Notes under the pieces: generated by a model | What the model saw: the letters and a program-made list of their open reading frames with translations, nothing else | The model's database searches: none | What the model was told of the DNA's origin: nothing | Translations under genes and position numbers: made by a program | Shown: piece by piece, positions 1 through 64,000 of the stretch | How the letters are laid out: each line of letters opens with the position of its first letter | How positions within the stretch are numbered: the stretch's first letter is position 1 | From: Candidatus Omnitrophica bacterium UBA6215 | GTDB taxonomy: Bacteria; Omnitrophota; Gorgyraeia; Pluralincolimonadales; Pluralincolimonadaceae | Direction: 5' to 3' | Length of the DNA stretch: 64,000 nucleotides | NCBI GenBank assembly: GCA_002421665.1 | Contig: DISH01000004.1 | Location: 381,900-445,899, forward strand

Positions 1-17
1 GAGGCCGTAAAAGCCAG

Positions 18-746
18 ATGGAATCAATCGGGTCGAGATTAAGATCCGCTCGCGAATCTAAAGGCATTACCCTTGACCAGGCGCAAAGGGACACGCGAAT
101 AAGCTCAAGGATACTGTCAGCCCTCGAGAGCGACAGGATCGCCGAGATCGTATCCGGGCCGGTCTATATCAAGAGTTTCATAAAAAAATATGCCAATTAC
201 CTCGGTCTCAACGGCACCGACCTGGCCGAAGGTTTTACCGGTGAAAAACCCGGCTTCAAGGACCAAATATCGATATTAGCCAAGGACAACAGCCCCGGTC
301 AATTTCCCGTAAAGAAAATAATTTTATGGATCGTCGCGGCCGTTGTGCTGGTACTCGCCGTAAAACTGGCCGTTCTTGCCGTATCCAAGACAGCAGCATT
401 CTTTAGATCAAGGCCTGAGGTAGCAAAGAAGGAGCCTGCCGCAGCGGCCGCTAAACCCGCGCCCAAACAGGAAAAGGCGGTCGAAAGGCCTGTTGTTAAT
501 ATCCCTAAATACGATGTCCTGGTCCTGACCGTCAAGTCGCGTGCGGATGTTTACCTTAAGATCAAATCCGACGGGAGATTGATCTTCGAAGGGACCCTCA
601 AGAAAGGCTTGGAGGAGAAGTGGGAAGCCAGGAATTCTTTCGAATTATCGACAAGCAAAGCCGAATACCTCACTTTGGATCTGAACGGTACTTCGCTGGG
701 TTCTCTCGGCAAAGGTGTCGTAAAAGGTCTCAAACTGCCCAAATAG
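18..746 (+). CDS. HTH (XRE-type) domain membrane protein, RodZ-like
   Basis: N-terminal helix-turn-helix (SRLRSARESKGITLDQAQRDTRISSRIL), a central TM helix, a Pro/Ala/Lys-rich linker and a C-terminal beta-rich domain. This matches RodZ architecture. Confidence 0.55.
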   Translation: MESIGSRLRSARESKGITLDQAQRDTRISSRILSALESDRIAEIVSGPVYIKSFIKKYANYLGLNGTDLAEGFTGEKPGFKDQISILAKDNSPGQFPVKKIILWIVAAVVLVLAVKLAVLAVSKTAAFFRSRPEVAKKEPAAAAAKPAPKQEKAVERPVVNIPKYDVLVLTVKSRADVYLKIKSDGRLIFEGTLKKGLEEKWEARNSFELSTSKAEYLTLDLNGTSLGSLGKGVVKGLKLPK

Positions 747-758
747 CTAATTCCGAAT

Positions 759-2102
759 ATGATTAAAAAAATTGCCCTGGTCTCGCTGGGCTGCGCGAGA
801 AACCTGGTAGACTCTGAACTGATACTTGGAACTTTAAAAAAGTCCGGTTACAAGATAGCAGGCTCGCCATCCGGTTCTGATGTAACCGTAGTCAATACCT
901 GCGCATTCATCGAAGACGCTAAAAAAGAATCTATCGACGAGATACTGGAACTTATAGAGCTGAAGGAGAAGAAGAAGCTCAAGTACCTGCTGGTGGTTGG
1001 GTGCCTTTCCCAGAGATACGCAGGGGTCCTTAAAAAAGAGTTTCCCGAGATAGACGGTTTTGCAGGAGTTGACGCGGTGCAGGTTCTGCCCGGCATGATA
1101 AAAAAGCTTGCCAGGGGCGGAAGGCCGGATATAATTATAAATGAACCGCGATACCTCCATGATGATAAAAGCCCCAGGCTGGGGCTGACTCCCGTGCATT
1201 ACTCCTATGTTAAGGTCTCCGAAGGATGTTCGCATAAATGCTCTTTCTGCATAATTCCCAGGATACGCGGTCGCCACAGGAGCAGGAACCCTGCTTCGAT
1301 AATCAGGGAAGCGAAGGACCTGGTTGCCCGCGGGGCGAAGGAATTGGATATAATCGGCCAGGATACGACCTTGTACGGCAGAGACCTTCCCGGCAAACAC
1401 AATTTAGCCGGCCTTCTCAGGGATTTGTCCCGCCAGAGCGGGGCTAAATGGATACGGCTGCTTTATACGCATCCGGCCCATTTTACGGACGAACTTATAT
1501 CGGTCATTGCGGGGGAAAAGAATATTTGTAAATATATCGACCTTCCCATACAGCACATAAATGACGGGATACTCCGGCGAATGGGCAGGGGTTCGACCGG
1601 TGCAGGTATCAGGAGACTGATCTCGCATATCAGATCCTCGATACCGGGTGTAGCATTGCGGACTTCCGTGATAGTCGGCTTTCCGGGCGAGAGCAGGAAA
1701 AATTTCCGGGAACTGCTTGATTTTATAAAAGAAGTGAAATTCGAGAGATTAGGCGCTTTTGTATATTCGGCTGAAGAAGGGACTGCGGCTTCCAGATTCG
1801 ATGGATCAGTCCCGGCGGACGAAAAGGCCGAAAGATGGGACATGATCATGGGCGCCCAAAGGGATGTTTCGGCTGGGATCAACGCAGCGCTTGTAGGCAG
1901 GCAGATGAGCGTCCTTATAGACGAAAAGGTATCCGGTGAAGATGATCTGTTCACAGGCCGGTCGTATATGGATGCTCCCGAGATCGACGGCAATGTATTC
2001 GTAAAGGGACATAATATCAGGCGGGGTGATATGGTGGAGGTTGAGATCGCGGACGGTTATGAGTACGATCTGGTCGGAAAAGAGATAAAAAGGAGGCGGT
2101 AA
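759..2102 (+). CDS. rimO: ribosomal protein S12 methylthiotransferase RimO (radical SAM, MiaB family, C-terminal TRAM)
   Basis: N-terminus MIKKIALVSLGCARNLVDSE is typical of RimO. Radical-SAM cysteine motif CSHKCSFC is present, with a TRAM-like C-terminus. Confidence 0.9.
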   Translation: MIKKIALVSLGCARNLVDSELILGTLKKSGYKIAGSPSGSDVTVVNTCAFIEDAKKESIDEILELIELKEKKKLKYLLVVGCLSQRYAGVLKKEFPEIDGFAGVDAVQVLPGMIKKLARGGRPDIIINEPRYLHDDKSPRLGLTPVHYSYVKVSEGCSHKCSFCIIPRIRGRHRSRNPASIIREAKDLVARGAKELDIIGQDTTLYGRDLPGKHNLAGLLRDLSRQSGAKWIRLLYTHPAHFTDELISVIAGEKNICKYIDLPIQHINDGILRRMGRGSTGAGIRRLISHIRSSIPGVALRTSVIVGFPGESRKNFRELLDFIKEVKFERLGAFVYSAEEGTAASRFDGSVPADEKAERWDMIMGAQRDVSAGINAALVGRQMSVLIDEKVSGEDDLFTGRSYMDAPEIDGNVFVKGHNIRRGDMVEVEIADGYEYDLVGKEIKRRR

Positions 2103-2887
2103 TGCGCGACACCAGGAGCGGTATCGAAAGGGAAAAGAGGATACGTGAGATAGCCGAGGCTGTATACGCCGATAACAGGAAGAAGGGCATGGCCGAGGAT
2201 CCCATGAGGGATTGGAAACAGGCGGAACAGATCTACGACGATAAGACCGTATATTACGGTTGGTGGCTGCCTTCCAGATTCATCAACAGGTATTACTACA
2301 AAATAATCGCGTGCGCGGTGACTATGATAGTATTTCTTTTCGCCTGGAACGTCAAAAGCGGCCTCGATTTTAAAGAAGTTGACGTAAGGCCTTATGTCAC
2401 GATAAAGATCATAGACCCCATACAGATCAGCGACAACGGAACGAATAGCGTATATTTCGGAAATTATATGATATTGGACAACAACGGCAAAACACCGGCC
2501 GCCAATGTTACGGCTAAATATATCCTTACGACCGAACTGGACAAACAAAAACAAAGCGGGCAAAAATGGATAGATGAAAGGCAGGAAGGCATAGGCTCGC
2601 TTGGTTTTATCTCTCCGGGAGGCATGATAAAGGAGCCGGGCTTCAAGTCACTCTCCCCCGTAGCTAAGTATTATTATTTTGAAGCTATCGTATCATACCA
2701 GGGGTTGTCCTCGTCCAAACGCTATTGGACCCGCGTAAGGAAGGTATTCAGGATGGACAAAACCTCCGGCAGGTTCATTGAAGTACTATCCGAGAGCGAA
2801 TGGGACAATAACAGGGTTTTTTCCGTCCCCCAGATATCAGGTGACGGACAGATCCGGAATCTCCTCTCGGCTATGGGTAATAAATGA
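2102..2887 (+). CDS. hypothetical membrane protein with N-terminal DUF2934-like motif
   Basis: ORF overlaps the rimO stop (ATGA-type coupling). N-terminal IREIAEAVYADNRKKGMAEDPMRDWKQAEQIY resembles DUF2934. One TM helix (IIACAVTMIVFLFAW). Confidence 0.45.
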   Translation: MRDTRSGIEREKRIREIAEAVYADNRKKGMAEDPMRDWKQAEQIYDDKTVYYGWWLPSRFINRYYYKIIACAVTMIVFLFAWNVKSGLDFKEVDVRPYVTIKIIDPIQISDNGTNSVYFGNYMILDNNGKTPAANVTAKYILTTELDKQKQSGQKWIDERQEGIGSLGFISPGGMIKEPGFKSLSPVAKYYYFEAIVSYQGLSSSKRYWTRVRKVFRMDKTSGRFIEVLSESEWDNNRVFSVPQISGDGQIRNLLSAMGNK

Positions 2888-3456
2888 ATATCTCTAATGC
2901 GCTTACCGTATCGCGCATATTCCTGACGTTCATTTTCATGTATTTCCTGTTCGCCGGGTTCGCCGGAGCAAAGTATTTCGCTTTTTTAGTCTTCCTGTCG
3001 GCTTCGCTTACGGACTATTATGACGGTTACTTTGCCCGTAAAAGCGGGAAGATCACGGACTTCGGGAAGCTTATGGACCCTATAGCGGACAAGATTTTGG
3101 TCCTTTCGGCCTTCCTGGCCTTTGTCGAACTTAAACTTATACCCGCCTGGATGGTCCTGATAATAGTAGCAAGGGAGGTAACCGTTACCGGGCTCAGGAT
3201 CTTCGCTCTTTCGAAAGGGAAGGTGATCGAAGCTGAAGAGGCCGGTAAGCATAAAACCGTATCTCAAATGATAGCGATATTCATGATATTGATATTCCTC
3301 ATGTTCAAGGAAGCCGGAAAATCTCTCTATTTCTGGAATTTGGATACCGAGATATGGTTCAAGAACCTTATATTCATAGTAATGCTTATAACGGCGGCGC
3401 TTACGCTTACCTCCGGAATATCGTTCTTCACGAAGAATAAGAGGTTGTTCTCTTGA
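2884..3456 (+). CDS. pgsA: CDP-diacylglycerol--glycerol-3-phosphate 3-phosphatidyltransferase
   Basis: CDP-alcohol phosphatidyltransferase motif DYYDGYFARKSGKITDFGKLMDPIADK. Multi-TM. Confidence 0.85.
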   Translation: MNISNALTVSRIFLTFIFMYFLFAGFAGAKYFAFLVFLSASLTDYYDGYFARKSGKITDFGKLMDPIADKILVLSAFLAFVELKLIPAWMVLIIVAREVTVTGLRIFALSKGKVIEAEEAGKHKTVSQMIAIFMILIFLMFKEAGKSLYFWNLDTEIWFKNLIFIVMLITAALTLTSGISFFTKNKRLFS

Positions 3457-3896
3457 AGGCTTTGGTAAAACTTACCAGTACGTTCTTTTATGCCGGGTTC
3501 TTCCCCAAAATGCCCGGGACTGCGGGTTCTGCGGCCGGGCTTTTGCTGGCATTGCTCGTCAGCGGTAACGTAGCGGTATATCTGGCAACTTTAGCGATAC
3601 TTGTAATTCTTTCCATCCTGGTCATAAGACCGGCGGAGATCCTTTTCGGCAAGAAAGATTCCGGACATATAGTAATTGACGAAGCCGCAGGCATAATGAC
3701 TGCCCTTTTGTTGATCCCCGCCAGGCCGGTGCCTGTAATAATTGCTTTCGTGCTTTTCAGGGCTTTTGACATAATAAAACCTTTTCCGGTAAGACGCCTC
3801 GAAGGAATCCATAGTCCGTTCGGGGTCATACTCGACGATATTGCAGCCGGTATCTATGCCAACCTTATGGTGCGTGTGGCGCTAATCTGGTTTTGA
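3453..3896 (+). CDS. pgpA: phosphatidylglycerophosphatase A
   Basis: PgpA-like sequence (FFYAGFFPKMPGTAGSAAG ... IDEAAG ... FRAFDIIKPFP). Start overlaps the pgsA stop. Confidence 0.8.
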   Translation: MKALVKLTSTFFYAGFFPKMPGTAGSAAGLLLALLVSGNVAVYLATLAILVILSILVIRPAEILFGKKDSGHIVIDEAAGIMTALLLIPARPVPVIIAFVLFRAFDIIKPFPVRRLEGIHSPFGVILDDIAAGIYANLMVRVALIWF

Positions 3897-4446
3897 AAAG
3901 GGGGGTATAGGAAGGTCCCGCCGGACCGAGACGGCTCTCGAACAGGACAACACGGTCTATATTACTCTGCGATAGGCCCGAGAAAGCCTCGGAATCAATG
4001 GCCTGCCTTAACCTGTCCAGCTTATTTGCACCGCGGACCCTCCCAAGCGTAACATGTGCCGAGAACTTCCTGTCTTCTAAGACTATTCCGAGATCTTTTA
4101 GCGGGGCCTTCAACGCAAGGGATAACCTTTTGCAGCTGTCCATGCCATCTTTTACGCCTGCCCATATAACTTTTGGGGAGAACCTGTCGGGGTAGGCTCC
4201 GATACCCTCGAGCTTAAGCTTAAAAGCGGGGACCGAAGCGGCTATGTTACTCAGCGTCCCGCTGATCGCAGAGACCATAGAGGGACTGATATTGCCCAGG
4301 AAGCATATGGTCAGGTGCATACAGCCGGGATCCGTCCACTTTACTTCTGCCCCTGAAGTTTTTAACCTTGCCTGGGCAGAGGAAAGCTCCTCGACCGCTG
4401 CAGATGAGAGCTCAACGGCTATAAAGGCCCTTATAGCTTTATCCAT
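3865..4446 (-). CDS. thpR: RNA 2',3'-cyclic phosphodiesterase (2H phosphoesterase, LigT/ThpR)
   Basis: Two H-x-T/S-x motifs (HLTICFLG and HVTLGRV) in a ~190-aa protein. Convergent overlap with pgpA. Confidence 0.8.
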   Translation of the reverse strand: MDKAIRAFIAVELSSAAVEELSSAQARLKTSGAEVKWTDPGCMHLTICFLGNISPSMVSAISGTLSNIAASVPAFKLKLEGIGAYPDRFSPKVIWAGVKDGMDSCKRLSLALKAPLKDLGIVLEDRKFSAHVTLGRVRGANKLDRLRQAIDSEAFSGLSQSNIDRVVLFESRLGPAGPSYTPLFKTRLAPHAP

Positions 4447-4468
4447 CGCAAGGATTATACATTATGAT

Positions 4469-4496
4469 TTGACTTTAATCAACCCGATGGTATAAT
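4469..4496 (+). promoter_or_regulatory. sigma70-like promoter: TTGACT, 16 nt spacer, TATAAT. It sits only 7 nt upstream of the ATG, so the transcript is probably leaderless.
   Basis: TTGACT at 4469-4474 and TATAAT at 4491-4496. ATG at 4504 has no Shine-Dalgarno. Confidence 0.4.
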
Positions 4497-4503
4497 CCTA
4501 AAT

Positions 4504-5760
4504 ATGCAGAAAGCGACCTATCTGAAATTCTGGATAATGCCTGTCGGAGGCAACGATACCAGCCAGATAATAGGCAGGGAGATAGAAGAATTCGAGAAGT
4601 CGCATCCGGGAATTAAGGTCGATCTTTCGGTCGTACCCTGGACCCAGGCGTGGAAAGACATTATCACGGCGGCAAAGAGAAGGCAGCTTCCTGACATATT
4701 CCAGATCGGCAACACCTGGACGAAAACCCTGACATCCATAAGCTCACTTGCAGATCTCACCGAGCGGGTTTCTGAAGACAAGATGAAAAGTAAGTTCCAT
4801 CCGGTAGCATGGTCTACATGCGAGGATGAAGCGACGGGAAATGTCTTTGCCGTCCCTTGGGGGGCGGAAGCCAGGATGCTCTTCTACCGTAAGGATATAT
4901 TCAAAAAAGCCAAACTATCCATTGAAGATGTATCGACCTGGGATCAATTCTATAATACCTGCAAGACCATAAACGGCTGTGACGGAGGGAACGGCCCCAT
5001 AGGGGCCCTGGGTATCCCGGATATCAAAGATCAGGGACTTGTCCATGATGTGGCCCCATGGGTATGGTCGGGGGGAGGCGACTACCTTACCAAAGACGGG
5101 CTTTATGCGGCTTTCAACAAGCCCGAAGCGGTCAAGGGTATAAAGTTGTATTTTGACCTTATGGAAAAAGATTATGCTCCCATAAGGGACAGGAAGGTCC
5201 CCGGTTACGCCGTATACGATTTCTTCGTTTCCGGGAAATACGGTATGTGCATCGCGGGTGCTTTTGTCGCTGCCGGTTACCTGCCCGGTTTCTTCGGGAC
5301 ATCATTATCGTGCAGGAGCCAGGAGATGATGGATAAATTCGGCGTAGCCGCTTTGCCTGCGGGCCCGGGCGGAAGATTCAGCTTCCTCGGCGGCAGCGAC
5401 CTTGCGATATCGAACCATTCCATGAATAAGCATGAGGCCTGGCAATTCATCAAATTCCTTACCTCAAACGACACCCAGATAAGGTTATATAAGAATATCG
5501 GCGCCCTGCCTTCCGGGATCGAACCTTTCGCATCGCTATTTTGCCAGGGCACGGAGCAGGAGAAGATATTAAAACAGACGTATAGCGATTACGGAAGGAG
5601 TTACAGGCAGATAGATTTCTGGGGCGGCGTTGAGTTCATAATATCTGAACTTTTCGGCAGCCTGATAGATTCGATAAAATCCCGTAAATACGACGAGAGA
5701 CTGTTATCTGCGGAGATAGCCAAGTACGCGGGACAGGTGGATTATATACTTTCTTTATAG
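4504..5760 (+). CDS. ABC-transporter-type solute-binding protein (family 1, sugar-binding-like) without signal peptide
   Basis: Family-1 SBP fold features (WTQAWKDIITAAKRRQLPDIFQIGNTW ... AVPWGAEARMLFYRKD). No hydrophobic N-terminal signal. No permease or ATPase genes adjacent. Confidence 0.7.
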   Translation: MQKATYLKFWIMPVGGNDTSQIIGREIEEFEKSHPGIKVDLSVVPWTQAWKDIITAAKRRQLPDIFQIGNTWTKTLTSISSLADLTERVSEDKMKSKFHPVAWSTCEDEATGNVFAVPWGAEARMLFYRKDIFKKAKLSIEDVSTWDQFYNTCKTINGCDGGNGPIGALGIPDIKDQGLVHDVAPWVWSGGGDYLTKDGLYAAFNKPEAVKGIKLYFDLMEKDYAPIRDRKVPGYAVYDFFVSGKYGMCIAGAFVAAGYLPGFFGTSLSCRSQEMMDKFGVAALPAGPGGRFSFLGGSDLAISNHSMNKHEAWQFIKFLTSNDTQIRLYKNIGALPSGIEPFASLFCQGTEQEKILKQTYSDYGRSYRQIDFWGGVEFIISELFGSLIDSIKSRKYDERLLSAEIAKYAGQVDYILSL

Positions 5761-5772
5761 GCGGGTTTTAGA

Positions 5773-7296
5773 ATGGATGTATCCGGAGGACAAGAAAGAT
5801 TCCAAAAGCACCTGAGGGTACTTCAGGAGGCCGTGAGGGCTTTTTTCCAGTTTGAGATAGGCCTCGATGAAACATTGAAGATAGGCCTGAAGGCCCTGCT
5901 TGACGACATAGATTTTGACTCTGTCTACATTTTCCTCTATGATGAGCCCAGCATATCCCTAGAGTGCGTCCAGGCAAGGATGAAAGGTAAGGGTATAATC
6001 GCCGGTGAAAGCAGGATAACGGTAAAAGAAGACGGCGGGGGCATACTTAGCGATGTCTTTACCGGCAAGAGCGACTCCGCGGTATGGGACGATGGTTTGC
6101 AGGTCTGCCTGCCGCTAAGGACTTTTGATGACAAGATCGGGGTTATTATAGCGGACAAACTTATCAGCCGGAACAAGATAACCAATGAAGAGATAGATAT
6201 GCTCTCGGATTACGCCAGGGAATTCAGCCGCGGGATAAGGCATATAAAGGTATTCCAGACAAACCTGTGCAAGATCGAGATGCTCTTGGCTTTGTCCAAG
6301 ATAAGCGAGGCGATGGCCAGCGCCATTGAGCTAAATCCCGTGCTGGAGATCATATTGAAGAGTGCGGTCGAAGTGCTGCGCTTTGACAGGGCGAAACTTT
6401 ACCTTATGGATACGGACAACAACCTTTTAAAAGGAGTCGCAAGCGCGGATATACGCAAAGTTGTCAGGCCTATTGAAATGGAGCAGTATAAGATCGAAAA
6501 GGGGGTTAACAGGATAGTCTCGGCCTTATTCGATGAGAATACTTCAACCTCGGGTGTGCACAGGACGGATGACCTGTTCCTGTGTATTCCCCTGATGGTA
6601 AAAAAAGTGAAGATCGGGGTGTTGGTCGTGGATAACGTCTTTAGCCAGCAGCCGATAACCGCCGAGGACAAGGAAAACCTCGATATACTCGCTAACCAGG
6701 CGGCTATCACTATAGAAAAGGCCAGGCTCTACGAGGAGGTAAGAGAGCTTTCGATACGGGACAGCCTGACCGGCCTGTTTGTGCATAACTTTTTCCTGAC
6801 AAGGCTTGAAGAGGAGGTCAAGAGATCCGGCCGTGAAAAAAAGAGCTTCGCGCTGATAATAATAGACATAGACGGGTTCAAAAGGTACAACGATCTTTAC
6901 GGGCACCAGGTCGGCGATACCGTAATAACGACCTTGTCGCAGATACTCAAGCAGAATATCAGGACCTTTGACGTCAAGGGAAGGCCGATTGATGCCATAG
7001 GCAGGTACGGCGGGGACGAGTTCGTGGTTCTGCTCACTAATTCCGGCAAAGAGAGTTCTTGCGTAGTGAGTAAAAGGCTTAGGGATGCCGTAAAAGCGCA
7101 AAAGCTTGAAGTAGGAGATAAACCCGTTGCGTTTACGGTGAGTCTGGGCATATCCATATATCCGCAGGACGGTTCAACCCCGCATCAATTGTTCAAAAAA
7201 GCAGACGACGCTCTTTATTGGGCCAAGCAGCACGGTAAAGACCAGCTCTGTTTTTCCGAGGACATCGGGAAGGAAAATTCTAAAGAGATACTCTGA
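5773..7296 (+). CDS. GAF domain-containing diguanylate cyclase (GGDEF)
   Basis: C-terminal GGDEF domain with intact RYGGDEFVVLL motif. Upstream GAF-like region(s). Confidence 0.85.
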   Translation: MDVSGGQERFQKHLRVLQEAVRAFFQFEIGLDETLKIGLKALLDDIDFDSVYIFLYDEPSISLECVQARMKGKGIIAGESRITVKEDGGGILSDVFTGKSDSAVWDDGLQVCLPLRTFDDKIGVIIADKLISRNKITNEEIDMLSDYAREFSRGIRHIKVFQTNLCKIEMLLALSKISEAMASAIELNPVLEIILKSAVEVLRFDRAKLYLMDTDNNLLKGVASADIRKVVRPIEMEQYKIEKGVNRIVSALFDENTSTSGVHRTDDLFLCIPLMVKKVKIGVLVVDNVFSQQPITAEDKENLDILANQAAITIEKARLYEEVRELSIRDSLTGLFVHNFFLTRLEEEVKRSGREKKSFALIIIDIDGFKRYNDLYGHQVGDTVITTLSQILKQNIRTFDVKGRPIDAIGRYGGDEFVVLLTNSGKESSCVVSKRLRDAVKAQKLEVGDKPVAFTVSLGISIYPQDGSTPHQLFKKADDALYWAKQHGKDQLCFSEDIGKENSKEIL

Positions 7297-8410
7297 TAAG
7301 GTCAAGGGCGGCTTGGGATGCTTTCGATCTTATGGCGCTTCTGTTGCCCCTGAAACGGAATTCCTTGCATACGGATCTCCCGGGACCAGCCAGCGAAACA
7401 TAAACAAGGCCGATAGGCTTATTTTTCGTGGACCCGGACGGCCCCGCTATTCCCGTTACGGATAAGCCGTATGAAGTCCCTGCCAGTCTCATGACCCCCG
7501 ACGCCATTTCCCCGGCCGTCTGCCTGCTGACGGCGCCGAACTTCCTAATGGTAGAAGGCCTTACGCCCAGGATCGAAATCTTCATTTCGTTGGAATAAGC
7601 TATAACCGCCCCCTTGAAATATACGGAGCTGCCGGGGAGATCGGTCAATCGCCCTGATATAAGGCCGCCCGTGCAGGATTCCGCTACTGCAACTGTCTTT
7701 CGCGCGGCCGTAAGTTTGCGGCCGACGACTTCTTCAAGCGTTTCTCCGTCTCTGCCGAATATGTGACCGCCCAGTAGGGAGGATATCTTCTTATCTGCCT
7801 TGTCTATCATCCTGTCGGCGAGGCGCTCGTTCCGTGCCTGTGCAGTTATCTTCAATTCAACGAGAGAAGGCTTGGAATATATTCCTACCGTAAGCGGTGG
7901 CGGGCTCTTTAAGAGAGATTTTACCTTAATGTCAACTTTTGACTCAGGCAGACCGGCAACCTTAAGCGTCCTTGTCCTTATGACCCCGGAACCTTTGAAT
8001 CTCCGTTTGAGGAAAGGCGCGACTTTGTTCTCGAACATCGGGTTGAGCTCTCTCGGTGGACCGGGCAGGGCAATGACAAGTTTCTGCGCGTTCTCAAACA
8101 GGTATCCCGGGGCGGTTCCGACATCGTTCTCGAAGGTCCTGACGAATCCCTGCGGGAAAAGGCTCAATATCGAGGAGAGGGTTATGTCGTCAACGGTGGG
8201 GCCAAGCCCTCCCGAAGTGATGACTATATCCGAGCGCAGGAGGCCGAGACCGACCGCCTCGGCAAGTCTTTCAGGGTTGTCCCCCACGGTGGATTGGTAG
8301 TATACGCCTATACCGCACTCTGCAAGTTTTTGAGACAACCATTGCTGGTTGGTATTCAGTATCTGTCCAAGGAGTATTTCGGTGCCTACACAGATTATCT
8401 CAGCCTTCAT
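7280..8410 (-). CDS. cinA: competence/damage-inducible protein CinA (MoCF-like N-domain + NMN deamidase PncC C-domain)
   Basis: N-terminus MKAEIICVGTEILLGQILNTNQQWLSQKL is typical of CinA. C-terminal AVAESCTGGLISGRLTDLPGSS. Confidence 0.88.
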   Translation of the reverse strand: MKAEIICVGTEILLGQILNTNQQWLSQKLAECGIGVYYQSTVGDNPERLAEAVGLGLLRSDIVITSGGLGPTVDDITLSSILSLFPQGFVRTFENDVGTAPGYLFENAQKLVIALPGPPRELNPMFENKVAPFLKRRFKGSGVIRTRTLKVAGLPESKVDIKVKSLLKSPPPLTVGIYSKPSLVELKITAQARNERLADRMIDKADKKISSLLGGHIFGRDGETLEEVVGRKLTAARKTVAVAESCTGGLISGRLTDLPGSSVYFKGAVIAYSNEMKISILGVRPSTIRKFGAVSRQTAGEMASGVMRLAGTSYGLSVTGIAGPSGSTKNKPIGLVYVSLAGPGRSVCKEFRFRGNRSAIRSKASQAALDLIRVSL

Positions 8411-8501
8411 AGGAGGGATTATAGCACAAATGGCTTGCCTTATGGTAAGTATTCAGATATCATAATAACCTATTGGGGGATGTACAACTCAGGAGGAATG
8501 G

Positions 8502-11500
8502 ATGTATAAGTTCATCGCGCTCTTTGCCGTTCTGACCGTGTTTTTGTCCGTCGCTCAACTCGCCTTTGCCGATAAGGCATGGAAAGCTTCTGCTTCTACC
8601 ATCGAAGATAAATTTGAGCCCCAGTTTGCCATAGATGGGGACCTTTCTACCCGCTGGTCCAGCCAATTTGCCGATAACCAATGGTGGAAAGTCGATTTGG
8701 GCGGGCCTGTAAATATCAAAAAAATAACGATAATCTGGGAGGACGCCTATGCCGTTGAATACAGGATACTGTATTCAACGGATGGCAAGCAATGGCAGCA
8801 GGTGTTCGAAAATAAGCAGGGCAAAGGCGGTTGTGAAACGTTGGTTATCCAGAGCCCGATAGAGCCCCGTTATATAAGGATGGACTTTGTAAAAAGGGCG
8901 ACCGAATGGGGGAATTCCATAAGGGAGATAAGGTTCAATGACCCGGACCCGATAAAGGTCAGGGCAACCGCTTCTTCGGGGGATTCCGATTACAGCGCGG
9001 ATAAAGCTATTGACGGGAACGTGCAGACCCGTTGGTCAAGCAACTTCGAGGACAACCAATGGTGGCAGGCTGAGTTCGATACTTCCCACAGGATATGCGG
9101 GGTTATACTGAAGTGGGAAACCGCCTTCTCCGAGATATATAATATCGAGGTAAAGGACGCCTCGGGTAAATGGAAAAAAGTATACGAGACCGCAGACGGC
9201 GACGGCAATACGGACATAATCTATTTTACCCCAATAGAGACATCCGCATTGAAGATAAACTGCATACAGAGGGGAACGGGTTGGGGCAATTCACTCTGGG
9301 AGGTCACTTTTCTGGACGGTAGTAACCCTCCCCTTATCTCTTCAACAGGTAAAGTTATAGATATCGGTCTTCCTTCGAGGATGGACCTCGGGGGCATAGT
9401 ACTGTCCTGGGGGGAGAGATATCCAAAAGACTATACGCTCGAGATATCGCCGGACGGTCAGTCCTGGAAAGAAGTGTTTAAGACGTCGGAAGGCAACGGT
9501 AAGAAAGACTGGATATATTTCAAGTCTTCGCCGGTAAAATTGTTCAGGATCAATTGCGCGGGCGCCGTGCCCAAGGGAGGTTTCGAGCTTAAGGGTTTTG
9601 AACCCAAGAGTTCCGAGGAACAGGCTACCCCCATAAAGAGCTACCAGGCGCTGGCCAAGGAGGCGCCTGCGGGATACTACCCGATGTGGCTCAGGAGACT
9701 GCAGGAGTTCTGGACGGTGGTAGGCACCGCAGACTCCAATGATGAAGGCCTGTTGAGTGAAACGGGGACATTCGAACCGTATAAGAACGGTTTTTCGATC
9801 ATGCCTTTCGTTTACGATGGCAGAGAACTTGCAACTTCCGAGAACTGTAAACTTGATCAGAGCCTGCTTGACGATAACCTGCCTATACCGACCGCGAGAT
9901 GGGACCATGGCGATTGGATACTGGATATAACGGCTGTAGCGGTATCTTCGTCGTCATCAGAGGTCAGGTACCGCTTTAAGAATACCGGTAAACAGGTTTT
10001 TACCGGGAATTTGTTCCTGGCCGTAAGGCCCGTCCAGGTCAATCCTGTATGGCAGAGGGGCGGGTTCAGCCCGATTAACAAAGCGGAATGCAGACCCCCG
10101 GTTTTATCCATCAACGGACAGGACAAGATATTATCGGCTGAGCAGGACGTCAAGATGGGTGTCGCCGGGATCGCCTCCGGCGATGTGGTCGAATACATGA
10201 AGAGAGGAGGCCTGCCAACCGCGCAGGAGCTAACTGACCAGGAAGGGATGATTTCCGCCGGGCTCTGCTATGACCTGGTAGCCGCTCCCGGAGAAGTCAG
10301 GGATTTTGTGATACAGGTACCGGCTTCCCGTCCGGCAGAGGATTTCACGAAAGCTTTCGGCCAGCAGCGCGCGTACTGGTCCGATATCGAGAACAGGATA
10401 TTGATAGATATCCCGGAGAAGAGGCTGATAGACGTGATGAGGACGAATATCGCCTATATATTGATCAACAAGGATGGCCCTTGGATAAAGCCCGGGTCGC
10501 GTAATTACAGCCATTCATGGATACGCGACGGCGCGCTTACCAGCGCGGCCCTCCTGAAAATGGGTATCGATAAACCGGTAAAACAGTGGCTCGACGCAGT
10601 TGCGTCGAAAGTTGCGGTTAATGGTTACGTCCCCTACATAGTATTCGAGGACGGTAATCCCGTAGGTTTTAACGATAACGGTTCGGGCGAAGGGGTGGAA
10701 TGGGATGCACAGGGAGAGTTCGTATACGCGGTCCGCAACTATGTGGATTATTCCGGGGACAGGGAGTACCTTCCTGCCGTATATCCAAAAGTTGTAAAGG
10801 CTCTAGAGTTCATAAGGACGCTTCGCCGCCGTAATATGACGAGTGAATTCTCCGGCGATCCCGCCAAGAAAGCTTATTACGGGATATTGCCGAAATCCAA
10901 CAGCCATGAAGGATATTATCCCGCTCAGCATAGTTACTGGGACGATTTCTTCGCGATAAGGGGATTCAAGGACGGCATCTATCTCGCCGAAATGATGGGA
11001 GATACCGAGAATGCCGCATGGATGCAGGAAGAGCTCGATGACTTGCGCAAATGCGTATACGGTTCAATAGAAATCGTTGTAAAGAGGGATAAGCTCGATT
11101 ATATCCCAGGTTGCGTGGAAAAAGGCGATTTTGACGCCACATCCACGGCGATAGCCATAGTTGCCGCCGGAGAGCTTGATTATATGCCAAAGGACCTGCT
11201 GAAAAAGACGTTCGATAAGTACTATAATGATTTCAAGAAAGGGATGGTGCCAGGGCACGAGAGGACATTTACCCCGTACGAGGTCCGTTCCGCCAATGCT
11301 TTCTTCAAGATGGGCATGCGTGACCACGGGTTGACGATGCTGCGTTACTTCGTAAAGGATTCGGTCAGGCCTTACGGATGGAACCACATGGCAGAGGTTG
11401 TGCACGCCAAGCCCCGGGCGCCGTCGTATATCGGAGACATGCCCCATACATGGGTGGGTTCCGGTTACATAGACGCCGTCCGGACGATGTTTGTATATGA

Positions 11501-11732
11501 GGACAACGGTAAGCTTGTGCTCGGCGCCGGCCTTGACCCGGAATGGTTCGAGAAGGGTATAGAGGTAAGGGATCTTCCCACGCTTTACGGCAAAGTATGT
11601 TATAAAATAGTAAAAAAGGAAGATAAAATAGAATATTTTATATATGGCAACGCCAAGCCTCCACGGGGTTTCAAGTTTGTCCTGCCAAAAGAACTTGAGG
11701 GTTGTAAGATCGAGGAGATGCGGGCTGAATGA
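8502..11732 (+). CDS. secreted multi-discoidin (F5/8 type C) domain glycoside hydrolase, six-hairpin / GH15-like catalytic region
   Basis: Signal peptide cleaved after AFA. Three clear ~130-aa discoidin repeats (AIDG..TRWSS.F.DNQWW...I..I.I.WE.A....Y.I..S.DG..W) plus a fourth divergent one. C-terminal ~700 aa carries glucoamylase-like motifs (YSHSWIRDGALTSAALLKMG). Confidence 0.7.
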   Translation: MYKFIALFAVLTVFLSVAQLAFADKAWKASASTIEDKFEPQFAIDGDLSTRWSSQFADNQWWKVDLGGPVNIKKITIIWEDAYAVEYRILYSTDGKQWQQVFENKQGKGGCETLVIQSPIEPRYIRMDFVKRATEWGNSIREIRFNDPDPIKVRATASSGDSDYSADKAIDGNVQTRWSSNFEDNQWWQAEFDTSHRICGVILKWETAFSEIYNIEVKDASGKWKKVYETADGDGNTDIIYFTPIETSALKINCIQRGTGWGNSLWEVTFLDGSNPPLISSTGKVIDIGLPSRMDLGGIVLSWGERYPKDYTLEISPDGQSWKEVFKTSEGNGKKDWIYFKSSPVKLFRINCAGAVPKGGFELKGFEPKSSEEQATPIKSYQALAKEAPAGYYPMWLRRLQEFWTVVGTADSNDEGLLSETGTFEPYKNGFSIMPFVYDGRELATSENCKLDQSLLDDNLPIPTARWDHGDWILDITAVAVSSSSSEVRYRFKNTGKQVFTGNLFLAVRPVQVNPVWQRGGFSPINKAECRPPVLSINGQDKILSAEQDVKMGVAGIASGDVVEYMKRGGLPTAQELTDQEGMISAGLCYDLVAAPGEVRDFVIQVPASRPAEDFTKAFGQQRAYWSDIENRILIDIPEKRLIDVMRTNIAYILINKDGPWIKPGSRNYSHSWIRDGALTSAALLKMGIDKPVKQWLDAVASKVAVNGYVPYIVFEDGNPVGFNDNGSGEGVEWDAQGEFVYAVRNYVDYSGDREYLPAVYPKVVKALEFIRTLRRRNMTSEFSGDPAKKAYYGILPKSNSHEGYYPAQHSYWDDFFAIRGFKDGIYLAEMMGDTENAAWMQEELDDLRKCVYGSIEIVVKRDKLDYIPGCVEKGDFDATSTAIAIVAAGELDYMPKDLLKKTFDKYYNDFKKGMVPGHERTFTPYEVRSANAFFKMGMRDHGLTMLRYFVKDSVRPYGWNHMAEVVHAKPRAPSYIGDMPHTWVGSGYIDAVRTMFVYEDNGKLVLGAGLDPEWFEKGIEVRDLPTLYGKVCYKIVKKEDKIEYFIYGNAKPPRGFKFVLPKELEGCKIEEMRAE

Positions 11733-12526
11733 TAATCGATATCCATACGCATGCCTGGCCCGGTAAGGTATCGGAAAGGGCCAGAGACAATCTTGAATCG
11801 CTGTTCGGCGAGAAGATGGTCTGCGACCCCACGGCAGATAATCTTCTCCGGCATATGGACAAAAATTCCATAGACGTGAGCGTCATATGTTCCGTGGCCA
11901 CGAAACCGGTACAGGTCCCGGCGATAAATGACTGGCTCTTTAAGACCCGCGACAAAAGGTTGCGGGTCTTTTGCTCCATACACCCGGCTTACGATAAATG
12001 GAAGGAAGAGCTTAGGAAGATAAAAGACTCGGGAGACGGCATAAAGCTGCAGCCGGAGTTCCAGGATTTTTTCGTCGATGACGATATATTAATGCCGCTT
12101 TACGAGGAAATGGAAGCACTTGATATTCCTGTATTGTTCCATTGCGGCGAAGAACTTTCAGGGACGATGAAGGTGCATTCGTCCCCGTCCAGGATATTGC
12201 GCATAAGGGAGAAATTCCCTCGCCTGAGGATGGTAGGCGCTCATTTCGGCGGTTTTAGGCTTTGGAAAGAGACCAAAGAATATCTGATAGGCAAGGATAT
12301 ATATCTTGATACTTCGTTCTTCTTCGGCTACTTGCCCGATGCGGATGCCAGGCAGATGTTGTTGGCTCATCGGCCGGACAGGATACTCTTCGGAACGGAT
12401 TTCCCCCTCGTTGATCAGCGTAAGGACCTGGAGTATATCAGGAAGATGGATATTCCCGCAGAACTCAAAGAAAGGATACTGGGGCTTAACGCCGAAAGAT
12501 TATTGGAACAGAAGGCGGGTGTTTGA
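11729..12526 (+). CDS. amidohydrolase-2 family metal-dependent hydrolase (TIM barrel)
   Basis: N-terminus MIIDIHTHAWPG with conserved His/Asp ladder (HCGEE, GAHFGG, FGTDFP). Start overlaps the upstream stop. Confidence 0.7.
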   Translation: MIIDIHTHAWPGKVSERARDNLESLFGEKMVCDPTADNLLRHMDKNSIDVSVICSVATKPVQVPAINDWLFKTRDKRLRVFCSIHPAYDKWKEELRKIKDSGDGIKLQPEFQDFFVDDDILMPLYEEMEALDIPVLFHCGEELSGTMKVHSSPSRILRIREKFPRLRMVGAHFGGFRLWKETKEYLIGKDIYLDTSFFFGYLPDADARQMLLAHRPDRILFGTDFPLVDQRKDLEYIRKMDIPAELKERILGLNAERLLEQKAGV

Positions 12527-12554
12527 GTTGCGATAAAACATTTCCCTGATTTTT

Positions 12555-12583
12555 CTTTACAACACGGCTTCCCAATCGTATAA
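12555..12583 (+). promoter_or_regulatory. near-consensus sigma70 promoter for recA: TTTACA, 17 nt spacer, TATAAT
   Basis: TTTACA at 12555-12560 and TATAAT at 12578-12583. Leaves a ~125-nt leader with an imperfect hairpin (cttcgtcat...atgacaggcgaag) before the SD AAGGAGGG. Confidence 0.5.
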
Positions 12584-12713
12584 TATTTACATAAAATCGG
12601 AGAAAAACAGCCCGCCAAGCGATTAATTTGAAAGAAAATCCCTCAAAGCTTCGTCATTATATGACAGGCGAAGTCCTTTGATCATAACCCGTAAAACTTA
12701 AGGAGGGTAAGAT

Positions 12714-13739
12714 ATGGCAAGGAAGGAAGATAAGCAGCAGGATAAAGAGAAGGCGACTTCGGAGCGCACCAAGGCCCTTGAGCTTGCGCTGGCACACATT
12801 GAAAAACAGTTCGGCAAGGGCTCTATAATGAAGCTCGGCGAAGAGACTCATGCAAAGGTCGAATCCATTCCTACCGGGGCGCTGTCGCTGGATACGGCCA
12901 TCGGAGTAGGAGGCATACCCAGAGGCCGCGTAATAGAGATATACGGGCCGGAATCATCCGGGAAGACCACCCTCTCACTGAGCATAATATCGGAGGCGCA
13001 GAAGAAGGGCGGCGTGGCAGCTTTCATAGATGCAGAGCATGCTTTTGACTCAGCATATGCGAGGAAACTCGGCGTGAACCTCGATGACCTTTTGATATCG
13101 CAGCCCGACTCCGGAGAACAGGCGCTGGAGATCTGCGAGACCCTGGTAAAATCGAGTGCGGTTGACGTAGTTGTCGTAGATTCCGTCGCAGCTCTTGTCC
13201 CGCGCGCCGAAATAGAGGGCGAGATGGGTGATTCCCACGTAGGTCTGCAGGCAAGGCTCATGTCACAGGCCCTTCGCAAGCTGACCTCTTCGATAAGCAA
13301 ATCTAAGACCGCTGTCATATTCATCAATCAGATAAGGGAAAAGATAGGCGTTATGTTCGGTAACCCGGAGACCACGCCTGGAGGCCGTGCCTTGAAATTC
13401 TACTCATCGGTCAGGCTTGATATAAGACGCATAGACAATATTAAGCAAAATGACCAATCGGTAGGCAGCAGGGTGAGGGTCAAGGTCGTAAAGAACAAAG
13501 TCGCTGCGCCTTTCAGGCAGGCGGAATTTGATATAATTTTCAACGAGGGCATATCAAGAACGGGTGACATTATAGACATAGCCGCCAACCTCGGGATAAT
13601 CGAGAAGAGCGGGTCCTGGCTGACTTACGGTGATGAAAAGATAGGTCAGGGAAGGGAGAATGCCAAGACCTTCCTAAAAGAAAACCCGAAGCTTTTACAT
13701 GAACTCGAGAAGAAGATCAGGGAAACGGCTATCGCATAA
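12714..13739 (+). CDS. recA: recombinase RecA
   Basis: Walker [10 protein letters not shown], RecA core IDAEHAFD, L2 loop region. SD AAGGAGGG 6 nt upstream. Confidence 0.97.
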
Positions 13740-13767
13740 TAAATGGAATTTTAAGGGGGGGATCGAA

Positions 13768-15174
13768 ATGTTTAGGCGATCGGTCATAGCAGTCTTTGGC
13801 ATTTTGTTGTTGTTCTGGTTTGGTTATGGCGTTTCTGCCGAAATGCAGGACCTCGCCGCCGTAAAATCACTGGAGAATGCCTTTGCGAACGTCGCGGACA
13901 GTGTTGGCCCGTCAGTGGTCTCTATCTCGACCGTACATACAGCGAAGATAGGTGGTTCAAGGCTCGGGAACGATGAGACGTTCCGGCAATTCTTCAAGGA
14001 TTTTTTCGGCGATATCCCGGAACGCGAATATATGCAAAGGGGAATCGGATCGGGTTTTATAATAGATAAAGACGGATATATATTGACCAACCAGCATGTT
14101 GTAGGATCGGCCGACAAGATCGAGGTAATACTGTCTGACGGCAGGAAGTTTCCCGCGAAGATAATGGGCCAGGATATGAGAGCAGACCTGGCGGTGCTGA
14201 AGATAAACGCAGCCGATCTTAAGGCCCTTGGACTTGACGACTCGGACAAGGTCAGGATCGGCCAATTTGCGATAGCCATAGGTAACCCGTTCGGCATAGC
14301 CGCCAAACCTACGGTCACTGTAGGTGTAGTAAGCGCCCTTAACAGGTCGCTGCCCAGGTCCTCAAGGGGCGATCGTGATTACTCGGACCTTATACAGACA
14401 GATGCGGCCATCAATCCCGGTAACAGCGGCGGTCCGCTTGTCGATATCGACGGAAAGGTAATCGGCATCAATGTGGCGATAATATCGACTACCGGAGGCT
14501 ATCAGGGAATAGGATTTGCCATACCCATAAACGTAGCCAAGAGGGTCCTTAATGACCTTATATCGGGCAAGAAGGTGCTTTACGGTTGGCTCGGTGTAAA
14601 CGTCCAGGATATCGACGAGGACCTTGCCAAGAGCTTTGGGATCACGGACACCAAAGGCGTTGTAGTCGCCAAGGTCATGGCGGACAGCCCCGCCGAAAGA
14701 GGCAAGATGAAGACAGGTGACATCATAAAGAGCTTTGACGGTAAACCGGTTGAAAATGTGCGCGAGCTTTTGAAGCTGGTGGGACGGGCTCCGATAGGCA
14801 ATAAGATAAAGGTCGGCGTCATCAGGGACAAGAGGGATATAATCCTCGATATAGTAATTGCCCAGAGACCGGATTCGCTTGAGGATACCGCAGGAGATGA
14901 GCCGGGAGGAGGAGCCTGGCGCGGCATAAATGTTACCGAGAAAGAAGGTCAGGTCATAGTCTCGGATGTTGAACCCGGGAGTCCGGCTGATATGGCAGGC
15001 CTGAGGCCGGGAGACAGGATAATCGAGCTCAACAGGCAATCCATAAAATCTGCGGCTGACTACAATAAAGTAATAAAGGCTGCCAAGGGGGATGTCCTGT
15101 TATTGACCGCAAGGGGTTACGCCGTTATCAAGGAAGAGATTAAAGAAGGGCGGGAAAACGACGGGAACCGTTAA
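13768..15174 (+). CDS. htrA: Do/DegP/HtrA family periplasmic serine protease with two PDZ domains
   Basis: Signal peptide MFRRSVIAVFGILLLFWFGYGVSA. Catalytic triad context (TNQHVV, DLAVLKI, GNSGGPL). Two PDZ domains. SD GGGGGG 7 nt upstream of the ATG at 13768. The track ORF start 13699 would overlap recA. Confidence 0.9.
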   Translation: MFRRSVIAVFGILLLFWFGYGVSAEMQDLAAVKSLENAFANVADSVGPSVVSISTVHTAKIGGSRLGNDETFRQFFKDFFGDIPEREYMQRGIGSGFIIDKDGYILTNQHVVGSADKIEVILSDGRKFPAKIMGQDMRADLAVLKINAADLKALGLDDSDKVRIGQFAIAIGNPFGIAAKPTVTVGVVSALNRSLPRSSRGDRDYSDLIQTDAAINPGNSGGPLVDIDGKVIGINVAIISTTGGYQGIGFAIPINVAKRVLNDLISGKKVLYGWLGVNVQDIDEDLAKSFGITDTKGVVVAKVMADSPAERGKMKTGDIIKSFDGKPVENVRELLKLVGRAPIGNKIKVGVIRDKRDIILDIVIAQRPDSLEDTAGDEPGGGAWRGINVTEKEGQVIVSDVEPGSPADMAGLRPGDRIIELNRQSIKSAADYNKVIKAAKGDVLLLTARGYAVIKEEIKEGRENDGNR

Positions 15175-15256
15175 CAGCGGAGAGGACAAGGAATTACAAA
15201 AAGCGAGGGCGGACGCCTTAAGGCTTTTAAGGTTCCGCCCCCGCAGTATCAAGGAG

Positions 15257-15664
15257 ATGGCCCTGCGCTTGAAGCAGAAGGGCCATCGCGGCGTTATAAT
15301 AGCTGTAACGATAGACAGCCTCAAAACTAAGGGCATGCTTGACGATCTGGCTTTCGCGAAGTTGTGGATAGGCAACAGGATGTCGCTGAAACCTGCAGGG
15401 AAGAGCCTTATAATTGGGGAACTGAGGTCTAAAGGTATCAACGATGCTACGATTGATGAGGCTTTCGGCGGGTACGAAGGTTCATACAAAGAATACGAGT
15501 TGGCGCTGCCGCTTGCCCGAAAAAAGATAAGAACGATCAAAGGGGTTGAGCCCGAAAAGGCCAAGAGGAAGGTCTTCGATTTTTTAGTAAGAAGGGGCTT
15601 TTCCCGTAACACCATCTGGAAGGTTATCAAAGATAATTATGACTACGGACCAACTGAGGAGTAA
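15257..15664 (+). CDS. recX: recombination regulator RecX. Coordinates run from the first ATG, but the true N-terminus probably lies upstream near 15180.
   Basis: RecX three-helix repeats. The conserved N-terminal helix (ARADALRLLRFRPRSIKEMALRLKQKG) is encoded in-frame upstream of the first ATG with no ATG, GTG or TTG available. Confidence 0.75.
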   Translation: MALRLKQKGHRGVIIAVTIDSLKTKGMLDDLAFAKLWIGNRMSLKPAGKSLIIGELRSKGINDATIDEAFGGYEGSYKEYELALPLARKKIRTIKGVEPEKAKRKVFDFLVRRGFSRNTIWKVIKDNYDYGPTEE

Positions 15665-18266
15665 ATTCCTGGCCTTTTTTGAGAGCAAAGGGCATCCTGC
15701 AATCCCATCGGATTCCCTTGTCCCCAAGGACGACCCTACGGTCCTCTTTACAAGTGCCGGTATGAACCAGTTCAAAGATTATTTTCTCGGCAAGCGCAAG
15801 GACCTCAAGCGCGCAGCCAGCTGCCAGAAATGCTTAAGGACCGGAGACCTGGATAATGTCGGAAAAACCCCTTCGCACCATTCCTTCTTCGAGATGCTGG
15901 GCAACTTCTCTTTTGGGGACTATTTCAAGGAAGAGGCGATAGCCTGGGCATGGGAATTCCTCACGAAAGAGCTTGGAATGAAAGAAGAGGACCTGTGGGT
16001 ATCCGTTTACAAGGATGACGATGAAGCCCGCAGGATATGGAAGGACAAAATAAAGGTCCCGGAAGAGCGAATAGTCAAGTTCGGAGCTAAAGATAATTTT
16101 TGGCCCGCTAATGCGCCTGAAGACGGCCCAAACGGCCCATGCGGGCCGTGTTCCGAGATATATTTTGACCGTGGCGAAAAATACGGGTGCGGGAAACCCG
16201 GCTGCAAACCGGGATGTTGCCGCAGGCATGTGGAGGTTTGGAACCTGGTCTTTACACAATTCAACAGGACCGGCCTGAATACATTGGAACCTTTGCCCAA
16301 TAAGAACATCGATACCGGTATGGGCCTTGAGAGGCTTGCATCGGTCATGCAGGGAGTTTCTACAAATTTTGAGACGGATATATTCAAGCCTGTAATCGAT
16401 GAGATCGAATGTCTGGCCGGAAAAGCGGATATTACCCACAGGAATGCTATCGCAGACCATGCAAGGGCCGCGGTGTTCTGTATAGCCGATGGTGTCCTGC
16501 CTGCCAATACCGGCAGAGGCTATGTGCTCAAGACCCTTATAAGGCGTTCTCTCGTACACGGCAAGTTCCTCGGCCTTAATGAGCCTTTTCTCTATAAGCT
16601 AGTGGATAGTGTCATACGGGCCATGAAAGGCGGATACCCGGATATAGCCGAACGCAGGGAGAATATCAGTATAATAATAAAGTCCGAAGAGGAAAAATTT
16701 TTTCGGATAAACGAGGATGTCAGGGCCGACCTCGAGATACTTGCCGCCGCGCTCAAAGAGGCCGGTAAAGATTTAATACCGGGCAACAGGGTATTCTATT
16801 TCCATGATACCCGCGGACTTCCAATAGACCTGATGAGGGAGTTCGCCTCCGATGAAGGCCTGGCGCTCGATATGGACGGCTATGAAAAACTTATGGATGA
16901 GCAGCGCAGGAAATCCCGCGGGTCGACAAAATTGACCGGGGAGGTCTTCGCCGAGACCCTTAGCGCGGCGGTCCTGGGAACCGGCAGCAGTTCAAAGTTT
17001 ACCGGTTACGAGACATTGGCCTGTGACGCCAAGATCATTGCCTTGCTTAAGGATAATAAGACAGTGGGATCGATAACAGTCCCCTGTGAATTTGCGGTCG
17101 TTCTTGATGTCACTCCTTTTTACGGCGAGACCGGCGGGCAGGTGGGGGATACAGGCGTTATAAAAGGGGACGGATACGAGGTAGAGGTTACGGATACCAA
17201 GCTCGTAGAAAGGATCCCCGTGCACATATGCCGCATAAAATCCGGTGAAGTAAAGACCGGAGACAAGGTAAAAGCGGAGGTAGACGGTACAAGGAGGGCG
17301 GCGATAGCGCGCCATCATACCGCCACTCATCTATTGCAAGCTGCCTTAAGGCAGGTTTTAGGGAAACACGTTAACCAATCGGGTTCCCTTGTCGCGCCTG
17401 ACAGGCTGAGGTTCGATTTTACCCATTTCAAACCAATGAGCGCCGAAGAGATCAGGGCCGTCGAAGCCCTGGTAAATGAGAATATACGAAAAAATTCTGC
17501 GCTCAGCGTAAGCATCATGGACATAGGCGAAGCGAAGAAGGCCGGAGCTACGGCATTGTTCGGTGAAAAATACGACAAGAATGTCCGTGTTATCGATATA
17601 AGAGGCGTATCAAAAGAACTTTGCGGCGGTACCCATCTGCGGGCTACCGGAGAGATAGGCCTCTTCAAGATCGTGGGCGAGGGTTCTGTCGCCGCCGGGA
17701 TAAGGAGGATCGAGGCGGTAGCCGGTGAAGCGGCATATAAGAACATAAAGGAATCGGAAGCCCTCCTGAAAGAGATTGCGGATTCCCTGATGGTAAGACC
17801 TGAAATGCTGCCCAAGCAGATCGAAGAGCTTATTTTTAAAGTCGGAGGTCTCGAGAAGAAGCTTAAGAATTTCCAGTCAGGATGGATTAAAGATAAAGCA
17901 AAAGAACTTGTCTCCGGAAAGGAATTATTGGATAATGGTATTGCTATTGTAGCAGGCAGGATAGACGGTTGCGGCCCTGACACGCTCGTAAATCTTACCG
18001 ATGCTGTCAAATCCTCTCTCGGGAATAGGGTTGTAAGTATCTTTGCCGGTGCTTATGAAGGCAAGGCGTTCATAGTCTCCGGGATAACAAAGGACTTGGC
18101 CGGGGAGGGTCTTGATGCGCGCTTAACGGTAAAAGCAATGTCGAAGCTGATATCCGGCGGCGGAGGCGGGCGTCCGGATCTCTCGCAAGCAGGAGGCAGG
18201 GACATATCCAGGATCGATGAAGCGATAAAGGCCGGGGTCGAGGCCGTAAAAGGGATGGTCAAATGA
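15639..18266 (+). CDS. alaS: alanine--tRNA ligase
   Basis: Class II AlaRS N-terminus (FLAFFESKGH...LFTSAGMNQFK). Editing domain HxxxH (HHTATHLL). C-terminal DHHA1-like region (GGGGGRPDLSQAGG). Confidence 0.97.
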   Translation: MTTDQLRSKFLAFFESKGHPAIPSDSLVPKDDPTVLFTSAGMNQFKDYFLGKRKDLKRAASCQKCLRTGDLDNVGKTPSHHSFFEMLGNFSFGDYFKEEAIAWAWEFLTKELGMKEEDLWVSVYKDDDEARRIWKDKIKVPEERIVKFGAKDNFWPANAPEDGPNGPCGPCSEIYFDRGEKYGCGKPGCKPGCCRRHVEVWNLVFTQFNRTGLNTLEPLPNKNIDTGMGLERLASVMQGVSTNFETDIFKPVIDEIECLAGKADITHRNAIADHARAAVFCIADGVLPANTGRGYVLKTLIRRSLVHGKFLGLNEPFLYKLVDSVIRAMKGGYPDIAERRENISIIIKSEEEKFFRINEDVRADLEILAAALKEAGKDLIPGNRVFYFHDTRGLPIDLMREFASDEGLALDMDGYEKLMDEQRRKSRGSTKLTGEVFAETLSAAVLGTGSSSKFTGYETLACDAKIIALLKDNKTVGSITVPCEFAVVLDVTPFYGETGGQVGDTGVIKGDGYEVEVTDTKLVERIPVHICRIKSGEVKTGDKVKAEVDGTRRAAIARHHTATHLLQAALRQVLGKHVNQSGSLVAPDRLRFDFTHFKPMSAEEIRAVEALVNENIRKNSALSVSIMDIGEAKKAGATALFGEKYDKNVRVIDIRGVSKELCGGTHLRATGEIGLFKIVGEGSVAAGIRRIEAVAGEAAYKNIKESEALLKEIADSLMVRPEMLPKQIEELIFKVGGLEKKLKNFQSGWIKDKAKELVSGKELLDNGIAIVAGRIDGCGPDTLVNLTDAVKSSLGNRVVSIFAGAYEGKAFIVSGITKDLAGEGLDARLTVKAMSKLISGGGGGRPDLSQAGGRDISRIDEAIKAGVEAVKGMVK

Positions 18267-19486
18267 AGATAGTCAAGATATACGGTAAAGAATTCGAGAA
18301 ACTTTGCAACAGATATAACAACCGCAAGAAGAGGGTAACGGATAGCGTTTCTAAGATAGTTGAGGATGTAAGGCTCGATGGTGATGAAGCTCTCATAAAA
18401 TATACCAGGAAATTCGATAAGGTAAAACTTTCCCAGAGGCAGCTGCGCGTTACCGAGAGCGAGGCAAGCGGGGCTTTCCAGGATATAGACTCCGAGTTCA
18501 TCTCCGAGCTTAAGAATATAATTGATAATGTCACGAAGTTCTATAAGAAACAGGTCAGAAGCAAAAAATCCTGGAGGATTGTCGATGAAGACGGTGTCGT
18601 TCTCGGGGAGAAATATGAACCCATAGAAAGGGTAGGCATATACGTGCCTGCCGGTACCGCTCCTTTGGTATCCACGGTCTATATGACCGTGCTTCCGGCC
18701 AGGGTCGCGGGGGTAAAGTCCATAGTCCTGTGCACGCCCCCTAACAAGTTCCAAAGCGTCGATCCGTACATATTGGCCGTTGCGAACCTGTTGAAGGTCG
18801 ACGAGATATACAAGGTCGGCGGTGCCCAGGCTATCGCTGCACTTGCTTTCGGGACTAAGACCATCCCGAAGGTGGATAAGATAGTCGGTCCCGGCAACGA
18901 CTACGTGACGGAAGCCAAGAGACAGGTTTTCGGTTATGCGGATATCGACATGATAGCCGGTCCTTCGGAAGTCGTTATTATGGCGAACAGGTCCACTAAT
19001 CCGCTTTATGTCATCAAGGACCTTGAAGCGCAAAGCGAACACTATAAGGGCCTCTCAATACTTGTGACTACTTCCAAACCCCTGGCCAAGACCGTGAAGA
19101 AGGAGGTCTCCGGAGGCTATATTATACTCGTTAAGAATATGGAAGAAGCCTGCGATGTGGTGAACAAGCTTGCGCCCGAGCACTTGCAGATAATGGTCAA
19201 GAACCCGCAAACATGGTCCAAGAGGATCAATAACGCGGGAGCTATATTCCTGGGGCAGTATTCGCCCACCGCGATCGGTGATTATGTTGCAGGCCCGAGT
19301 CATGTGCTTCCGACAAGCGGTACGGCCCGTTTCTTTTCCGGGCTTGGCATAGAGGATTTCATGAAATCATCGCATATTGTCTCGTATTCAAAAAAGGCCC
19401 TGGAGAAGACCAGGAGGTCCATAGAGAAGATAACCAAGCTTGAGGGCCTCAACAAGCACATGGAATCGATCAAAGCGAGGTTTTAG
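18263..19486 (+). CDS. hisD: histidinol dehydrogenase
   Basis: HisD family length and motifs. Start overlaps the alaS stop (ATGA). Confidence 0.93.
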   Translation: MKIVKIYGKEFEKLCNRYNNRKKRVTDSVSKIVEDVRLDGDEALIKYTRKFDKVKLSQRQLRVTESEASGAFQDIDSEFISELKNIIDNVTKFYKKQVRSKKSWRIVDEDGVVLGEKYEPIERVGIYVPAGTAPLVSTVYMTVLPARVAGVKSIVLCTPPNKFQSVDPYILAVANLLKVDEIYKVGGAQAIAALAFGTKTIPKVDKIVGPGNDYVTEAKRQVFGYADIDMIAGPSEVVIMANRSTNPLYVIKDLEAQSEHYKGLSILVTTSKPLAKTVKKEVSGGYIILVKNMEEACDVVNKLAPEHLQIMVKNPQTWSKRINNAGAIFLGQYSPTAIGDYVAGPSHVLPTSGTARFFSGLGIEDFMKSSHIVSYSKKALEKTRRSIEKITKLEGLNKHMESIKARF

Positions 19487-20095
19487 ATGAAGAACAGGCT
19501 CGTAAGGCACAAGAGGAAGACTACCGAGACAAATATTTCGGTCGAGCTCAATATCGACGGGTCCGGCAAATTCCGTATTTATACCGGTATAGGTTTTCTT
19601 GACCATATGTTATCTCTTTTTGCCAGGCACGGTTGTTTCGACTTAAAGGTCATGGCCAAAGGCGACCTGGACGTGGATATCCATCATACCAACGAGGATG
19701 TCGGAATAGTTTTAGGCGAAGCATTTGCCAAGGCCCTTGGCGACAAGAAGGGTATACGCCGTTTCGGGTCCAGAGATATCGCGGTGCCTATGGAAGAGGC
19801 CTTGGCCCGCATAGCTTTGGATATAAGCGGAAGGCCGTCACTATATATGCGCTGTGCGGGTAAGCCTGTGCCTCCTACTCTGCTGGACAGGCAGGGTTAT
19901 AATTTATCAAGCGCCAAACAGTTCCTTGAAGCTTTCGTCAGGAACTCGGGGGTCAACCTTCATGTCGAATACCGCGGAGAAGACCTGCACCATGTACTTG
20001 AGGCGGTATTCAAGGGATTCGGAAGGGCATTATGCGATGCAACCAGGAGAGACCCCAGGATAAAAGGCGTTCCTTCCACAAAAGGGAGACTATGA
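19487..20095 (+). CDS. hisB: imidazoleglycerol-phosphate dehydratase
   Basis: RKTTETNISVELNIDGSG...GIGFLDHMLSLFARHG, the classic IGPD motifs. Confidence 0.95.
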   Translation: MKNRLVRHKRKTTETNISVELNIDGSGKFRIYTGIGFLDHMLSLFARHGCFDLKVMAKGDLDVDIHHTNEDVGIVLGEAFAKALGDKKGIRRFGSRDIAVPMEEALARIALDISGRPSLYMRCAGKPVPPTLLDRQGYNLSSAKQFLEAFVRNSGVNLHVEYRGEDLHHVLEAVFKGFGRALCDATRRDPRIKGVPSTKGRL

Positions 20096-20703
20096 AACAA
20101 AGTATAGCCGTTGTAGATTATGGCATGGGCAACCTGAGGAGCGCATCCAAGGCCTTGGAGGCCGTCGGGGCCAAGGTTCAGGTTTCCGGCAAGGCCCGGG
20201 ATATACTCAAGGCTGATAAACTGGTATTTCCCGGAGTAGGGGCTTTCAAAGATGCCATGGAAGAACTCAGGACGCGTAAACTTATAGACCCTATAAAAGA
20301 GTTCGTTTCTTCGGGAAGACCTTTTTTGGGGCTCTGCCTGGGGTTGCAATTGTTGTTTCCCAAAAGCGAAGAAGCAGGTTCATGCAGGGGCCTGAGTCTT
20401 ATCGAAGGGAAGGTCCTTAAATTCAAGCCCGGGAAATTAAAAGTACCCCACATGGGATGGAACCGGATTTATGCTATGAACGGTTGTCCTCTCTTTAAAG
20501 GTATACGCGATGGGGCATACGTTTATTTCGTCCACTCATACTATGCTTTACCTGAAGACAAGGGATTCGTAGCCGCTTACACCGATTATGGGGTTAAATT
20601 CGCATCGGCTATTTGGTCTGATAACATATACGCGACCCAGTTCCACCCTGAAAAGAGCCAGGAGTTGGGCCTGCAAATACTGAGGAATTTTTTGAAGATA
20701 TGA
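20092..20703 (+). CDS. hisH: imidazole glycerol phosphate synthase glutamine amidotransferase subunit HisH
   Basis: MKQSIAVVDYGMGNLRS start with a 4-nt ATGA overlap on hisB. Class-I GATase with catalytic Cys (GLCLGLQ) and His (HPEKS). Confidence 0.9.
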   Translation: MKQSIAVVDYGMGNLRSASKALEAVGAKVQVSGKARDILKADKLVFPGVGAFKDAMEELRTRKLIDPIKEFVSSGRPFLGLCLGLQLLFPKSEEAGSCRGLSLIEGKVLKFKPGKLKVPHMGWNRIYAMNGCPLFKGIRDGAYVYFVHSYYALPEDKGFVAAYTDYGVKFASAIWSDNIYATQFHPEKSQELGLQILRNFLKI

Positions 20704-21431
20704 TAGTGATACCTGCTGTTGACATAAGGGGCGGTAATGTCGTGAGGCTTTTTAGGGGGGATTTTTCCAGGGAGACCGTATATTCGGATAACCCCGTAAA
20801 GATGGCGCTCTGGTGGCAGAGCGAAGGCGCAAAACGGTTGCATGTAGTAGACCTGGACGGGGCGCTGGAGGGAAAGCTCAAGAACCTCAACTGGATAAGG
20901 AAAATAACGGCTTCACTGGATATTCCCATAGAAGTAGGGGGCGGCATAAGGACCGAGTCCGATCTGCAGACGGTGATAAAGGCCGGGGCTTCCTATGCGA
21001 TACTTGGGACAAAGGCCTGCGAGGACGAGGAATTCCTCAGAAAAGCGGTCGATAAGTACAAGGATAAGATAATCGTGAGCCTTGATGTAAGGGACGGGTT
21101 TCTCCAGACAAAGGGATGGGTAAACCCGACCGAGATAAAGGCAATAGACTTCGCTCAAAGGATAAAAACACTCGGTGTACAGACTGTCGAATATACCGAT
21201 ATCTCCCGCGACGGGACACTCCAAGGTCCGGGTTTCGGCAATATCCTCAAATTCCTGGGCGATGTAAAGATCGATATGATAGTTTCCGGCGGGATATCGA
21301 CCCTTGCCGACCTGAGGATACTTAGGGATTACAACAGGAAAGAGATAACTGGTGTAATAGTGGGCCGCGCCCTGTACGATAAGAAGATATTGATAAAGGA
21401 TGCCAACAAGATATGCTCGCAAAAAGGATAA
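20700..21431 (+). CDS. hisA: ProFAR isomerase HisA
   Basis: [17 protein letters not shown]...HVVDLDGA and a (beta-alpha)8 barrel. Confidence 0.93.
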
Positions 21432-22168
21432 TACCCTGTCTGGATGTGAAGGACGGCAGGGTAGTAAAAGGAGTTAACTTCGTCAATCTGCGCGATGCGG
21501 GAGACCCTGTCGTCAACGCTTCTTTCTATGAAAGAGAGGGTGCCGACGAGCTCGTATTCCTGGATATCACGGCAAGTTATGAGGACAGGGACACGATGGT
21601 CAGCGTAGTGCGCAGAACGGCGGAACAGGTCTTTATGCCCCTGACTGTCGGCGGAGGCATAAGGAACATATCGGATATCAGGAACCTGCTTAACGCGGGT
21701 GCGGACAAGGTTTCGATCAATACGGCTGCCGTCAAGGATCCCGGGCTTATATCCGAATCATCCAGAAGGTTTGGCAGCCAATGCATAGTTGTTGCTATAG
21801 ATGCCAAGAGACGGGCCGGAGGCTGGGAAGTTTTTATCCACGGAGGCAGGACACCGACCGGAATAGATGCCGTAAAATGGGCAAGGCAGGCCGAAAGAAG
21901 GGGTGCAGGAGAGATACTGTTGACATCCATGGACAGGGATGGTACCAAGGCGGGTTATGACCTGCCTTTGACCAGGGAGATATCAATGAATGTCAGGGTA
22001 CCTGTTATTGCTTCGGGAGGGGCAGGGTCCCCTAAACACCTGCTGGACGGCCTGACCGAGGGAAAAGCGGATGCCGTTCTCGCGGCATCGATCTTCCACT
22101 TCAGGGAATATACCGTAAAGCAGATAAAGCGATACTTAAAGAGAAAGGGAGTAGCGGTAAGAATATGA
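21413..22168 (+). CDS. hisF: imidazole glycerol phosphate synthase cyclase subunit HisF
   Basis: [20 protein letters not shown]...[11 protein letters not shown]. Overlaps hisA by 19 nt. Confidence 0.95.
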
Positions 22169-22554
22169 ACAGATTCGTTAAAGGATTGAAATTTGACGAG
22201 AACGGGCTGATACCGGCGGTCATACAGGACGCAAAGAACAACGAAGTACTCATGGTCGCTTATATGAACGATGAAGCCGCGGAGAAGACATTAAAGACAA
22301 AGAAAGCTCATTTTTATTCCAGGTCAAGGAAGAAACTCTGGCTTAAAGGTGAGTCATCGGGGCATGTTCAGAGGGTAAAAGAGATACGTTTTGACTGCGA
22401 TGCCGATTGCCTGCTCGTAAAGGTCGACCAGGTCGGCGGCGCATGCCATACGGGTTACAGGTCATGTTTTTACAGAAAACTTAAGGACAATAAAGGCAGT
22501 ATTTGCATATCCGGAAAGAAAATGTTCGATCCGGATAAAGTCTATAAAAAATGA
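22165..22554 (+). CDS. hisI: phosphoribosyl-AMP cyclohydrolase (monofunctional HisI)
   Basis: GLIPAVIQD...[45 protein letters not shown]. No HisE-like C-terminal extension. Confidence 0.9.
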
Positions 22555-24029
22555 CAGATTATAAGCCGTCAAAAGATGAATTTATAAGGCTCTCGAGAAA
22601 AGGGAATCTTATTCCTGTTTTCAGGGAGATAACCGCCGACCTGGAGACGCCCGTTTCTGCCTTCATGAAGATAGATAGAGGCGGTTATTCGTTCCTGCTG
22701 GAGTCGGTCGAGGGAGGGGAAAAAATAGCGAGGTATTCTTTCCTGGGCTCGAACCCTTACCTTGTCTTCAAGAGCAAGGGGAGGAACGTCGAGATAACCG
22801 AGGGCGGTAAAAAGAAATGTTTCAAGACGGCCTCCGATCCCTTGGCCGAGATGAAAAAAGTAATGCAAAGATACAGATTTGTTCGTACCGGGGGTCTTCC
22901 TCGTTTTTGCGGAGGGCTTGTCGGTTTCATGGGATACGATATGGTGCGCTTTTTCGAAAACCTCCCGTCAAAGAACCCCGATAACCTTGGATTGCCGGAT
23001 TCCGTATTCCTGCTTACAGACACCATACTTATATTTGATCACGTCATGCATAAGATAAAAGTAGTTTCGAACGCTTTTGTCGATAATGATCCTTCCGGGG
23101 CCTATAATGAAGCCGTGAGGAAGATCGATGCCCTTATAAAGCTCATGAATGTTCCCCTGAAGGTAAAATATGCGGGGGACCGCCGCCCGGAACCAAAAGT
23201 TACATCGAATTTTACCAGGGAAGGTTTCATGGGCATAGTCAAGAAGGCGAAGAGTTATATCAGGATAGGTGACATAATCCAGGTAGTGCCTTCCCAGAGG
23301 TTTGCTACTGCAACCAGATGTAAGGGGATAGACCTTTACAGGTCCTTAAGAATGATCAACCCGTCGCCTTATATGTATTACCTTAAACTCGGCGATATGG
23401 CGCTTATAGGTGCTTCGCCGGAACTCATGGTAAGGTGCGAAGACAGCACCGTCGAGCTCAGACCTATCGCGGGTACACGCCCCAGAGGAAAGACGGAAGA
23501 AGAAGAAAGACGTTTGGAAAAGAACCTCCTCTCCAGTATCAAGGAAAGGGCCGAACATATAATGCTTGTCGACCTGGGCCGCAATGATATCGGGAGGGTT
23601 TGCAGGTACGGCAGCGTAAAGGTATCCGAACTTATGGTAATAGAGAAATATTCCCATGTCATGCATATAGTCAGCGAATGTACGGGAAAGCTCAAACAAA
23701 ACAAGGACATGTTCGACGTAATAAGGGCGACTTTCCCTGCCGGGACCGTTTCGGGTGCACCAAAGGTAAGGGCAATGGAGATCATAGATGAGCTCGAGAA
23801 TACCATGCGCGGCCCGTATGCAGGTCTTGTAGGCTACTTTAGCTTTTCGGGAAATACGGACACCTGTATCAATATCAGGACTATCGTCCTTAAAGGCGGT
23901 ATGGCATATGTGCAGGCAGGCGGCGGTGTTGTGGCTGATTCGGATCCCGCAAGGGAATACCAGGAAACGGTCAACAAGGCAAAGGCGACCATAAAAGCCA
24001 TCGAAGCCGCAGAGAGAGGTATCCTGTAA
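22551..24029 (+). CDS. trpE: anthranilate synthase component I
   Basis: Chorismate-binding enzyme motifs ([38 protein letters not shown]). Confidence 0.93.
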
Positions 24030-24030
24030 T

Positions 24031-24600
24031 ATGATATTGATGATAGATAACTATGATTCTTTCACTTATAATCTCGTCCAGTACTTCGGGGAGATGGGCG
24101 CATCGCTGAAAGTCATCAGGAACGACAAGATATCGCTCAGGGAAATAGCGGGCATGAAACCGGATGGTATAGTGATCTCGCCCGGACCGGGGTTCCCTAA
24201 AGACGCGGGGATCTCGAACTCCGTTATAAAGGAATTTGCAGGAAAGATACCGTTGCTGGGAGTTTGTCTCGGACACCAATGCATAGGCGAAGTGTTCGGG
24301 GGCCGGGTGATCAAAGCAACACGGCCAATGCACGGGAAGACTTCAAAGATACATCACGACGGTAAAGGCATATTCAGGGGCCTGCCGAACCCTTTTGAGG
24401 CTATAAGGTACCATTCGCTTGTGGTCGAGCGCAAGTCCCTGCCGGAGTGCCTGGAAATAACCGCCCAGACCAAGGAAAAAGAGATAATGGGGCTCAAGCA
24501 CGGGAAATATCCGGTTTGGGGGGTGCAATTCCATCCGGAATCCATCCTTACGTCCGGCGGGAAGAAAATGCTGAAAAATTTTATGGAGCTTTCCCGATGA
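24031..24600 (+). CDS. trpG: anthranilate synthase component II (glutamine amidotransferase)
   Basis: [25 protein letters not shown] catalytic Cys, HPES. Confidence 0.9.
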
Positions 24601-25607
24601 TAAGAGAGGCTATCTCCAAACTCGTCAGGTCTGAAGACCTTACAAAAAAAGAGATCGAATTGACCATGGACGAGATCATGACGGGCCAGGCCCTGCCTGC
24701 GCAGATCTCATCGTTCCTTACCGCCATGAGGATGAAAGGCGAGACCATAGACGAGATAGCCGGCGCGGCAGGAGTAATGAGGAAGTATGCGACATATATA
24801 AGGACAAGGCATCCATGCGTCCTTGATACCTGCGGTACGGGAGGGGACGAGTCCCAAACATTCAATGTATCTACCGTCGCAGCTTTTGTTGCAGCCGGGG
24901 CCGGAGTCGCGGTCGCGAAACACGGTAACAAATCGGTCTCGTCAAAATGCGGCAGCGCGGACCTTCTTAACGCCCTTGGTGTAAATATCGACGTAAGCGA
25001 ACATATGGTATCCAGATGTCTCGATGAACTTGGCATAGGTTTCCTTTTCGCGCCGGCATTACATAAGGCAATGCGATATGCCATAGGCCCGCGCAAGGAG
25101 ATAGGCATACGTACCATATTCAATATTTTGGGTCCCCTGACGAACCCTGCGAAGGCCTCTTACCAGCTGCTTGGGGTTTACGATCATAAGCTGACCGAAC
25201 CCATAGCGCGGGCTCTGGGTAAATTGGGTTCCAGGCACGCATTGGTAGTCCACGGCGAGGACGGTCTCGACGAGGTCACGACAACGGATATAACGCAGGT
25301 ATCGGAACTAAAGAATGGGAAGGTAAAGAATTACGAGATCTCCCCTAAGCATTTCGGCATAAAGAAAGCAAAACCTGCAGACTTAAAAGGAGGCGACGCC
25401 GCCTATAATGCAAAGCTGGCGATGTCAATCCTCGGAGGGGAAACAGGCCCCCAATACGATATAGTGATATTTAACGCCGGTTGCGCAATTTATGCCGCAG
25501 ACAGGGCGCAAAGCATAAAAGAAGGCATAGAACTGGCTGGAGAATCCGTCGAGTCCGGAGAAGCCTTGAAAAAACTCGAACAGCTCAAGGAGGTGACTAA
25601 CTCATGA
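24597..25607 (+). CDS. trpD: anthranilate phosphoribosyltransferase
   Basis: MIREAISKL start with an ATGA overlap on trpG. GTGGD motif, KHGN. Confidence 0.9.
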
Positions 25608-26380
25608 TAACCCTCGATGAGATAATAGAACATAAAAAACATAAGTTGGAACGCTTACAGGAAACGCTTTCCCTGCCCGATATCGAAAAGAAAGCCTCAC
25701 CCGTAAAGAACAGGGGTTTTAAAGCCGCGATATCCCGCGGCAACAGGGTGAACTTGGTAGCTGAAATAAAAAAAGCTTCGCCCTCGCACGGCATAATAAG
25801 GCATGATTTTGACCCGGTAAGCATAGCCTCCGTATACAAGGAAAGCGGAGCAAGCGCCCTTTCCATCCTGACGGAGGATAAATATTTCCAGGGCAGCCTG
25901 GAGATACTCTCCAATGTAAGAGATGCGGTAAATCTTCCGGTAATGCGCAAAGACTTCATAATATCGGAATACCAGATATTCGAATCGGCCATTGCGGGCG
26001 CAGACGCGGTTCTCCTTATTGCTGCAGCACTGGACAGGGGTATGCTCAAAGCGCTTTTACATGAGGCATCTTCCCTGGGAATGGAGACCATGGTCGAAGT
26101 CCATGACGAACGCGACCTTGATAAGGCCCTCGGCGCAGGCGCAGGCATAATAGGTATAAACAACCGCAACCTAAGGACCATGGAAGTAGATTTGGCCGCT
26201 ACCATCGAACTTATTCCAAAAATCCCGGATGGTAAAATAACCGTGTCGGAAAGCGGCATAAGGGAGCCTGAGGATATCAGGACCTTGTCCCAATACGGGA
26301 TAAAAGCGGTCCTTGTGGGCACTGCGTTCATGGAGGCGAATGATATTGCCTCAGAGGTCAAACGGGTGATGGATTGGTAA
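25604..26380 (+). CDS. trpC: indole-3-glycerol phosphate synthase
   Basis: VAEIKKASPS.G.I, LSILTEDKYFQGS, NNRNL motifs. Confidence 0.93.
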   Translation: MITLDEIIEHKKHKLERLQETLSLPDIEKKASPVKNRGFKAAISRGNRVNLVAEIKKASPSHGIIRHDFDPVSIASVYKESGASALSILTEDKYFQGSLEILSNVRDAVNLPVMRKDFIISEYQIFESAIAGADAVLLIAAALDRGMLKALLHEASSLGMETMVEVHDERDLDKALGAGAGIIGINNRNLRTMEVDLAATIELIPKIPDGKITVSESGIREPEDIRTLSQYGIKAVLVGTAFMEANDIASEVKRVMDW

Positions 26381-27006
26381 GAGTAAAGATATGCGGGATC
26401 ACTAATCTTACCGACGCCCAAGCCGCGTGCAGGCTTGGGGCCGATGCTATCGGTTTTATATTTACGGAGAGTCCGAGGAGGGTGAACGCCGCAAAAGTAA
26501 GGGCTATATCGGCAAAACTCCCTCCTTATGTCACTACGGTCGGGGTATTCGCCGATGAAAAAATGTCTAATGTCTTAAGGATGGCAAAAAAATGCAGGCT
26601 CGACTGTCTCCAACTGCACGGAGATGAACCGCCGGACTATTGCAGGAAGCTTAAGAAGTATTATAAAATAATAAAAGTGATAAGGGTAAAAGATGCAGGG
26701 AGCATAAACGAGGCAAGGAGTACGGATGCCGATGCGTTCCTGCTTGATGCATATATTAGCGGGAAGAAAGGCGGCACAGGAACGGTTTTTGACTGGAAAT
26801 TGGTTTCCAGGGCTAAAAGATTGGGGAAGCCTGTCATATTATCGGGCGGTTTGAATCCCGGGAACATCCGGAAGGCCGTAAAGCGGTCAAGACCTTACGC
26901 CGTCGATGTCTCCAGCGGCGTGGAAACCCGGCCCGGAAAAAAAGATATAATGCTTATGGGTGATTTCATCAGGAAAGTAAGGTCGGACAACTCAGGAAAG
27001 GAATGA
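26374..27006 (+). CDS. trpF: phosphoribosylanthranilate isomerase
   Basis: MVRVKICGIT...ADAIGFIF...LLD...GGTG. Confidence 0.9.
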   Translation: MVRVKICGITNLTDAQAACRLGADAIGFIFTESPRRVNAAKVRAISAKLPPYVTTVGVFADEKMSNVLRMAKKCRLDCLQLHGDEPPDYCRKLKKYYKIIKVIRVKDAGSINEARSTDADAFLLDAYISGKKGGTGTVFDWKLVSRAKRLGKPVILSGGLNPGNIRKAVKRSRPYAVDVSSGVETRPGKKDIMLMGDFIRKVRSDNSGKE

Positions 27007-27009
27007 TAA

Positions 27010-27552
27010 ATGAGTTCGAATAAACGCATGCACCGTCGCCTGGCGCTTGACGTAGAAGTCAAGTGGCACAGGAAAAAGGACAAATCCTCAAGCAGCAAAG
27101 CTTACATGTTAAGAAGCAAGAATTTCGCTCAACACGGGCTGTTCCTGAAGACGGACAAGAAGTTCAGGATCGGGATGGATATGGACCTCGAATTCATCCT
27201 TCCGACCATATCCCACCCCGTCTGCGTATCGGGAAAAGTTGCATGGATCGCGGACAAGGACAGAAACCCTACATATTATCCGGGCATAGGAGTAAAATTC
27301 GTTAAAATTGACCCGGAAGACAAGAAAGAACTCATGAAATTCCTTAACCGTAAGTTCCGCAATTATAAAGACGCACAGGAGCTTAAAAAAATGTACCTGA
27401 CCCTTATAGATATGGGCGCAAGGCTTGTGGAACTCGGAGAAAGGCATCCCGGAGCCATCTATTTCAAGAAGGCGGTGGATAATTCGATAAAAGAGATCTC
27501 CGAGGTGGCCCACCTTATAGACAAGGAAGTATCCGAGATTAAGAACCTTTAG
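27010..27552 (+). CDS. PilZ domain-containing protein (putative c-di-GMP receptor)
   Basis: RxxxR motif (RMHRR) near the N-terminus, N-x-A-x-x-G at the second motif position, and G-I-G-V-K-F characteristic of the PilZ C-terminal strand. Starts 4 nt after the trpF stop. Confidence 0.55.
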   Translation: MSSNKRMHRRLALDVEVKWHRKKDKSSSSKAYMLRSKNFAQHGLFLKTDKKFRIGMDMDLEFILPTISHPVCVSGKVAWIADKDRNPTYYPGIGVKFVKIDPEDKKELMKFLNRKFRNYKDAQELKKMYLTLIDMGARLVELGERHPGAIYFKKAVDNSIKEISEVAHLIDKEVSEIKNL

Positions 27553-27561
27553 GAGGTTTTT

Positions 27562-28413
27562 TTGATGAATGTATTTAAGACCGTCCTGTTCCTGAGCCTC
27601 CTTACGCTGCTTCTTATTTTCGTCGGCGACATGATAGGAGGCAGGCAAGGCATGATAATTGCTTTTGCTTTGGCCTTGGTAATGAATTTTGCATCTTACT
27701 GGTTCTCCGATAAGATAGTCCTGGCTATGTACAGGGCGAAAGAGGTGAACAGGCAAGAGTACCCCAAGCTTGCCACGATAGTCTCAAACTTATCCACGAA
27801 AGCGGGTTTACCTTTACCCAGAATTTATATTATCCCTACGCAAGCTCCCAATGCCTTCGCAACGGGCAGGGATCCTTCCCACGCAGCAGTAGCAGTGACA
27901 TCGGGTATAATGGATATCCTTTCCGACGATGAACTCGAAGGGGTTATATCCCACGAACTTTCCCACGTCAGGAACAGGGATACGCTTGTAATGACGCTTG
28001 TCGCCACCATCGCCGGCGCCATATACATGCTTTCTAATATGGCCAGGTGGGCCATGATACTCGGGGGGAGGGATGACGACAGGGAAGGCGGGAACGTGTT
28101 TGGTATACTCATAATAGCGATACTTGCCCCTATCGTGGCGACCCTTATCCAGCTGGCCATATCGCGCTCGCGCGAATATATGGCGGATGAATCCGGCGCA
28201 GGCATCAGCGGCAGGCCTCTTTCGCTTGCCAGTGCCCTCAGGAAATTGCACCAATATTCAAAACAGGTCCCGATGAACGCTAACCCTACCACCGCGCACT
28301 TATTTATTGTCAACCCGCTTACGGGCGGGGGCCTGCTTTCCCTTTTCAGTACGCATCCTCCCGTAGAGCGCAGGATAGCGCGATTGGAAGAATTCGCTAT
28401 AAGACCGAAATAA
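27562..28413 (+). CDS. htpX: membrane zinc metalloprotease HtpX (peptidase M48)
   Basis: HELSHV zinc motif (HExxH), 4 TM helices and conserved HtpX C-terminus ([14 protein letters not shown]). Confidence 0.9.
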
Positions 28414-28414
28414 G

Positions 28415-30400
28415 ATGATCCTGCCGAGCGGTCTGTTCGCCAACAAGGACCCGGTCGCAGAAGAAGGGTTCTCCTGTTCCCGTACTTTCGGAAAAGGAGG
28501 AATACTTTCAAAGGTTTTCCGGGATTATGAGTTCAGGCCGCAGCAGAAAGAGATGGCCGAATCCGTGGAAAGGGCAATCCGGGCAGCCCGCCATCTTATT
28601 GTCGAGGCCGGCACCGGGGTCGGAAAATCGTTCGCATATCTTGTGCCCGCGGCTGATTTTGCTATAAACTCAGGCAGGAAAACCGTCATATCTACCGATA
28701 CCATCAGCCTGCAGGAGCAGCTTGTAAGAAAAGACCTTCCTCTTGTTTCGAGGATACTTCCGGACGAATTTAAGTTCTGCCTGGTGAAGGGCCGGTCCAA
28801 TTATCTTTGCCTTAGGAGGCTCAACAGGGTCTTCTCCTCGAAGAATGACCTCTTCGATTCAAAACAGGAGGCCGGGGAGGTGGGTGATATACTCGCGTGG
28901 TCAAAAGTCACTACTGACGGCTCCCTATCGGACTTTGCCGCTGAACCTTCGCGCAAGGTATGGGAAAAAGTATGTTGCGAACACGATACCTGCCTGAGCA
29001 AGAAATGTCCGCACAGGAACGAATGTTTCCTTATGCAAGCCCGCCGGAACATGCAGGAATCCGACCTGATAGTCGTGAACCATCACCTGTTCTTCTCCGA
29101 CCTGGCTCTGCGCAAATCCGACTGGGCCCTGCTGCCTGATTATTCATGCGTGATATTCGATGAGGCCCATACCATCGAGGATGTCGCGACAGAACATCTG
29201 GGCTTTGAGGTATCTAATTACAAAGTAAAATATCTTTTGGACTCCCTTTACAACCCCTCAAAAAAGAAAGGGTTCCTTGTATCGGTAAAGAATAGCTCTC
29301 TTAAAAGAACGGTAACTGCTGTCCGTGAAGCTTCGGAAAATTTCTTCGCGGATATCTCGGATTGGCTTGGCGCCTACGGCGTAAAAAGGGTAAGGGAACC
29401 GGGTTTTATAGATGACACGCTATCCGGACCCATGAAAGAACTTTACGAAAGCCTTAAAAAGGCCATGAAAGGTTCCCGCTCCAAGGATGAAGAACTGGAT
29501 TTCAGGTACTATATGAATAGGCTGGAAGGATTATCCCAGGAATTGGAGATCTTCATGGACCAGAAATTGGGAGATTATGTTTATTGGTCCGAAGTATCGG
29601 GCAGCAGGTCCCGCAGGACGGCGCTCGATTGCGCTCCGGTCAATATAGCCGCGGCTCTAAGGGAAAACCTTTTCTCGAAGACAGGGACCGTGATCCTTAC
29701 AAGCGCTACCCTGTCAACCGAAGGTAATTTTGAATATATAAAGGGCAGGCTCGGCCTCGATAAGTGCTCGGAAAAACTGCTCGGTTCGCCGTTCGATTAT
29801 GAGAATAACGTCAAGATATACATTCCCAGGAACATGCCGGACCCTAACGATTATGCAAAATACAAGACGGAGGCCGTAGCCAGGATAAAGGACTATGTAT
29901 CAAGGACCGAAGGCAGGGCATTCGTCCTTTTTACCAGTTACAGGTTTATGGACGATGCCTATAATGAGACGGCTGATTTTTTCGAGAATATGGGCATCCC
30001 GATACTTAAACAGGGCGCCGGTTTGCCCAGGACGAAGATGTTGGAAGCCTTCAAGCGGGACAAGGGCTCCGTGATATTCGGGGTGGACTCTTTCTGGACA
30101 GGCGTGGACGTACCCGGTGAAGCCCTCAGCAACGTAATAATAACAAAACTTCCTTTTGCCGTGCCTGACCACCCCATATCGGAAGCCAGGATGGAAAGGA
30201 TAAAGGAGGCGGGGGGAGATCCCTTCAACATGTACAGCCTCCCGCAGGCGATACTCAAGCTCAAACAGGGTTTCGGGAGGCTTATCCGCACGAAACTCGA
30301 TACCGGCATGGTCGTCATACTCGACAGCAGGATACTCCACAAACCTTACGGAAGAAAGTTTTTGTCGGCGCTGCCTAATTGTGAGATAATAATCCAATGA
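28415..30400 (+). CDS. dinG: ATP-dependent DNA helicase, DinG/Rad3 (XPD) family with Fe-S cluster
   Basis: Walker A GTGVGKS, DEAH box (VIFDEAHTIED), four-Cys Fe-S insertion (CCEHDTCLSKKCPHRNEC) and helicase C_2 domain. Confidence 0.85.
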   Translation: MILPSGLFANKDPVAEEGFSCSRTFGKGGILSKVFRDYEFRPQQKEMAESVERAIRAARHLIVEAGTGVGKSFAYLVPAADFAINSGRKTVISTDTISLQEQLVRKDLPLVSRILPDEFKFCLVKGRSNYLCLRRLNRVFSSKNDLFDSKQEAGEVGDILAWSKVTTDGSLSDFAAEPSRKVWEKVCCEHDTCLSKKCPHRNECFLMQARRNMQESDLIVVNHHLFFSDLALRKSDWALLPDYSCVIFDEAHTIEDVATEHLGFEVSNYKVKYLLDSLYNPSKKKGFLVSVKNSSLKRTVTAVREASENFFADISDWLGAYGVKRVREPGFIDDTLSGPMKELYESLKKAMKGSRSKDEELDFRYYMNRLEGLSQELEIFMDQKLGDYVYWSEVSGSRSRRTALDCAPVNIAAALRENLFSKTGTVILTSATLSTEGNFEYIKGRLGLDKCSEKLLGSPFDYENNVKIYIPRNMPDPNDYAKYKTEAVARIKDYVSRTEGRAFVLFTSYRFMDDAYNETADFFENMGIPILKQGAGLPRTKMLEAFKRDKGSVIFGVDSFWTGVDVPGEALSNVIITKLPFAVPDHPISEARMERIKEAGGDPFNMYSLPQAILKLKQGFGRLIRTKLDTGMVVILDSRILHKPYGRKFLSALPNCEIIIQ

Positions 30401-32295
30401 TGAAGAAACACGGCGGGATAATTATAGGGCTCATTTGCGCTGTTGCCATAGCCATACCTTACTTCCTGGGGTTTTTTGAGCTTGCGGAATACCAGGGACT
30501 CGATCTCCTGTTCAAGGTACGCGGGCCAAGGCAGGTCAGCCAGGATATAGTTATCGTGGAAATAGACGACAGGGCAATAAATGATTTCGGCCGGTGGCCG
30601 TGGCCGAGAGGCTATCACGCCGAGTTCCTGGACATGATAGAAGAATTCGAGCCGAAAGCCGTCGTCTTTGATATCCTTTTCAGCGAAAAAGATGCGGAAC
30701 ACCCTGATGATGACATGCAGCTCGCTGCTATGACGAAGAAGCTGGGGAACGTATTCTTCGCCTCGTTCTTTGACTTAAGCAGTGACAAAGTTGCCAAGAG
30801 AAAGAACCTCAGGGCCCATAAGGAAACTATACCTTTCAAGATTCTGGCGGATAACGCCAGGGGATTCGGCTTCGTGAATATACTGGTGGAACCCGACGGG
30901 AAAGTAAGGAAAATACCTCTTTTTATCTCGCGTGACGGGCAGCTCAAACCCTCGATAGACATTCTTGCCGCCTCATATTTCACGGAATCGGACCCTTTTA
31001 AGCTATACGCCCCGACTGACGGAAAAGGGTTTATGTGGATCAATTATCCCGGGTCATTCGACCTTTTCAAGAAAATATCCTTCTCTGATATACCCATATC
31101 CATAGATCAGATGGAAAGAGGGGAGGAACCCGCCTTAAACCTCAATATACTCAAGGGAAAGATAGTCCTCGTTGGTTTAACCTCTACGGCATCAGAGGAT
31201 TACTGGTCGACATCTTTCTCGGCCCTATACCCCGGGGTAGGCATAAGAGCAAGCTCTATCGATACCATGCTCAGGAAAGATTATCTTTACCGCATATTCG
31301 TACCGGAGGTATGCCTTATTATCGTGGCTATAGGCCTGGCATTCGGTATCGTACTTCCGAAACGTACTCCCATGCAGGGGCTCATCTTCTTCTTTGTGAT
31401 TATTGCCGGAGTATCTGCCCTTGCAATAATAGATTTTGCGTTTTTTAACATCTGGATGGATTTTGTGTCGATAATCATCCTTTGCTTAATAGCCTATCCT
31501 GCCATAACCTTGAACCAATTCATAATAACCCGGTTCGAAAAAGGTATGATCGAGAAGGAACTGCAGATAGCCAGCCGTATACAGCAATCCATATTGCCGC
31601 AGGGCCTGCCACAGGTCCCCGGAGTGGATGTCGGCGTCAAATGCATGCCCGCGAAACATGTAGGAGGGGATTTTTACGATTTCATCAAGCTCTTCTATGA
31701 TTTTGTAAAGTTAAAAGAGGACAGGCTGGGGGTAGTAATAGGCGATGTCTCCGGCAAAGGCGTTCCTGCCGCTCTTTTTATGGCAAAATCCATGGCGGAT
31801 TTCAGAGGCATTTCCCATAATTTTAACGAAACTGACCGGGCGCTTTCCGCCATAAACGACAGGCTTACGGAAGAAGGTGTTTCAGGCATGTTCGTGACTA
31901 TGCAGTACCTGATCTATAAACCCCGGGAACGCAAGATAGAATATTCAAACGGAGGGCATAACCCGCTGGTAAAAGTAGACGCCGCAGGCAATGCCTTCCT
32001 CTTGACCCTGTCCGTGGGTACCCCTATAGGCATAATACCGGGATCTGATTTTACCTCAGACGAATTTCCGGTAGCAGCTGGAGAGCTTTTCCTGATGTAT
32101 ACTGACGGCATTTCTGAGGCAAGGGACAAGAACGGCAAGGAGTTTGGCGAAGACAGGATATTGGAAAGCGCCAAAAAATACAGGAATGGCAAAGCGCAGG
32201 AAATTGCAGATAAAATAGTAGCGGATGTCGTAGAATTCAGCAGGGGGATGCCCCAGCACGACGATATGACGGTAATCGCGCTGAAGATATTATGA
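30397..32295 (+). CDS. CHASE2 sensor domain / PP2C (SpoIIE-type) serine phosphatase membrane protein
   Basis: N-terminal TM + CHASE2 (IVIVEIDDRAINDFGRWPWPRGYHAEFL), central multi-TM block, C-terminal PP2C domain (GDFYDF, VVIGDVSGKGVPAALFMA, MYTDGISEA, HDDMTVIAL). Confidence 0.75.
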   Translation: MMKKHGGIIIGLICAVAIAIPYFLGFFELAEYQGLDLLFKVRGPRQVSQDIVIVEIDDRAINDFGRWPWPRGYHAEFLDMIEEFEPKAVVFDILFSEKDAEHPDDDMQLAAMTKKLGNVFFASFFDLSSDKVAKRKNLRAHKETIPFKILADNARGFGFVNILVEPDGKVRKIPLFISRDGQLKPSIDILAASYFTESDPFKLYAPTDGKGFMWINYPGSFDLFKKISFSDIPISIDQMERGEEPALNLNILKGKIVLVGLTSTASEDYWSTSFSALYPGVGIRASSIDTMLRKDYLYRIFVPEVCLIIVAIGLAFGIVLPKRTPMQGLIFFFVIIAGVSALAIIDFAFFNIWMDFVSIIILCLIAYPAITLNQFIITRFEKGMIEKELQIASRIQQSILPQGLPQVPGVDVGVKCMPAKHVGGDFYDFIKLFYDFVKLKEDRLGVVIGDVSGKGVPAALFMAKSMADFRGISHNFNETDRALSAINDRLTEEGVSGMFVTMQYLIYKPRERKIEYSNGGHNPLVKVDAAGNAFLLTLSVGTPIGIIPGSDFTSDEFPVAAGELFLMYTDGISEARDKNGKEFGEDRILESAKKYRNGKAQEIADKIVADVVEFSRGMPQHDDMTVIALKIL

Positions 32296-32808
32296 GAGAT
32301 GCCTTCTTTTTATCAAACGCCTCGCGCCAAGAACGGATCCGCCCGCGACAAAAAGAATTGTGCTGATCGGCTCGGGGACGGAAGTGGGGGAGCCCGCGAT
32401 ATTGAACCAGGTCGAACCTTCACCTGAATCAAGGACCTGGGAAGACCCTATCCTAAAATAATACCAATCGGCGTCAATTGTCCATTTACCCGCGTTCGAA
32501 GGGTCGGACCAGTCGTAAGTACCCGACAAGTCTATCCAGTATGTTTGCTTGAGCCCGTAGCTGCTATCTTCCGCTTTTAGCGAAGAACCCAGGTACCAAT
32601 CTGATTCAACCCTTGATGTCCAATAACCTTCCGGAGCTTCGGGAAGTTTAACATATAAATAGGGAATCTCCCCGAGCTTAAAATCCCAGTTAGGTTCGGT
32701 AGCCATCTCGCTCTTAACCGGATAGATCACTATCCCGCTGTCGGCGAAAGATATGCAGGGGAAAAGAAAAAACATAACCGCTACTGCGCTTATCAAGATC
32801 TTATTCAT
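32290..32808 (-). CDS. small secreted aromatic-rich protein with C-terminal PEP-CTERM sorting signal
   Basis: Signal peptide. C-terminus VPEP-ISTILFVAGGSVLGA-RRLIKRR matches PEP, a hydrophobic span and an Arg-rich tail. Mature part is W/Y/D/S-rich. Confidence 0.6.
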   Translation of the reverse strand: MNKILISAVAVMFFLFPCISFADSGIVIYPVKSEMATEPNWDFKLGEIPYLYVKLPEAPEGYWTSRVESDWYLGSSLKAEDSSYGLKQTYWIDLSGTYDWSDPSNAGKWTIDADWYYFRIGSSQVLDSGEGSTWFNIAGSPTSVPEPISTILFVAGGSVLGARRLIKRRHLS

Positions 32809-32865
32809 TCAAGGCCTCATTTATTGGTATGAAATATACTGATATAGTAGGCTATAAATTGCGGA

Positions 32866-32890
32866 ATGTCAAGTTATTTTACCTTGACAT
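32866..32890. promoter_or_regulatory. palindromic operator-like site ATGTCAAG-(9 nt)-CTTGACAT overlapping the -35 box. A third TGTCAA half-site lies at 32897-32902.
   Basis: Perfect 8-bp inverted repeat read directly from the sequence, in the divergent intergenic region between the PEP-CTERM gene and the TPR-barrel gene. Confidence 0.45.
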
Positions 32891-32912
32891 AATATATGTC
32901 AAATGATATACT
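32884..32912 (+). promoter_or_regulatory. sigma70 promoter TTGACA, 17 nt spacer, TATACT, driving the TPR-barrel / giant protein / SurA-N-like cassette
   Basis: TTGACA at 32884-32889 and TATACT at 32907-32912, ~75 nt upstream of the ATG at 32986. Confidence 0.5.
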
Positions 32913-32985
32913 TATCACATTGTAAATCAAACTTCTGATATCTTCTTTAAAAACAAACCTAAGTTAACCAAAAGGGGTTCCCGTA

Positions 32986-34503
32986 ATGCCGGTAAGGTCC
33001 AAGTCTACGGTGGTAGTTTTGGTAATTTTGTCAACGCTTTTTTCCATTATCCCTCTACAACAGGCCTGTTGCGAAACAAATCCCGACATAGAACAAGGTG
33101 TAAAACTTTACAGGCAGGAAAATTTTGATGAAGCTGTGCCCATATTACAAAAGGCCAGGAAAGAAAACCCCGATTCCTCGCTGGCCGCGTATTACCTGGG
33201 TATTACTTACAAGCAGCTTCAGGATTACAGGCAGGCCAGATCACAGCTCATTGACGCCGTCACGCTTACTCCCCGTATAAAAGAAGCTTTGGTCGAGCTG
33301 ATAGATGTAATGTACCAGCTGGGGGATTTCAAGGGAGCGAAAGAATATATTGAAATTGCAGAGAGGGAAAATATCAAACCTGCGCAGGTTGCTTTCCTTA
33401 AAGGCCTTGTCCTCCTGAAAGACGGAGAGGCAGCCGATGCCATAACAGCTTTCGAACAGGCAAAAGGCCTGGATAACTCCTTAACCCAGGCCGCTGATTA
33501 CCAAATCGGCATCGCGAATTTAAAAGAAAAGAATTATAAGGACGCCAAGAAGGTTTTCCAGGAGATAATAATACTCGATCCTAATTCCGACCTCGCGGGC
33601 CTGTCATATGAATATATGGATGCCCTGAAGCGCAAGGAGGAGGCCGAGAGGCCGTTCAGGGCCACGCTTAACGTCTCGGGCCAATACGACACTAATGTAT
33701 TGCTGAAGCCGGGAGACGATACCGTAGCTACCGGGATAACCAATGAAAGCGACTGGAGGGAAGTAACTAATTTCATGGGCCAATACAGGCAGAAGATCGG
33801 AGAAAAATTCGGCATAGACAGCCAGTATTCGATGTACTGGGCCCACCAGAACAAGATCGGCGCGTACGATGTCATGAGCCATACCGTGACGGTAACGCCC
33901 AACTATTACATAAAGAACGGGACTATCGGTGTGGCTGCCGGCTACAACTACACTGATGTCGGAGAATCCAAATATATGACTACTATTACCGCCAGCCCGG
34001 TCGTTAACTACGTTATCAGGAATAACCATATGCTTCAGGCGAATTTCAAGTACCAGAAGAAAGATTTCGCAAGGGAATCTTTCATTGACGATGAGAACAG
34101 GGATTCCAATGATTATGGCGGAGGTTTGGGCTATTTCTTTTTCTTTGCCCAGAACAAGGGTTTCTTCGGGCTGCACTATGGTTTAAATAAGGAAGATACC
34201 AAAGGGCGGAACTGGGAGTATCTCGGCAACAGGATCACCGCCACGGCATTGATACCTTTCCTTAAGAAATTCAGATTGAGTCTCGCCGGCGATGTTTTAC
34301 TCCAGGATTTCTCCAACACGAACAGTATATTTAATGTTAAACGTAATGATGAGACCTATACGGCATCTTCCATGCTCGGTTATACATTTTGGAAAGAGGC
34401 GGAACTGCAGTTCAGGTATACGTACATAAAGGACCATTCAAATATAAAAGTATATGATTATGACAGAAGCATCTACAGCGTTGGGATCGAGTATAAATTT
34501 TAA
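32986..34503 (+). CDS. outer-membrane protein with N-terminal TPR domain and C-terminal beta-barrel (Slam/DUF560-like architecture)
   Basis: Signal peptide, ~190 aa of TPR-like repeats (AAYYLGITYKQLQDYRQA..., VAFLKGLVLLKDGEAADAITAFEQA...), then ~290 aa of amphipathic beta strands ending in the canonical OMP beta-signal (IYSVGIEYKF, alternating hydrophobics, terminal Phe). Confidence 0.6.
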   Translation: MPVRSKSTVVVLVILSTLFSIIPLQQACCETNPDIEQGVKLYRQENFDEAVPILQKARKENPDSSLAAYYLGITYKQLQDYRQARSQLIDAVTLTPRIKEALVELIDVMYQLGDFKGAKEYIEIAERENIKPAQVAFLKGLVLLKDGEAADAITAFEQAKGLDNSLTQAADYQIGIANLKEKNYKDAKKVFQEIIILDPNSDLAGLSYEYMDALKRKEEAERPFRATLNVSGQYDTNVLLKPGDDTVATGITNESDWREVTNFMGQYRQKIGEKFGIDSQYSMYWAHQNKIGAYDVMSHTVTVTPNYYIKNGTIGVAAGYNYTDVGESKYMTTITASPVVNYVIRNNHMLQANFKYQKKDFARESFIDDENRDSNDYGGGLGYFFFFAQNKGFFGLHYGLNKEDTKGRNWEYLGNRITATALIPFLKKFRLSLAGDVLLQDFSNTNSIFNVKRNDETYTASSMLGYTFWKEAELQFRYTYIKDHSNIKVYDYDRSIYSVGIEYKF

Positions 34504-34520
34504 CAGAGGAGACGCCTGAT

Positions 34521-37500
34521 ATGAAGAAATTTTGCGTAAAACTACTGGCCCTGGTAACGGTAATGGGAGGGATATTCCTTACCTGTTCACCGTATTCTCT
34601 CGCGGATGTTATCGGAAAAATATCCGCTACCGAGGGAAGGGTTGACCTGTTGAAATCCGGCGGCGATACCGCCTCCGAAGTCAGGGTCGGTGATTGCGTA
34701 TCCTCAGGGGACATACTAAGGACCAAGAGCGGATCCAAGGCGGAGATCGCCTTTACCGATACGTCCGTAGTCAGGTTATCCGAAAACACCAGGCTGGAGA
34801 TCACAGATTACGGTTTTGGTCCAGGCGGAAAAAGAGCTGACGCTGCCCTTTTTCTTGATAGGGGCAAGATCAGAGCTATACTCTCAAGATCAGCGGAAGG
34901 GAGCTTCGTGATCAACACCCCTAACGCTGCCGGAGCGGTAAAAGGTACGGATATAGTGGCGATATACCAGAGGTCTTCGACCTCAATCGCCGCGCTCAAC
35001 GGCAAAGTTTTGGTCTCAGGAATGTCACCCTCAGGTAAACCGGTTGAACTGACAAGCGGTCAAACATCCGTAATCTCCGGAGAGACAGCTCCAAGCGCGC
35101 CCAGAATACTGCTTTCCATGGAGATTAAAGCGCACGAATCAGATACGGGAATATCCAAAGGATCTATGGCGGCGGAAAAATCTTCCGATGATAAGATGAC
35201 TGCTGAAGGTTATAGCGCACCCGATGGTATGAAAGCCGTAGTAACAAAAACCGCCGGCGGCGTAAGGATAAAGAACCGCGGATCAATAACGTGGCATGAC
35301 GCCAGAGAAAATGAAGTCCTCGCCGCGGGTGATTCCGTAGAAACTAAGGATAACGGAAAGATAGAGATAAGACTTGAGAACGGTAACGTAATAACATTGC
35401 AGCAGAACTCCAGCCTTATAATTCAAAAACTTTCATCCGACAGCAAGACCGGCAATTACGAGAACCTTCTTGAGTCCGGCGGCGGAAAACTCCGGGCCCA
35501 GGTACAGAAGATAAAGGGCAATTCGAAGTTCGAGGTCAAGACCCCTAATGCAGTTGCTTGCGTTCGCGGTACGATAATGTACCTGAACATATTACCTGGC
35601 CTGACAAACTCATATTTCGAAGAAGGCAACGGAACGCTTCGAAATCTAATCTCGGGGACAGTAAAAGACGTCCCTATCGGAACGGGCGCTGCCGCGGACG
35701 GCAATGGTAATATATCGGACCCGGTCCCGCCAAGCGATGACCAGAAATCGCAATGGCACCAGGGTTGGGATGTCGGCGGTGAAGCCGAAGGCTATTCAGC
35801 TCCTTCCGGGGACTTGGGTCAGGGCGGCGACTCAGACAACAACAGCGGAGATACAGGTTTCCAGAACGTCGTTTTCGACGAAAAACCGGTAACGGATATT
35901 ATCGGCACTACGGAGAGCGGGGGCGGTCCGGGCGGCAGCGAAGGCGAAGGGGGCATAACTAACCCCTATATAACAGGAACTTCATCCGGCAGTTTCGGGT
36001 TCGTCGAACCGGACGAGTATAATAATTTTGACGCTGTTCTCTCCAGCAACACCGTATTATCTTCGCCGTGGGCCGGGCAACTCGATCTTCACGTAAGCGG
36101 CGAATTCATGAGTCCGGGATACAGGATATTCGAAGGCAATATCACCGCTGCGAGCGTTGATGGAGGTACGTCCTTCGGATGGGTAGGCGGCATAATGCAC
36201 AGTTGGGAAGGAATATTATCTTCTATATATATAGATCCTTCCGGCAGGGCAGGCAACCTGTTCGGGTATTTATCCGGTACGAACACCGTAGAAACCGGGA
36301 CCGGATCCTATTACGGCGATTTCTCGGGCAGCGGTGATATTTTTGTTATCCAGATGGCTCAATTAGAGGCTGGCATCGAGTATCCGGTAGAATACGGTGA
36401 AGGATATGGTGACCTGCGCTTGGCTTTCAATAACGGGAACGGCTTGTTCTACGCTGATTTCGACAGGCAGCTGGCCAGGATAGAGGGACAGGATTGGGGG
36501 ATCTGGAGGGATGCTTACCGCGGGAGTTATTATAATCCGGATAATTTGAATGAATGGATCGGAAATGCAGGCGGCCGTTACGGAGAAAAAGGTTATTTCT
36601 TCGCGACTGTCGAAGGCATTGACGATCTTGAGGGCGGAGTCAGGATGGACATGACCGGCGCCTATCTGGATATGTATACGCTTGGGGCATACTACGGCTC
36701 TATTCTCGCCGGCTATGGAGAAGGAACGGAAGGAATCGGGTTGGGCGGATATACTGAAGAAGCCCTTACCTCCAGCGCAATACACGGAAACTACAGTTAT
36801 TCGGGACAATTAAGCGGCATTTTAGGCACTACAGGCTCGCTTTGGTCTGGCAGTCCGTTCTATCTGACATCCATAGGCAATCTTGAGGATGAGTACGATG
36901 GCGAATTTGATAATTTTATATGGTATACCGATTTCATAAGCACCGACAACGATAACGAAAGATATACGGCCTACTCGGCGGAAGAAGGAATAGGCTCTTA
37001 CTACGGCACTACCTCAGGCGTAGGCAAAGACAACACCATGAAGGGGTTCAGCAGGTTCATCTATATAGATCCCTCCGGGTATGCCGGAGTATTCAAGGGA
37101 AGTGTTGACGGCGCTTATTCGCAGGCAATAGGCATGTATATTTTTGACGGAAAGGCCGCAAGAGATACCTCGGTGGATCCAGTGTTTGTAAGCCTGTCCC
37201 CGGAAGCCCTCAACTATTCCATATGGCTTAATTCCGGCGAAGGTAACCTTGAGGGTTATTATTCGGATGGAGGGCGCGTATATGGTTATGACAACCTCTA
37301 TTCAGCCTCAATCGCCGATTTCGGGAACGGGACAGCCCAGAACTGGGGTATTTATAACCAGCGGATAATCGGACAATCCTACATGGAACTCGCGGACGAC
37401 TTTTCCGCTAAGATGGGCGGCAAAGACAGTTTTGGTTGTTATAATCCTACGATAATGCACTATAATACATATAATTCCGGCGACGGGGCCTCTTATAGCT

Positions 37501-40500
37501 GCGAATATTCGGAAAATAACAGGTACGGGTATTCTTACAGGTACGAACCGGGCCCGGACACATATAAGTATACCTATACTTATTATTACGCGGACGGCAC
37601 AACATACACGAACACATGCATTTATGACAGCGGCTGGAATTACCTTTCCGGCGACGGGGTATATGATACTTGGGATACTTCATCTTCTTTAGCGGACCTG
37701 TTAAGCGCGGCACCGGAAGGCTACAGCCTTTCATCTGAAAGCTCATATTCTTATGCCGAAAATGATTACGGCTTTTGGATAGCCGATGTGAACGCTTCCG
37801 GAAGCGATTGGTTTGACGGGACTCTTAACGGCGCGTTCATTACATATACAAAGATGGGCCTGATGCAGGGTGATCTCACCGGTTCATATACAGATGATAC
37901 CGGCGGGTGGATAGCCGCCGGCTCAGGCACTTGGAATGGCAACCGGCTTACCATGAGCGGCATGTGGGGTGAGGACACAAGTAGTCTGTACGAGAACAGT
38001 TACGGATATCCGTCCTTAGCCGGTGAAGAATACGGGCTTCTCGGCTCTACGGTCGAGGAGTGGTGGAATAAAACCTCTTTCCCTGTATTGGCGATGGGCA
38101 GATACTATTCTTACGGCACGGACGATCAGCCTATAATCTGGATAACACCGTTCAACAGCTATAACGCCGAGATGGATAACCATACCTCTCTCGACGGTTC
38201 AGCGTTCTACGGTCTTACCGCGGGCATATGGAAAGACGGCTTGATGTCGGACGCAAAGGCTGTTGCAATATACGCTGCCCCGGATGGAAGTATGGGTATA
38301 ATCAAGGGAAACCTTGGCGGAGAATACTATCCGGGTCTGGATATGTGGATGGCAACCGGATCTTTGTCCGCCCTGCAAAAAAGCGGAGAATCAATAGACC
38401 CGGCATCCCTTTACGAGAGTATAACTACCTCGGATATGCCGTATTTATACGCCGGGGGTTCGATTGATGGAGCGGTCGTTTACGGTGAATCTTCCGACGG
38501 ATACTTATATTCAGTCGACGAAGGTCAGTGGGGCATATTTGATTTCAAGACCGGCGGCAACTATAACGACGAATGGGTTGAATCCAAAGAGAAGGGCCTT
38601 GCCTTCGGATTCACGGACGGTCTTTACGGGCCTTCCATGCTCCTGACATCGACCGACGCGTCCGTCGGTGACGGTACCATCGCCGGCACTCTTTCCGGAT
38701 CTTGCATAGACCTTCTCGAAGGAACTATAAGCAAGCTGAACGGCGATATCCGCGGAATTTACGACAGCGATAATAATACCTGGATCGCCGCGGCCATCGG
38801 CGAATGGGAAAAGAAATTACTCGCCTACAGCGGTGTCGTAATGGAAGGCGGGTTCGGTTATTTTTACGGCGAAAACGAAGGACCTTATCTGGATGACGGC
38901 GGGCTTGACGCGATAATGGGCGGCTCCGACGACCTCTTTGACGGTTCAGCCGAGATCTCGATAGTCGGGAACGCGTGGAACCCGGACTACAATGAGGATT
39001 GGACGGGCGACGATAAGCTGTGGGCAGGCGATTTCTTCATAACTACCGACGATAACGCCGCAGCCACGGGTACGATAGGAGGTACCAGCCTGAACAACAG
39101 CTTCAAAGGCGCTTTGCTTGGTCTGTACATCCGCCAGACGCAGGACGGTTACAAAGCAGGATATATAACTTCTTCCGACGCCTTCGGGAACCGCGACTTC
39201 CTTTCGGGGAATTTCTATCCGTCATTATCAATGTTCAGCGCCGAAGGCAGCCTAACGGCTTTCATGGATACTCCTACGGAATTCACGCCGGAAGATATAC
39301 TTTTTGGCAATGAATCCGCTTTGCTGAGCGATGACTTCTATGACCCGATCGTCGGGGACCTCAACGGCGACCTTTACGGTGAGGACCTCCAGATAGCGGA
39401 CCAACAGTGGGGAGTCTGGCGCGCGGGATGCGGCGGTTGGCTCGATTCCGTCCCGGCCGGCAATTGGAATTCTTACATAGCCGAAAGCTTTGAAGACCAA
39501 TACGGGGAATATTCGTTCCCGTATTATTCACTCATCTATATCGACGGAACCACTACCGCGGACAACGGGCTTGAGGCCGTTATACACGGTTACGACCTCG
39601 GTATGACATACCTAAGCGAGGCTTCGGGGTTGATGGCCGGCGATTATGATACCGGCGAGATGAGATGGGAAGGCCTTAGTTTGGGGACTTGGGTTGAGAA
39701 GGAATTAACTCTCAGCGGACTCGCCTCCGGGGGAATAAGAGCCGCCGGAGACTGGGATAACTGGTTTGACCCGGGCGACAGTTATGAAGACTTCTCCGGA
39801 GAATTCTCCGGTATAATAGGATCTACGCAGACCGGATGGCAGGACGGAAGTTTTAAGGCCGTAGCAATGGGTGATTATGCGATCAACGAGTCCGCCAATT
39901 CATACCTGCTCAACGCTGAAATGGGAAGTTTTAATGCACGCGAGATATCTCCGGTTACCCTCGACGGGGAAGGTGCTTTCTACGGGTTTGCCCACGCGGC
40001 TGTCGGAGATTCTGCCGATGGCAGGCTGACGGATACCGCTTCGGGATTGAGGCTGGCCGCCATATATATAGCTTCTAACGGGACCGGCGGCTATAATGCG
40101 GGAGTGCTAAGGGGCGGGCTTGACATGGATCTAGTGGAGATCCCCTACGACGGTGAAGTCGGCATGTGGATAGCCGAAGGCTACCTGACCCCTTACGCAA
40201 TGGAAACCGATATCGGCATCTCTCCGGAAGAACTACCGGATTATATATCCTGGGACTGGGAAGTGCTCGGTGCTTCGGGTGTCGGCTCGTTCTCAAACGG
40301 CGGCGCCATCCAGGCCGATTACTTTACCGGGGACACGATGTCCATAGAAGGCTACGACCAGTGGGGGATAATGCAGGCTGCCCTTACCGGACAAACATCC
40401 TCGGTCGTAGATTCGGATTGGAGATTGGCCTTGGGAGGCGCTTCTTATACCGACGATTCGCATGAGATTGCGGACGGTTATTTCCTTATCTCGGCCGGCG

Positions 40501-41126
40501 GAGATTCCTGGTCGAACAACGTATTTGACGGGACCTTCAGGGGCGTATACTTGAGCGAGATAGACGAAAATACCTTTAACGTCGGAAAGATAGAAGGTGA
40601 TGTCGTAGGCAATTACCAGCAGGTTGAAGGGGTAGATACCGTCTTCCAGGCACAGATGCTCGGAGAATGGGTAGATCTTGCGGAATTGAGCACGGATGTG
40701 CTTGGATTCAATAACGATGCGTTAGCCGAGATGGTCCAGATACCCGTCACGGAAACCTATACAGCGCTTCTGCAGGGTGCCGGCGGATTCGGACCCGCCG
40801 GGGATATCGGGGCTATAACATCCAATATGGACATAAGCTTCTATGCCCAGCAGGCAACCGACCTCAGCGGCATATGGGCTGCCCTGATAAACGGGAACTA
40901 CTCCGGGTATACCGGAAGCGACAATTGGTCTGTCAATTATTCCAATAACGGCGTTAACGCCACGCTTACGGGTACGCAGTGGAATGACGGACAATGGCTC
41001 GCGAACGTATCCGGAAATAACGGAAATTCTACATTTACCGGACAGGCGGGCGGCACCTATACCGGCACAGACAGCGGTACTTTTGATGGTGCAGGCGCCG
41101 GGACATGGAACACCCCGACTCCGTAA
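34521..41126 (+). CDS. giant (2201 aa) secreted protein with tandem N-terminal FecR domains and a ~1700-aa Gly/Tyr/Asp/Ser/Thr/Trp-rich degenerate-repeat region
   Basis: Sec signal (cleavage after SLA). First FecR-like domain at ~aa 35-160 (...FVINTPNAAGAVKGTDI) and second at ~aa 245-360 (...FEVKTPNAVACVRGTIMYL). The rest has extreme composition, almost no K or R, and recurring IYIDPSG.G..G and (Q/D)WG(I/V)(W/F) motifs. SD GAGGAG 7 nt upstream, 17 nt after the upstream gene. Confidence 0.7.
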   Translation: MKKFCVKLLALVTVMGGIFLTCSPYSLADVIGKISATEGRVDLLKSGGDTASEVRVGDCVSSGDILRTKSGSKAEIAFTDTSVVRLSENTRLEITDYGFGPGGKRADAALFLDRGKIRAILSRSAEGSFVINTPNAAGAVKGTDIVAIYQRSSTSIAALNGKVLVSGMSPSGKPVELTSGQTSVISGETAPSAPRILLSMEIKAHESDTGISKGSMAAEKSSDDKMTAEGYSAPDGMKAVVTKTAGGVRIKNRGSITWHDARENEVLAAGDSVETKDNGKIEIRLENGNVITLQQNSSLIIQKLSSDSKTGNYENLLESGGGKLRAQVQKIKGNSKFEVKTPNAVACVRGTIMYLNILPGLTNSYFEEGNGTLRNLISGTVKDVPIGTGAAADGNGNISDPVPPSDDQKSQWHQGWDVGGEAEGYSAPSGDLGQGGDSDNNSGDTGFQNVVFDEKPVTDIIGTTESGGGPGGSEGEGGITNPYITGTSSGSFGFVEPDEYNNFDAVLSSNTVLSSPWAGQLDLHVSGEFMSPGYRIFEGNITAASVDGGTSFGWVGGIMHSWEGILSSIYIDPSGRAGNLFGYLSGTNTVETGTGSYYGDFSGSGDIFVIQMAQLEAGIEYPVEYGEGYGDLRLAFNNGNGLFYADFDRQLARIEGQDWGIWRDAYRGSYYNPDNLNEWIGNAGGRYGEKGYFFATVEGIDDLEGGVRMDMTGAYLDMYTLGAYYGSILAGYGEGTEGIGLGGYTEEALTSSAIHGNYSYSGQLSGILGTTGSLWSGSPFYLTSIGNLEDEYDGEFDNFIWYTDFISTDNDNERYTAYSAEEGIGSYYGTTSGVGKDNTMKGFSRFIYIDPSGYAGVFKGSVDGAYSQAIGMYIFDGKAARDTSVDPVFVSLSPEALNYSIWLNSGEGNLEGYYSDGGRVYGYDNLYSASIADFGNGTAQNWGIYNQRIIGQSYMELADDFSAKMGGKDSFGCYNPTIMHYNTYNSGDGASYSCEYSENNRYGYSYRYEPGPDTYKYTYTYYYADGTTYTNTCIYDSGWNYLSGDGVYDTWDTSSSLADLLSAAPEGYSLSSESSYSYAENDYGFWIADVNASGSDWFDGTLNGAFITYTKMGLMQGDLTGSYTDDTGGWIAAGSGTWNGNRLTMSGMWGEDTSSLYENSYGYPSLAGEEYGLLGSTVEEWWNKTSFPVLAMGRYYSYGTDDQPIIWITPFNSYNAEMDNHTSLDGSAFYGLTAGIWKDGLMSDAKAVAIYAAPDGSMGIIKGNLGGEYYPGLDMWMATGSLSALQKSGESIDPASLYESITTSDMPYLYAGGSIDGAVVYGESSDGYLYSVDEGQWGIFDFKTGGNYNDEWVESKEKGLAFGFTDGLYGPSMLLTSTDASVGDGTIAGTLSGSCIDLLEGTISKLNGDIRGIYDSDNNTWIAAAIGEWEKKLLAYSGVVMEGGFGYFYGENEGPYLDDGGLDAIMGGSDDLFDGSAEISIVGNAWNPDYNEDWTGDDKLWAGDFFITTDDNAAATGTIGGTSLNNSFKGALLGLYIRQTQDGYKAGYITSSDAFGNRDFLSGNFYPSLSMFSAEGSLTAFMDTPTEFTPEDILFGNESALLSDDFYDPIVGDLNGDLYGEDLQIADQQWGVWRAGCGGWLDSVPAGNWNSYIAESFEDQYGEYSFPYYSLIYIDGTTTADNGLEAVIHGYDLGMTYLSEASGLMAGDYDTGEMRWEGLSLGTWVEKELTLSGLASGGIRAAGDWDNWFDPGDSYEDFSGEFSGIIGSTQTGWQDGSFKAVAMGDYAINESANSYLLNAEMGSFNAREISPVTLDGEGAFYGFAHAAVGDSADGRLTDTASGLRLAAIYIASNGTGGYNAGVLRGGLDMDLVEIPYDGEVGMWIAEGYLTPYAMETDIGISPEELPDYISWDWEVLGASGVGSFSNGGAIQADYFTGDTMSIEGYDQWGIMQAALTGQTSSVVDSDWRLALGGASYTDDSHEIADGYFLISAGGDSWSNNVFDGTFRGVYLSEIDENTFNVGKIEGDVVGNYQQVEGVDTVFQAQMLGEWVDLAELSTDVLGFNNDALAEMVQIPVTETYTALLQGAGGFGPAGDIGAITSNMDISFYAQQATDLSGIWAALINGNYSGYTGSDNWSVNYSNNGVNATLTGTQWNDGQWLANVSGNNGNSTFTGQAGGTYTGTDSGTFDGAGAGTWNTPTP
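36140..41090 (+). repeat. in-frame degenerate protein-level tandem repeat (about 6 units of ~250-350 aa) inside the giant ORF
   Basis: Module A copies: SIYIDPSGRAGNLFGY, FIYIDPSGYAGVFKGS, AIYAAPDGSMGIIKGN, SLIYIDGTTTADNG, AAIYIASNGTGGYNAG. Module B copies: QDWGIWRDAYRG, QNWGIYNQRIIG, GQWGIFDFKTGG, QQWGVWRAGCGG, DQWGIMQAALTG, LSGIWAALINGN. They alternate at roughly regular spacing. Confidence 0.4.
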
Positions 41127-41416
41127 TGATACGTTATATAGCCCTGGTGTCAATTCTGGCTATTTTATTTCCCGGTTGCGGGAAGCCGGCCGCTAATCCG
41201 GCTTCCGCGCAGCCCGCGCCAAGGGTGCTCGCGACGGTTAACGGCGAACCTATATCCGATAAAGACCTGAAACTTTCCCTTGCCATACGCCTTATGGATG
41301 ATCCAGATTTCAAGGTAACTCCTTCCACTAAGAACGAACAGATACAGATGATCATCGACGAACGCCTGGAACTGCAGCGCAAGGACAGGGCTTCTTCGGA
41401 CATTAAGATATTCTGA
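41126..41416 (+). CDS. small lipoprotein/periplasmic protein with SurA N-terminal-like chaperone motif
   Basis: Start codon overlaps the giant ORF stop (TAATG). Signal MIRYIALVSILAILFPGC followed by VLATVNGEPISDKDLKLSLAIRL..., resembling the SurA/PpiD N-terminal domain. Only ~96 aa. Confidence 0.45.
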   Translation: MIRYIALVSILAILFPGCGKPAANPASAQPAPRVLATVNGEPISDKDLKLSLAIRLMDDPDFKVTPSTKNEQIQMIIDERLELQRKDRASSDIKIF

Positions 41417-41444
41417 AATTTCTTCCGCCTATCCCCGTAATATG

Positions 41445-41499
41445 ATTGACTAAGACCTTACTCTGTGATAAACTTTATTTTTATTCAATCAAAATAAAG
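41445..41499 (+). promoter_or_regulatory. putative internal promoter (TTGACT, 17 nt spacer, TAAACT) followed by a perfect 9-bp A/T inverted repeat CTTTATTTT-(9 nt)-AAAATAAAG directly upstream of trpB
   Basis: TTGACT at 41445-41450. TAAACT at 41468-41473. Inverted-repeat arms at 41473-41481 and 41491-41499. trpB SD AAAGAGG at 41496-41502. Confidence 0.35.
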
Positions 41500-41509
41500 A
41501 GGTTATGAC

Positions 41510-42700
41510 GTGAAACTGCCCGATAAGAAAGGCCATTTCGGCGTTTTCGGAGGAAAGTATGTCCCGGAAACCCTGATGGCGGCCCTGGAAGAGCTTGAGG
41601 CGGAATATTCCGCCGCTAAAAACAACAGAAGGTTTGCCGAGAAATTCCGTTATTACCTGGAAGCATACGCCGGCAGGCCGAGCGGTCTTTATTTTGCCGA
41701 AAAATTGACCAAAACCCTTAAGGGCCCAAAAATATACCTGAAGAGGGAAGACCTGCTGCATACCGGTTCCCATAAAATAAACAATACCCTGGGCCAAGGT
41801 CTGCTTACCGTACGCATGGGGAAGAAAAGGATAATTGCCGAAACCGGCGCCGGACAGCACGGCGTAGCCACCGCGACCGTAGCGGCTCTCTTCGACCTTG
41901 ATTGCGAGGTATTTATGGGAGAAGAAGACATTCGCCGGCAGGCCCTTAACGTCTTCAGGATGAAACTCCTGGGCGCGAAAGTCACTCCGGTCACAAGCGG
42001 CAGCAAGACGCTGAAGGACGCTATGAACGAAACGATGAGGGACTGGGTCACTAATGTGCGCGCCACCCATTATTGCATCGGATCGGTCGCCGGGCCGCAT
42101 CCGTTCCCAATGATGGTAAGGGATTTCCAGTCGGTTATCGGAAAAGAGACGCGGCGCCAAATACTAAAAGCAGAAGGCAGGCTCCCCGACTATCTTATTG
42201 CCTGCGTGGGAGGCGGGTCTAATTCCATGGGGCTCTTCTATGATTTCCTTGACGACAGGAAGGTTAATTTTATAGGGGTTGAGGCCGCGGGCAAGGGCTT
42301 GAATACAGGCCTGCACGCAGCCACTCTGGAAAAGGGCGATATCGGCGTGCTCCACGGCAGTAAGAGTTATCTGCTGCAAGACGACTTTGGACAGATAAAG
42401 ATAGCGCACTCGGTATCCGCCGGGCTGGATTATCCCGGAGTAGGCCCGGAACACTCATTTTTCAAGGACGCGGGCAGGGCAAAGTATGTATCGGCCACGG
42501 ACACGGAGGCATTGGAAGCTTTCCGTCTTCTTTCAGAGACTGAAGGTATAATACCGGCCCTTGAGTCGTCGCACGCCATAGCTTACCTCATAAAAGCGGC
42601 CAAAAAGATGAAAAAAAGCGACCTTGCGGTAGTCTGCTTGTCGGGCAGGGGCGATAAGGACGTGGACATGGTCTCGCAGGTCCTCGCAGACAAAATATGA
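41510..42700 (+). CDS. trpB: tryptophan synthase beta chain
   Basis: GTG start. [14 protein letters not shown] and [12 protein letters not shown]-lysine motif. GGGSNS. Confidence 0.95.
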
Positions 42701-43494
42701 ACAGAATAGATAAGAAATTCTCCGATCTCAGGAAAAACGGCAGGAAGGCCCTTATAGCCTTCTTTACGGCAGGTGACTTCGGGCTCACGGCCACGAAAAA
42801 ATTCGTCATTGAATTCGAACAGAGGGGCGTAGATATCATTGAGCTGGGCGTCCCTTTTTCGGACCCCGTTGCTGACGGACCTACTATACAGTCTTCCTCT
42901 GAAAGGTCCCTGAAAAGGGGCACAAGGCTCAAGGACATAATATCCCTCGTCGGGCAACTGCGAAAGAAAACCCAGATACCCATAGTCCTGATGGGTTACT
43001 ATAACCCTATACTCAAATACGGCCCCGCCAGGTTCATTTCAGACTGCGTAAAGAACGGCGTTGACGGTGCGATAATCCCTGATCTGCCCCCCGAAGAATC
43101 TGGTGAATTGACGGCGGCGGCAAAAGGCAGGAATTTCGACATAATATTCTTCCTGAGCCCGACAAGCTCCCTCAAGAGGATAAAGATGGTCTCCGGGATG
43201 ACCAGGGGTTTTATCTACTACGTTTCCCTTACGGGAATCACCGGGGCAAGGTCTTCATTGCCCGCCGGGTTCGCTGCACGAGTAAAGTTGATAAAAAAAA
43301 CCTCCGATAAACCGGTGTGTGTCGGTTTTGGAGTCTCGATGCCGGAACAGGCAAAGCGCATCAGCGCCGTAGCTGACGGTGTTATCGTGGGTTCGGCTAT
43401 AGTAAAACAGATGGAAAAGAATTCCTCGAATAAGAAGTTCGTAAAGAATGTAGGCAATTATGTCCATAAACTTGCGGAGGCTACCCATCAATAA
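42697..43494 (+). CDS. trpA: tryptophan synthase alpha chain
   Basis: ATGA overlap with trpB. TrpA motifs ([30 protein letters not shown]). Confidence 0.93.
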
Positions 43495-44581
43495 GAATAT
43501 CTATGCCGTAATAATTGCCGGAGGAAGAGGAGAGAGGTTCTGGCCTAAGAGCAGGACCAAAACACCCAAGCAGACCCTCAAGCTTATGGGAAAGCGATCC
43601 CTGATACAGGAGACGGTATCGAGGATAAAGACAATCGCACCTAATGACCATATATTCGTAATAACCAATAAAGAACAACTGGGCTCTATAAGGGCCGATC
43701 TTCCTAATATAAAGAACATAATAGCCGAACCCGCTGCCAGGAATACCGCGGCAGCCTGCGGCCTCGCGGCCATGTTGATAAAAAAAGCCGATCCTCGCGC
43801 AACCATGATAGTACTTCCCTCCGACCACTTAATAAAAGAAAAAGATAAATTCATAGATGCGCTGATGACCGGCGTAAAGGTCGCGGAAGCCTCCAACGGG
43901 CTGGTGACGATAGGGGTTAAACCGACTTTCCCTGCTACCGGATACGGCTATATGCGTATAGATACCAGCGGCCAGTTCAAGATAAGGGGCCCGGGACTAA
44001 AAGCCGTTGTCCACAGGGTACTGGCTTTTGTGGAGAAACCCAGTTACCTCAACGCCGTGAAATTCCTTAAGGAGAAGAGGTACTACTGGAACAGCGGCAT
44101 CTTCATATGGAAGGCCACAAGTATACTTGACGCCATAAAAGAGAACCTCCCCAGGCTTTACCTGGGCTTACAGCTTCTTGAACCGAGCATCGGCCGTTTG
44201 AATTTCAATTGCAAATTGAACGAGGTCTATCCCAACCTGGAAGAGATATCCATAGACTACGGCATCCTCGAGAGGGAAAAGAGGATATTCGCCGTAGAAG
44301 GCAAATTCTATTGGGATGACCTTGGTTCGTGGGACTCCCTGGCAAGGCACCTTTCTACGGATAAGTCCGGGAATTTCGCTATAGGTGCCCACAAAGCCAT
44401 TGACACCAGGGATTCCGTCATAGTCTCCGAACAGGGTGTTATCGGGACCATAGGGATCGATAATGTCATAGTGGTAAGGGACGGGGATTGCGTTCTTGTC
44501 TGTCACAGGGACAGGGCACAGGACGTAAAGAGGCTAGTCGCCCTGATGAAGGAAGGCAAGGAGCTGAAAAAATACCTCTAA
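43460..44581 (+). CDS. manC: mannose-1-phosphate guanylyltransferase (GDP-mannose pyrophosphorylase, no PMI domain)
   Basis: AVIIAGGRGERFWP nucleotidyltransferase motif and a C-terminal left-handed beta-helix-like region. Start uncertain (43460 ATG or 43472 TTG), overlaps trpA. Confidence 0.82.
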   Translation: MSINLRRLPINKNIYAVIIAGGRGERFWPKSRTKTPKQTLKLMGKRSLIQETVSRIKTIAPNDHIFVITNKEQLGSIRADLPNIKNIIAEPAARNTAAACGLAAMLIKKADPRATMIVLPSDHLIKEKDKFIDALMTGVKVAEASNGLVTIGVKPTFPATGYGYMRIDTSGQFKIRGPGLKAVVHRVLAFVEKPSYLNAVKFLKEKRYYWNSGIFIWKATSILDAIKENLPRLYLGLQLLEPSIGRLNFNCKLNEVYPNLEEISIDYGILEREKRIFAVEGKFYWDDLGSWDSLARHLSTDKSGNFAIGAHKAIDTRDSVIVSEQGVIGTIGIDNVIVVRDGDCVLVCHRDRAQDVKRLVALMKEGKELKKYL

Positions 44582-45006
44582 TGAGAATAATAGGCTTGGA
44601 CGTCGGTGAGAAAAGGATCGGGGTGGCGGTAAGCGACCCCCTCGGGATAATAGCCCAGGGACTGACGGTAATCGAAAGGAAAGTCCCCGGAGAAGATATC
44701 TGCGCAATTGTGGATATCATAAACGAGTTCAAAGCGGATTCGGTAGTAGTAGGTATGCCCATAAATATGGACGGCACGCGGGGCAAGAGCGCCGATAAGG
44801 TAACGGAGTTCGTGGACACGCTAAAGGCCGCGGTGAAGATACCCGTCAACACCTATGATGAACGGCTCTCCACAAAAGAGAGCGAACGGTTCCTGATATC
44901 TTCGGATGTATCGCGCAAGAAACGCAAAAACGTCATAGACAAGATAGCCGCCCAGCTGATACTTGAATCATACCTGGAAAGAATAAAGAACAATGTACGA
45001 ACTTAA
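44581..45006 (+). CDS. ruvX: Holliday junction resolvase-like protein RuvX (YqgF)
   Basis: MRIIGLDVGEKRIGVAVSD...GMPINMDGT. Start ATG overlaps the manC stop (TAATG). Confidence 0.85.
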   Translation: MRIIGLDVGEKRIGVAVSDPLGIIAQGLTVIERKVPGEDICAIVDIINEFKADSVVVGMPINMDGTRGKSADKVTEFVDTLKAAVKIPVNTYDERLSTKESERFLISSDVSRKKRKNVIDKIAAQLILESYLERIKNNVRT

Positions 45007-46264
45007 ATCTTTCAAGAACGGTGCGCGTTGCGCTGCAAGGAGCCTCTCCGACAGGGATTCGGTTGCTATCGGCGTCTGGCTCAGTACCGGCGGACGTTAC
45101 GAGCCGAAAAAAATGTCCGGGGTATCACACTTTATCGAGCACCTGCTCTTTAAGGGAACGAATAAGCGTTCCGCCGAACAGATCAAACAGGCGATAGAAG
45201 GCCGCGGCGGCGCTATGAACGGTTTTACTTCGGAAGAGTTCACCTGCTACCTGGTGAAAGTCCTGAGCAGGGACATGGATAACGCGCTGGACATTCTTTC
45301 TGACATGGTCTTCAACGCACGGCTTTCTCCGCGGGACATAAATAAGGAGAGGCAGGTAATAAAAGAAGAGATCAAGCTCTATGTTGACCTCCCAAACCAC
45401 CACGTCCATGACCTCCTGATGGAACTTATGTGGCCCGGACAGCCGCTCGGAAGGAACCTTGCAGGCACATACGATACCGTAGGCGACATGATGCGGGAAG
45501 GCATAACCGGTTATAAACGCAAACATTATATCCCCCGCAATATCGTAATAGCCGCATGCGGGGACCTGGACACGCCAAGATATCTATCCTGCTGTGAAAA
45601 GTATTTCGGCGCTGCGCCCGGAGCAGGTAAGTCGACTTACGGGAAAGCGGTTGAAGCACAGAAGAGGCCTATGCTCAGGACCCTTTCCAAAGAAACTGAA
45701 CAAGCCCACATGGCCGTCGGTTTCCGCGCGTTCGGCAGGAGCGATCCCGATAGGTACGCTCTTACCTTGCTGCACATTATCCTTGGCGGGAATATGTCAA
45801 GCCGCCTTTTCAGGGAGGTAAGGGAAAAGAAGGGTTTGGCTTACGAGATATCTACTTCCACAAAAAAATTCCACGATACCGGAGCGTTCTTCATCTCAGC
45901 CGGTCTTGACAATAAGAATATCGTCAAAACACTGGATATAATAATGAGGGAGTTGAAAAAGATCAAGACGGCGTACGTAGGCAAAGACGAGTTCGAAAGG
46001 GCGCGCGAATACTACAAGGGCCAGATGCTCCTGGGCTTGGAAGATACCCTGGACCAGATGCTGTGGATGGGAGAACATCTGTCTTCCAGGGGTGAGATAC
46101 CGACCCCGCAGGAAGTCGTGAGCAGGATATCCTCCATCACGAGGGAAGATATAGAGCGGGTGGCAGGAAAGGTGCTTACTAATTCGCGCCTAAACATGGC
46201 TTTAATAGGTTCGATTGACGATAAATCGGAGAAGGAGATCTCCAAAGCGCTTAATATCGGGTGA
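44993..46264 (+). CDS. M16 family zinc peptidase (insulinase/pitrilysin-like)
   Basis: Inverted zinc motif HFIEHLLFKGT (HxxEH) with a downstream E. M16 N- and C-domains. Confidence 0.8.
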   Translation: MYELKSFKNGARCAARSLSDRDSVAIGVWLSTGGRYEPKKMSGVSHFIEHLLFKGTNKRSAEQIKQAIEGRGGAMNGFTSEEFTCYLVKVLSRDMDNALDILSDMVFNARLSPRDINKERQVIKEEIKLYVDLPNHHVHDLLMELMWPGQPLGRNLAGTYDTVGDMMREGITGYKRKHYIPRNIVIAACGDLDTPRYLSCCEKYFGAAPGAGKSTYGKAVEAQKRPMLRTLSKETEQAHMAVGFRAFGRSDPDRYALTLLHIILGGNMSSRLFREVREKKGLAYEISTSTKKFHDTGAFFISAGLDNKNIVKTLDIIMRELKKIKTAYVGKDEFERAREYYKGQMLLGLEDTLDQMLWMGEHLSSRGEIPTPQEVVSRISSITREDIERVAGKVLTNSRLNMALIGSIDDKSEKEISKALNIG

Positions 46265-46290
46265 GGGAGCGCAACCAAAGGAGACCTGGA

Positions 46291-47742
46291 ATGGCAAGAG
46301 AGAAGAAAGAGCAGGCACAAGCTATAAAGTTCGGGACAGACGGCTGGAGAGGGCTTATCGCTGATGACTTCACTTTTGATAACCTTAGGATAGTCGCCCA
46401 GGCGTGCGCGGAATATTTCAACAGGGAGTTCAAGGCAAAACGCGGGATAATTGTCGGCTATGATACCCGGTTCATCTCGGACAAATTCGCACAGGCAGTC
46501 GCGGAAGTCCTTGCCGCCAACGGTATAAAGGTATATCTCTCGGACAGGCCTTCCCCGACGCCGACTACCAGCTATAATATCAGGCTGTTGGGATTAAACG
46601 GCGGGCTTATAATAACGGCAAGCCATAATCCCGGCCGATTCAGCGGTCTCAAGATAAAGACTCCGCAGGGTTCACCGGCCGATCAGACCGTAACCCATAA
46701 GGTCGAATCCTATCTTTACAAAACCAAGGTAAAATCCATCCCTCTCTCTGAAGCTGTCGAGGCAGGCAAGATCGAGGTCATAAACCCGATGCCTAAATAT
46801 ATAGAAGCGGTAAGGAAGTACCTCGACCTCGACCTGCTCAAAAACTGCGATCTCAAGGTGCTTGCGGAAGCAATGCATGGCGCCGGCGACAGTTACCACG
46901 CGCAGGTGCTCAAGGGTACAAAGGTAGCGATCGACGTCATCAACTCGGAGCCTAACCCGTCGTTCGAAGGACTTAAACCCGAGCCTCTGCCGCATAACAT
47001 GCCGAAATTCATGGTTATAATGAAAGAGGGCGAATACGATATCGGCATAGCCACCGACGGGGACGCGGACAGGGTGGGAGCAGCAGCACCGGGCGGCAGG
47101 TTCATAACTCCGGGCGAGATAATGTGCCTGATAGCCTTGCATTTCATTGAGAACAGGCGTTGGAGAGGGGCCCTCGTTAAGAATATCGCGGGTCCTATGC
47201 TTATGAACAAGATTGCCAAATATTATAACCTTAAATTTTTTGAAACTCCGGTAGGCTTCAAACACATCGCCAAACTCATGCAGACCGACAACGTCCTGGT
47301 CGGCGGTGAGGAGTCGGGCGGCATAGGCGTAAAGAATTACATACCCGAAAGGGACGGCATACTCACAGGACTCCTGCTTGTCGAGATGATGCAGCAAAGG
47401 AAAAAACCCATTCTCGCGCTTATCGAGGATATGGAAAAGAGGTTCGGCAAGTTCAGATACCACAGGCAGGATATCGAAATACCGTTAAAGACCAGAGAGA
47501 GGATCGTCAAGACACTCTTTGCCAAACTCCAGGGTAAGGAATCCGCTAAGATATTCAAGAGGAAGATAATCGATACCAAGACATATGACGGGCTTAAATT
47601 CATATTCGATGACGAAAGCTGGCTGCTTATCAGGCCTTCGGGCACCGAACCTATCCTCAGGGTGTACAGTGAAGCCCACACCGATAAAGAGGCGAAAGAC
47701 CTTATCGGGACCGTGGACAAACTGTCAAAAAGCATCAAATAA
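46291..47742 (+). CDS. phosphoglucomutase/phosphomannomutase family protein
   Basis: Active-site [23 protein letters not shown] metal-binding loop. GEESGG sugar-binding loop. SD AAGGAG upstream of the ATG at 46291. Confidence 0.85.
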
Positions 47743-49535
47743 TGGATAAATCCCTGATCCGTAATTTCTGCATCATTGCGCACATCGATCATGGCAAGTC
47801 GACCCTTGCGGACAGGCTGCTGCTAAAGACCGGCGCCATCTCCCAAAGGGAATTCCACGACCAGATGCTCGACGGTATGGACCTGGAAAGAGAGCGAGGC
47901 ATCACCATCAAGGCAAAAGCCGTAAGGCTCCTGCACCGGGACGATGACGACAAGGAATATGTGCTTAACCTTATAGATACACCCGGCCATGTCGACTTCA
48001 CCTATGAGGTATCGAAAGCCCTTGCGGCGTGCGAGGGGGCGCTCCTGGTCGTTGATGCCGCGCAGGGCGTTGAGGCGCAGACTGTGGCAAACCTCTACCT
48101 TGCCCGCGAGCATGGCCTTAAGATAATCCCTGTGATCAACAAGATAGACCTCCCGAGCGCTGAACCTGACCGTATACGCCAGCAGCTTAAGGATACCCTG
48201 CACATCTCCGGCATGGAGCCTATAATGGCAAGCGCCAAGACCGGCATCGGCGTCGACGAGATAATGCACTCCATTGTCGAACTGGTTCCCCCTCCGAAGG
48301 GGGAACAGGACAATCCCTTGCAGGCCCTGATCTTTGATTCCGCGTTCGACACCTTCAGGGGCGTGGTGGTATACATAAGGGTAAAGAATGGCGCGATAAG
48401 AAAAGGCATGAAGATAAAAATGATGGGTACCGGCAGGGTCTACGACGTTGAAGAGGCCGGCATCTTCAAGCCCGCACCTACCGCAATCGATGAACTCGGC
48501 TGCGGCGAGGTAGGCTACATAACCTGTAATATAAAAGACCCCAAGGACATCAATGTGGGCGACACGGTCACAGATTTCCGCAGGCCCGCTGCCGATGCTC
48601 TCCCCGGTTATAAAAAAGTAAGACCCCTGGTTTTCTGCGGATTGTACCCGGTAAACGCGAAGGACTTCCCGTTCCTCAGGGACGCGCTTGAAAAACTTGA
48701 ATTAAGCGATTCATCGTTCATATATGAGGTGGAATCCTCCGTATCCTTCGGGTTCGGTTTCAGGTGCGGGTTCCTCGGGCTCCTGCATATGGAGATAATA
48801 CAGGAGCGCCTCGAACGGGAGTACGGCCTGAACCTTATAGCCACCACGCCAAGCGTCGTCTATAAGGTGAAGAAAAAAGGCGGGCAGGTGGTAGAGATAG
48901 AGAACCCCAGCAAATTGCCTGCTCCCCAGGAAATCGAGCATATCGAGGAGCCTTATATACGCGGGTTCATAATTAGCCCCGCAGATGCCCTTGGCAGCGT
49001 AATGCAACTCTGTCAGGAGAGAAGGGGGATATACAAATCCACCGAATACCTCGACCAGACACGCGCGATGCTCATATACGAATTTCCTTTATCTGAGATA
49101 ATTGTCGATTTTTATGATAAAATAAAGTCGATGACCAGAGGCTACGGTTCCCTTGATTACGAATTCAAGGAATATGTGATAAGCGACCTGGTCAAGCTTG
49201 ATATACTGATCAACGGTAAGCCTTGCGATGCCCTGTCCTTCATAGTACATAAGGATAGCGCATATACAAAAGGTAACCAGCTTGTCACCAAGCTAAGGGA
49301 ACTCATTCCCAGGCAGCTCTTTGAGGTAGCCTTGCAGGCCGCCATAGGGAGCAAGATAATCGCCAGGGAGACTGTCAGGCCCGTGGGTAAGAATGTGACG
49401 GCCAAATGCTACGGCGGTGACATAACCAGGAAACGCAAACTCTGGGAAAAGCAAAAAGAAGGCAAAAGGAGGATGAAACAGTTCGGCAAGGTGGAGATCC
49501 CGCAGGAAGCCTTCATGGCAATACTGAAAATATAA
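47742..49535 (+). CDS. lepA: elongation factor 4 (LepA)
   Basis: [21 protein letters not shown]1 motif. DTPGHVDF. LepA-specific C-terminal domain. Confidence 0.97.
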
Positions 49536-49544
49536 GGAGAACTA

Positions 49545-50144
49545 ATGGCTAAGGGGACAACGGGTCAACGTAAGAAGACATGGCTCAGGGAAATGGCGGA
49601 AATAATCATAACCGCTTTTATCCTGGCATTTTTCATAAAGGTTTTCGTCTTCGAGCTCTATAAAATACCTACGGGTTCCATGATCCCGACACTGCTGGTC
49701 GGCGACAGGATCATCGTAGTCAAGTATGTTTACGGCACCAGATTGCCCGGCATTAATATCCGCCTTCCAGGCTTAAGGGAACCGAAGAGGGGCGAGATAG
49801 TCGTGTTCAAATCACCTGAAGACCCGGGCAAATCCTTCATAAAGAGGTTCGTTGCTACCGGCGGCGAGACCGTTGAAATAAAGGACGGCAAGATACTGGT
49901 AAACGGAAAGGCTGTCGAGGACCCTCCGGCTTTCAGGCAGGTATATTACTACAACAGGGGCCAGTTCGGTGAAGAAGGCAAACCGATAACCGTACCGAAA
50001 GACTGCTATTTCGTGCTTGGTGACAACTCCGCTTTCAGCAAGGACAGCAGGTATTGGGGATTCGTGCCAAAGAATTACCTTATAGGCAAAGCGGTAATTA
50101 TAGTCCTGCCGCTTAACAGGATGCAACTTATAACCGATAAATAG
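49545..50144 (+). CDS. lepB: signal peptidase I
   Basis: GSMIPTL (catalytic Ser), VKYVYGTR..., RFVATGGETV, GDNSAFSKDSRYWGFV boxes. Confidence 0.9.
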   Translation: MAKGTTGQRKKTWLREMAEIIITAFILAFFIKVFVFELYKIPTGSMIPTLLVGDRIIVVKYVYGTRLPGINIRLPGLREPKRGEIVVFKSPEDPGKSFIKRFVATGGETVEIKDGKILVNGKAVEDPPAFRQVYYYNRGQFGEEGKPITVPKDCYFVLGDNSAFSKDSRYWGFVPKNYLIGKAVIIVLPLNRMQLITDK

Positions 50145-50696
50145 ATGAATCTGGCTAACAAGATCACTATACTAAGGGTACTGTTGACGCCCTTCTTTGT
50201 GGGCCTTGTTCTTTATTATAAACCTGATCAGGATTATTTAAGATATATAGCCCTGTGCGTTTTTAGCATAGCCGTCCTTACCGATGCCCTCGATGGTTTT
50301 CTGGCAAGGTTCCTGAAGCAAAAAACGACCTTGGGCACGATAATGGACCCCATAGCCGATAAACTCCTGCTGATAACTGCATTCATCAGCCTTACGGTAT
50401 GGGACGCGGCCGTGAAACTCCCGCTTTGGCTGCCCATAATTGTGGTAAGCAGAGATATCATAATAGTCATCGGCGTGCTGGTGATATTCCTGCTTCACAG
50501 TGACATAAAGATATCTCCCAGTCCTCTTGGGAAAATCACTACTTTCACCCAGATGTCGGCTATAATCAGCGTATTGCTGCTATGGGACCGCTCTGAATAT
50601 GTCTGGAACACCGCGGTCGTTTTTACGGCGCTTTCCGGGATAGATTATATCTATCGCGGGACCAAGCTCATGAACGGCAATAACGGGAAAAAATAA
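50145..50696 (+). CDS. pgsA: CDP-alcohol phosphatidyltransferase (second PgsA-like paralog)
   Basis: NLANKITILRV...LTDALDGFLARFLKQKTTLGTIMDPIADK, the same family as the ORF at 2884. Confidence 0.78.
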   Translation: MNLANKITILRVLLTPFFVGLVLYYKPDQDYLRYIALCVFSIAVLTDALDGFLARFLKQKTTLGTIMDPIADKLLLITAFISLTVWDAAVKLPLWLPIIVVSRDIIIVIGVLVIFLLHSDIKISPSPLGKITTFTQMSAIISVLLLWDRSEYVWNTAVVFTALSGIDYIYRGTKLMNGNNGKK

Positions 50697-50697
50697 T

Positions 50698-51318
50698 ATG
50701 GCGTTTATCATATCCTTGTTCGTGTGTTACGTTATAGGATCCATACCTACAAGCTACATTGTGGCCAAATACCTGAAGGGTATAGATATAAGGCAGCATG
50801 GCAGCGGAAACGTAGGCGCTACGAATACCGCAAGGGTCGTAGGCAAAGGATGGGGCCTCCTGGTCCTCGTTTTCGACATACTCAAGGGTCTTGTCTGCGT
50901 AACTTTAGCAGCCAGGTTCTTTTTCAGGTTCGGCGTCCCTGTAAGCATGGATGTATATCCCCTTATGCTGGGCGCAATGGCCATAATAGGCCACATATGG
51001 AGCGTGTTCCTGGGTTTCAACGGGGGAAAAGGTATAGCGACCTCTTCCGGTGTCTTCATCGGAGTTGCACCCGGAGTATTCCTTGCGGCGCTTTGTATCT
51101 GGATAGCAGTATTCGTGTGGCGCAGGTATGTATCGCTGGCATCGATCATAAGTGCCGTTTCGATACCTATCATGCTTTCAGCCGAAGGATACCGCGCTCC
51201 TTTTGTAGCTATAGCGTCCCTGTTGAGTATAATCACCGTATTGAAACATTATCCCAACATAAAGAGACTGGTGCGCGGGGAAGAGCACCGTTTCGAACTG
51301 AGGAAAAATGCAGACTAA
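50698..51318 (+). CDS. plsY: glycerol-3-phosphate acyltransferase PlsY
   Basis: GSIPTSYIVAKY...GSGNVGATN...FKGGKG motifs. Confidence 0.9.
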   Translation: MAFIISLFVCYVIGSIPTSYIVAKYLKGIDIRQHGSGNVGATNTARVVGKGWGLLVLVFDILKGLVCVTLAARFFFRFGVPVSMDVYPLMLGAMAIIGHIWSVFLGFNGGKGIATSSGVFIGVAPGVFLAALCIWIAVFVWRRYVSLASIISAVSIPIMLSAEGYRAPFVAIASLLSIITVLKHYPNIKRLVRGEEHRFELRKNAD

Positions 51319-52309
51319 AAAGATCGCGGTGATCGGCGACGGAGGCTGGGGGACTACTCTCGCAATGCTGCTTGTATCGAACGGGCATAAGGTAAGCATG
51401 TGGGGTGCCTTCCCAAACTACATCAGGCAGATGGAAAAAACCAGACAGAACGACAAGTTCCTGCCTGGAATAAATCTGCCGGACTCGCTTGAGCTCGCCT
51501 CTGAGATCGTCCCTGTCGTAAACGGCAGCGAGGTGGTCATTACCGCGGTCCCGTCGCAGCATATGCGGGAAGTGATGAACAAACTAAAGGGCCTGGACCT
51601 GAAAGGCAAACTTATCGTAAGCGTATCGAAAGGCATAGAGAAACAGAGCCTGATGAGGATGTCGGAAATAATAACCGATGTTCTCGGCAACGTGAAGACA
51701 GGGGTGCTTTCCGGTCCGACGATATCATATGAAGTTGCGCGCGGGCTTCCGACTACGGTGGTCGCCGCCTCTGAAGATGAAGCGGCCGCAAGGCAGATAC
51801 AGGACCTTTTCATGTCGGATAGCTTCAGGATATATACCAATACCGACATCATAGGGGTCGAGCTTGGCGGTTCGCTCAAAAACGTCATAGCTATTGCCGC
51901 CGGCATATCCGACGGCCTCGGTTTCGGGGTCAACACCAAATCCGGACTTCTTGTCAGGGGTATAGTAGAGATCTCCAGGCTTGGGATCGCCCTTGGGGCA
52001 AAATCCGATACGTTCTACGGTATAAGCGGCCTCGGCGACCTGGTAACGACCTGTGTAAGCTCCCACGGCAGGAACAGGTGGTTCGGAGAGGAGATAGGTA
52101 AGGGCAGGGCCTCCCGGGATATCCTAGGGAGTACGGAGATGGTCATCGAGGGCGTGGATACGGCGAAGTCATGCCACGAGCTTTGCATAAAGAACGGCAT
52201 CGAGATGCCTATTGCCAATGAGGTTTACAGCGTAATATTTGAGGGGAAAGACCCTTTGACCGCCGTAAAGAACCTGATGACGCGCAAAAAGAAATCGGAA
52301 GACCGGTAG
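51308..52309 (+). CDS. gpsA: NAD(P)H-dependent glycerol-3-phosphate dehydrogenase
   Basis: KIAVIGDGGWGTTLA Rossmann motif and GpsA C-terminal domain. Confidence 0.95.
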   Translation: MQTKKIAVIGDGGWGTTLAMLLVSNGHKVSMWGAFPNYIRQMEKTRQNDKFLPGINLPDSLELASEIVPVVNGSEVVITAVPSQHMREVMNKLKGLDLKGKLIVSVSKGIEKQSLMRMSEIITDVLGNVKTGVLSGPTISYEVARGLPTTVVAASEDEAAARQIQDLFMSDSFRIYTNTDIIGVELGGSLKNVIAIAAGISDGLGFGVNTKSGLLVRGIVEISRLGIALGAKSDTFYGISGLGDLVTTCVSSHGRNRWFGEEIGKGRASRDILGSTEMVIEGVDTAKSCHELCIKNGIEMPIANEVYSVIFEGKDPLTAVKNLMTRKKKSEDR

Positions 52310-52337
52310 ATATCTTTCCTTCGATTCCCACTATACA

Positions 52338-52366
52338 TTTACACCGCAATTTGATATAATTTATAA
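52338..52366 (+). promoter_or_regulatory. putative promoter for tRNA-Pro (TTTACA, 17-18 nt spacer, TATAAT)
   Basis: TTTACA at 52338-52343. AT-rich -10 TTATAAT ~25 nt upstream of the tRNA 5' end. Confidence 0.35.
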
Positions 52367-52388
52367 TCTAAACTTATAAGCATATCCT

Positions 52389-52466
52389 CGGGGCGTGGCT
52401 CAGTTTGGTAGAGCACTTGTATGGGGTACAAGTGGTCAGCGGTTCGAGTCCGCTCGCCCCGACCAT
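52389..52466 (+). tRNA. tRNA-Pro (anticodon GGG), CCA encoded
   Basis: Manual fold: acceptor CGGGGCG/CGCCCCG, U8, D-arm GCTC-AGTTTGGTA-GAGC, anticodon stem CTTGT/ACAAG, loop ATGGGGT (U33, G34 G35 G36, G37), T-arm AGCGG-TTCGAGT-CCGCT, discriminator A, CCA. Confidence 0.82.
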
Positions 52467-52489
52467 CTTTTTTTGCGGGAGAAACTCAA

Positions 52490-53782
52490 ATGGAAAAGAT
52501 CAACGTAGGATTGGTAGGCTTCGGTACCGTAGGAGGCGGGGTTGCCCGTGCTCTTATCGAAAAGTCCGCCCATATCGAGCGGCTGGTCGGTGCTAAAGTT
52601 TCGCTCAAGGTTATATGTGACAATAACTTAAGAAGGAAACGCGCCGTTAAGGTCAACAAGAAGATACTGACCAACGACATTAACAGGGTCGTCGGCAACC
52701 CGGATATAGATATCGTGGTCGAGCTTATAGGAGGCATACACCCGGCCAAGGAATTCGTCCTTAAAGCCATAAAGTCCGGCCAGCATGTCGTTACCGCGAA
52801 CAAGGCGTTGATAACCGAACACGGACAGGAGATATTTGACGCCGCGAACAAGGCCGGGGTAGAGGTCTTCTACGAGGCATCCGTCGGCGGCGGCATTCCG
52901 ATAATCAAGGCCATGCGTGAAGGGCTCGTGGCTAATGAGATAGATACCATACTCGGCATAGTCAACGGTACCTCCAACTATATTTTGTCGTGTATGGCTG
53001 AAGAGGGATTGAGCTTTTCAGATGCCCTGGACCAGGCGAAGAAAAAGGGATACGCCGAACGCAATCCCGCGCTGGACATCGAGGGATACGACTCTGCCCA
53101 TAAACTTGCCATACTGGCGCTGCTCGGTTTCGGGAAATTCGTCAAGATCGACGATATCTACGTCGAAGGCATCCTCGATATCTCACAGAACGATATCAGG
53201 TATGCCGATGAGTTCGGCTACGCCATAAAGCTCCTCGCGATAGCAAAAAGGAACGGCAAGGACCTTGAAGTCAGGGTCCACCCGACACTGCTGTCGAAGG
53301 AACACCTTTTGGCTAATGTCAACGGTGTATATAACGCGATATACGTACACGGAGACATGGTAGGCGGCACTCTCTTCTATGGCAGAGGAGCGGGGCAGAG
53401 CCCGGCTGCAAGCTCCGTTGTCGGCGACGTAATAGACCTGGCCCGCAACCTAAGGTTTAACACCGTCGGCAGGGTCCCGATATACATGAAAGACAAGTCT
53501 ATCAACAGGATCAGCAGGATGGACGAGATAGAAGCCAGTTATTACATACGAATATCCTGCATAGACAAGCCGGGCATACTCGGGAAGATCGCGGGCATCC
53601 TGGGACGCCACAAGATATCCATAGCCAGCGTGGGCCAGAAGGAAAGGAAGAAAGCAAGGATAGTTCCTGTTGTCATGATGACCCATGAGGCAAAAGAAAA
53701 GAACATGAGACAGGCGCTGGATGAGATAGACAGGCTGTCTGCCATAAGGCGCAAGACAGTGGCCATAAGGGTGGAGAGGTAG
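52490..53782 (+). CDS. hom: homoserine dehydrogenase (with C-terminal ACT domain)
   Basis: MEKINVGLVGFGTVGGGV NAD-binding motif. Catalytic domain. ACT domain (YYIRISCIDKPGILGKIAGILG). The first 23 codons of the track ORF overlap the tRNA and are rejected. Confidence 0.92.
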   Translation: MEKINVGLVGFGTVGGGVARALIEKSAHIERLVGAKVSLKVICDNNLRRKRAVKVNKKILTNDINRVVGNPDIDIVVELIGGIHPAKEFVLKAIKSGQHVVTANKALITEHGQEIFDAANKAGVEVFYEASVGGGIPIIKAMREGLVANEIDTILGIVNGTSNYILSCMAEEGLSFSDALDQAKKKGYAERNPALDIEGYDSAHKLAILALLGFGKFVKIDDIYVEGILDISQNDIRYADEFGYAIKLLAIAKRNGKDLEVRVHPTLLSKEHLLANVNGVYNAIYVHGDMVGGTLFYGRGAGQSPAASSVVGDVIDLARNLRFNTVGRVPIYMKDKSINRISRMDEIEASYYIRISCIDKPGILGKIAGILGRHKISIASVGQKERKKARIVPVVMMTHEAKEKNMRQALDEIDRLSAIRRKTVAIRVER

Positions 53783-53785
53783 GAC

Positions 53786-54850
53786 ATGTGGAAAGGACTG
53801 ATACACAGATACGGGAAATATCTCCCGGTATCTTCCAATACACCGGTTATAACCTTAAACGAGGGTGATACCCCGCTTATATATTCTTGCTGTCTGAGCG
53901 AAAAGATCGGAAAGGGCTACGAGGTATACCTGAAATTTGACGGGGCAAACCCTACCGGATCGTTCAAGGACAGGGGCATGACCATGGCTGTCTCCAAGGC
54001 GCTTGAGGAAGGCTCGAAAGCTGTGATGTGCGCATCCACCGGGAACACTTCGGCGTCTGCTGCCGCTTATGCGGCGCGGGCAGGCATGAAATGTGTCGTC
54101 CTGATACCTAACGGGAAGATAGCCCTCGGGAAATTGGCGCAGGCCATAATATACGGGGCGCAGGTCCTTGAAATAGACGGTAACTTCGATGATGCGCTCG
54201 AGATAGTCAGGAAGATCACCACGGATTATCCCATAACTCTGGTAAACTCCATAAACCCTTACAGGATAGAAGGACAAAAGACCGGGGCCTTCGAGATATG
54301 CGATGCGCTCGAAGAAAATCCGGATTTTCATTTCATACCGGTGGGCAATGCCGGCAATATTACCGCCTATTGGAAGGGCTACAAAGAATATAAGGAACTG
54401 GGCAAGATCAAATCGTTGCCCAAGATGATGGGTTTCCAGGCTGAAGGGTCCGCTCCGATAGTCAAAGGGCGCATCATAGAAAAACCCGAGACCATCGCCA
54501 CTGCCATCAGAATAGGCAATCCCGCCAGCTGGAAACAGGCTGAAGCTGCGCGTGACGAATCCGGCGGCATCATAGATTCCGTGACTGACGATGAGATAAT
54601 CGATGCCTACAAAATGCTGGCGGCAAAAGAAGGCGTATTTGCCGAACCTGCCTCGGCCGCGTCAGTAGCCGGACTGATAAAGATGGTCGAGGGGGGATTT
54701 TTTAAAACCTCTCCCGAGAAGAAAACCAGGATAGTATGTATCCTTACCGGCCACGGCCTTAAGGACCCGGACAGGGCAATATCGACTCTCAGCAGACCAA
54801 GATCGGTAAAAGCTGAGATGAGAGCCGTCCTGAATGCCATCGGCTTATGA
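53786..54850 (+). CDS. thrC: threonine synthase
   Basis: PLP-lysine motif region ([14 protein letters not shown]). ThrC short form. Confidence 0.93.
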
Positions 54851-56049
54851 AATATATCTTGCTTGTCGGTGACGGGATGGCTGATTATCCGGTCAGGGAG
54901 CTCGGCAATAAAACACCTCTCGAGACCGCCAAGATCCCTAACATGGATTTACTTGCCAAGAACGGCAAGGTCGGCCTGGTCAATACCGTTCCGAAAGGTT
55001 TTGCCCCGGCCTCGGACGTGGCAAACCTTTCCATAATCGGCTACGACCCCAGGAAATACTATTCCGGGAGAGGGCCTTTGGAAGCGGCCAATATGGGCAT
55101 AAAACTGGGGCCGGACGATATAGCCTTCAGGTGCAACCTCGTGACTATAGATAACGGTTTGATGGCGGATTATTCCGCAGGACATATAACCACCGAAGAA
55201 GCTTCGACCCTGATCAAGCTGCTGGATAAGAAGCTCGGTTCTGATAAAATTAAGTTTTATCCCGGCGTAAGTTACAGGCACCTTATGATCGTCAGCGATG
55301 CCTCGCTCAAGGATACGCTTATGGATCTTGAATGCATCCCTCCCCATGATATTACCGGGGAAGCGATCAAAGGCCGTCTCCCGAAGGGCAAGGGAAGCGA
55401 ATTTCTCGCGAAATTGATGGAAGATTCGAAGCCGGTACTTTCATCGCACGAGATCAACCAGGTAAGGATAGACCTGAAGGAAAATCCCGCGAACATGATA
55501 TGGCTGTGGGGGCAGGGAGTGGACGCCCGCATGCCGAGATTCAAGGACCTTTTCGGTGTCGAGGGCTCCGTAATATCGGCGGTCGACCTCATAAAAGGCA
55601 TAGGGAAGATAATAGGCCTTGAGGTGATCGAGGTCCCGGGCGCCACAGGTTATTACGATACCAACTACCAGGGGAAAGCAAGGCACGCGGTCGATTCCCT
55701 CGAACGTAAGGATTTTGTCTTTGTGCATGTCGAAGCTCCGGACGAGGCAGGCCATAACGGCGACCTCAGGGCTAAGATAAACGCTATCGAGAACTTCGAC
55801 AGGTTTGTCGTAGGAGGCATTCTCGAAAAGTTCTCGGGCAGGAAAGATTTCAGGATAATGGTCCTTCCGGACCATTTTACCCCGGTGACCTTGAGGACAC
55901 ACACCAGGGAACCCGTGCCGTTCCTAATGTTCGGGAACGGGATCGGCGCGAACGGGGCAGAAGGGTTCAGTGAAGCCTCCGCGAAGAACAGCGGTATAAG
56001 TTTTCCGCACGGCGAAGAACTCATGCGGGATTTCATGGCTTCAAATTAG
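54847..56049 (+). CDS. cofactor-independent phosphoglycerate mutase homolog (ApgM family), likely the proposed non-orthologous homoserine kinase
   Basis: [15 protein letters not shown]... metalloenzyme domain of the archaeal-type iPGM family. Sits between thrC and lysC with overlapping start, and no thrB is present. Confidence 0.75.
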
Positions 56050-56068
56050 AGGAGGAAGCGGAATAAAA

Positions 56069-57316
<1,248 letters not shown>

Positions 57317-57317
57317 A

Positions 57318-58877
57318 ATGAAGCACGTCACGCTTTATGATACTACGCTCCGTGACGGGGCACAGACAGAAGGCATTTCATATTCCGTGAACGATAAGCT
57401 CCATATCACGGAAAAACTGGACCAACTGGGTATCCGCTTTATCGAGGGCGGATGGCCGGCTACCCCAAAGGAGATGGCTTTTTTCAAGGCCGCAAAGAAA
57501 CTTAAGCTGAAGAACTCCGAAGTCACCGCGTTCGGCTCGACGAGGAGGCCTGAGACTGACGTAAAACGCGACGTATTCGTTAAAGGTCTGCTCGATTCCG
57601 GGACGCGCTGCGTTACTATTTTCGGTAAGACGTGGGACCTCCACGTAAAGGAAGTCTTCAGGGTCCCCCTGGATGAGAACCTCAGGATGATCGGCGAAAC
57701 CGTCTCTTACCTTAAGTCAAAGGGCAGGACGGTCTTCTATGATGCCGAACATTTCTTTGACGGTTATAAGAACAATCCCGAGTACGCGATGAAGACCATT
57801 TTCGCTGCCCGCGACGCTGGAGCCGACTGCGTGGTTTTATGCGATACGAACGGCGGCACGATAATGCCCGCGCTCGGCGAAATCGTTAAAGAGGTGACAG
57901 CCAAGCTTGATTGCGAGGTAGGCATCCATTGCCATAATGACTGCGACATGGCTGTCGCCAACTCTATTGCCGCGGTCCAGGCCGGATGCATGCAAGTTCA
58001 GGGCACGTTCAACGGTTACGGGGAACGCTGCGGAAATGCAGATCTGGTATCTATCATCGGGAACCTCAGATTGAAAATCGGCATCGATTGCGTCAGCGAT
58101 GAACAGCTCAAGTCCCTGACGGAAGTATCCCGCTATGTTGCGGAAGTAAGCAACGTGAAACAGCGCGACAACCAACCGTTCGTAGGGAACACCGCCTTTA
58201 CCCATAAGGGCGGCGTGCACATCAACGCTATGATGAAAAATCCCGTTACGTACGAGCATATTGATCCCCATCTGGTTGGCAATAAAAGGAAACTGTTGGT
58301 TTCGGAGATGTCGGGCAAGAGCTCTATCATGATGAAGGCCAAGTCCCTCGAGCTGGACCTTGAAAGCAAGGCAAACAGCACGAAGAAGATCCTCAATACG
58401 CTGCAAAAACTCGAACATGAGGGTTATCATTTCGAGGTTGCCGAGGGCTCCCTTGAGCTCCTTATAAAGCGCGCCCTCAAGAAATACAAAAAGTTCTTCG
58501 AGCTCGAAGGTTTCAAGGTCGTCACGGAGAACAAGGGCAGCAAGCTCCTATCGGAAGCGACCATCAAGGTAAAGGTCAATAAGGTCATCGAGCACACGGC
58601 AGCCGAAGGCGACGGCCCGGTCAACGCCCTCGATGCGGCGCTTCGTAAGGCCCTTATTGAATTCTATCCGTCACTGGCCGAGATGCGTCTTTCAGACTTC
58701 AGGGTACGCGTCCTGGACGAAAAAGCCGGCACCGCGGCAAAAGTCCGCGTACTTATCCAGTCTTCGGACTCAAAGGACTCGTGGTGGACCATAGGCGTTT
58801 CGGAGAACATAATCGAGGCGTCATGGGAAGCCCTGGTCGACTCCATAGAATATAAACTGCTCAAAGACCATAAATAA
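57318..58877 (+). CDS. cimA: (R)-citramalate synthase / 2-isopropylmalate synthase family (CimA-like)
   Basis: LYDTTLRDGAQTEG...IEGGWPATPKE signature typical of the CimA clade. HxH motif (HCHND). C-terminal LeuA-dimer regulatory domain. Confidence 0.82.
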   Translation: MKHVTLYDTTLRDGAQTEGISYSVNDKLHITEKLDQLGIRFIEGGWPATPKEMAFFKAAKKLKLKNSEVTAFGSTRRPETDVKRDVFVKGLLDSGTRCVTIFGKTWDLHVKEVFRVPLDENLRMIGETVSYLKSKGRTVFYDAEHFFDGYKNNPEYAMKTIFAARDAGADCVVLCDTNGGTIMPALGEIVKEVTAKLDCEVGIHCHNDCDMAVANSIAAVQAGCMQVQGTFNGYGERCGNADLVSIIGNLRLKIGIDCVSDEQLKSLTEVSRYVAEVSNVKQRDNQPFVGNTAFTHKGGVHINAMMKNPVTYEHIDPHLVGNKRKLLVSEMSGKSSIMMKAKSLELDLESKANSTKKILNTLQKLEHEGYHFEVAEGSLELLIKRALKKYKKFFELEGFKVVTENKGSKLLSEATIKVKVNKVIEHTAAEGDGPVNALDAALRKALIEFYPSLAEMRLSDFRVRVLDEKAGTAAKVRVLIQSSDSKDSWWTIGVSENIIEASWEALVDSIEYKLLKDHK

Positions 58878-58881
58878 TAAA

Positions 58882-61557
58882 ATGCGAGAGATACCTTCGG
58901 CTTACAATCCGAAAGATACGGAAAAGAAATGGTACAGGGCCTGGGAGGCCGCGGGATATTTCCACGCGGAACCTTCCGACACTAAAAAACCGTATACCAT
59001 CGTCATACCGCCGCCTAACGTGACAGGCATCCTGCATATGGGCCACGCGCTCAACGATACAGTGCAAGATATCCTCATCAGGTGGAGGAGGATGCAGGGT
59101 TGGAACGCCGAATGGCTCCCCGGGACTGACCACGCCGGTATAGCGACACAGAATGTCGTCGAAAAAAAGATAGCCAAAGAGGGTTTAAAGCGCCAGGACC
59201 TCGGCAGGGAGGAGTTCATCAAGAGGGTATGGCAATGGCGCGAAGAATACGGCTCGACCATCATAAACCAGCTCAAACGCCTCGGTTGCTCATGCGATTG
59301 GGACCGCACAAGATTCACTATGGATGAAGGGCTCTCCAATGCGGTTAAGGAAGTCTTTGTCCGCCTTTATGAAAAAGACCTCATCTATCGCGGTAACTAC
59401 ATAATCAACTGGTGCCCGAGGTGCCAGACTGCCCTGAGTGACGAAGAAGCGCAGCACAAGGACCTGAACGGTTCCCTTTATTATATTAAATACCCGGTAA
59501 AGGGTGAGAAGAGGCATGTGACCGTGGCCACTACGCGTCCCGAGACTATGCTTGGGGACATTGCGGTCGCGGTAAACCCCGCCGACCCGCGCTTCAAAAA
59601 CCTTATAGGCGAAACACTGGTGCTCCCGATGATCGGCAGGGAGATAAAGGTCATTGCAGACGGTTTCGTTGACATGGAGTTTGGCACGGGCGCCGTAAAG
59701 GTCACCCCTGCACATGACCCCAACGACTTTGAAATGGGCAGGCGCCATGGCCTTGAACCCGTGGTGGTTATGTCACCGGACGGCACGATGAACGACAAAG
59801 CCGGCGATTATGCCGGGATGGACAGGTTCGAGGCGCGCGAGGCCATAATAGAGGACCTTAAGGATCTAAAACTACTCGAAAAGGTCGATCCTCACTCCCA
59901 CTCGGTAGGCCACTGTTACAGGTGTCACACCGTCGTGGAGCCGTATCTTTCGGAACAATGGTTCGTGAGGATGAAACCCCTCGCTAAGCCCGGCATTGAA
60001 GCGATAAGGAGCGGGAAGATAAAGTTCCACCCCGAACGCTGGACTAAAGTCTACCTCGAATGGATGGAGAACATCCGCGACTGGTGCATCTCACGCCAGA
60101 TATGGTGGGGCCACAGGATACCCGTATATTATTGCAGTAAGTGTAAAACTGCCGGGAAGAAAGGGATAATAGTATCCCGCGTAAGGCCCGAAAAATGCCC
60201 GGAATGTTCGAATACTGAGCTCTTCCAGGATGAGGACGTGCTCGATACCTGGTTCTCGTCATGGCTCTGGCCGTTCTCGACATTCGGTTGGCCGGAAAAG
60301 ACCAAAGACCTTTCGTATTTTTACCCGACTTCCACGCTTGCCACGGCACAGGAGATAATATTTTTCTGGGTCGCGAGAATGATAATGGCGGGGTACGAGT
60401 TCATGGGAGATGCACCTTTCCGCGACATCTACATCCACGGGACGGTAAGGGATGAGACCGGAGCGAAGATGTCAAAATCGCTCGGCAACATCATAGACCC
60501 TATAGATATAATAAACGAGTACGGCACCGACGCGCTGCGTTTCAGCCTTATATCGATCACCGCAAGCGGCCAGGACGTATATCTTTCCAGGGAAAAATTC
60601 GAGCTCGGAAGGAACTTCGCCAACAAGGTATGGAATGCTTCGCGCTTCATACTGATGAACATTAACGGTAATATCATCCTGCCGCAAGAGCTCCCCGGAG
60701 CAGGGCTTTCCTTTGCCGATAAATGGATACTCTCGCGCCTGAACAGGACGGCCTCTTCGGTCGATTCCTCGCTTGAGAACTTCAGGTTCAACGAAGCTGC
60801 CAACACCATCTACGAGTTCTTCTGGCACGAATTCTGCGACTGGTACGTCGAACTGGTAAAACCGGAAATGACAAAAGACGAGTTCAGGGCTTCCGCAAGA
60901 AAGAAGGTTGTCCAGTCAGTGCTCATACACTGTATCGACAGCACCCTCAGGATGCTGCATCCGTTCATGCCGTTCGTGACCGAAGAGATATGGCAGAGCC
61001 TGCCGATAAATGACGGCCGCGAGACCGGCTCCATAATGTTCGCCGAATGGCCTCAGGCGCAGCCTTCCCTGCTCGATGAAAACATCGAAAGTGAGATGGC
61101 CGTTATCATAGGCGTTATAACCTCCATACGCAATATACGCTCCGAGCTGAACATACAACCACAGAAGTTATGCAAAGCTTTAGTGTCCGGGAACGTCAAA
61201 ACCCGCTCAATGCTCGGCGCTTCCGCGGAATATATAAAGAACCTTGCGCGCCTAGAGTCGTTCGAAGTAACAGAAAAACTCGTACGCCCAAAGGTATCAT
61301 CTGTGGCCGTTTTCGGGGATTGCGAGATATGCGTACCTCTTGAAGGCCTGGTAGACCTCGAGGCCGAGAAGAAAAAGTTATCCGGCAGGATAGGAGAGCT
61401 TGAAAAATACGCCAAATCAATTGAAACCAAGCTCAATAACAGGAGTTTTGCCGAAAAGGCGCCAAAGGCAGTGGTCGACGGCGAGAAGGCGAAACTTTCC
61501 GAAACAAGGGTATCGCTGGATAAATTGAAGGAGAACCTAAAACGATTAGAGACCTAG
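58882..61557 (+). CDS. valS: valine--tRNA ligase
   Basis: HIGH (PNVTGILHMGHALN), KMSKS, and a C-terminal coiled coil. Confidence 0.97.
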   Translation: MREIPSAYNPKDTEKKWYRAWEAAGYFHAEPSDTKKPYTIVIPPPNVTGILHMGHALNDTVQDILIRWRRMQGWNAEWLPGTDHAGIATQNVVEKKIAKEGLKRQDLGREEFIKRVWQWREEYGSTIINQLKRLGCSCDWDRTRFTMDEGLSNAVKEVFVRLYEKDLIYRGNYIINWCPRCQTALSDEEAQHKDLNGSLYYIKYPVKGEKRHVTVATTRPETMLGDIAVAVNPADPRFKNLIGETLVLPMIGREIKVIADGFVDMEFGTGAVKVTPAHDPNDFEMGRRHGLEPVVVMSPDGTMNDKAGDYAGMDRFEAREAIIEDLKDLKLLEKVDPHSHSVGHCYRCHTVVEPYLSEQWFVRMKPLAKPGIEAIRSGKIKFHPERWTKVYLEWMENIRDWCISRQIWWGHRIPVYYCSKCKTAGKKGIIVSRVRPEKCPECSNTELFQDEDVLDTWFSSWLWPFSTFGWPEKTKDLSYFYPTSTLATAQEIIFFWVARMIMAGYEFMGDAPFRDIYIHGTVRDETGAKMSKSLGNIIDPIDIINEYGTDALRFSLISITASGQDVYLSREKFELGRNFANKVWNASRFILMNINGNIILPQELPGAGLSFADKWILSRLNRTASSVDSSLENFRFNEAANTIYEFFWHEFCDWYVELVKPEMTKDEFRASARKKVVQSVLIHCIDSTLRMLHPFMPFVTEEIWQSLPINDGRETGSIMFAEWPQAQPSLLDENIESEMAVIIGVITSIRNIRSELNIQPQKLCKALVSGNVKTRSMLGASAEYIKNLARLESFEVTEKLVRPKVSSVAVFGDCEICVPLEGLVDLEAEKKKLSGRIGELEKYAKSIETKLNNRSFAEKAPKAVVDGEKAKLSETRVSLDKLKENLKRLET

Positions 61558-61700
61558 CCGACAAAGAGATACTTGACCTTATCCGCCGGGCGATCGAAGA
61601 GGATGTCAACGGCGGCGATATAACTTCCCGACTGCTGTTCCCCGGGTCCGGTAAAGCGCAGGCAGTAATAACCGCAAAGGAGGAAGGTATAGTCGCCGGC

Positions 61701-62405
61701 ATGACGGTCGCGATGGCAGTCTTTGTTATGCGCGACTCGAAAGCGAAATTCATGCCTCTCGTCCGGGACGGAAACAGGGTAAAGCCCGGGCAGCAAATAG
61801 CCTATATAGAATCGGAGCTGGGCTCAATACTGACCGCCGAAAGGACTGCCCTCAATTTCCTGAGCAGGCTCTCCGGGATAGCCACCCTTACAGCCAGGTT
61901 CGTAGATGCGGTGGTCCCATACAAGACCAGGATATTGGATACAAGAAAAACCACTCCCGGAATGAGGCTGCTTGAAAAATACGCCGTAAGTACAGGAGGC
62001 GGGACCAACCACAGGATAGGTCTCTTCGACCAGGTACTCATAAAAGATAACCATATAGCCGCGGCCAAAAACAACTGGGACCTGATAGCCGAAGCAGTAA
62101 AGTCCGCCAGGAAGAAAAGGATAAAATCCGAGGTAGAGGTCCAGGACCTTACCCAATTCAAGAGGGTCCTTGAAATGGGCCCGGATATAATAATGCTCGA
62201 TAACATGACCCTGAAGGAAATAAAACAGGCCGTAAAGCTGCGTGATAACGGGTATTTCGAAGTGAAACTTGAAATTTCCGGAGGGGTGAACCTTAGGAAT
62301 ATAAGAAAATTCGCTTCATCTGGCGTGGATCTTGTATCCATAGGTGCCTTGACCCATTCCGCAAAAGCAATAGATTTTTCTCTCGAGATAGTAGAAAACC
62401 CATGA
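61701..62405 (+). CDS. nadC: nicotinate-nucleotide pyrophosphorylase (carboxylating). Coordinates run from the first ATG, and the real N-terminus probably starts near 61557.
   Basis: QAPRTase motifs (LDTRKTTPGMR, DNHI, MLDNM). The conserved N-terminal region (ILDLIRRAIEEDVNGGDITSRLLFPG...) is in-frame upstream with no ATG, GTG or TTG. Confidence 0.85.
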   Translation: MTVAMAVFVMRDSKAKFMPLVRDGNRVKPGQQIAYIESELGSILTAERTALNFLSRLSGIATLTARFVDAVVPYKTRILDTRKTTPGMRLLEKYAVSTGGGTNHRIGLFDQVLIKDNHIAAAKNNWDLIAEAVKSARKKRIKSEVEVQDLTQFKRVLEMGPDIIMLDNMTLKEIKQAVKLRDNGYFEVKLEISGGVNLRNIRKFASSGVDLVSIGALTHSAKAIDFSLEIVENP

Positions 62406-62776
62406 GCCAGCTGCTACAAATTATAATTGGCGGCGCACTCGGGACGGTTTCCAGGTATGCCGTCTCCGTGCTCGTTTACAGGTCCGCCGGCACCGACTTT
62501 CCTTACGGCACCCTGGTCGTCAACTTAACGGGATGTTTTCTCATCGGTTTCCTGGCATCGGTCACGGAAGACCGGCTTCTCCTCGGCTCCAATATCAGGG
62601 CTTTCCTGATGATAGGATTTTGCGGGGCTTTCACTACGTTTTCCACATTCATACTCGAAACCGCCAACCTGATAAAGGATGGGGAGACATCCAGGGCGCT
62701 TGTCAATGTCCTTTTAAGTGTAATTGCCGGGTTCATCGTATTCAGGCTGGGAGTGCTGGCCGGAGACCTGGTATAG
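62402..62776 (+). CDS. crcB: fluoride ion channel CrcB (Fluc)
   Basis: GGALGTVSRY...PYGTLVVNLTGCFLIGF...GFCGAFTTFSTF signature. ATGA overlap with nadC. Confidence 0.9.
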   Translation: MSQLLQIIIGGALGTVSRYAVSVLVYRSAGTDFPYGTLVVNLTGCFLIGFLASVTEDRLLLGSNIRAFLMIGFCGAFTTFSTFILETANLIKDGETSRALVNVLLSVIAGFIVFRLGVLAGDLV

Positions 62777-62793
62777 ATAAAGGGGGATAATAC

Positions 62794-63132
62794 ATGAAGA
62801 TACCGGCGGACGGAAAACTGCTAAGGATATTCATTGGCGAAGCCGATAAATTTAACGGCAGGCCGCTTTACGAAGAGATAGTCCTACTCGCAAGGAAGGA
62901 AGGCATGGCGGGTGCCACGGTCATCAAGGGATCTATGGGTTTTGGCTGCAAGAGCCGTATGCATACCGCAAAATTACTTGAGTTGTCTTCGGACCTGCCC
63001 GTGGTCATCGAAATAGTCGATAGCGAAGAAAAGATAGGCGGTTTCATACCTCATCTGGATGAAATGGTAAAGGAGGGCCTCGTGACGCTTGAAAAGGCTA
63101 ACGTTATAATGTACAGGGCCGGGAGCAAGTAG
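62794..63132 (+). CDS. DUF190 (PII-like) protein commonly paired with CrcB
   Basis: LLRIFIGEADKFNGRPLYEEIV...GATVIKGSMGFG...LPVVIEIVD are typical DUF190 motifs. Confidence 0.8.
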   Translation: MKIPADGKLLRIFIGEADKFNGRPLYEEIVLLARKEGMAGATVIKGSMGFGCKSRMHTAKLLELSSDLPVVIEIVDSEEKIGGFIPHLDEMVKEGLVTLEKANVIMYRAGSK

Positions 63133-63147
63133 GCCTCGCAGGCTGCC

Positions 63148-64000
63148 ATGAAAAAGATCGAACCCAAGAACTGGGAAGAGATAGCCGAGCATAAGGGCAT
63201 GGACAAAGCCAGGGGGCTCGCAGGATGGGAAGGCAGCTGCGACAGGACATTCATAGGCAAGGACGGCTCCTTCGCCGTTTACCCGTATCCTTTCAGGTTG
63301 AGCTTCTGGATATACGACAGGCACGCCGACAGGTTGTACACCCCTGAGACCTTTGAAACGCAATGGAGGCTGGTCGAAGGCGGCTATCCCGTCACCATCA
63401 TCAGTTGGAAAAACGGCGATATCGAAGCATCTACCACTATATTCTCGTGGCTCGATGAAAAACTGGGAAAGGTACTGACCTATGCCAGGGAGTCGGTAAC
63501 CAATACCGGAAAGAAGGATAAAGAGGTTTCCGTATATGCGGTAATACGCGAGAACCCGCTATACCCAAAATGGAAGGTAGAAGGCATAAAAACGGTAGAA
63601 TATGATTCCGACCATACCGTCACCATAAACGGCGTGGCACGCCTTTTCCTGGACGAAAGAGCTGACGGGCCTTTCGGCAAAGATATCAAGGGCTGCCTGT
63701 CTTTTACCAGAAAGATACCGGCGGCGGGCACCGAAAGCCTCGACTTCATGGTCCCCTCCCGGGAAGGCAAGCCGATAAATTTCAATGACATAAAAGATCT
63801 GGGTTTTGACGAGGCGCTTGATTTGACGATCGCCTTCTGGAAAGAACGGATCCCCGTAAAACTCGTCCTTCCCGATAAGAGATACTCCGATTGTTTTTAT
63901 TCTTCGCTCTATTATATTCTCATAATGAATGAACAGCACAAACTCTATCCCGGGCCCTATGAATACGTATCGCTCTTCCTGCACGACGCCATAGACATGG
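63148..64000 (+). CDS. partial (3'-truncated by window) GH15-like / six-hairpin glycosidase family protein, paralog of the C-terminal region of the ORF at 8502
   Basis: Open frame from the ATG at 63148 to the window end. Beta-sandwich N-domain pattern (TQWRLVEGGYPVTIISWKNGDIEASTTIFSW) parallels ARWDHGDWILDITAVAV in the 8502 protein. Confidence 0.5.
   Translation, partial: MKKIEPKNWEEIAEHKGMDKARGLAGWEGSCDRTFIGKDGSFAVYPYPFRLSFWIYDRHADRLYTPETFETQWRLVEGGYPVTIISWKNGDIEASTTIFSWLDEKLGKVLTYARESVTNTGKKDKEVSVYAVIRENPLYPKWKVEGIKTVEYDSDHTVTINGVARLFLDERADGPFGKDIKGCLSFTRKIPAAGTESLDFMVPSREGKPINFNDIKDLGFDEALDLTIAFWKERIPVKLVLPDKRYSDCFYSSLYYILIMNEQHKLYPGPYEYVSLFLHDAIDM

Follow-up and report, generated by a model that had tools for sequence, protein, structure and literature searches.

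The aromatic supraoperon of Bacillus subtilis brings aro, trp, hisC and tyrA genes together. Operons for trp that are split, with non-trp genes inserted between the parts or flanking them, have also been documented (Xie et al. 2003, cited in Kagan et al. 2008, PMC2395257), and in the outline given there the usual break separates trpEGDC from trpFBA. The locus described here resembles the split operons of that outline in its canonical E-G-D-C-F-B-A order, its single orientation and the parting of its sub-clusters by unrelated genes, and it differs in the position of the break, which separates trpEGDCF from trpBA. As in the B. subtilis supraoperon, the trp genes sit inside a longer co-directional unit with his and housekeeping genes, with cross-pathway coupling and internal promoters that are predicted here. 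With genomic islands the locus shares a multi-gene block that breaks a conserved cluster, and a surface-protein cassette that varies between strains. All positions refer to the window, that is, the whole 64-kb stretch of DNA that was analysed, from an Omnitrophota genome whose genes follow one another, nearly without spacers, in very long co-directional arrays.

Organization of the split trp cluster

All seven trp genes are found on the plus strand in the order E-G-D-C-F-B-A, with Pfam or NCBIfam matches that span the full protein lengths. The first group, at 22551-27006, consists of trpE (22551-24029; Pfam Chorismate_bind and Anth_synt_I_N), trpG (24031-24600; GATase), trpD (24597-25607; ORF and Pfam), trpC (25604-26380; IGPS) and trpF (26374-27006; PRAI), packed so tightly, by the ORF coordinates, that neighbours overlap or lie 1-3 nt apart. 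The second group, at 41510-43494, consists of trpB (41510-42700; NCBIfam TIGR00263, 634 bits against a cut-off of 392) and trpA (42697-43494; Pfam), which overlaps trpB by 4 nt. The GTG start codon of trpB lies 7 nt 3′ of the Shine-Dalgarno sequence AAGAGG and is kept in relatives. Both groups are intact and in canonical order, trpEGDCF standing between hisI and a PilZ gene and trpBA between a small lipoprotein gene and manC, as befits a split operon. The seven genes do not make up one contiguous transcription unit, since the 14,503 nt between the trpF stop and the trpB start hold a minus-strand gene and two conserved promoter-like sites.

Upstream, alaS-hisD-hisB-hisH-hisA-hisF-hisI occupy 15639-22554 on the same strand (ORF coordinates, with Pfam assignments taken from the identical genes of contig L001), and hisI overlaps trpE by 4 nt, which leaves no space for a trp leader. 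No trp-specific leader, attenuator, T-box, TRAP site or riboswitch was found, and Rfam at the gathering threshold gave only tRNA-Pro. From hisI through the CHASE2-PP2C gene, neighbouring genes overlap by 4-7 nt or lie no more than about 12 nt apart, a spacing consistent with translational coupling. On the other side, trpBA heads the array manC-ruvX-M16-PGM-lepA-lepB-pgsA-plsY-gpsA, whose synteny is kept in L093, L094 and L095. The trp "operon" is one segment of a co-directional array that is far longer and begins at alaS or further upstream. The earlier note on this DNA had placed the two trp groups about 14.5 kb apart, with trpEGDCF translationally coupled and followed directly by the genes for PilZ, HtpX, DinG and CHASE2-PP2C, and had listed an opposite-strand PEP-CTERM gene, a GTG start for trpB, and manC and ruvX after trpA; ORFs, Pfam and NCBIfam find each of these genes where it was named, and the spacing agrees with the coupling.

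The intervening block

Eight genes, 14.5 kb in total, separate trpF from trpB. The first, 3 nt after the trpF stop, encodes a PilZ-domain protein of 180 aa (27010-27552, plus strand; Pfam PF07238), which is the best-conserved protein of the region, with 73-97% identity across the clade of block carriers described below. It is followed on the same strand by an HtpX-like M48 membrane protease (27562-28413; PF01435), a DinG/YoaA-like XPD-family helicase (28415-30400; Pfam, with 630 bits for NCBIfam YoaA, under the cut-off of 680) and a CHASE2 sensor fused to a PP2C (SpoIIE) phosphatase (30397-32295; Pfam). Convergent with the CHASE2 gene is a minus-strand gene (32290-32808) for a secreted PEP-CTERM protein of 172 aa, whose match to NCBIfam TIGR02595 is just over the cut-off (18.2 against 16 bits). 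Its occurrence varies by lineage and strain, and it is missing from L091, L096 and L104.

The remaining genes, again on the plus strand, form a cassette. A TPR protein (32986-34503; Pfam and NCBIfam), whose C-terminal part is DUF2860/EpsL-like and which is likely an outer-membrane protein, precedes a protein of 2201 aa with an N-terminal FecR/LipL45-like domain (34521-41126; Pfam FecR). The latter is probably a surface protein; its length among relatives ranges from 644 to 2340 aa, and its NCBIfam matches to Lsa33, LipL45 and the LapA retention module are all under cut-off. The last block gene (41105/41126-41416; ORF and translation) encodes a small lipoprotein (96-103 aa; lipobox LFPGC), which matches no Pfam family and has a 54% identical homologue at the equivalent position in L093.

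Arrangement in relatives and outgroups

An identical TrpF is carried by 18 contigs. Among the matches listed, the contigs L001-L005, which come from separate samples, have PilZ straight after trpF in five of five cases and the block through the FecR gene in four of five, and the recurrence of the arrangement in separate samples and in other species shows that the split is not an assembly artefact. The block is also present where TrpF is 51-74% identical to that of the window (L086, L087, L089-L091, L093 and L098-L106), and trpF, PilZ, HtpX and DinG stay adjacent, 1-25 nt apart, in every clade member, even in L092, in which the rest is rearranged. In a neighbour-joining tree built on 1440 columns of concatenated TrpEGDCF, the monophyly of the 12 block-bearing taxa has a bootstrap value of 100/100, and they form a clade with L026, L048, L045 and L062 at 90/100. 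The monophyly of the carriers and the TrpF identities down to 51% point to an old, vertically inherited insertion.

The outgroups L045 and L062 have the order alaS-hisDBHAFI-trpEGDCF-trpB-trpA-manC-ruvX-M16-PGM, with a trpF-trpB gap of 17-26 nt. In L026, L048 and L080 the flanking order is that of the window and a single gene (for an M20 peptidase, a SPOR protein and a coiled-coil protein) occupies the trpF|trpB junction, these genes being unrelated to the block and to one another. Because the outgroups are contiguous with identical long-range flanks and the block carriers are monophyletic, the split can be regarded as derived from a contiguous ancestor, a polarity read from a neighbour-joining tree of the trp proteins themselves and from the submitters' taxon labels, L045 and L062 being labelled Planctomycetia. 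Such a course had been proposed in the earlier note, as an insertion into an ancestral trpEGDCFBA operon. It had also held that relatives with the same intervening genes would speak for an ancestral arrangement: the same genes do occur inside the clade, so that the insertion is ancient and vertical and not recent, but they are not in this place in the outgroups.

Promoters and transcription units

A predicted sigma-70-type extended -10 promoter, TTGACA-17-TG-TATACT (32884-32912, plus strand; 11/12 in the promoter scan), precedes the TPR/FecR/lipoprotein cassette, and its -35 element and TGnTAnAnT are invariant across 7 lineages. A second predicted extended -10 promoter from the same scan, TTGACT-17-TG-TAAACT (41446-41474, plus strand), lies about 35 nt 5′ of trpB and would leave a leader of only about 30 nt. 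Its TTGAC and TGTGnTAA are invariant in four lineages, including L095, in which the upstream gene is a different one. The strict motif TTGAC-N13-16-TGnTAnAnT occurs three times in the 64-kb window against 0.15 expected; all three matches are intergenic and on the plus strand, one of them ahead of the TPR gene and another ahead of trpB. In the outgroups, where trpB adjoins the preceding gene, the motif was not found 5′ of trpB. Judging from this conservation, trpBA appears to have its own promoter. The promoter and terminator scan of the region found no terminator before trpB.

Three transcription units are predicted in the region. The first would comprise the his genes (possibly with alaS), trpEGDCF, PilZ, HtpX, DinG and CHASE2-PP2C, joined by overlaps or tiny gaps, and would end against the convergent PEP-CTERM gene, with CHASE2-PP2C as its last gene. 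The second would be the TPR-FecR-lipoprotein cassette with its own conserved extended -10 promoter, and the third trpBA together with the downstream housekeeping genes, served by a conserved extended -10 promoter that would travel with trpB. We infer the firing of these promoters and the limits of the units from sequence, and further promoters inside the units, or transcription that runs on from the cassette into trpB, may also occur and would be compatible with the data.

Origin of the split

In the explanation that we consider quite probable, the ancestral array ran contiguously through alaS-hisDBHAFI-trpEGDCFBA-manC-ruvX-M16-PGM-lepA and beyond. Genes already resident in the chromosome, namely those for PilZ, HtpX, the DinG/YoaA-like helicase, CHASE2-PP2C and the TPR/FecR/lipoprotein surface cassette, would have been relocated to trpF|trpB by rearrangement in the common ancestor of one clade, presumably in one step or several and with no part played by a mobile element. 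The split would have been passed on vertically since then, with transcription in three units.

The second half of the block continues to change. While no clade member lacks the PilZ-to-DinG half, the cassette half is variable in its PEP-CTERM gene, in the size of the FecR protein and by a swap in strain L096, where identity drops from 99.5% to 76.5% at 32293/32874, a strain-level recombination breakpoint exactly at the CHASE2-PP2C stop codon. In one genome trpBA has been relocated elsewhere. The dinucleotide signature of the first half of the block is inside the random range, and that of the cassette half is slightly above it (60.3 against 55.0, the 95th percentile of random segments). Given this slightly deviant signature and the one swapped cassette, the cassette half may exchange laterally between strains.

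At least four different insertions are seen at the trpF|trpB junction, in different Omnitrophota lineages. It is improbable, in our estimation, that the junction is a recurrent landing site at which PilZ and CHASE2-PP2C were captured for a useful co-expression with the His and Trp enzymes, the new trpBA promoter compensating for the split; if true, c-di-GMP or PP2C signalling would be tied to amino-acid biosynthesis.

We find it very unlikely that the block came in by horizontal transfer, as a genomic island or integrative element inserting into the trp operon. Its 14.5 kb of functionally unrelated genes do break a pathway cluster, the cassette half differs sharply between near-identical strains and deviates slightly in dinucleotide signature, and a 2026 preprint describes Omnitrophota chromosomes with hypervariable loci that carry housekeeping genes (10.64898/2026.06.07.730766). 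However, no integrase, transposase or recombinase was found among the block proteins with Pfam and NCBIfam, no repeats were found that pair the two block boundaries, and no tRNA adjoins the block, the only one of the window being at 52389, 11 kb downstream. Block and flanks do not differ in GC (Mann-Whitney, p = 0.30), GC3 (p = 0.17) or codon-usage distance (p = 0.80). Furthermore, every sampled member of a deep clade has the block, at least in its PilZ-to-DinG half, and the occurrence of that half is not patchy, and the DinG-like homologues follow a vertical-looking identity gradient, with at least 59% inside the clade and at most 53% outside. The earlier note's impression that this is not an obviously mobile island is borne out by the missing mobility genes and flanking repeats and by the native composition. 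The DinG/YoaA-like helicase is a resident housekeeping gene, whose orthologues outside the clade (about 50% identity) are at other loci, in L108 and L109/L110; the L109/L110 copy is again near a CHASE2 sensor.

We likewise give very little credence to the interrupted order being ancestral in this part of Omnitrophota, with the contiguity of the sister lineages produced by deletion of the block. The junction is not always tight, as the one gene each in L026, L048 and L080 shows, but none of these genes resembles the block or the others. Across a broad sample of many phyla, trpF and trpB are contiguous in the majority of informative loci (39 of 68), 0.6-3.5 kb apart in eight and without a nearby trpB in 21. 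The small gaps of L045 and L062 come with otherwise identical long-range synteny, and tblastn detected no remnants of PilZ, HtpX, DinG or the cassette at the sister-lineage junction. With these outgroups, a deletion would need both precision and repetition.

It is also very improbable that selection keeps PilZ, HtpX, DinG and CHASE2-PP2C co-expressed with the His and Trp enzymes, and thereby maintains the split, because signalling (c-di-GMP, a PP2C partner switch) or quality control is tied to amino-acid biosynthesis, for although the trpF-PilZ-HtpX-DinG adjacency holds throughout the clade and PilZ is 93-97% identical where TrpF is 59-74%, no biochemical tie of these families to tryptophan synthesis is known, the same genes are at other loci outside the clade, and unrelated housekeeping genes follow one another throughout the region, so that tight packing alone is no sign of shared function.

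Comparison with known systems

The locus is a genuine, though unremarkable, instance of operon splitting. The picture of trp operon evolution is unchanged by it, splits and inserted genes having been catalogued for two decades already. With rearrangement of resident genes as its origin, it would offer a clean, datable case of pathway-operon breakage, in which resident genes entered one junction, a dedicated promoter then arose at the orphaned distal genes, and the inserted segment went on changing after the split. The trp genes of these Omnitrophota sit in a very long conserved array that has no pathway-specific leader, and this layout bears on the regulation of biosynthesis in an uncultured, possibly host-dependent group.

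Compared with the B. subtilis supraoperon, the array is without a TRAP site, attenuator or T-box detectable with Rfam. It is also much longer and combines genes for an aminoacyl-tRNA synthetase, for His and Trp synthesis, for signalling and for lipid synthesis. Unlike genomic islands, the block has no recombinase, att or direct repeats, tRNA target or GC and codon deviation, and it is vertical in a deep clade. For a split trp operon, the insert is of unusual size (14.5 kb, 8 genes), with both halves of the operon on the same strand and the split fixed clade-wide.

Gene order in the split trp region

The ORF map and domain scans recovered every gene named in the earlier note. The plus-strand genes trpE (22551-24029), trpG (24031-24600), trpD (24597-25607), trpC (25604-26380) and trpF (26374-27006) are joined by overlaps of 4-7 nt or by a 1-nt gap, and they do run straight on into the PilZ gene (27010-27552, plus strand), which starts 3 nt past the trpF stop codon and has its ribosome-binding site within trpF. 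HtpX (27562-28413), a DinG/YoaA-like helicase (28415-30400) and a CHASE2-PP2C gene (30397-32295) follow on the same strand, and none of the gaps from PilZ to CHASE2-PP2C exceeds ~12 nt. Converging on this four-gene unit is the minus-strand gene o172 (32290-32808), which encodes a PEP-CTERM protein of 172 aa. After a spacer of 178 nt comes a plus-strand cassette of a TPR gene (32986-34503), a gene for a FecR-domain protein of 2201 aa (34521-41126) and a small lipoprotein gene ending at 41416. A further 93 nt separate the latter from trpB (41510-42700, plus strand), whose GTG start lies 7 nt past a Shine-Dalgarno sequence, AAGAGG, and which overlaps trpA (42697-43494, plus strand) by 4 nt. The trpF stop thus lies 14,503 nt from the trpB start, in agreement with the ~14.5 kb first noticed. 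The cassette (32986-41416) resembles an outer-surface system: the TPR protein has a DUF2860/EpsL-like C-terminus, and the 2201-aa protein has a weak match to a LapA-type retention module and a FecR/LipL45-like domain.

Since hisI overlaps trpE by 4 nt, alaS-hisDBHAFI lies gapless upstream and the plus strand codes almost the whole 64 kb window, the trp genes form one part of a far longer array and not a free-standing operon. From alaS to CHASE2-PP2C (15639-32295), 17 genes occupy 16.7 kb with a maximum gap of ~12 nt and several overlapping pairs, and extreme packing was also noted for 41510-52309. The hisI-trpE overlap joins the his pathway to the trp pathway, and the long array is kept in two lineages (L045, L062) outside the block-bearing clade.

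Conservation of the arrangement

An identical TrpF is encoded on 18 contigs, and the five listed (L001-L005) come from separate samples; samples with this organism include those behind SRR943319, SRR942928, SRR943321 and Ga0265297. PilZ directly follows trpF in all five and the block continues through to the FecR gene in four, and therefore a chimeric assembly is excluded as the source of the arrangement. Among the close relatives, which were found via exact-protein look-ups, the trpF-side order recurs in L086, L087, L089, L090, L091 and L098-L106 (L104 included). For the trpB side, L093 has CHASE2, o172 on the minus strand, the TPR gene, a FecR gene (1933 aa) and a 101-aa gene, followed by trpB-trpA-manC-ruvX-M16-PGM-lepA-lepB-pgsA-plsY-gpsA. 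Clade members are 51-74% identical to the window in TrpF and 76-94% in TrpB, and source-named homologues of TrpF, TrpB and DinG are overwhelmingly from Candidatus Omnitrophota/Omnitrophica, including genomes of the WOR_2 lineage. PilZ (180 aa) is conserved better than any other protein of the region, with 93-97% identity where TrpF shows only 59-74%, and its gene is always directly 3′ of trpF in the clade. We rejected contig L094 as a PilZ-less variant: since its first gene is 100% identical to a gene lying between PilZ and HtpX on L103, the two contigs overlap and the species does have PilZ.

Origin of the block

Outgroups and background rates were taken from a scan of genome contigs with a TrpF alignment, a broad phylum sample with identities of at most 52% among the matches listed. 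Two of the outgroups among these matches, L045 and L062, have the order alaS-hisDBHAFI-trpEGDCF-trpB-trpA-manC-ruvX-M16-PGM, which is that of the window minus the block, with trpF and trpB only 17-26 nt apart; in these two, then, trpF is directly followed by trpB. In a neighbour-joining tree of concatenated TrpEGDCF (1440 columns, 100 bootstraps) the 12 block-bearing taxa are monophyletic (100/100), and together with L026, L048, L045 and L062 they form a clade at 90/100. The reading of the block as an insertion is upheld by both results, and one insertion, or several in succession, in the clade's ancestor would be the parsimonious reading. Three other Omnitrophota outside the clade, among the matches listed, have a single gene at the trpF-trpB junction, and these genes are mutually unrelated: an M20 peptidase in L026, a SPOR-domain protein in L048 and a coiled-coil protein in L080 (Candidatus Gygaella). 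That signalling genes were functionally captured at a recurrent landing site strikes us as very improbable.

A mobile island, already doubted in the earlier note, finds no more favour here. Domain scans detected no integrase, transposase or recombinase domain in any block protein, the repeat search returned no direct or inverted repeats pairing the two block boundaries, and the sole tRNA of the window is at 52389. In composition and codon usage, which had been put forward as a point of comparison, the block did not differ from its flanks in per-gene GC, GC3 or synonymous-codon distance (p = 0.30, 0.17 and 0.80). By dinucleotide signature, the PilZ-to-CHASE2 half fell within the range of random segments and the cassette half marginally above their 95th percentile (60.3 vs 55.0). 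For the DinG-like homologues, identity is 59-100% within the clade and at most 53% beyond it, a vertical-looking pattern, and copies outside the clade are found at other loci, adjoining an AddA-like nuclease-helicase in L108 and after coaBC, near a CHASE2-GAF-HD sensor, in L109/L110. Because mobility genes and boundary repeats were not found, the composition is flank-like, DinG looks vertical and the outside copies lie elsewhere, we regard the block as resident genes that moved, and an ancient insertion made of such genes is supported. In L109 (10001-15324) and L110 (3845-9168) the DinG-like helicase is closely followed by a CHASE2 sensor with a GAF-HD output rather than PP2C, and a pilin-like N_methyl protein lies between the two. 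The DinG-CHASE2 neighbourhood may be older than the move into the trp junction.

Continuing turnover of the block

The PEP-CTERM gene is missing in L091, L096 and L104, and the length of the FecR protein varies among relatives from 644 to 2340 aa. In the species of the overlapping contigs L103/L094, a further gene of 437 aa sits between PilZ and HtpX, and the cassette is shorter and lacks the TPR gene. Over the 14.7 kb that end at the CHASE2-PP2C stop codon (32293), L096 matches the window at 99.5% identity. Past that point (window 32293-35010 vs L096 14655-16807), 32294-32873, the PEP-CTERM region, is missing and identity falls to 76.5% across TPR and the beginning of FecR. This seems to be a strain-level replacement, in which a surface-protein cassette would have been swapped between strains. 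In GCA_043798215.1 the block is broken after DinG: trpF-PilZ-HtpX-DinG leads into unrelated genes and SMC (L092), and trpBA-manC and the downstream genes lie on another contig (L095) behind glycosyltransferase and PCMT genes, with a conserved promoter. In this genome, trpF and trpBA have thus undergone a second, complete separation, and the case shows that the predicted promoter travels with trpB.

Predicted promoters and transcription units

The strict motif TTGAC-N13-16-TGnTAnAnT, which pairs a -35 element with an extended -10, has three matches in the 64 kb window, where chance alone would give 0.15. The three sites (4469, 32884 and 41446) are all on the plus strand, intergenic and just upstream of genes, which suggests that very few strong consensus promoters may drive very long gene arrays. 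At 32884, upstream of the TPR gene, TTGAC and TGnTAnAnT show no variation across seven lineages, among them the ones that lack the PEP-CTERM gene. The 41446 site, upstream of trpB, is conserved in four lineages, including L095, where trpB has a wholly different upstream neighbour, the PCMT methyltransferase gene. In the outgroups the motif is absent upstream of trpB, which abuts the preceding gene. Because the sites at 32884 and 41446 are conserved, and the one before trpB is missing in the outgroups, we predict three transcription units from sequence conservation: his-trpEGDCF-PilZ-HtpX-DinG-CHASE2/PP2C would form the first, TPR-FecR-lipoprotein the second, and trpBA-manC-ruvX and onward the third. 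The number of terminator matches did not exceed that in shuffled sequence, and the lipoprotein-trpB spacer contained no match. Since the trpB leader is only ~30 nt and Rfam returned no leader, T-box or riboswitch in the whole window, no attenuation or riboswitch control of the trp genes is apparent at the sequence level.

Comparison with known split trp operons

Of 68 informative background loci, drawn from many phyla among the matches listed, trpF adjoins trpB in 39, the two are 0.6-3.5 kb apart in eight, and in the remaining 21 no trpB lies within 3-10 kb of trpF. Many listed matches from genomes labelled Geobacter, Desulfuromonadales, Nitrospirota and Nitrospinota (L016, L017, L025, L030, L033, L040, L042, L043, L046, L056, L069, L072, L075 and L083) have a second, divergent trpB immediately upstream of trpF. 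This copy, 31-35% identical to the window TrpB and usually with a TrpB1-type gene downstream, may be TrpB2-like. For the window trpB itself a TrpB2 type was rejected (TIGR00263, 634 bits vs 183-187 bits for TrpB-like models).

Kagan et al. 2008 (PMC2395257, citing Xie et al. 2003) summarise documented cases in which the trp operon is split, in which its non-trp flanking genes are conserved, and in which unrelated genes separate trpF from trpB or trpB from trpA. For 176 complete Omnitrophota genomes, a recent preprint (10.64898/2026.06.07.730766) reports full Trp and His pathways and makes no mention of the EGDCF | BA arrangement. The present, well-resolved case combines the EGDCF | BA break with an unusually large insert, which is fixed in one Omnitrophota clade, and with a predicted compensating promoter.

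Follow-up and report, generated by a model that had tools for sequence, protein, structure and literature searches.

What is a small gene with a PEP-CTERM tail doing beside a cassette that encodes a membrane sensor phosphatase, an outer-membrane-type protein and a giant repeat protein? The question is raised by a locus of the uncultured Candidatus Omnitrophica bacterium UBA6215, a MAG, which we analysed within a window of 64,000 nucleotides (the whole stretch of DNA under study). A first, sequence-only reading had proposed that the product of this gene is a PEP-CTERM protein, and that it is either a co-regulated partner of the giant protein or a relative of one of the giant's repeat units. Our analysis leads to a partly different answer, which we regard as likely: a small protein of the cell envelope, from a PEP-CTERM family that has no name, sorted by an exosortase and accessory to the cassette, and not derived from the giant. 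The features on which the argument draws are collected in Table 1.

Table 1. Features of the small gene, its product and the adjoining cassette (nucleotide positions are those of the window, residues those of the small protein)
Feature	Position	Strand	Basis or detail
Small PEP-CTERM gene, 172 aa	32290..32808	-	ORF, TIGR02595 match, AF2 fold, homologues, dN/dS
Signal peptide of small protein	residues 1-23		cleavage about SFA/DS
Ig-like beta-sandwich of small protein	residues about 27-138		
PEP of small protein	residues 145-147		
TM helix of small protein	residues 148-165		
Basic cluster RRLIKRRH of small protein	residues 166-170+		
CHASE2-SpoIIE (PP2C) membrane sensor phosphatase	30397..32295	+	PF05226 171 bits, PF07228 165 bits
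505-aa TPR + C-terminal beta-barrel, outer-membrane-type protein	32986..34503	+	Pfam; first operon gene
2201-aa giant protein	34521..41126	+	PF04773 92 bits, 2 stretches; second operon gene
103-aa secreted or lipoprotein-like ORF, cassette end	41105..41416	+	ORF; kept in relatives
Predicted sigma-70-like promoter of small gene, TTGACA-17-TACTAT	32844..32872	-	consensus scan, 10/12 matches
Predicted sigma-70-like promoter of TPR/giant operon, TTGACA-17-TATACT, extended TG	32884..32912	+	11/12 matches

The small gene starts with ATG, preceded by a GAGG ribosome-binding site 6 nt 5' of the start, and its product carries a signal peptide, a PEP motif, a TM segment and a C-terminal basic cluster, with the C-terminus reading VPEP-ISTILFVAGGSVLGA-RRLIKRRHLS; no other PEP-CTERM-like tail occurs in the window. 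One of two PEP-CTERM domain models recognizes this tail: TIGR02595 matches residues 144-166 with 18.2 bits (cutoff 16), whereas Pfam PF07589 scores 16.2 bits, under its gathering score of 20.7. The AF2 model (mean pLDDT 91.2) consists of eight strands and a C-terminal helix, with the strands forming a predicted Ig-like beta-sandwich of ~115 residues and helices at residues 3-14 and 148-171. The sequence LFPC was considered as a lipoprotein signal and rejected, as it does not form a lipobox and C18 is unconserved. Together with the invariance of PEP in homologues (see below), the tail and the TIGR02595 match bear out the earlier assignment, and judged by these features the ORF encodes a real, small secreted PEP-CTERM protein.

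With the small protein as query, a word-indexed homology search returned the protein itself and one fragment and nothing else; an exhaustive HMMER search collected 107 homologous cluster representatives, mostly with full-length alignments. These homologues are PEP-CTERM proteins of 155-190 aa, hosted mainly by Omnitrophota MAGs; one Gammaproteobacteria and one Thermodesulfovibrionia MAG contain full-length members too. Across 61 aligned homologues PEP is invariant, as are P49, G107 and W109, while L152, F153 and G156 of the tail are invariant or nearly so and the AxA-type cleavage site has an almost invariant A22. TIGR02595 matches 34 of the 61 and is the sole model to match the small protein at E<=0.1; none of the named PEP-CTERM subfamilies (FxDxF NF038126, PepA NF033554, NF038129, XDP1 and others) was matched full-length above cutoff, and other family members reach named-subfamily models via the tail alone or at sub-cutoff scores. 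A PDB profile search by sequence gave no match, and our literature search brought up nothing pertinent on PEP-CTERM or exosortase in Omnitrophota/Omnitrophica. The family to which the small protein belongs is an unnamed one. Function is known for almost none of the numerous PEP-CTERM proteins, and the present work delimits a compact family, about 165 residues long and with a confidently predicted fold, one member of which is tied to the exosortase locus of the same genome. A related-locus search with an 11-sequence alignment also brought up many loci that match the PEP-CTERM tail alone, mostly from Nitrospirota, and the distant members P0036 and P0042 are found on short contigs only.

The small protein evolves faster than its neighbors (36-46% identity, compared with 63-74%), the copy in L009 has a possible frameshift, and a sister lineage has lost the gene, all of which would fit a decaying or spurious ORF in a permissive intergenic site. 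This reading is nevertheless very improbable, given a dN/dS of 0.14 (against L009), an intact gene in the window and in every lineage carrying it except L009, and the exact protein sequence on 15-21 contigs of different assemblies. The high-confidence predicted fold, the conservation of signal peptide, core residues and sorting tail, and the presence of an own promoter-like site and ribosome-binding site likewise argue against it.

As the sequence-only reading had stated, no exosortase lies within the window: Pfam searches, which covered most of the larger ORFs, gave unrelated families, and the only window ORFs with at least five predicted TM segments encode a CDP-alcohol phosphatidyltransferase and PlsY. 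Both an exosortase and further PEP-CTERM genes, which that reading had thought to look for elsewhere in the genome, were found on the same contig, so that its proposed refutation by a genome lacking an exosortase does not apply. The single exosortase detected in the genome, P0139 (285 aa), is an XrtV/XrtB-like EpsH enzyme with a PF09721 domain; it exceeds the cutoffs of TIGR02602 (151.4 bits, cutoff 105.55) and of TIGR04178 (66.3 bits, cutoff 23), and it is adjoined by EpsI (52.2 bits on TIGR02914, cutoff 42.8). On ENA contig k141_1177627 (475,712 bp), in which 20.5 kb around the small gene are 100% identical to positions 22290-42808 of the window, P0139 occupies about 355,964-356,821 and the small gene about 85,806-86,324, a distance of about 270 kb. 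P0139 did not reach the cutoff of any curated Xrt subtype (XrtV 193, cutoff 313; XrtB 175, cutoff 275); its place outside these subtypes, the sub-gathering PF07589 score of the small protein and the fast evolution of that protein are among the observations that count against our main explanation.

Next to P0139 are glycosyltransferases and four PEP-CTERM genes, whose tails follow the pattern VPEPVSTxxFxLGG...RRxRR. Among these four, one (162 aa) is a full-length paralog of the small protein, scoring 111 bits with the family HMM and sharing 34% identity with it (E=2e-15), and no cassette is nearby. The same arrangement recurs in MAG JBAZJG01, which also has a syntenic ortholog of the small gene (L022 and L035). 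Relative to the PEP-CTERM genes of the exosortase locus, the small gene is a dispersed paralog. We infer that its product would be exported by Sec via the N-terminal signal peptide and stay anchored in the inner membrane through the C-terminal TM helix, where the VPEP would be recognized by the genome's single detected exosortase, with EpsI adjoining; if exosortase and archaeosortase systems are taken as analogues, the tail would then be cut off and the Ig-like beta-sandwich handed on to the cell surface or the exopolysaccharide layer.

On one side, the small gene is convergent with the CHASE2-SpoIIE gene, which it overlaps by 6 bp. On the other, it had been described as flanking one regulatory region together with the giant gene, on opposite strands; the divergent arrangement holds, but the gene that adjoins is that of the TPR/beta-barrel protein, across an intergenic region of 177 bp, and the giant starts 18 bp past the stop of this TPR gene. 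The TPR/beta-barrel protein matches TPR_16/TPR_2 in about residues 37-200 and DUF2860 (24.2 bits, cutoff 22.9) and BBP2_2 in residues 349-505, with weak EpsL and TPR_Slam matches, and a PDB profile search by sequence returned generic TPR matches only. The giant has a signal peptide and FecR domains at residues 65-163 and 238-356, followed by diverged repeats, six to seven in number and each about 290 aa long, which were detected only with an HMM built from orthologs: self-BLAST gave no internal repeats at E<=1e-3. A word-indexed search with a segment of the giant gave 2 matches only. The 103-aa ORF at the cassette end has no family match and a 56% identical ortholog in L022.

The earlier reading was right that the small protein and the giant are alike in composition, both being W/Y/S-rich and K/R-poor by residue counts. 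The mature small protein contains 6.7% W, 8.3% Y and 14.2% S and the giant 2.9, 7.5 and 9.5%, against a window background of 1.1, 3.3 and 6.3%; R is low in both (1.7% vs 5.5% background), and K is lower as well (5.0% in the small protein and 1.5% in the giant vs 8.0%). This composition, along with a single Y-x-I-D-x-S-G coincidence, is what favors the proposal that the small protein is kin to one giant repeat, either excised from the giant or ancestral to it. The likeness of YWIDLSG to the giant's IYIDPSG does not hold up: the segment scores 13.5 bits with E=32 in BLASTP, which is noise level, and the motif is unconserved in orthologs, where it reads YHIALSG, YHISLTG, YWLTLPG or FWFTSPN. Alignment of the small protein to the giant gave noise throughout, with a best BLASTP segment of E=0.32, an hhalign probability of 0.3%, and nothing reported on the giant by the family HMM even with --max and -E 1000 (among 300 shuffled giants, 169 gave a reported score, with a top of 6 bits). 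The two units also differ in size (~115 aa vs about 290 aa), and the giant repeat has other invariant positions; the AF2 model of one giant repeat, for which internal repeats were aligned, has a mean pLDDT of 33.6, too low for the model to be of use. At sequence level, kinship with a giant repeat is already refuted, and we give the proposal almost no chance: the two proteins show no sequence homology and have composition alone in common. A tempting homology inference from composition and one short motif is hereby corrected.

The remaining question is how closely the small gene is coupled to the cassette. It lies beside the cassette in L010/L019, L020, L021, L022, L014, L016, L023/L017 and L024, and this synteny is kept where neighboring proteins are only 63-74% identical; the position beside the TPR-barrel gene persists even where TPR identity falls to 43-48%, with tandem duplicates (L023, L112 and L177) among the cases. 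In L024 the small gene is co-oriented with the TPR gene and placed 20 bp upstream of it. On these comparisons, the positional link between the small gene and the TPR-giant operon is non-random. The gene does not, however, accompany the cassette everywhere. Of 62 assessable TPR-barrel/FecR cassettes from metagenomes, 8 have a family member upstream, and the 54 without one include close relatives (L102, L110 and L106, with 91%, 68% and 63% TPR identity). In the sister lineage L005-L008, with which L102 is grouped, the small gene is cleanly deleted (about 580 bp), and the cassette and operon promoter are intact. By this pattern, the small gene is an optional accessory of the cassette, not part of its core. 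The sister deletion, the possible L009 frameshift and the 8/62 count all speak against tight coupling.

Between the small gene and the TPR gene, a consensus scan places two predicted promoters back-to-back, with 11 bp separating their -35 hexamers. The -35 of the small-gene promoter is kept as TGTCAA(G) in L010, L014 and L016, and this promoter lies within the segment deleted in the sister lineage (deletion boundary about 32875); the operon promoter is kept in all relatives, including L005, where the small gene is missing. As back-to-back sigma-70-like promoters are conserved, a regulatory region shared by the small gene and the operon is plausible. A palindrome in the operon promoter, TTGACATAATATATGTCAA, was considered as an operator and dropped, as it is unconserved outside the window and L009.

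These arrangements bear on the proposal of a dedicated partnership, in which the small protein would be co-regulated with the giant and act, for example, as an anchor, as a nucleator or as a ligand for the CHASE2 sensor, its position reflecting a physical or regulatory interaction. The deep retention of the position with its tandem duplicates, the flip to operon orientation with 20-bp spacing in L024, the conserved back-to-back promoters and the extracellular-type composition common to both proteins all speak in its favor. Set against it are the many assessable cassettes, close ones included, that do without the gene, the clean deletion that left the operon promoter intact, the same-genome paralog in the cassette-free surroundings of the exosortase locus, and the family members in the Gammaproteobacteria (L025) and Thermodesulfovibrionia (L028) MAGs, beside which no cassette homologue was detected. 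Of the earlier partnership claim the positional association stands, an obligatory partnership is weakened, and we consider a dedicated partner rather unlikely.

Under our preferred explanation, an exosortase-sorted accessory, the small gene would have settled immediately upstream of the TPR/beta-barrel and FecR-giant operon in some Omnitrophota lineages, this operon being paired with the CHASE2-PP2C sensor, and would be transcribed from its own promoter, back-to-back with that of the operon. We put forward, more speculatively still and as an unlikely reading, that a subset of Omnitrophota recruited the exosortase-sorted Ig-like protein as a working accessory of a surface system controlled by CHASE2-PP2C, in which it might anchor the giant or be its receptor at the surface, or else be a ligand read by the sensor. 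If true, this recruitment would join PEP-CTERM sorting to a signalling/secretion module, a link so far undescribed. The recurrent, optional placement offers a testable hint on the surface biology of a widespread, uncharacterized TPR-barrel/FecR-giant/CHASE2 cassette, in a poorly known phylum.

Several known systems invite comparison. V. cholerae RbmA (4be5) and the MG domains of alpha-2-macroglobulin exemplify single Ig-like/FN3-like domains, of the bacterial matrix and adhesin kind, with 5-14% identity to the small protein, a likeness of generic fold that implies no common function. FxDxF PEP-CTERM proteins (NCBIfam NF038126, a 165-aa profile) resemble the small family in size (about 165 aa) and architecture (one small domain between a signal peptide and a PEP-CTERM tail); the alignment of the same-genome paralog covers profile positions 37-164, but with 21.8 bits, far under the cutoff of 50, and 7 of 61 family members match at E<=0.01, whereas the window protein has no match at E<=0.1. 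The Burkholderia 'BiofilmReg' operon (PMC5192318) combines a CHASE2 histidine kinase with a LysM-FecR protein, and the cassette too pairs an extracytoplasmic FecR-domain protein with a CHASE2 membrane sensor. Here, however, a PP2C phosphatase serves as the output of the sensor, a TPR/beta-barrel protein precedes the FecR protein, which is itself a 2201-aa repeat giant, and a PEP-CTERM gene, which is undescribed in the Burkholderia operon (PMC5192318), may be present. From the PEP-CTERM/exosortase system (TIGR02595, TIGR02602, TIGR02914) the locus differs in that P0139 falls under every curated subtype cutoff, that the small gene sits 270 kb off, beside a signalling/secretion cassette and not at the EPS locus, and that the mature domain of its product lies outside the named subfamilies. 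In common with that system, the small protein has a signal peptide, a PEP motif, a TM helix and an Arg/Lys cluster, and the genome's exosortase and EpsI are flanked by PEP-CTERM genes and glycosyltransferases in the classical layout.

A GAGG ribosome-binding site precedes the start codon of the small gene by 6 nt, and the gene lies in a cassette with the order CHASE2-PP2C sensor gene, small gene, TPR-barrel gene, giant, 103-aa ORF. As the sequence-only reading had it, the protein carries a PEP-CTERM tail: it ends in VPEP-ISTILFVAGGSVLGA-RRLIKRR, which TIGR02595, the NCBIfam PEP-CTERM domain, matches at 18.2 bits (cutoff 16); the Pfam PEP-CTERM model reaches 16.2 bits, slightly below its gathering score of 20.7. 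A regular-expression screen of the 408 ORFs of at least 40 aa in the window detected no second such tail. A word-indexed homology search with the small protein returned nothing beyond itself and one fragment, and an exhaustive HMMER search returned 107 cluster representatives at E<=1e-3, nearly all 155-190 aa long and aligned over their full length. In a 61-member alignment of this family, P49, G107, W109, the PEP motif and L152 are invariant, F43, Y52, W71, W100, F135 and the A of the AxA-type signal-peptidase site are nearly so, and 34 members match TIGR02595; the mature part is covered by no Pfam domain and no named PEP-CTERM subfamily model. From the family search, the conserved residues and the model matches we therefore conclude that the small protein belongs to a PEP-CTERM family without a curated model, and that its parts are a signal peptide, a single small Ig-like domain and the PEP-CTERM tail.

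Features of the small-gene region and of the exosortase locus (window positions unless a contig is named)
Feature	Position	Strand	Remark
Small PEP-CTERM gene, 172 aa	32290..32808	(-)	ORF with ATG start
Small-gene sigma-70-like promoter	32872..32844	(-)	predicted
TPR-barrel/giant operon sigma-70-like promoter	32884..32912	(+)	predicted
Giant gene	34521-41126	(+)	two FecR domains, then six to seven repeats of ~290 aa
Small gene on k141_1177627	~85,806-86,324		
P0139 exosortase gene	ERZ27315056:k141_1177627 ~355,964-356,821		ENA contig shared with small gene
Exosortase locus L099	~346-367 kb of k141_1177627		same contig as window

The window is a housekeeping region (RodZ, MiaB, RecA, HtrA, AlaRS, his and trp genes, LepA, signal peptidase, PlsY, thr/leu genes, ValRS), and the earlier remark that it holds no exosortase was correct: its only ORFs with at least five predicted TM segments encode a CDP-alcohol phosphatidyltransferase and PlsY. 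By its neighbouring proteins the organism is a Candidatus Omnitrophota MAG. Scanning a genome collection with the family identified two loci in the relative MAG JBAZJG01, of which one (L022) is a syntenic ortholog of the small gene with the full cassette, and the other (L035) is a PEP-CTERM gene array adjoining a 282-aa exosortase. A search with the latter found P0139, a 285-aa protein 73% identical to it and carrying PF09721, on a contig that matches window 22290-42808 without a difference over the 20,519 bp surrounding the small gene. P0139 scores 151.4 bits on TIGR02602 (cutoff 105.55) and 66.3 bits on TIGR04178 (cutoff 23), and stays below cutoff on all Xrt subtype models, XrtV and XrtB being closest; the next gene encodes EpsI (TIGR02914, 52.2 bits versus 42.8). 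Further members of the locus are four PEP-CTERM genes and genes for a glycosyltransferase, an acyltransferase, a 481-aa secreted protein and several additional glycosyltransferases. All four PEP-CTERM tails (VPEPVSTxxFxLGG...RRxRR) are similar to the tail of the small protein, and one of these proteins, of 162 aa, is its full-length paralog (family HMM 111 bits, 34% identity, E=2e-15). Both the exosortase and the additional PEP-CTERM genes suggested for a search elsewhere in the genome were thus located, and, because P0139 shares a contig with the small gene, the genome does not lack an exosortase. Given what is known from exosortase and archaeosortase systems, the small protein would most likely be exported by Sec and tethered in the inner membrane by its C-terminal helix; the exosortase-EpsI pair would then recognise its VPEP, and once the tail is removed the Ig-like domain would reach the surface or the exopolysaccharide layer.

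The small protein had also been proposed as a relative of one repeat of the giant, on account of a shared composition and of the similarity between YWIDLSG and IYIDPSG. The composition is indeed shared, both proteins being W/Y/S-rich and K/R-poor relative to the window background; such a composition is typical of extracellular beta-rich proteins. The motif resemblance proved to be noise, since the BLASTP segment pairing the two motifs scores 13.5 bits (E=32) and the syntenic orthologs have YHIALSG, YHISLTG, YHIELIG, YWLTLPG or FWFTSPN instead. The top BLASTP segment between the proteins has E=0.32, hhalign gives 0.3% probability, and the family HMM (--max, -E 1000) reported nothing on the giant; among 300 shuffled giants, 169 had a score reported, with a maximum of 6 bits. 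The repeat unit also far exceeds the ~115-aa domain of the small protein, and at the sequence level kinship is rejected. The repeats are highly diverged, belong to no Pfam family and have invariant positions of their own, including the Y of IYIDPSG and the WG in QxWGIW; repeat 2 bears a Tyr-rich insert (residues ~1000-1060), and an AF2 model of one repeat has a pLDDT of 33.6. In relatives the giant measures between 1794 and 2227 aa. On L002, a JGI 3300001592 contig, gene calling splits the gene corresponding to window 34521-41126 into three ORFs (903, 822 and 497 aa), with frameshifts within the repeats that are most likely assembly or sequencing errors.

The small gene and the giant had been said to flank one regulatory region. 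The divergent arrangement holds, but the direct neighbour is the 505-aa TPR/beta-barrel gene, 18 bp past whose stop codon the giant begins. The predicted promoters stand back-to-back, and their -35 elements are kept in small-gene-bearing lineages. Window 32867-32902 holds three TTGACA/TGTCAA hexamers, and the two divergent -35 elements together make up a 7-bp inverted repeat, TGTCAAG-N9-CTTGACA. This repeat is kept in L014 and L016, and L010 has it with one mismatch; another palindrome, TTGACATAATATATGTCAA, lies inside the operon promoter in the window and L009 only. Orthologs occupy the position between CHASE2 and TPR genes in L010/L019, L020, L021, L022, L014 and L016. In L023/L017 the small gene is tandemly duplicated beside the TPR gene, without an adjacent CHASE2 gene, and in L024 it is co-oriented with the operon, separated by 86 bp from the CHASE2 gene that precedes it and by 20 bp from the TPR gene that follows. 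The interval from trpF to trpB contains the cassette as well as genes for a PilZ protein, an M48 peptidase and a DinG-like helicase. This split trp operon (window 22551-43494: trpE, G, D, C, F, eight or nine unrelated genes, trpB, trpA) is kept in related Omnitrophota MAGs (L005, L014, L016, L020-L022). A GAF-GGDEF diguanylate cyclase and, just 5' of the cassette, the PilZ-domain protein (5773-7296 and 27010-27552) are both encoded, which suggests possible c-di-GMP signalling. Window 8502-11732 encodes a 1076-aa protein with three F5/8 type C (discoidin) domains.

The small protein changes at a much higher rate than the proteins encoded beside it, with 36-46% identity between lineages whose neighbouring proteins are 63-74% identical and a dN/dS of 0.14 against 0.02-0.05 for the CHASE2 gene. 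In a sister lineage (L005-L008 and L102; CHASE2 94% and TPR 91% identical to the window's), a clean ~580-bp deletion removes the small gene and its promoter and spares the operon promoter. The flanking nucleotide identities (window-L005 0.90, window-L009 0.81) and the presence of the gene in outgroups show this absence to be a loss. The ortholog in L009 (107-678; 82-84% identical) has a 1-nt deletion near codon 40 that splits it into 68-aa and 122-aa ORFs, with an altered C-terminal tail; it may have decayed to a pseudogene, or the 1.6-kb contig may contain an error.

Scanning metagenomes with the TPR-barrel protein yielded 80 loci (L102-L181; 34-91% identity), in most of which a FecR-domain gene directly follows. 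This pair is widespread in metagenomes and often has a CHASE2 sensor on its upstream or downstream side. Of the 62 loci with at least 750 bp of upstream sequence, only 8 have a family member upstream of the TPR gene, and no other PEP-CTERM-tailed ORFs were detected in the remaining loci. Two mutually unrelated PEP-CTERM proteins are encoded upstream of more distant cassettes (L129 826-1992, L177 2567-3747), first a family member and then one of 219 aa; in L129 they appear as one 388-aa ORF. The TPR-plus-barrel architecture weakly recalls Slam-/EpsL-type outer-membrane proteins (TPR_Slam E=0.0019, EpsL E=0.0018). From this survey, therefore, the TPR-barrel/FecR pair, often with CHASE2, is the conserved core, and the small PEP-CTERM gene is a recurrent yet optional add-on.

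Of what had been read from the sequence, the gene, its tail, the lack of an exosortase in the window and the shared composition stand, and the motif resemblance does not. Of the interpretation, two points are retained: the small protein is a PEP-CTERM substrate whose genome encodes an exosortase, and its link to the TPR-barrel/giant operon is non-random. By sequence it is no relative of the giant, and it is not a core partner. A role as a dedicated partner, whether of the giant, of the TPR-barrel protein or of the CHASE2 sensor, is unlikely. FecR-CHASE2 pairing is also known from Burkholderia (PMC5192318), and the cassette in the window resembles that system in pairing FecR with CHASE2.

Follow-up and report, generated by a model that had tools for sequence, protein, structure and literature searches.

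The 177 bp at 32809-32985 of the window (the whole 64-kb stretch of DNA that was analysed) form the entire intergenic gap between a 172-aa gene on the minus strand and a 505-aa gene on the plus strand, and contain a sigma-70-like promoter whose -35 hexamer lies within one arm of a perfect inverted repeat. The question raised by this locus is what accounts for the symmetry, which a preliminary description of the sequence had attributed to a repressor operator. The explanation favoured here is that the flagged palindrome most probably consists of the -35 boxes of two divergent sigma-70 promoters placed back to back, and that the gap would be an ordinary, well-conserved bidirectional promoter region. 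The rightward and leftward promoters are designated P(+) and P(-), and the genes around them are the following:

28415-30400, plus strand: gene for a DinG/YoaA-like helicase
30397-32295, plus strand: gene for a CHASE2-PP2C (SpoIIE) membrane sensor
32290-32808, minus strand: gene for a PEP-CTERM sorting-domain protein of 172 aa (TIGR02595, 18.2 bits against a cut-off of 16), assigned to P(-)
32986-34503, plus strand: gene for a TPR protein with a C-terminal beta-barrel-like part of outer-membrane type
34521-41126, plus strand: gene for a FecR-domain giant protein of 2201 aa, starting 17 nt past the TPR gene
32986-41126, plus strand: operon of the TPR-barrel and FecR-giant genes, assigned to P(+)

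The elements of P(+) and of the leader that would follow it are arranged as follows:

32884-32889, plus strand: -35 hexamer TTGACA of P(+), in the right arm of the flagged palindrome and in the left arm of a second, 19-bp palindrome
32904-32912, plus strand: extended -10 element of P(+), TG-a-TATACT, with TG at 32904-32905 and TATACT at 32907-32912, after a 17-nt spacer
32919-32985, plus strand: predicted 5' UTR of the operon
32944-32960, plus strand: conserved linear motif TCTTTAAAAACAAACCT, unique in the window
32972-32977, plus strand: AAGGGG ribosome-binding site

P(+) matches the sigma-70 consensus at 11 of 12 positions and has the TGn extension as well. A scan for TTGACA-N16-18-TATAAT found six matches of 11/12 in the 64 kb, five of them intergenic although intergenic DNA makes up 1,748 bp (2.7%) of the window; the organism therefore uses canonical promoters, and P(+), which had been ranked among the best sigma-70-like promoters in the window, ties for the best. 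The arms, the TTGACA, the spacer, the TATACT and a third TGTCAA were all found where the preliminary description had placed them. Like a canonical sigma-70 (RpoD) extended -10 promoter, P(+) combines TTGACA, a 17-nt spacer and TGnTATACT about 66 nt before a start codon; it differs from such promoters in no structural respect, and it is unusually near consensus, as are the other intergenic promoters of its host.

The TPR and PEP-CTERM proteins served to retrieve orthologous loci, and the relatives that carry these loci are annotated as Candidatus Omnitrophota. The P(+) architecture is found upstream of the orthologous TPR-barrel gene, with conserved position and spacing, in 13 lineages (the window, L026, L018, L027, L029, L001, L007, L016, L025, L019, L024, L020 and L022), across which TPR-protein identity to the window ranges from 63% to 91%. 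The -35 hexamer is TTGAC(A/T) in all 13, with TTGAC unchanged throughout the 10 lineages of alignment A2; the -10 hexamer, TAnAnT, stands 17 nt away, or 16 nt in L024, and TGn comes before it in all lineages but L022. Variation among relatives falls in mid-spacer positions and in the DNA on either side. Because its position, its spacing and its TGn motif are conserved in 13 lineages, P(+) is almost certainly the real promoter of the TPR-barrel and FecR-giant operon, and its sequence would place it in every respect among extended -10 sigma-70 promoters. Transcription is predicted to start near 32919, giving an unstructured leader some 66 nt long, and to cover the genes of the TPR/beta-barrel protein and the FecR-domain giant. 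That this promoter controls the cassette, as had been claimed, is very probable: the two genes are co-oriented with 17 nt between them, the promoter is conserved in the 13 lineages, and the gene pair stands behind it in all relatives with a sufficiently long contig.

On the other strand, a second set of promoter elements begins with the left arm of this palindrome:

32866-32873 and 32883-32890: arms ATGTCAAG and CTTGACAT of the flagged palindrome, perfect over 8 bp, with a 9-nt gap
32867-32872, minus strand: -35 hexamer TTGACA of P(-), identical with the left arm (site S1) of the flagged palindrome
32844-32849, minus strand: -10 hexamer TACTAT of P(-), 17 nt from the -35 hexamer, the pair scoring 10/12
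32873-32883, no strand assigned: A/T-rich 11-nt stretch GTTATTTTACC, between both -35 hexamers

The -10 hexamer of P(-) lies 35 nt upstream of the start codon of the PEP-CTERM gene, and a GAGG ribosome-binding site precedes the ATG at 32808. Transcription from P(-) is predicted to start near 32837, with a leader of about 29 nt leading to the PEP-CTERM gene. The palindrome itself is longer than had been recorded: it extends to arms of 11 nt, with one mismatch, around a 3-nt centre.

The presence of the left arm follows that of the divergent gene. All five lineages that have the divergent PEP-CTERM gene (the window, L026, L018, L027/28 and L029) show an inverted TTGACA, in each case precisely 11 nt before the P(+) hexamer, and none of the eight lineages that lack the gene does, all eight of which have P(+) without the left arm; the five fall into two clades only, so that the comparison holds fewer than five independent events. 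TGTCAA-N11-TTGACA occurs once per locus in 12 loci (the five lineages and same-strain copies), every one of them with the divergent PEP-CTERM gene, and in 0 of 17 other loci. L001 and L007 have neither the PEP-CTERM gene nor the left arm, and retain P(+). A search with the single PEP-CTERM sequence returned only itself and P0122; further orthologues were found by a profile search.

The -10 hexamer of P(-) is conserved along with its -35 hexamer. TACTAT stands at 17 nt in both the window and L026, though their spacers match at just 8 of 17 positions, and TATAAT stands at 16 nt in L018, L027 and L029, whose spacers differ. In the latter three lineages, a sister clade, the symmetry is confined to the bare 6-bp hexamers, which is predicted by two -35 boxes and not by a longer operator. 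The claim that the 8-bp inverted repeat is a repressor operator is thus set aside in favour of a second promoter, with the left arm as the -35 hexamer of P(-) in five of five lineages against none of eight. The length of the GTTATTTTACC stretch is fixed in all five divergent-gene lineages, and its sequence is the same at 10 of 11 positions between the window and L026 and at 9 to 11 of 11 inside the sister clade; this A/T-rich DNA may be an UP-like element shared by the two promoters.

The 177-bp region would accordingly be read as a compact bidirectional control region with two back-to-back promoters of sigma-70 (RpoD) type, whose start sites and strengths are predicted from their elements. 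The flagged 8-bp inverted repeat would be two consensus -35 boxes set back to back across a fixed A/T-rich gap of 11 nt, and the protein that accounts for the symmetry would be RNA polymerase holoenzyme, with no repressor. Back-to-back divergent promoters are a class described for the divergent operons of E. coli. By its sequence, the pair found here appears to belong to that class: the promoters are on opposite strands, their upstream regions abut, and they share A/T-rich DNA, with predicted start sites about 82 bp apart, as in back-to-back pairs. The difference from the E. coli pairs is that here both -35 hexamers are perfect consensus sequences at a fixed distance of 11 nt, which makes them a perfect palindrome.

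To our knowledge the Omnitrophota are an uncultured phylum in which no promoters have been mapped, and nothing specific was found in the literature on the cassette or on Omnitrophota promoters. The locus provides a well-supported promoter pair for this phylum, in which the canonical TTGACA/TGnTATAAT rules apply, and may assist annotation as well as attempts to express the conserved CHASE2-PP2C / TPR-barrel / FecR-giant cassette in a heterologous host. The case also advises caution: a perfect palindrome that contains a -35 hexamer beside a divergent gene should be read first as two promoters, not as an operator.

A different arrangement of the same genes is found in L002, where the PEP-CTERM gene is in forward orientation, with 23 nt between it and the TPR gene downstream, and one promoter, TTTACA-17-TATCAT, precedes them. 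The PEP-CTERM and TPR transcription units are therefore functionally linked. Judged from these gene orders, the PEP-CTERM protein is co-expressed with the cassette, either in a single operon or from a shared bidirectional region.

Two back-to-back promoters do not require everything that is found here. A third copy of the hexamer, in the spacer of P(+), forms a palindrome that had been overlooked:

32895-32902, no strand assigned: S3, TATGTCAA, within the P(+) spacer, its TGTCAA at 32897-32902
32884-32902: perfect 19-bp palindrome TTGACATA-ATA-TATGTCAA, formed by the -35 box of P(+) (site S2) and S3

The region contacted by RNA polymerase is thus covered by two perfect 8-bp dyads, S1/S2 and S2/S3. 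To judge the value of such symmetry, the region (30% GC) was compared with its dinucleotide shuffles: 7% of them contained a perfect 8+8 inverted repeat whose loop was no longer than 12 nt, so that one such repeat alone is weak evidence, and 0.045% contained at least two copies of ATGTCAA. Of 14 TTGACAT heptamers in the window, three lie within 37 bp here; another intergenic copy, at 61603, stands without a partner and outside any promoter context. TGTCAA-N11-TTGACA with at most one mismatch is unique in the window, against an expectation of 0.05 copies.

S3 was found only in the window and L026, and is absent from the 11 other lineages that keep P(+); likewise, the window/L026 lineage is the only one in which the full heptamer TTGACAT is common to all three sites. 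The two loci have diverged considerably around it: nucleotide identity is 80.8% over the PP2C gene, 51-56% at third codon positions and 55% in the intergenic DNA to the left. Nevertheless, 32866-32912 is identical at 45 of 47 positions and the 5' UTR at 45 of 49. At the seven otherwise variable positions of the P(+) spacer, the window and L026 agree at all seven, whereas the control pairs L018/L027 and L018/L029, of equal neutral divergence, agree at three of seven each (Fisher p ~0.015, computed from those counts). This identity of the spacer core suggests constraint on S3, with the reservation that L026 ends inside the UTR and that a recent recombination tract could also make the block identical. 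The chances that S3 is functional or neutral appear about evenly balanced; it would be a lineage-specific addition, unneeded by the two-promoter explanation.

If S3 has a function, it may be as half of an operator. The palindrome TTGACATA-ATA-TATGTCAA is tentatively a binding site, confined to the window and L026, for a putative dimeric helix-turn-helix repressor encoded elsewhere in the genome, which when bound would exclude RNA polymerase from P(+); this is possible, though clearly less likely than not. Its merits are a perfect 8+8 dyad with a 3-nt centre that covers the -35 hexamer and spacer of P(+), the 45/47 block in L026 set against 51-56% and 55% in the DNA around it, the spacer core that agrees fully where both control pairs do not, and the three TTGACAT sites peculiar to this lineage. 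Against these stand its absence from 11 lineages that keep the promoter, the lack of a second copy of TTGACATA-N3-TATGTCAA within the window at up to three mismatches, the recombination tract that could explain the identity of a sequence ending in the UTR, and the fact that the conserved AAATG motif supplies, with its AA, two of the seven S3 bases, which leaves fewer to arise. Nor was a regulator gene found among the 39 window proteins scanned for domains: the sole helix-turn-helix match was a RodZ-type protein at 18-746, in a scan that included every gene from 12714 to 50144. This agrees with the earlier remark that no obvious regulator gene is adjacent, none having been found around the site.

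S1, S2 and S3 together make up two overlapping, mutually exclusive palindromes that would share the -35 box of P(+). It is conceivable, if rather doubtful, that the window/L026 lineage acquired this array of three TTGACAT sites (S1 and S3 inverted, S2 direct) as a putative switch between expression of the PEP-CTERM gene and of the TPR-barrel and FecR-giant genes, operated either by a putative dimeric regulator or by RNA polymerase competing at a secondary reverse promoter.

Such a reverse promoter, weak and on the minus strand, would have S3 as its -35 hexamer (TTGACA, 32902-32897), a 15-nt spacer and TAAAAT (32881-32876) as its -10 hexamer. It would overlap P(+) fully, and a polymerase occupying it would be a competitor of P(+) and would contribute leftward transcripts of the PEP-CTERM gene. 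The consensus -35 and the 5/6 -10 are both present in L026 as well, and P(-) in this lineage has the weaker -10, TACTAT, in comparison with TATAAT of the sister clade. However, spacers of 15 nt are strongly suboptimal for sigma-70 promoters, the candidate was not among the results of the promoter scan, which allowed 16-18 nt, and its TAAAAT belongs to an A/T-rich tract whose conservation has other reasons and which L001 and L007, both without S3, have as well. It is an improbable explanation of S3.

The original proposal for the flagged palindrome, that ATGTCAAG-N9-CTTGACAT (32866-32890) is the operator of a repressor that occludes the promoter of the giant-protein operon, now seems just as unlikely. 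In its favour, the arms are perfect over 8 bp, or 11 bp with one mismatch; the gap of 11 nt between the hexamers is invariant in five lineages, which could reflect a factor that binds TGTCAA-N11-TTGACA, and by sequence the site of such a factor and a pair of -35 boxes look identical. The 8-bp symmetry and the third heptamer of the window/L026 lineage are also more than two promoters require. What weighs against it is that the left arm occurs only where a divergent gene needs a -35 hexamer and is accompanied by a conserved -10 hexamer at 16-17 nt, that the sister clade has no symmetry past the hexamers, that eight lineages keep P(+) without the left arm, and that the proteins scanned include no regulator and the window no other copy of the motif. 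The search for TGTCAAG-N9-CTTGACA that had been recommended to define a regulon returned, within the 64-kb window, only chance-level matches with three mismatches besides the site itself.

A single palindromic operator between divergent promoters has precedent in the bio operon of E. coli with its repressor BirA. In both bioA/bioBFCD with BirA and tetR/tetA of Tn10 with TetR, one such operator serves divergent promoters. The present locus resembles these systems in having dyad symmetry between or over divergent promoters, and the 19 bp of S2/S3 are a typical operator size. It differs in that no regulator gene is adjacent, no additional sites are present in the window, and the symmetry that is shared across clades is that of the -35 hexamers. 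Furthermore, the tet repressor is the product of one of the divergent genes, whereas the divergent gene here encodes an exported protein with a PEP-CTERM sorting signal.

The PEP-CTERM protein and the CHASE2-PP2C sensor had been suggested as possible regulators of the cassette, and neither would bind its DNA directly: the former is exported, and the latter has Pfam matches to the CHASE2 and SpoIIE families only and to no DNA-binding family. The sensor, if it acts on the cassette, would act indirectly. A CHASE2-domain sensor encoded beside a FecR-domain protein is a known association, found in the 'BiofilmReg' operon of Burkholderia and in P. aeruginosa (PMC5192318). The likeness is that of a CHASE2 membrane sensor gene next to the gene of a secreted FecR-domain protein; in contrast to those systems, the output domain here is a PP2C phosphatase, with no histidine kinase and no response regulator, and the FecR protein is a giant of 2201 aa accompanied by a TPR-barrel protein. 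By analogy, the adjacency of CHASE2 sensor and FecR protein suggests that the cassette is a signalling and surface module in which the signal passes between proteins; this concerns the cassette and has no bearing on the promoter as such.

Control of the cassette through the palindrome is less likely than either post-translational control by the CHASE2-PP2C sensor or an action of the conserved motif TCTTTAAAAACAAACCT in the 5' UTR. A structured leader or riboswitch was considered for this UTR and rejected: the leader has no Rfam match at E <= 1, no consensus secondary structure was found among relatives, and the leader itself is unstructured, folding less well than its own shuffles (z = +1.5).

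Several other explanations were considered for the inverted repeats. An invertible, phase-variable switch, in which they would bound a stretch of DNA whose inversion turns the promoter or the PEP-CTERM gene around, might be suspected from the orientation of that gene, which varies by clade (forward in L002, divergent in the window), but it is effectively refuted by the single orientation in all same-strain contigs (one gene order, in the places shown or grouped as similar, in 20 contigs from several samples with an identical TPR protein; identity over the 177-bp intergenic region in all six same-strain contigs retrieved) and by the lack of a recombinase gene nearby, while the repeats enclose just 3-9 nt and the 570-bp gene segment is flanked by no significant inverted repeats, only by 8-nt A/T-rich matches of a kind that occurs 20 times in 1.2 kb. 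A box of LexA/SOS type was rejected: recA, recX and the DinG-like helicase are encoded in the window, but the region upstream of recA has no related palindrome. The spacing does not appear to fit the operator consensus of CRP/FNR, PadR (ATGT-N8-ACAT), the pho box, CtsR or the Cheo box.

Comparison of the window with its closest relatives reveals a recombination boundary that, to judge from the alignments, falls exactly at this promoter region and is a less ordinary feature than the promoter. As far as the stop codon of the PP2C gene, L007 and the window share 99.25% identity; from 32874 onward they share only 80%. For L001 the identity to the window is 90.6% on the left, 72-80% over the TPR gene and the part of the giant gene that encodes its N-terminus, and again 87-89% from about 39328. 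Compared with each other, L007 and L001 show about 91% identity throughout; therefore it is the window that carries a divergent, imported allele. That allele would comprise the promoter, the genes of the PEP-CTERM and TPR-barrel proteins and the N-terminal portion of the giant gene.

The stop codon of the CHASE2-PP2C (SpoIIE) membrane sensor gene is a sharp recombination boundary when the window is compared with two related loci, L007 and L001 (window 32296 to about 39330 against L007 1-6131 and L001 7876-14610). To the left of this boundary the window and L007 share 99.25% identity, which falls to only 80% from 32874 onward. For L001 the identity is 90.6% left of the boundary, drops to 72-80% over the TPR-barrel gene and the stretch that encodes the N-terminal part of the FecR-domain giant protein, and is back at 89% from about 39328. 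L007 and L001 themselves are about 91% identical, uniformly along their length. It follows that the surface cassette of the window is a replaced, divergent allele. Such a replacement suggests either diversifying selection or strain-level exchange of the cassette.

Among the relatives, three states of the PEP-CTERM gene can be told apart: divergent, forward, and absent. It is divergent from the TPR-barrel gene in the window (32290-32808), L026, L018, L027 and L029; in L002 (4851-5366) it is forward, 23 nt upstream of the TPR-barrel gene; and seven lineages, the closest relatives among them, have no PEP-CTERM gene (L001, L007, L016, L019, L020, L024 and L025). The ortholog in L026 was called as two overlapping ORFs of 68 and 122 amino acids (107-678, minus-strand view), which is either a frameshift (pseudogene) or an assembly error in this 1.6-kb contig. 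In L022, a divergent fragment of an exosortase gene of the EpsH family (582-1040) takes the place of the CHASE2-PP2C gene ahead of the TPR-barrel gene. Because the TPR-barrel gene of L022 adjoins this exosortase gene fragment, the cassette is linked to the PEP-CTERM/exosortase sorting system.

Two kinds of sequence element were found in the predicted leaders of the TPR-barrel genes:
Window 32944-32960: linear 5' UTR motif TCTTTAAAAACAAACCT, with core CTTTAAAAA
L019 3455-3500, L024 1985-2030, L022 1200-1245 and L023 1-30: possible leader element of the second clade

The linear motif TCTTTAAAAACAAACCT, which occurs once in the window, is kept in nine lineages (the window, L026, L001, L007, L016, L018, L025, L027 and L029), between which the surrounding leader diverges. 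The leader that carries it is unstructured; possible roles for the motif are to enhance translation or to bind a protein or an sRNA. It is not present in the second clade of leaders (L019, L022, L023 and L024). The leader of L019 contains the inverted repeat GTAACCTATTTACTTAGGGTTAC, followed by GYAAAAAAGGAC immediately ahead of the start codon; L022, L023 and L024 keep only the 3' arm of the repeat, plus GYAAAAAAGGAC. The inverted repeat and GYAAAAAAGGAC may together be a different leader element.

The FecR-domain giant protein (window 34521-41126 and L001 9533-14917, with L012 and L014 also among the loci compared) varies strongly in length among lineages, with 2201, 1794, 2340, 2247, 2188 and 2231 amino acids. 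Broken ORFs of 903 or 876 amino acids were called for it in some assemblies of the same strain. Repeat-driven variation is one likely source of these differences, and faulty assembly is the other. The final 22 nt of the giant gene also belong to a 103-amino acid ORF (41105-41416), which takes up the greater part of the 383-bp gap that precedes trpB.

The tryptophan operon of the window is split into trpE-G-D-C-F (22551-27006) and trpB-A (41510-43494), about 14.5 kb apart, with genes for PilZ, an M48 peptidase, a DinG-like helicase, CHASE2-PP2C, PEP-CTERM, TPR-barrel and FecR-domain giant proteins in between. The order and sizes of ORFs in L001 match the window across this region. The trpB gene has a putative promoter of its own:
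41446-41474: TTGACT-17-TGaTAAACT

A further divergent pair of genes encodes a LigT-like phosphoesterase (minus strand) and a solute-binding protein (plus strand). In the 57 bp of intergenic DNA between the two (4447-4503), promoter-like sites on both strands overlap:
Within 4447-4503, plus strand: TTGACT-16-TATAAT, with TGn (extended -10 element)
Within 4447-4503, minus strand: TTGATT-17-TATAAT

Follow-up and report, generated by a model that had tools for sequence, protein, structure and literature searches.

A Slam-like porin and its giant FecR-domain partner encoded beside a CHASE2 receptor in Omnitrophota

The window analyzed here, a 64,000-nucleotide stretch of DNA from Candidatus Omnitrophica bacterium UBA6215, contains a three-gene cassette encoding a Slam-like outer-membrane porin, a giant protein with two FecR domains, and a small SurA-N-type lipoprotein. 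A sequence-only reading had taken the cassette for a dedicated surface-export system. That claim holds insofar as the porin is Slam-like and has a conserved partner, but export is probably only half of the story, because a CHASE2-PP2C gene that this reading overlooked lies directly upstream of the cassette, and CHASE2 genes recur beside the porin-FecR pair in distant genomes. Since the widespread pair often adjoins CHASE2 membrane sensors, it probably links the cell surface to signaling rather than serving export only. We propose that a porin-partner pair resembling the type 11 secretion system (T11SS) feeds a CHASE2-PP2C sensor, the cassette being the envelope part of a signaling module; in our estimate, this proposal has an even chance of being correct.

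Layout of the locus

The three ORFs, both junctions, and the promoter-like site were re-derived at the positions previously given for them. Genes 1 and 2 are separated by 17 nt that include a GAGGAG ribosome-binding site, genes 2 and 3 overlap at TAATG, and the promoter-like site agrees with the consensus at 11 of 12 positions. The features of the locus are as follows.

30397-32295, plus strand: CHASE2-SpoIIE (PP2C phosphatase) membrane receptor, by Pfam match
32290-32808, minus strand: 172-aa secreted protein with a PEP-CTERM-like C-terminus, by translation
32884-32912, plus strand: sigma-70-like promoter site, TTGACA-17-TATACT with an extended -10 TG, by consensus match only
32986-34503, plus strand: gene 1, TPR and beta-barrel outer-membrane protein, 505 aa
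34521-41126, plus strand: gene 2, giant FecR-domain protein, 2201 aa
34521-34604, plus strand: signal peptide of gene 2, aa 1-28, SLA↓D, not a lipobox
34611-35588, plus strand: two FecR-type domains of gene 2, about aa 31-163 and 238-356
36147-40685, plus strand: five diverged tandem all-beta modules of gene 2, about 200-380 aa each (about aa 543-740, 743-1126, 1121-1417, 1412-1711, and 1711-2055)
40722-41120, plus strand: conserved C-terminal domain of gene 2, aa 2068-2200, ~130 aa, eight predicted beta-strands
41126-41416, plus strand: gene 3, SurA-N-type lipoprotein, 96 aa (103 aa if started at 41105)

The cassette is parted from the CHASE2 gene by the opposite-strand gene for the 172-aa protein and by its separate promoter-like site. 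The C-terminus of the 172-aa protein reads VPEP, then a hydrophobic stretch, then RRLIKRR; the protein has no Pfam match. Its gene is found in loci L001, L003, L006-L009, L012, and L014 and is missing from L004, L010, and L013, and it is doubtful that it belongs to the module. A PEP-CTERM/exosortase link was considered as the main explanation of the locus and rejected, given these three absences and the fact that matches to PrsT, EpsL, and EpsD fall far below their cut-offs; those weak matches are due to generic TPR, beta-signal, and SurA-N similarity.

The porin, its partner, and the small lipoprotein

The gene 1 product begins with a signal peptide (aa 1 to about 29), followed by the two features of Slam/DUF560 proteins, an N-terminal periplasmic TPR domain (aa 33-220) and a C-terminal beta-barrel (aa 224-505) that ends in YKF. 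When the barrel was checked, the C-terminal half was indeed predicted to form one, with 14 strands, and its best matches are 14-strand barrels. The protein has no match to SlipAM (PF04575) in Pfam at E ≤ 1, and it scores 19.1 bits on TPR_Slam against a cut-off of 35.2. A profile built from the barrel retrieves 2,251 representatives, nearly all of them about 500 aa long and carrying the barrel C-terminally. Among 53 diverse relatives found with this profile, 27 have a SlipAM match at E ≤ 0.01 (the best at 1.9e-14), and 27 have a TPR_Slam match. One of these relatives (P0168; barrel profile E 1.1e-43) attains 44.5 bits on SlipAM, where the cut-off is 22, across model positions 1-288 of 288; another (P0185) attains 35.3 bits on TPR_Slam against the cut-off of 35.2. 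Because gene 1 itself does not match SlipAM while relatives sharing its barrel profile do, we assign it on these profile comparisons as a divergent relative of the Slam/DUF560 (type 11 secretion) superfamily by transitive homology, not as a direct member. The earlier Slam/DUF560-like reading of gene 1 is thereby upheld. Where a source name was found, clusters of the barrel family are called only "tetratricopeptide repeat protein" or "TadD," and at least 2,251 protein clusters would gain a better description.

Of 20 informative loci, 19 have a FecR gene after the porin gene and on its strand, with a product ranging from 275 to 2,850 aa. The FecR gene comes directly after the porin gene in all but one of the 19; in L021, two small ORFs intervene, and the FecR gene is 1.3 kb downstream. 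The loci belong to metagenome-assembled genomes (MAGs) labeled Omnitrophota, Nitrospirota, Nitrospinota, Thermodesulfobacteriota/Deltaproteobacteria, and Pseudomonadota, with unrelated genes on the flanks of these loci. In close Omnitrophota relatives, synteny spans the whole region, which therefore does not count as independent evidence. Context searches thus confirmed the pairing of porin and FecR genes across many unrelated genomic contexts. The triad, earlier put forward as a unit, does not hold as such: the porin-FecR pair is strictly conserved, but gene 3 occurs in a subset of loci only, and its counterparts elsewhere are 192-268 aa long.

Gene 2 proved to encode, as earlier described, a 2201-aa Sec-secreted protein with two FecR domains. 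A hydropathy scan finds a single hydrophobic segment (aa 2-24), that of the N-terminal signal peptide, and FecR (PF04773) is matched over two stretches in Pfam (E 3.2e-26). In NCBIfam, the protein has domain-level matches to Lsa33 and LipL45, and its N-terminal part scores 39.6 bits on retention_LapA, below the cut-off of 50; this match is seen again, likewise sub-threshold, in 7 of 10 partner proteins. The ~1700 aa beyond the FecR domains had been described as free of any recognizable domain; the region in fact contains five tandem modules that have diverged and, at its C-terminus, a conserved domain. The modules, of ~300 aa, are very acidic and abundant in Gly, Ser, Asp, and Tyr. The protein has five occurrences of the motif pair IYIDPSG / QxWGI, the five modules can be aligned, and an HMM made from orthologues of module 3 recovers the other four (i-E 5.7e-6 to 7.8e-29). 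BLASTP of gene 2 against itself detects no repeats at 1e-3, the modules being visible only by motifs and orthologue profiles. Among homologues, the module count varies from 0 to about 7. An AF2 model of aa 1711-2201, made from a shallow alignment of 9 sequences, is all-beta (pLDDT 76.9, pTM 0.78), and a Foldseek search of the PDB with it returned no significant match.

In nearly all partner proteins, irrespective of their length (551 to 2850 aa), the C-terminal domain forms the very end of the chain; the short 275-aa partner of L031 has neither the modules nor this domain. Other short partners are those of L024 (631 aa) and L019 (944 aa). The C-terminal domain has no sequence match in the PDB or Pfam and does not resemble TbpBBD or lipoprotein C in sequence. 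Together with the ~300-aa repeat, it makes two newly defined protein modules, neither with a Pfam or PDB sequence match. With 252 acidic and 57 basic residues, the 230-kDa product of gene 2 has a net charge of about -195, and it is 69% identical to, and one module shorter than, that of the closest relative, compared with 91% for the porin and 94% for the CHASE2 protein. The acidic charge and fast divergence argue that the modules are probably surface exposed.

The product of gene 3 has a lipobox (LFPG↓C) followed by a putative SurA-N-type chaperone segment alone; its orthologues keep the lipobox L-x-x-G-C-G and the motif ATVNGEPI. The protein itself scores 12.7 bits on SurA_N_3 against a cut-off of 27.2 (E 0.12) and matches the EpsD N-terminus at E 0.073. 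Distant homologues of 192-268 aa occupy the same gene position, and those of L016 and L030, which match gene 3 at E 1e-8 to 1e-12, reach 27.3 and 27.8 bits on SurA_N_3; one longer homologue has a weak Rotamase_2 match. By these comparisons, gene 3 is probably a short form of the longer proteins from distant loci, and the conserved lipobox, together with the longer homologues that attain the cut-off, favors its description as a SurA-N-type lipoprotein.

CHASE2 receptors near the pair and the role of the cassette

The protein encoded directly upstream of the cassette matches CHASE2 (E 4.8e-50) and SpoIIE (E 2.7e-48) in Pfam. From these matches and a hydropathy scan, it comprises a transmembrane helix (aa 4-31), a periplasmic CHASE2 domain (aa 32-295), about three transmembrane helices (aa 296-378), and a cytoplasmic PP2C domain (aa 441-631). 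In L004, the CHASE2 and porin genes share a strand, with 80 nt between the end of the former and the latter, and CHASE2 genes adjoin the pair, variously arranged, also in L018, L019, L024, L026, and L029. A CHASE2 receptor is found near the pair in six different arrangements, with either PP2C or adenylate cyclase as output; the receptors of L019 and L029 are CHASE2-adenylate cyclases. The L018 operon runs from porin, FecR, and SurA_N genes through those for a HAMP protein, an unknown protein, and a CHASE2-SpoIIE protein to one for an RsbW-like kinase-STAS fusion, and in L015, the porin gene is followed by one for a Crp-family regulator. The window has no homologues of the accessory genes of the L018/L030 type (HAMP protein, unknown ~165-aa protein, RsbW-STAS fusion).

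Parts of this combination, which the sequence-only reading did not recognize as a described system, have been noted before. A gene cluster encoding a CHASE2 cyclase, a FecR protein, and a TPR protein occurs in Campylobacterota (PMC9239204), and Burkholderia has an operon of LysM-FecR and CHASE2 kinase genes (PMC5192318). The signal that CHASE2 domains perceive is described as not known (PMC5192318).

In the signaling module that we propose, gene 2 would be the obligate partner of the gene 1 porin and would be exported by Sec, and the SurA-N lipoprotein would hold its 230-kDa chain export-competent in the periplasm. The TPR domain and barrel of the porin would then engage the C-terminal domain of gene 2 and put the acidic modular part on the cell surface, a placement modeled on how Slam/T11SS proteins handle cargo with a C-terminal barrel. 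The folded N-terminal FecR domains may remain periplasmic, like a LapA-type retention module, and touch the periplasmic CHASE2 domain of the PP2C receptor whose gene precedes the cassette. What happens at the surface, be it contact, a ligand, or load on the modules, would in this way alter PP2C activity and a STAS/anti-sigma partner switch, with CHASE2-SpoIIE as the signaling output of the module. The analysis itself establishes the domain architectures, the homology between the porin family and Slam, the near-invariant pairing, the recurring CHASE2 neighbors, and the repeats of gene 2; we infer the translocation step, the topology, the contact of FecR with CHASE2, and the output. The more specific version, in which the cassette is a trans-envelope sensing device whose T11SS-like porin threads the FecR protein through the outer membrane while FecR acts as both periplasmic stopper and CHASE2 ligand, we put forward tentatively, as a minority possibility. 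Known T11SS cargo is fully translocated, and lodging a protein across the outer membrane is, to our knowledge, without precedent in that family.

Omnitrophota are regarded as nanobacteria that depend on hosts and require adhesins, which would suit a plain T11SS-like export pair: the whole FecR protein would be a giant surface adhesin or coat protein, and the adjoining CHASE2 gene would be functionally unrelated. The Slam-superfamily porin and its near-invariant pairing fit this account, as do the full surface exposure of known T11SS cargo (PMC12282271), the Lsa33 and LipL45 matches (compare the FecR-domain surface proteins of Leptospira), and the fast evolution and changing module number of gene 2. 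It would also explain why a CHASE2 gene is absent from the available flanking DNA in 8 of the 14 contexts with usable flanks. We nevertheless consider it unlikely, in that CHASE2 genes by the pair, in six arrangements and with two outputs, are far above expectation for a receptor class of few copies per genome, and the same operons contain genes for HAMP, PP2C, RsbW-STAS, and Crp proteins. In addition, operons of FecR and CHASE2 genes also exist without a porin (PMC5192318), which points to a periplasmic relationship between FecR and CHASE2. A second alternative is periplasmic signaling in which nothing is translocated, the porin acting as an outer-membrane sensor or anchor and a wholly periplasmic FecR protein bridging its TPR domain and the CHASE2 receptor. 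NsrA is reportedly the outer-membrane counterpart for the CHASE2 cyclases of S. meliloti, as FecA is for FecR. FecR domains classically bind the periplasmic domain of an outer-membrane transducer (PMC5498481), a published working model has ECF-type modules controlling transmembrane cAMP enzymes (PMC9239204), and there are short partners, such as that of L031, without modules and C-terminal domain. This arrangement too seems improbable to us: the porin family shares homology with the Slam translocons, the partner has its conserved domain at the extreme C-terminus as T11SS cargo does, and a rapidly varying repeat protein of this mass and negative charge would be an atypical periplasmic adaptor in a very small cell. 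Two-partner secretion and a PgaA/BcsC-like polysaccharide porin, both raised in the sequence-only reading, and three unrelated neighbor genes are very remote explanations, given a predicted barrel of 14 strands rather than 16-18 whose best matches are likewise 14-stranded, a porin without a POTRA domain, a gene 2 without a TPS or haemagglutination domain in Pfam, no polysaccharide synthase genes among the annotated neighbors, and a pair kept across unrelated contexts.

If the trans-envelope sensing device is real, the input of CHASE2 would be a partner protein that reports cell-surface events; what the locus suggests as this input is a protein with FecR domains that a Slam-like porin handles. 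In Omnitrophota, the antenna would be enlarged to 2,000-2,850 aa, possibly for contact with host or prey cells. The giant protein, fast-evolving and probably surface-located, is in any case a candidate mediator of contact between cells in this uncultured group of nanobacteria. Under our proposal, type 11 secretion-like machinery would reach well past Proteobacteria and nutrient-capture cargo.

Comparison with known systems

Gene 1 shares with Slam/DUF560 proteins (Neisseria Slam1/2, Xenorhabdus NilB, HrpB, TepS) the N-terminal TPR domain and the predicted 14-strand C-terminal barrel, and here too, a gene for a Sec-exported partner adjoins the porin gene, the partner consisting of a variable body and a conserved, predicted beta domain at the extreme C-terminus. 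The position of this domain agrees with that of the C-terminal barrel that is the rule for T11SS cargo (PMC12282271). Unlike in that family, the partner is a FecR-domain protein rather than one of TbpB, hemophilin, or fHbp type, the gene 1 family occurs mostly in MAGs without a Proteobacteria label, and the pair lies in signaling operons (CHASE2, HAMP, PP2C, STAS), of which we found no mention in the T11SS literature searched.

The published CHASE2/FecR/TPR clusters (PMC9239204, PMC5192318) encode side by side the same three domain types as the window (CHASE2 at 30397-32295, porin from 32986, FecR from 34521). One signal-transduction pathway has been proposed for them, and the receptors of L019 and L029 are adenylate cyclases as well. 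In contrast, the window has a PP2C phosphatase as its output, a Slam-like protein with a predicted barrel as its TPR protein, and a FecR protein that reaches 2201 aa through five repeat modules and has a C-terminal domain new to description.

As in FecA-FecR-FecI, a FecR-type domain is paired with an outer-membrane barrel protein and, here by prediction, an inner-membrane signaling step. However, gene 2 has only a signal peptide, with neither a cytoplasmic anti-sigma domain nor a transmembrane helix, and the inner-membrane element is a separate CHASE2 receptor; there is no ECF sigma factor or TonB-dependent transducer among the neighbors annotated from 22.5 to 52.3 kb. Gene 3 resembles the SurA, PpiD, PrsA, and EpsD chaperones in its putative N-terminal chaperone segment with the ATVNGEPI motif and differs from them in being only 96 aa long, lipidated, and without PPIase and C-terminal parts.

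LapA depends on a type 1 system, including a TolC-like channel, and carries RTX repeats, neither of which is present here. Gene 2 is nevertheless like the LapA-type adhesins in being giant, acidic, and built of repeats, with an N-terminus that recurrently, if below threshold, resembles the retention module. These adhesins offer a conceptual precedent, a protein that spans the outer membrane and whose periplasmic N-terminal domain is subject to regulation.

Organization of the cassette and its surroundings

The cassette consists of three co-oriented genes encoding, in order, a porin with TPR repeats and a predicted 14-strand barrel (gene 1), a giant FecR-domain partner (gene 2), and a SurA-N-like lipoprotein (gene 3). 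Inspection of the sequence confirmed the arrangement described by the sequence-only reading: genes 1 and 2 meet in a 17-nt junction with a GAGGAG ribosome-binding site, genes 2 and 3 overlap in TAATG, and the cassette has its own promoter-like site. That reading had overlooked the gene for a CHASE2 receptor located 5′ of the cassette.

Features of the cassette and its 5′ neighbors
30397-32295, + strand: CHASE2-SpoIIE (PP2C) membrane receptor, 5′ of the cassette
32290-32808, − strand: PEP-CTERM-like gene; encodes a Trp-, Tyr- and Asp-rich secreted protein of 172 aa whose tail consists of VPEP, a hydrophobic stretch and RRLIKRR
32884-32912, + strand: promoter-like site TTGACA-17-TATACT with extended −10 TG, consensus match
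32986-34503, + strand: gene 1 ORF, 505 aa
34521-41126, + strand: gene 2 ORF, 2201 aa
41105/41126-41416, + strand: gene 3 ORF, 103 or 96 aa depending on the start

Genes in the window follow the order trpEGDCF, PilZ, M48 peptidase, DinG-like helicase, CHASE2-SpoIIE, PEP-CTERM-like (− strand), cassette, and trpBA, which places the cassette within a split trp operon. A gap of ∼14.5 kb separates trpE, trpG, trpD, trpC and trpF (22551-27006) from trpB and trpA (41510-43494), a layout common to all close Omnitrophota relatives (homologous loci L001-L004, L006-L010, and L013). The top matches for window proteins are from Candidatus Omnitrophota MAGs.

A Pfam search with the 172-aa PEP-CTERM-like protein gave no match; its gene is found in some relatives, is missing from L004, L010, and L013, and is present in two copies in L014. 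A subtilase with a PEP-CTERM motif sits between the FecR and SurA_N genes of locus L030, and exosortase sorting is a possible link to these PEP-CTERM-bearing neighbors. Exactly on the gene 2/gene 3 junction lies a strong antisense promoter-like site (TTGACA-16-TATCAT, 41153-41126, − strand, 11 of 12 matches). A tRNA-Pro (GGG) at 52389-52465 extends into the beginning of the ORF given as 52421-53782, which therefore probably starts further downstream. GC skew is positive in all 2-kb windows over the 64 kb, and the + strand carries almost all long ORFs, consistent with a single replichore whose genes are co-oriented with replication.

The porin, its partner, and the small lipoprotein

Gene 1 matched Pfam TPR repeats at aa 37-200 and, in its C-terminal part, marginally DUF2860 (24.2 bits; cut-off 22.9). 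It did not match SlipAM, of the Slam/DUF560 family, and scored 19 bits against TPR_Slam (cut-off 35). Searching exhaustively with a profile of only the barrel, we recovered 2,251 cluster representatives (E ≤ 1e-3), almost all of them ∼500 aa long with a C-terminal barrel; source names, where given, were just "tetratricopeptide repeat protein" or "TadD". We tested 53 diverse family members (23-45% identity to gene 1) against Pfam: 27 matched SlipAM (best E 1.9e-14), and TPR_Slam was likewise matched by 27. The relative P0168 scored 1.1e-43 against the gene 1 barrel profile and 44.5 bits against SlipAM (cut-off 22), covering the whole model, and a second relative, P0185, barely reached the TPR_Slam cut-off. 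That these and other relatives match Slam families indicates, by transitive homology, that gene 1 is a divergent relative of Slam/T11SS outer-membrane proteins, although the direct Pfam test failed. The Slam-like assignment proposed earlier is thus right at the superfamily level; its PgaA alternative is rejected.

The sole hydrophobic segment of gene 2 is its signal peptide, which lacks a lipobox and has its cleavage point after SLA at aa 28. Next come the two FecR domains that the sequence-only reading had recognized (PF04773, E 3e-26); at domain level, gene 2 also matches Lsa33 and LipL45, both FecR proteins of Leptospira. A match to the LapA retention module is sub-threshold in gene 2 (39.6 bits against 50) and is seen again in 7 of 10 partners from other loci. 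The remaining ∼1,780 aa (Gly 15.5%, Asp 8.5%, Tyr 7.4%; 252 acidic versus 57 basic residues), where the sequence-only reading recognized no further domain, gave no repeats in self-BLASTP, but the motif pair IYIDPSG / QxWGI occurs in five regularly spaced copies. These mark five modules alignable to each other, and a profile of module 3 orthologues picks up the other four (i-E 5.7e-6 to 7.8e-29). The module count among partner proteins ranges from 0 to about 7. A C-terminal domain of ∼130 aa (aa 2068-2200) lies 3′ of the modules; it is conserved in partners of all distant loci compared and forms the extreme C-terminus of partners from 551 to 2,850 aa.

In the closest relative (L010), the counterpart of the giant protein (10885-16269) has 69% identity and is shorter by 407 aa, equivalent to one module fewer, while identity is 91% for the porin, 94% for the CHASE2-PP2C receptor, and 72% for the small lipoprotein. 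Evolution of the giant protein is much more rapid than that of its neighbors; the small lipoprotein is fast-evolving too. Short FecR partners (551 and 275 aa) occur at L027 (12601-14856) and L031 (11675-13498), where the next gene encodes an Ig-like/beta-sandwich repeat protein (He_PIG; CarboxypepD_reg, fn3, SdrD_B), which may be a separate surface component in place of fused modules.

The lipobox L-x-x-G-C-G is retained in orthologues of gene 3, as is the motif ATVNGEPI..KDLK. The SurA_N_3 match of gene 3 is weak (E 0.12); homologues in the same position at distant loci are 192-268 aa and reach the cut-off, one with a weak Rotamase_2 match. Gene 3 occurs with lengths of 93-104 aa in six loci (L001, L003, L004, L007, L010, and L013); it is a short version that has been conserved rather than a pseudogene.

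Conservation of the pair and its CHASE2 neighborhood

Because close relatives share the entire region, including the trp genes, synteny among them says little. A barrel-profile scan of species-representative genomes gave 27 loci (27-93% identity) in MAGs labeled Omnitrophota, Deltaproteobacteria/Thermodesulfobacteriota, Nitrospinota, Nitrospirota, and Pseudomonadota, the ORFs of which were searched with the window proteins. The porin gene is followed by a same-strand FecR-domain gene in 19 of 20 informative contexts, directly except at L021 (two small ORFs between), and the flanking genes are unrelated. The sole exception, L015 (9338-11539), has a Crp-family cNMP-binding regulator instead, close to a contig end. 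The conserved unit is this pair, not the triad first proposed.

The pair is embedded in signaling operons, with the CHASE2 receptor as a common element. A CHASE2 gene adjoins it in six different arrangements; of the 14 contexts whose flanks are usable, 8 have none within the available DNA.

CHASE2 genes adjoining the pair
Window group: PP2C output; upstream, 80 nt from the porin gene in L004
L026: PP2C output; upstream, three genes between
L018: PP2C output; downstream, then an RsbW-like kinase-STAS fusion
L019: adenylate cyclase output; downstream
L029: adenylate cyclase output; downstream, opposite strand
L024: CHASE2 fragment at contig end; downstream

Five loci (L016, L017, L018, L023, and L030) share the order porin, FecR, SurA_N protein, HAMP membrane protein, and ∼165-aa protein. 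The L018 operon (8537-20079) runs porin, FecR (1716 aa), SurA_N (266 aa), HAMP, 177-aa protein, CHASE2-SpoIIE, and RsbW-like kinase-STAS; it looks complete and is the clearest instance of the whole proposed pathway. L016 encodes two FecR proteins: the long partner downstream of the porin, and a short one of 254 aa that lies, along with a DUF7544 protein, just 5′ of the porin (7016-8910).

Proposed pathway and comparison with known systems

Genetically, the pair behaves like a T11SS porin-cargo pair, with a Slam-superfamily porin beside a Sec-exported partner whose body varies and whose extreme C-terminus is a conserved beta domain. We propose that the SurA-N lipoprotein would escort the partner chain through the periplasm and that the porin would handle the C-terminal domain, so that the acidic modules are displayed at the surface of the cell. 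The FecR domains would be kept in the periplasm, in the style of LapA-type retention modules, and may contact the CHASE2 domain, thereby modulating the PP2C phosphatase and a STAS partner switch. The rapid divergence of the modules fits surface exposure. The four steps as a whole have, in our estimate, an even chance of being correct; this most likely reading covers both the T11SS-like pairing and the signaling-operon setting. Export only is unlikely, and periplasmic signaling without translocation is unlikely to the same degree. Other explanations are very improbable. The interpretation given by the sequence-only reading finds partial support, its two-partner-secretion alternative is rejected, and the signaling context had been missed.

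A Campylobacterota CHASE2/FecR/TPR cluster has been suggested by its authors to form a single pathway, and their paper also mentions a published working model that places transmembrane cAMP enzymes under the control of ECF-type modules (PMC9239204). A Burkholderia operon encodes a response regulator, a LysM-FecR protein, a CHASE2 kinase, and a DUF4136 protein (PMC5192318), and in S. meliloti a plant protein is perceived by CHASE2 cyclases via the outer-membrane barrel protein NsrA (PMC13001267). The T11SS, described as proteobacterial, is defined by a DUF560 porin and a cargo with a C-terminal eight-strand barrel (PMC12282271). Our literature search found DUF560 and FecR together in no paper, and the T11SS literature searched does not mention CHASE2. 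The system combines a T11SS-like pair with a CHASE2/FecR/TPR cluster, each of a kind already known; added to this are two protein modules that had not been described and, in Omnitrophota, a very large expansion of the repeats.
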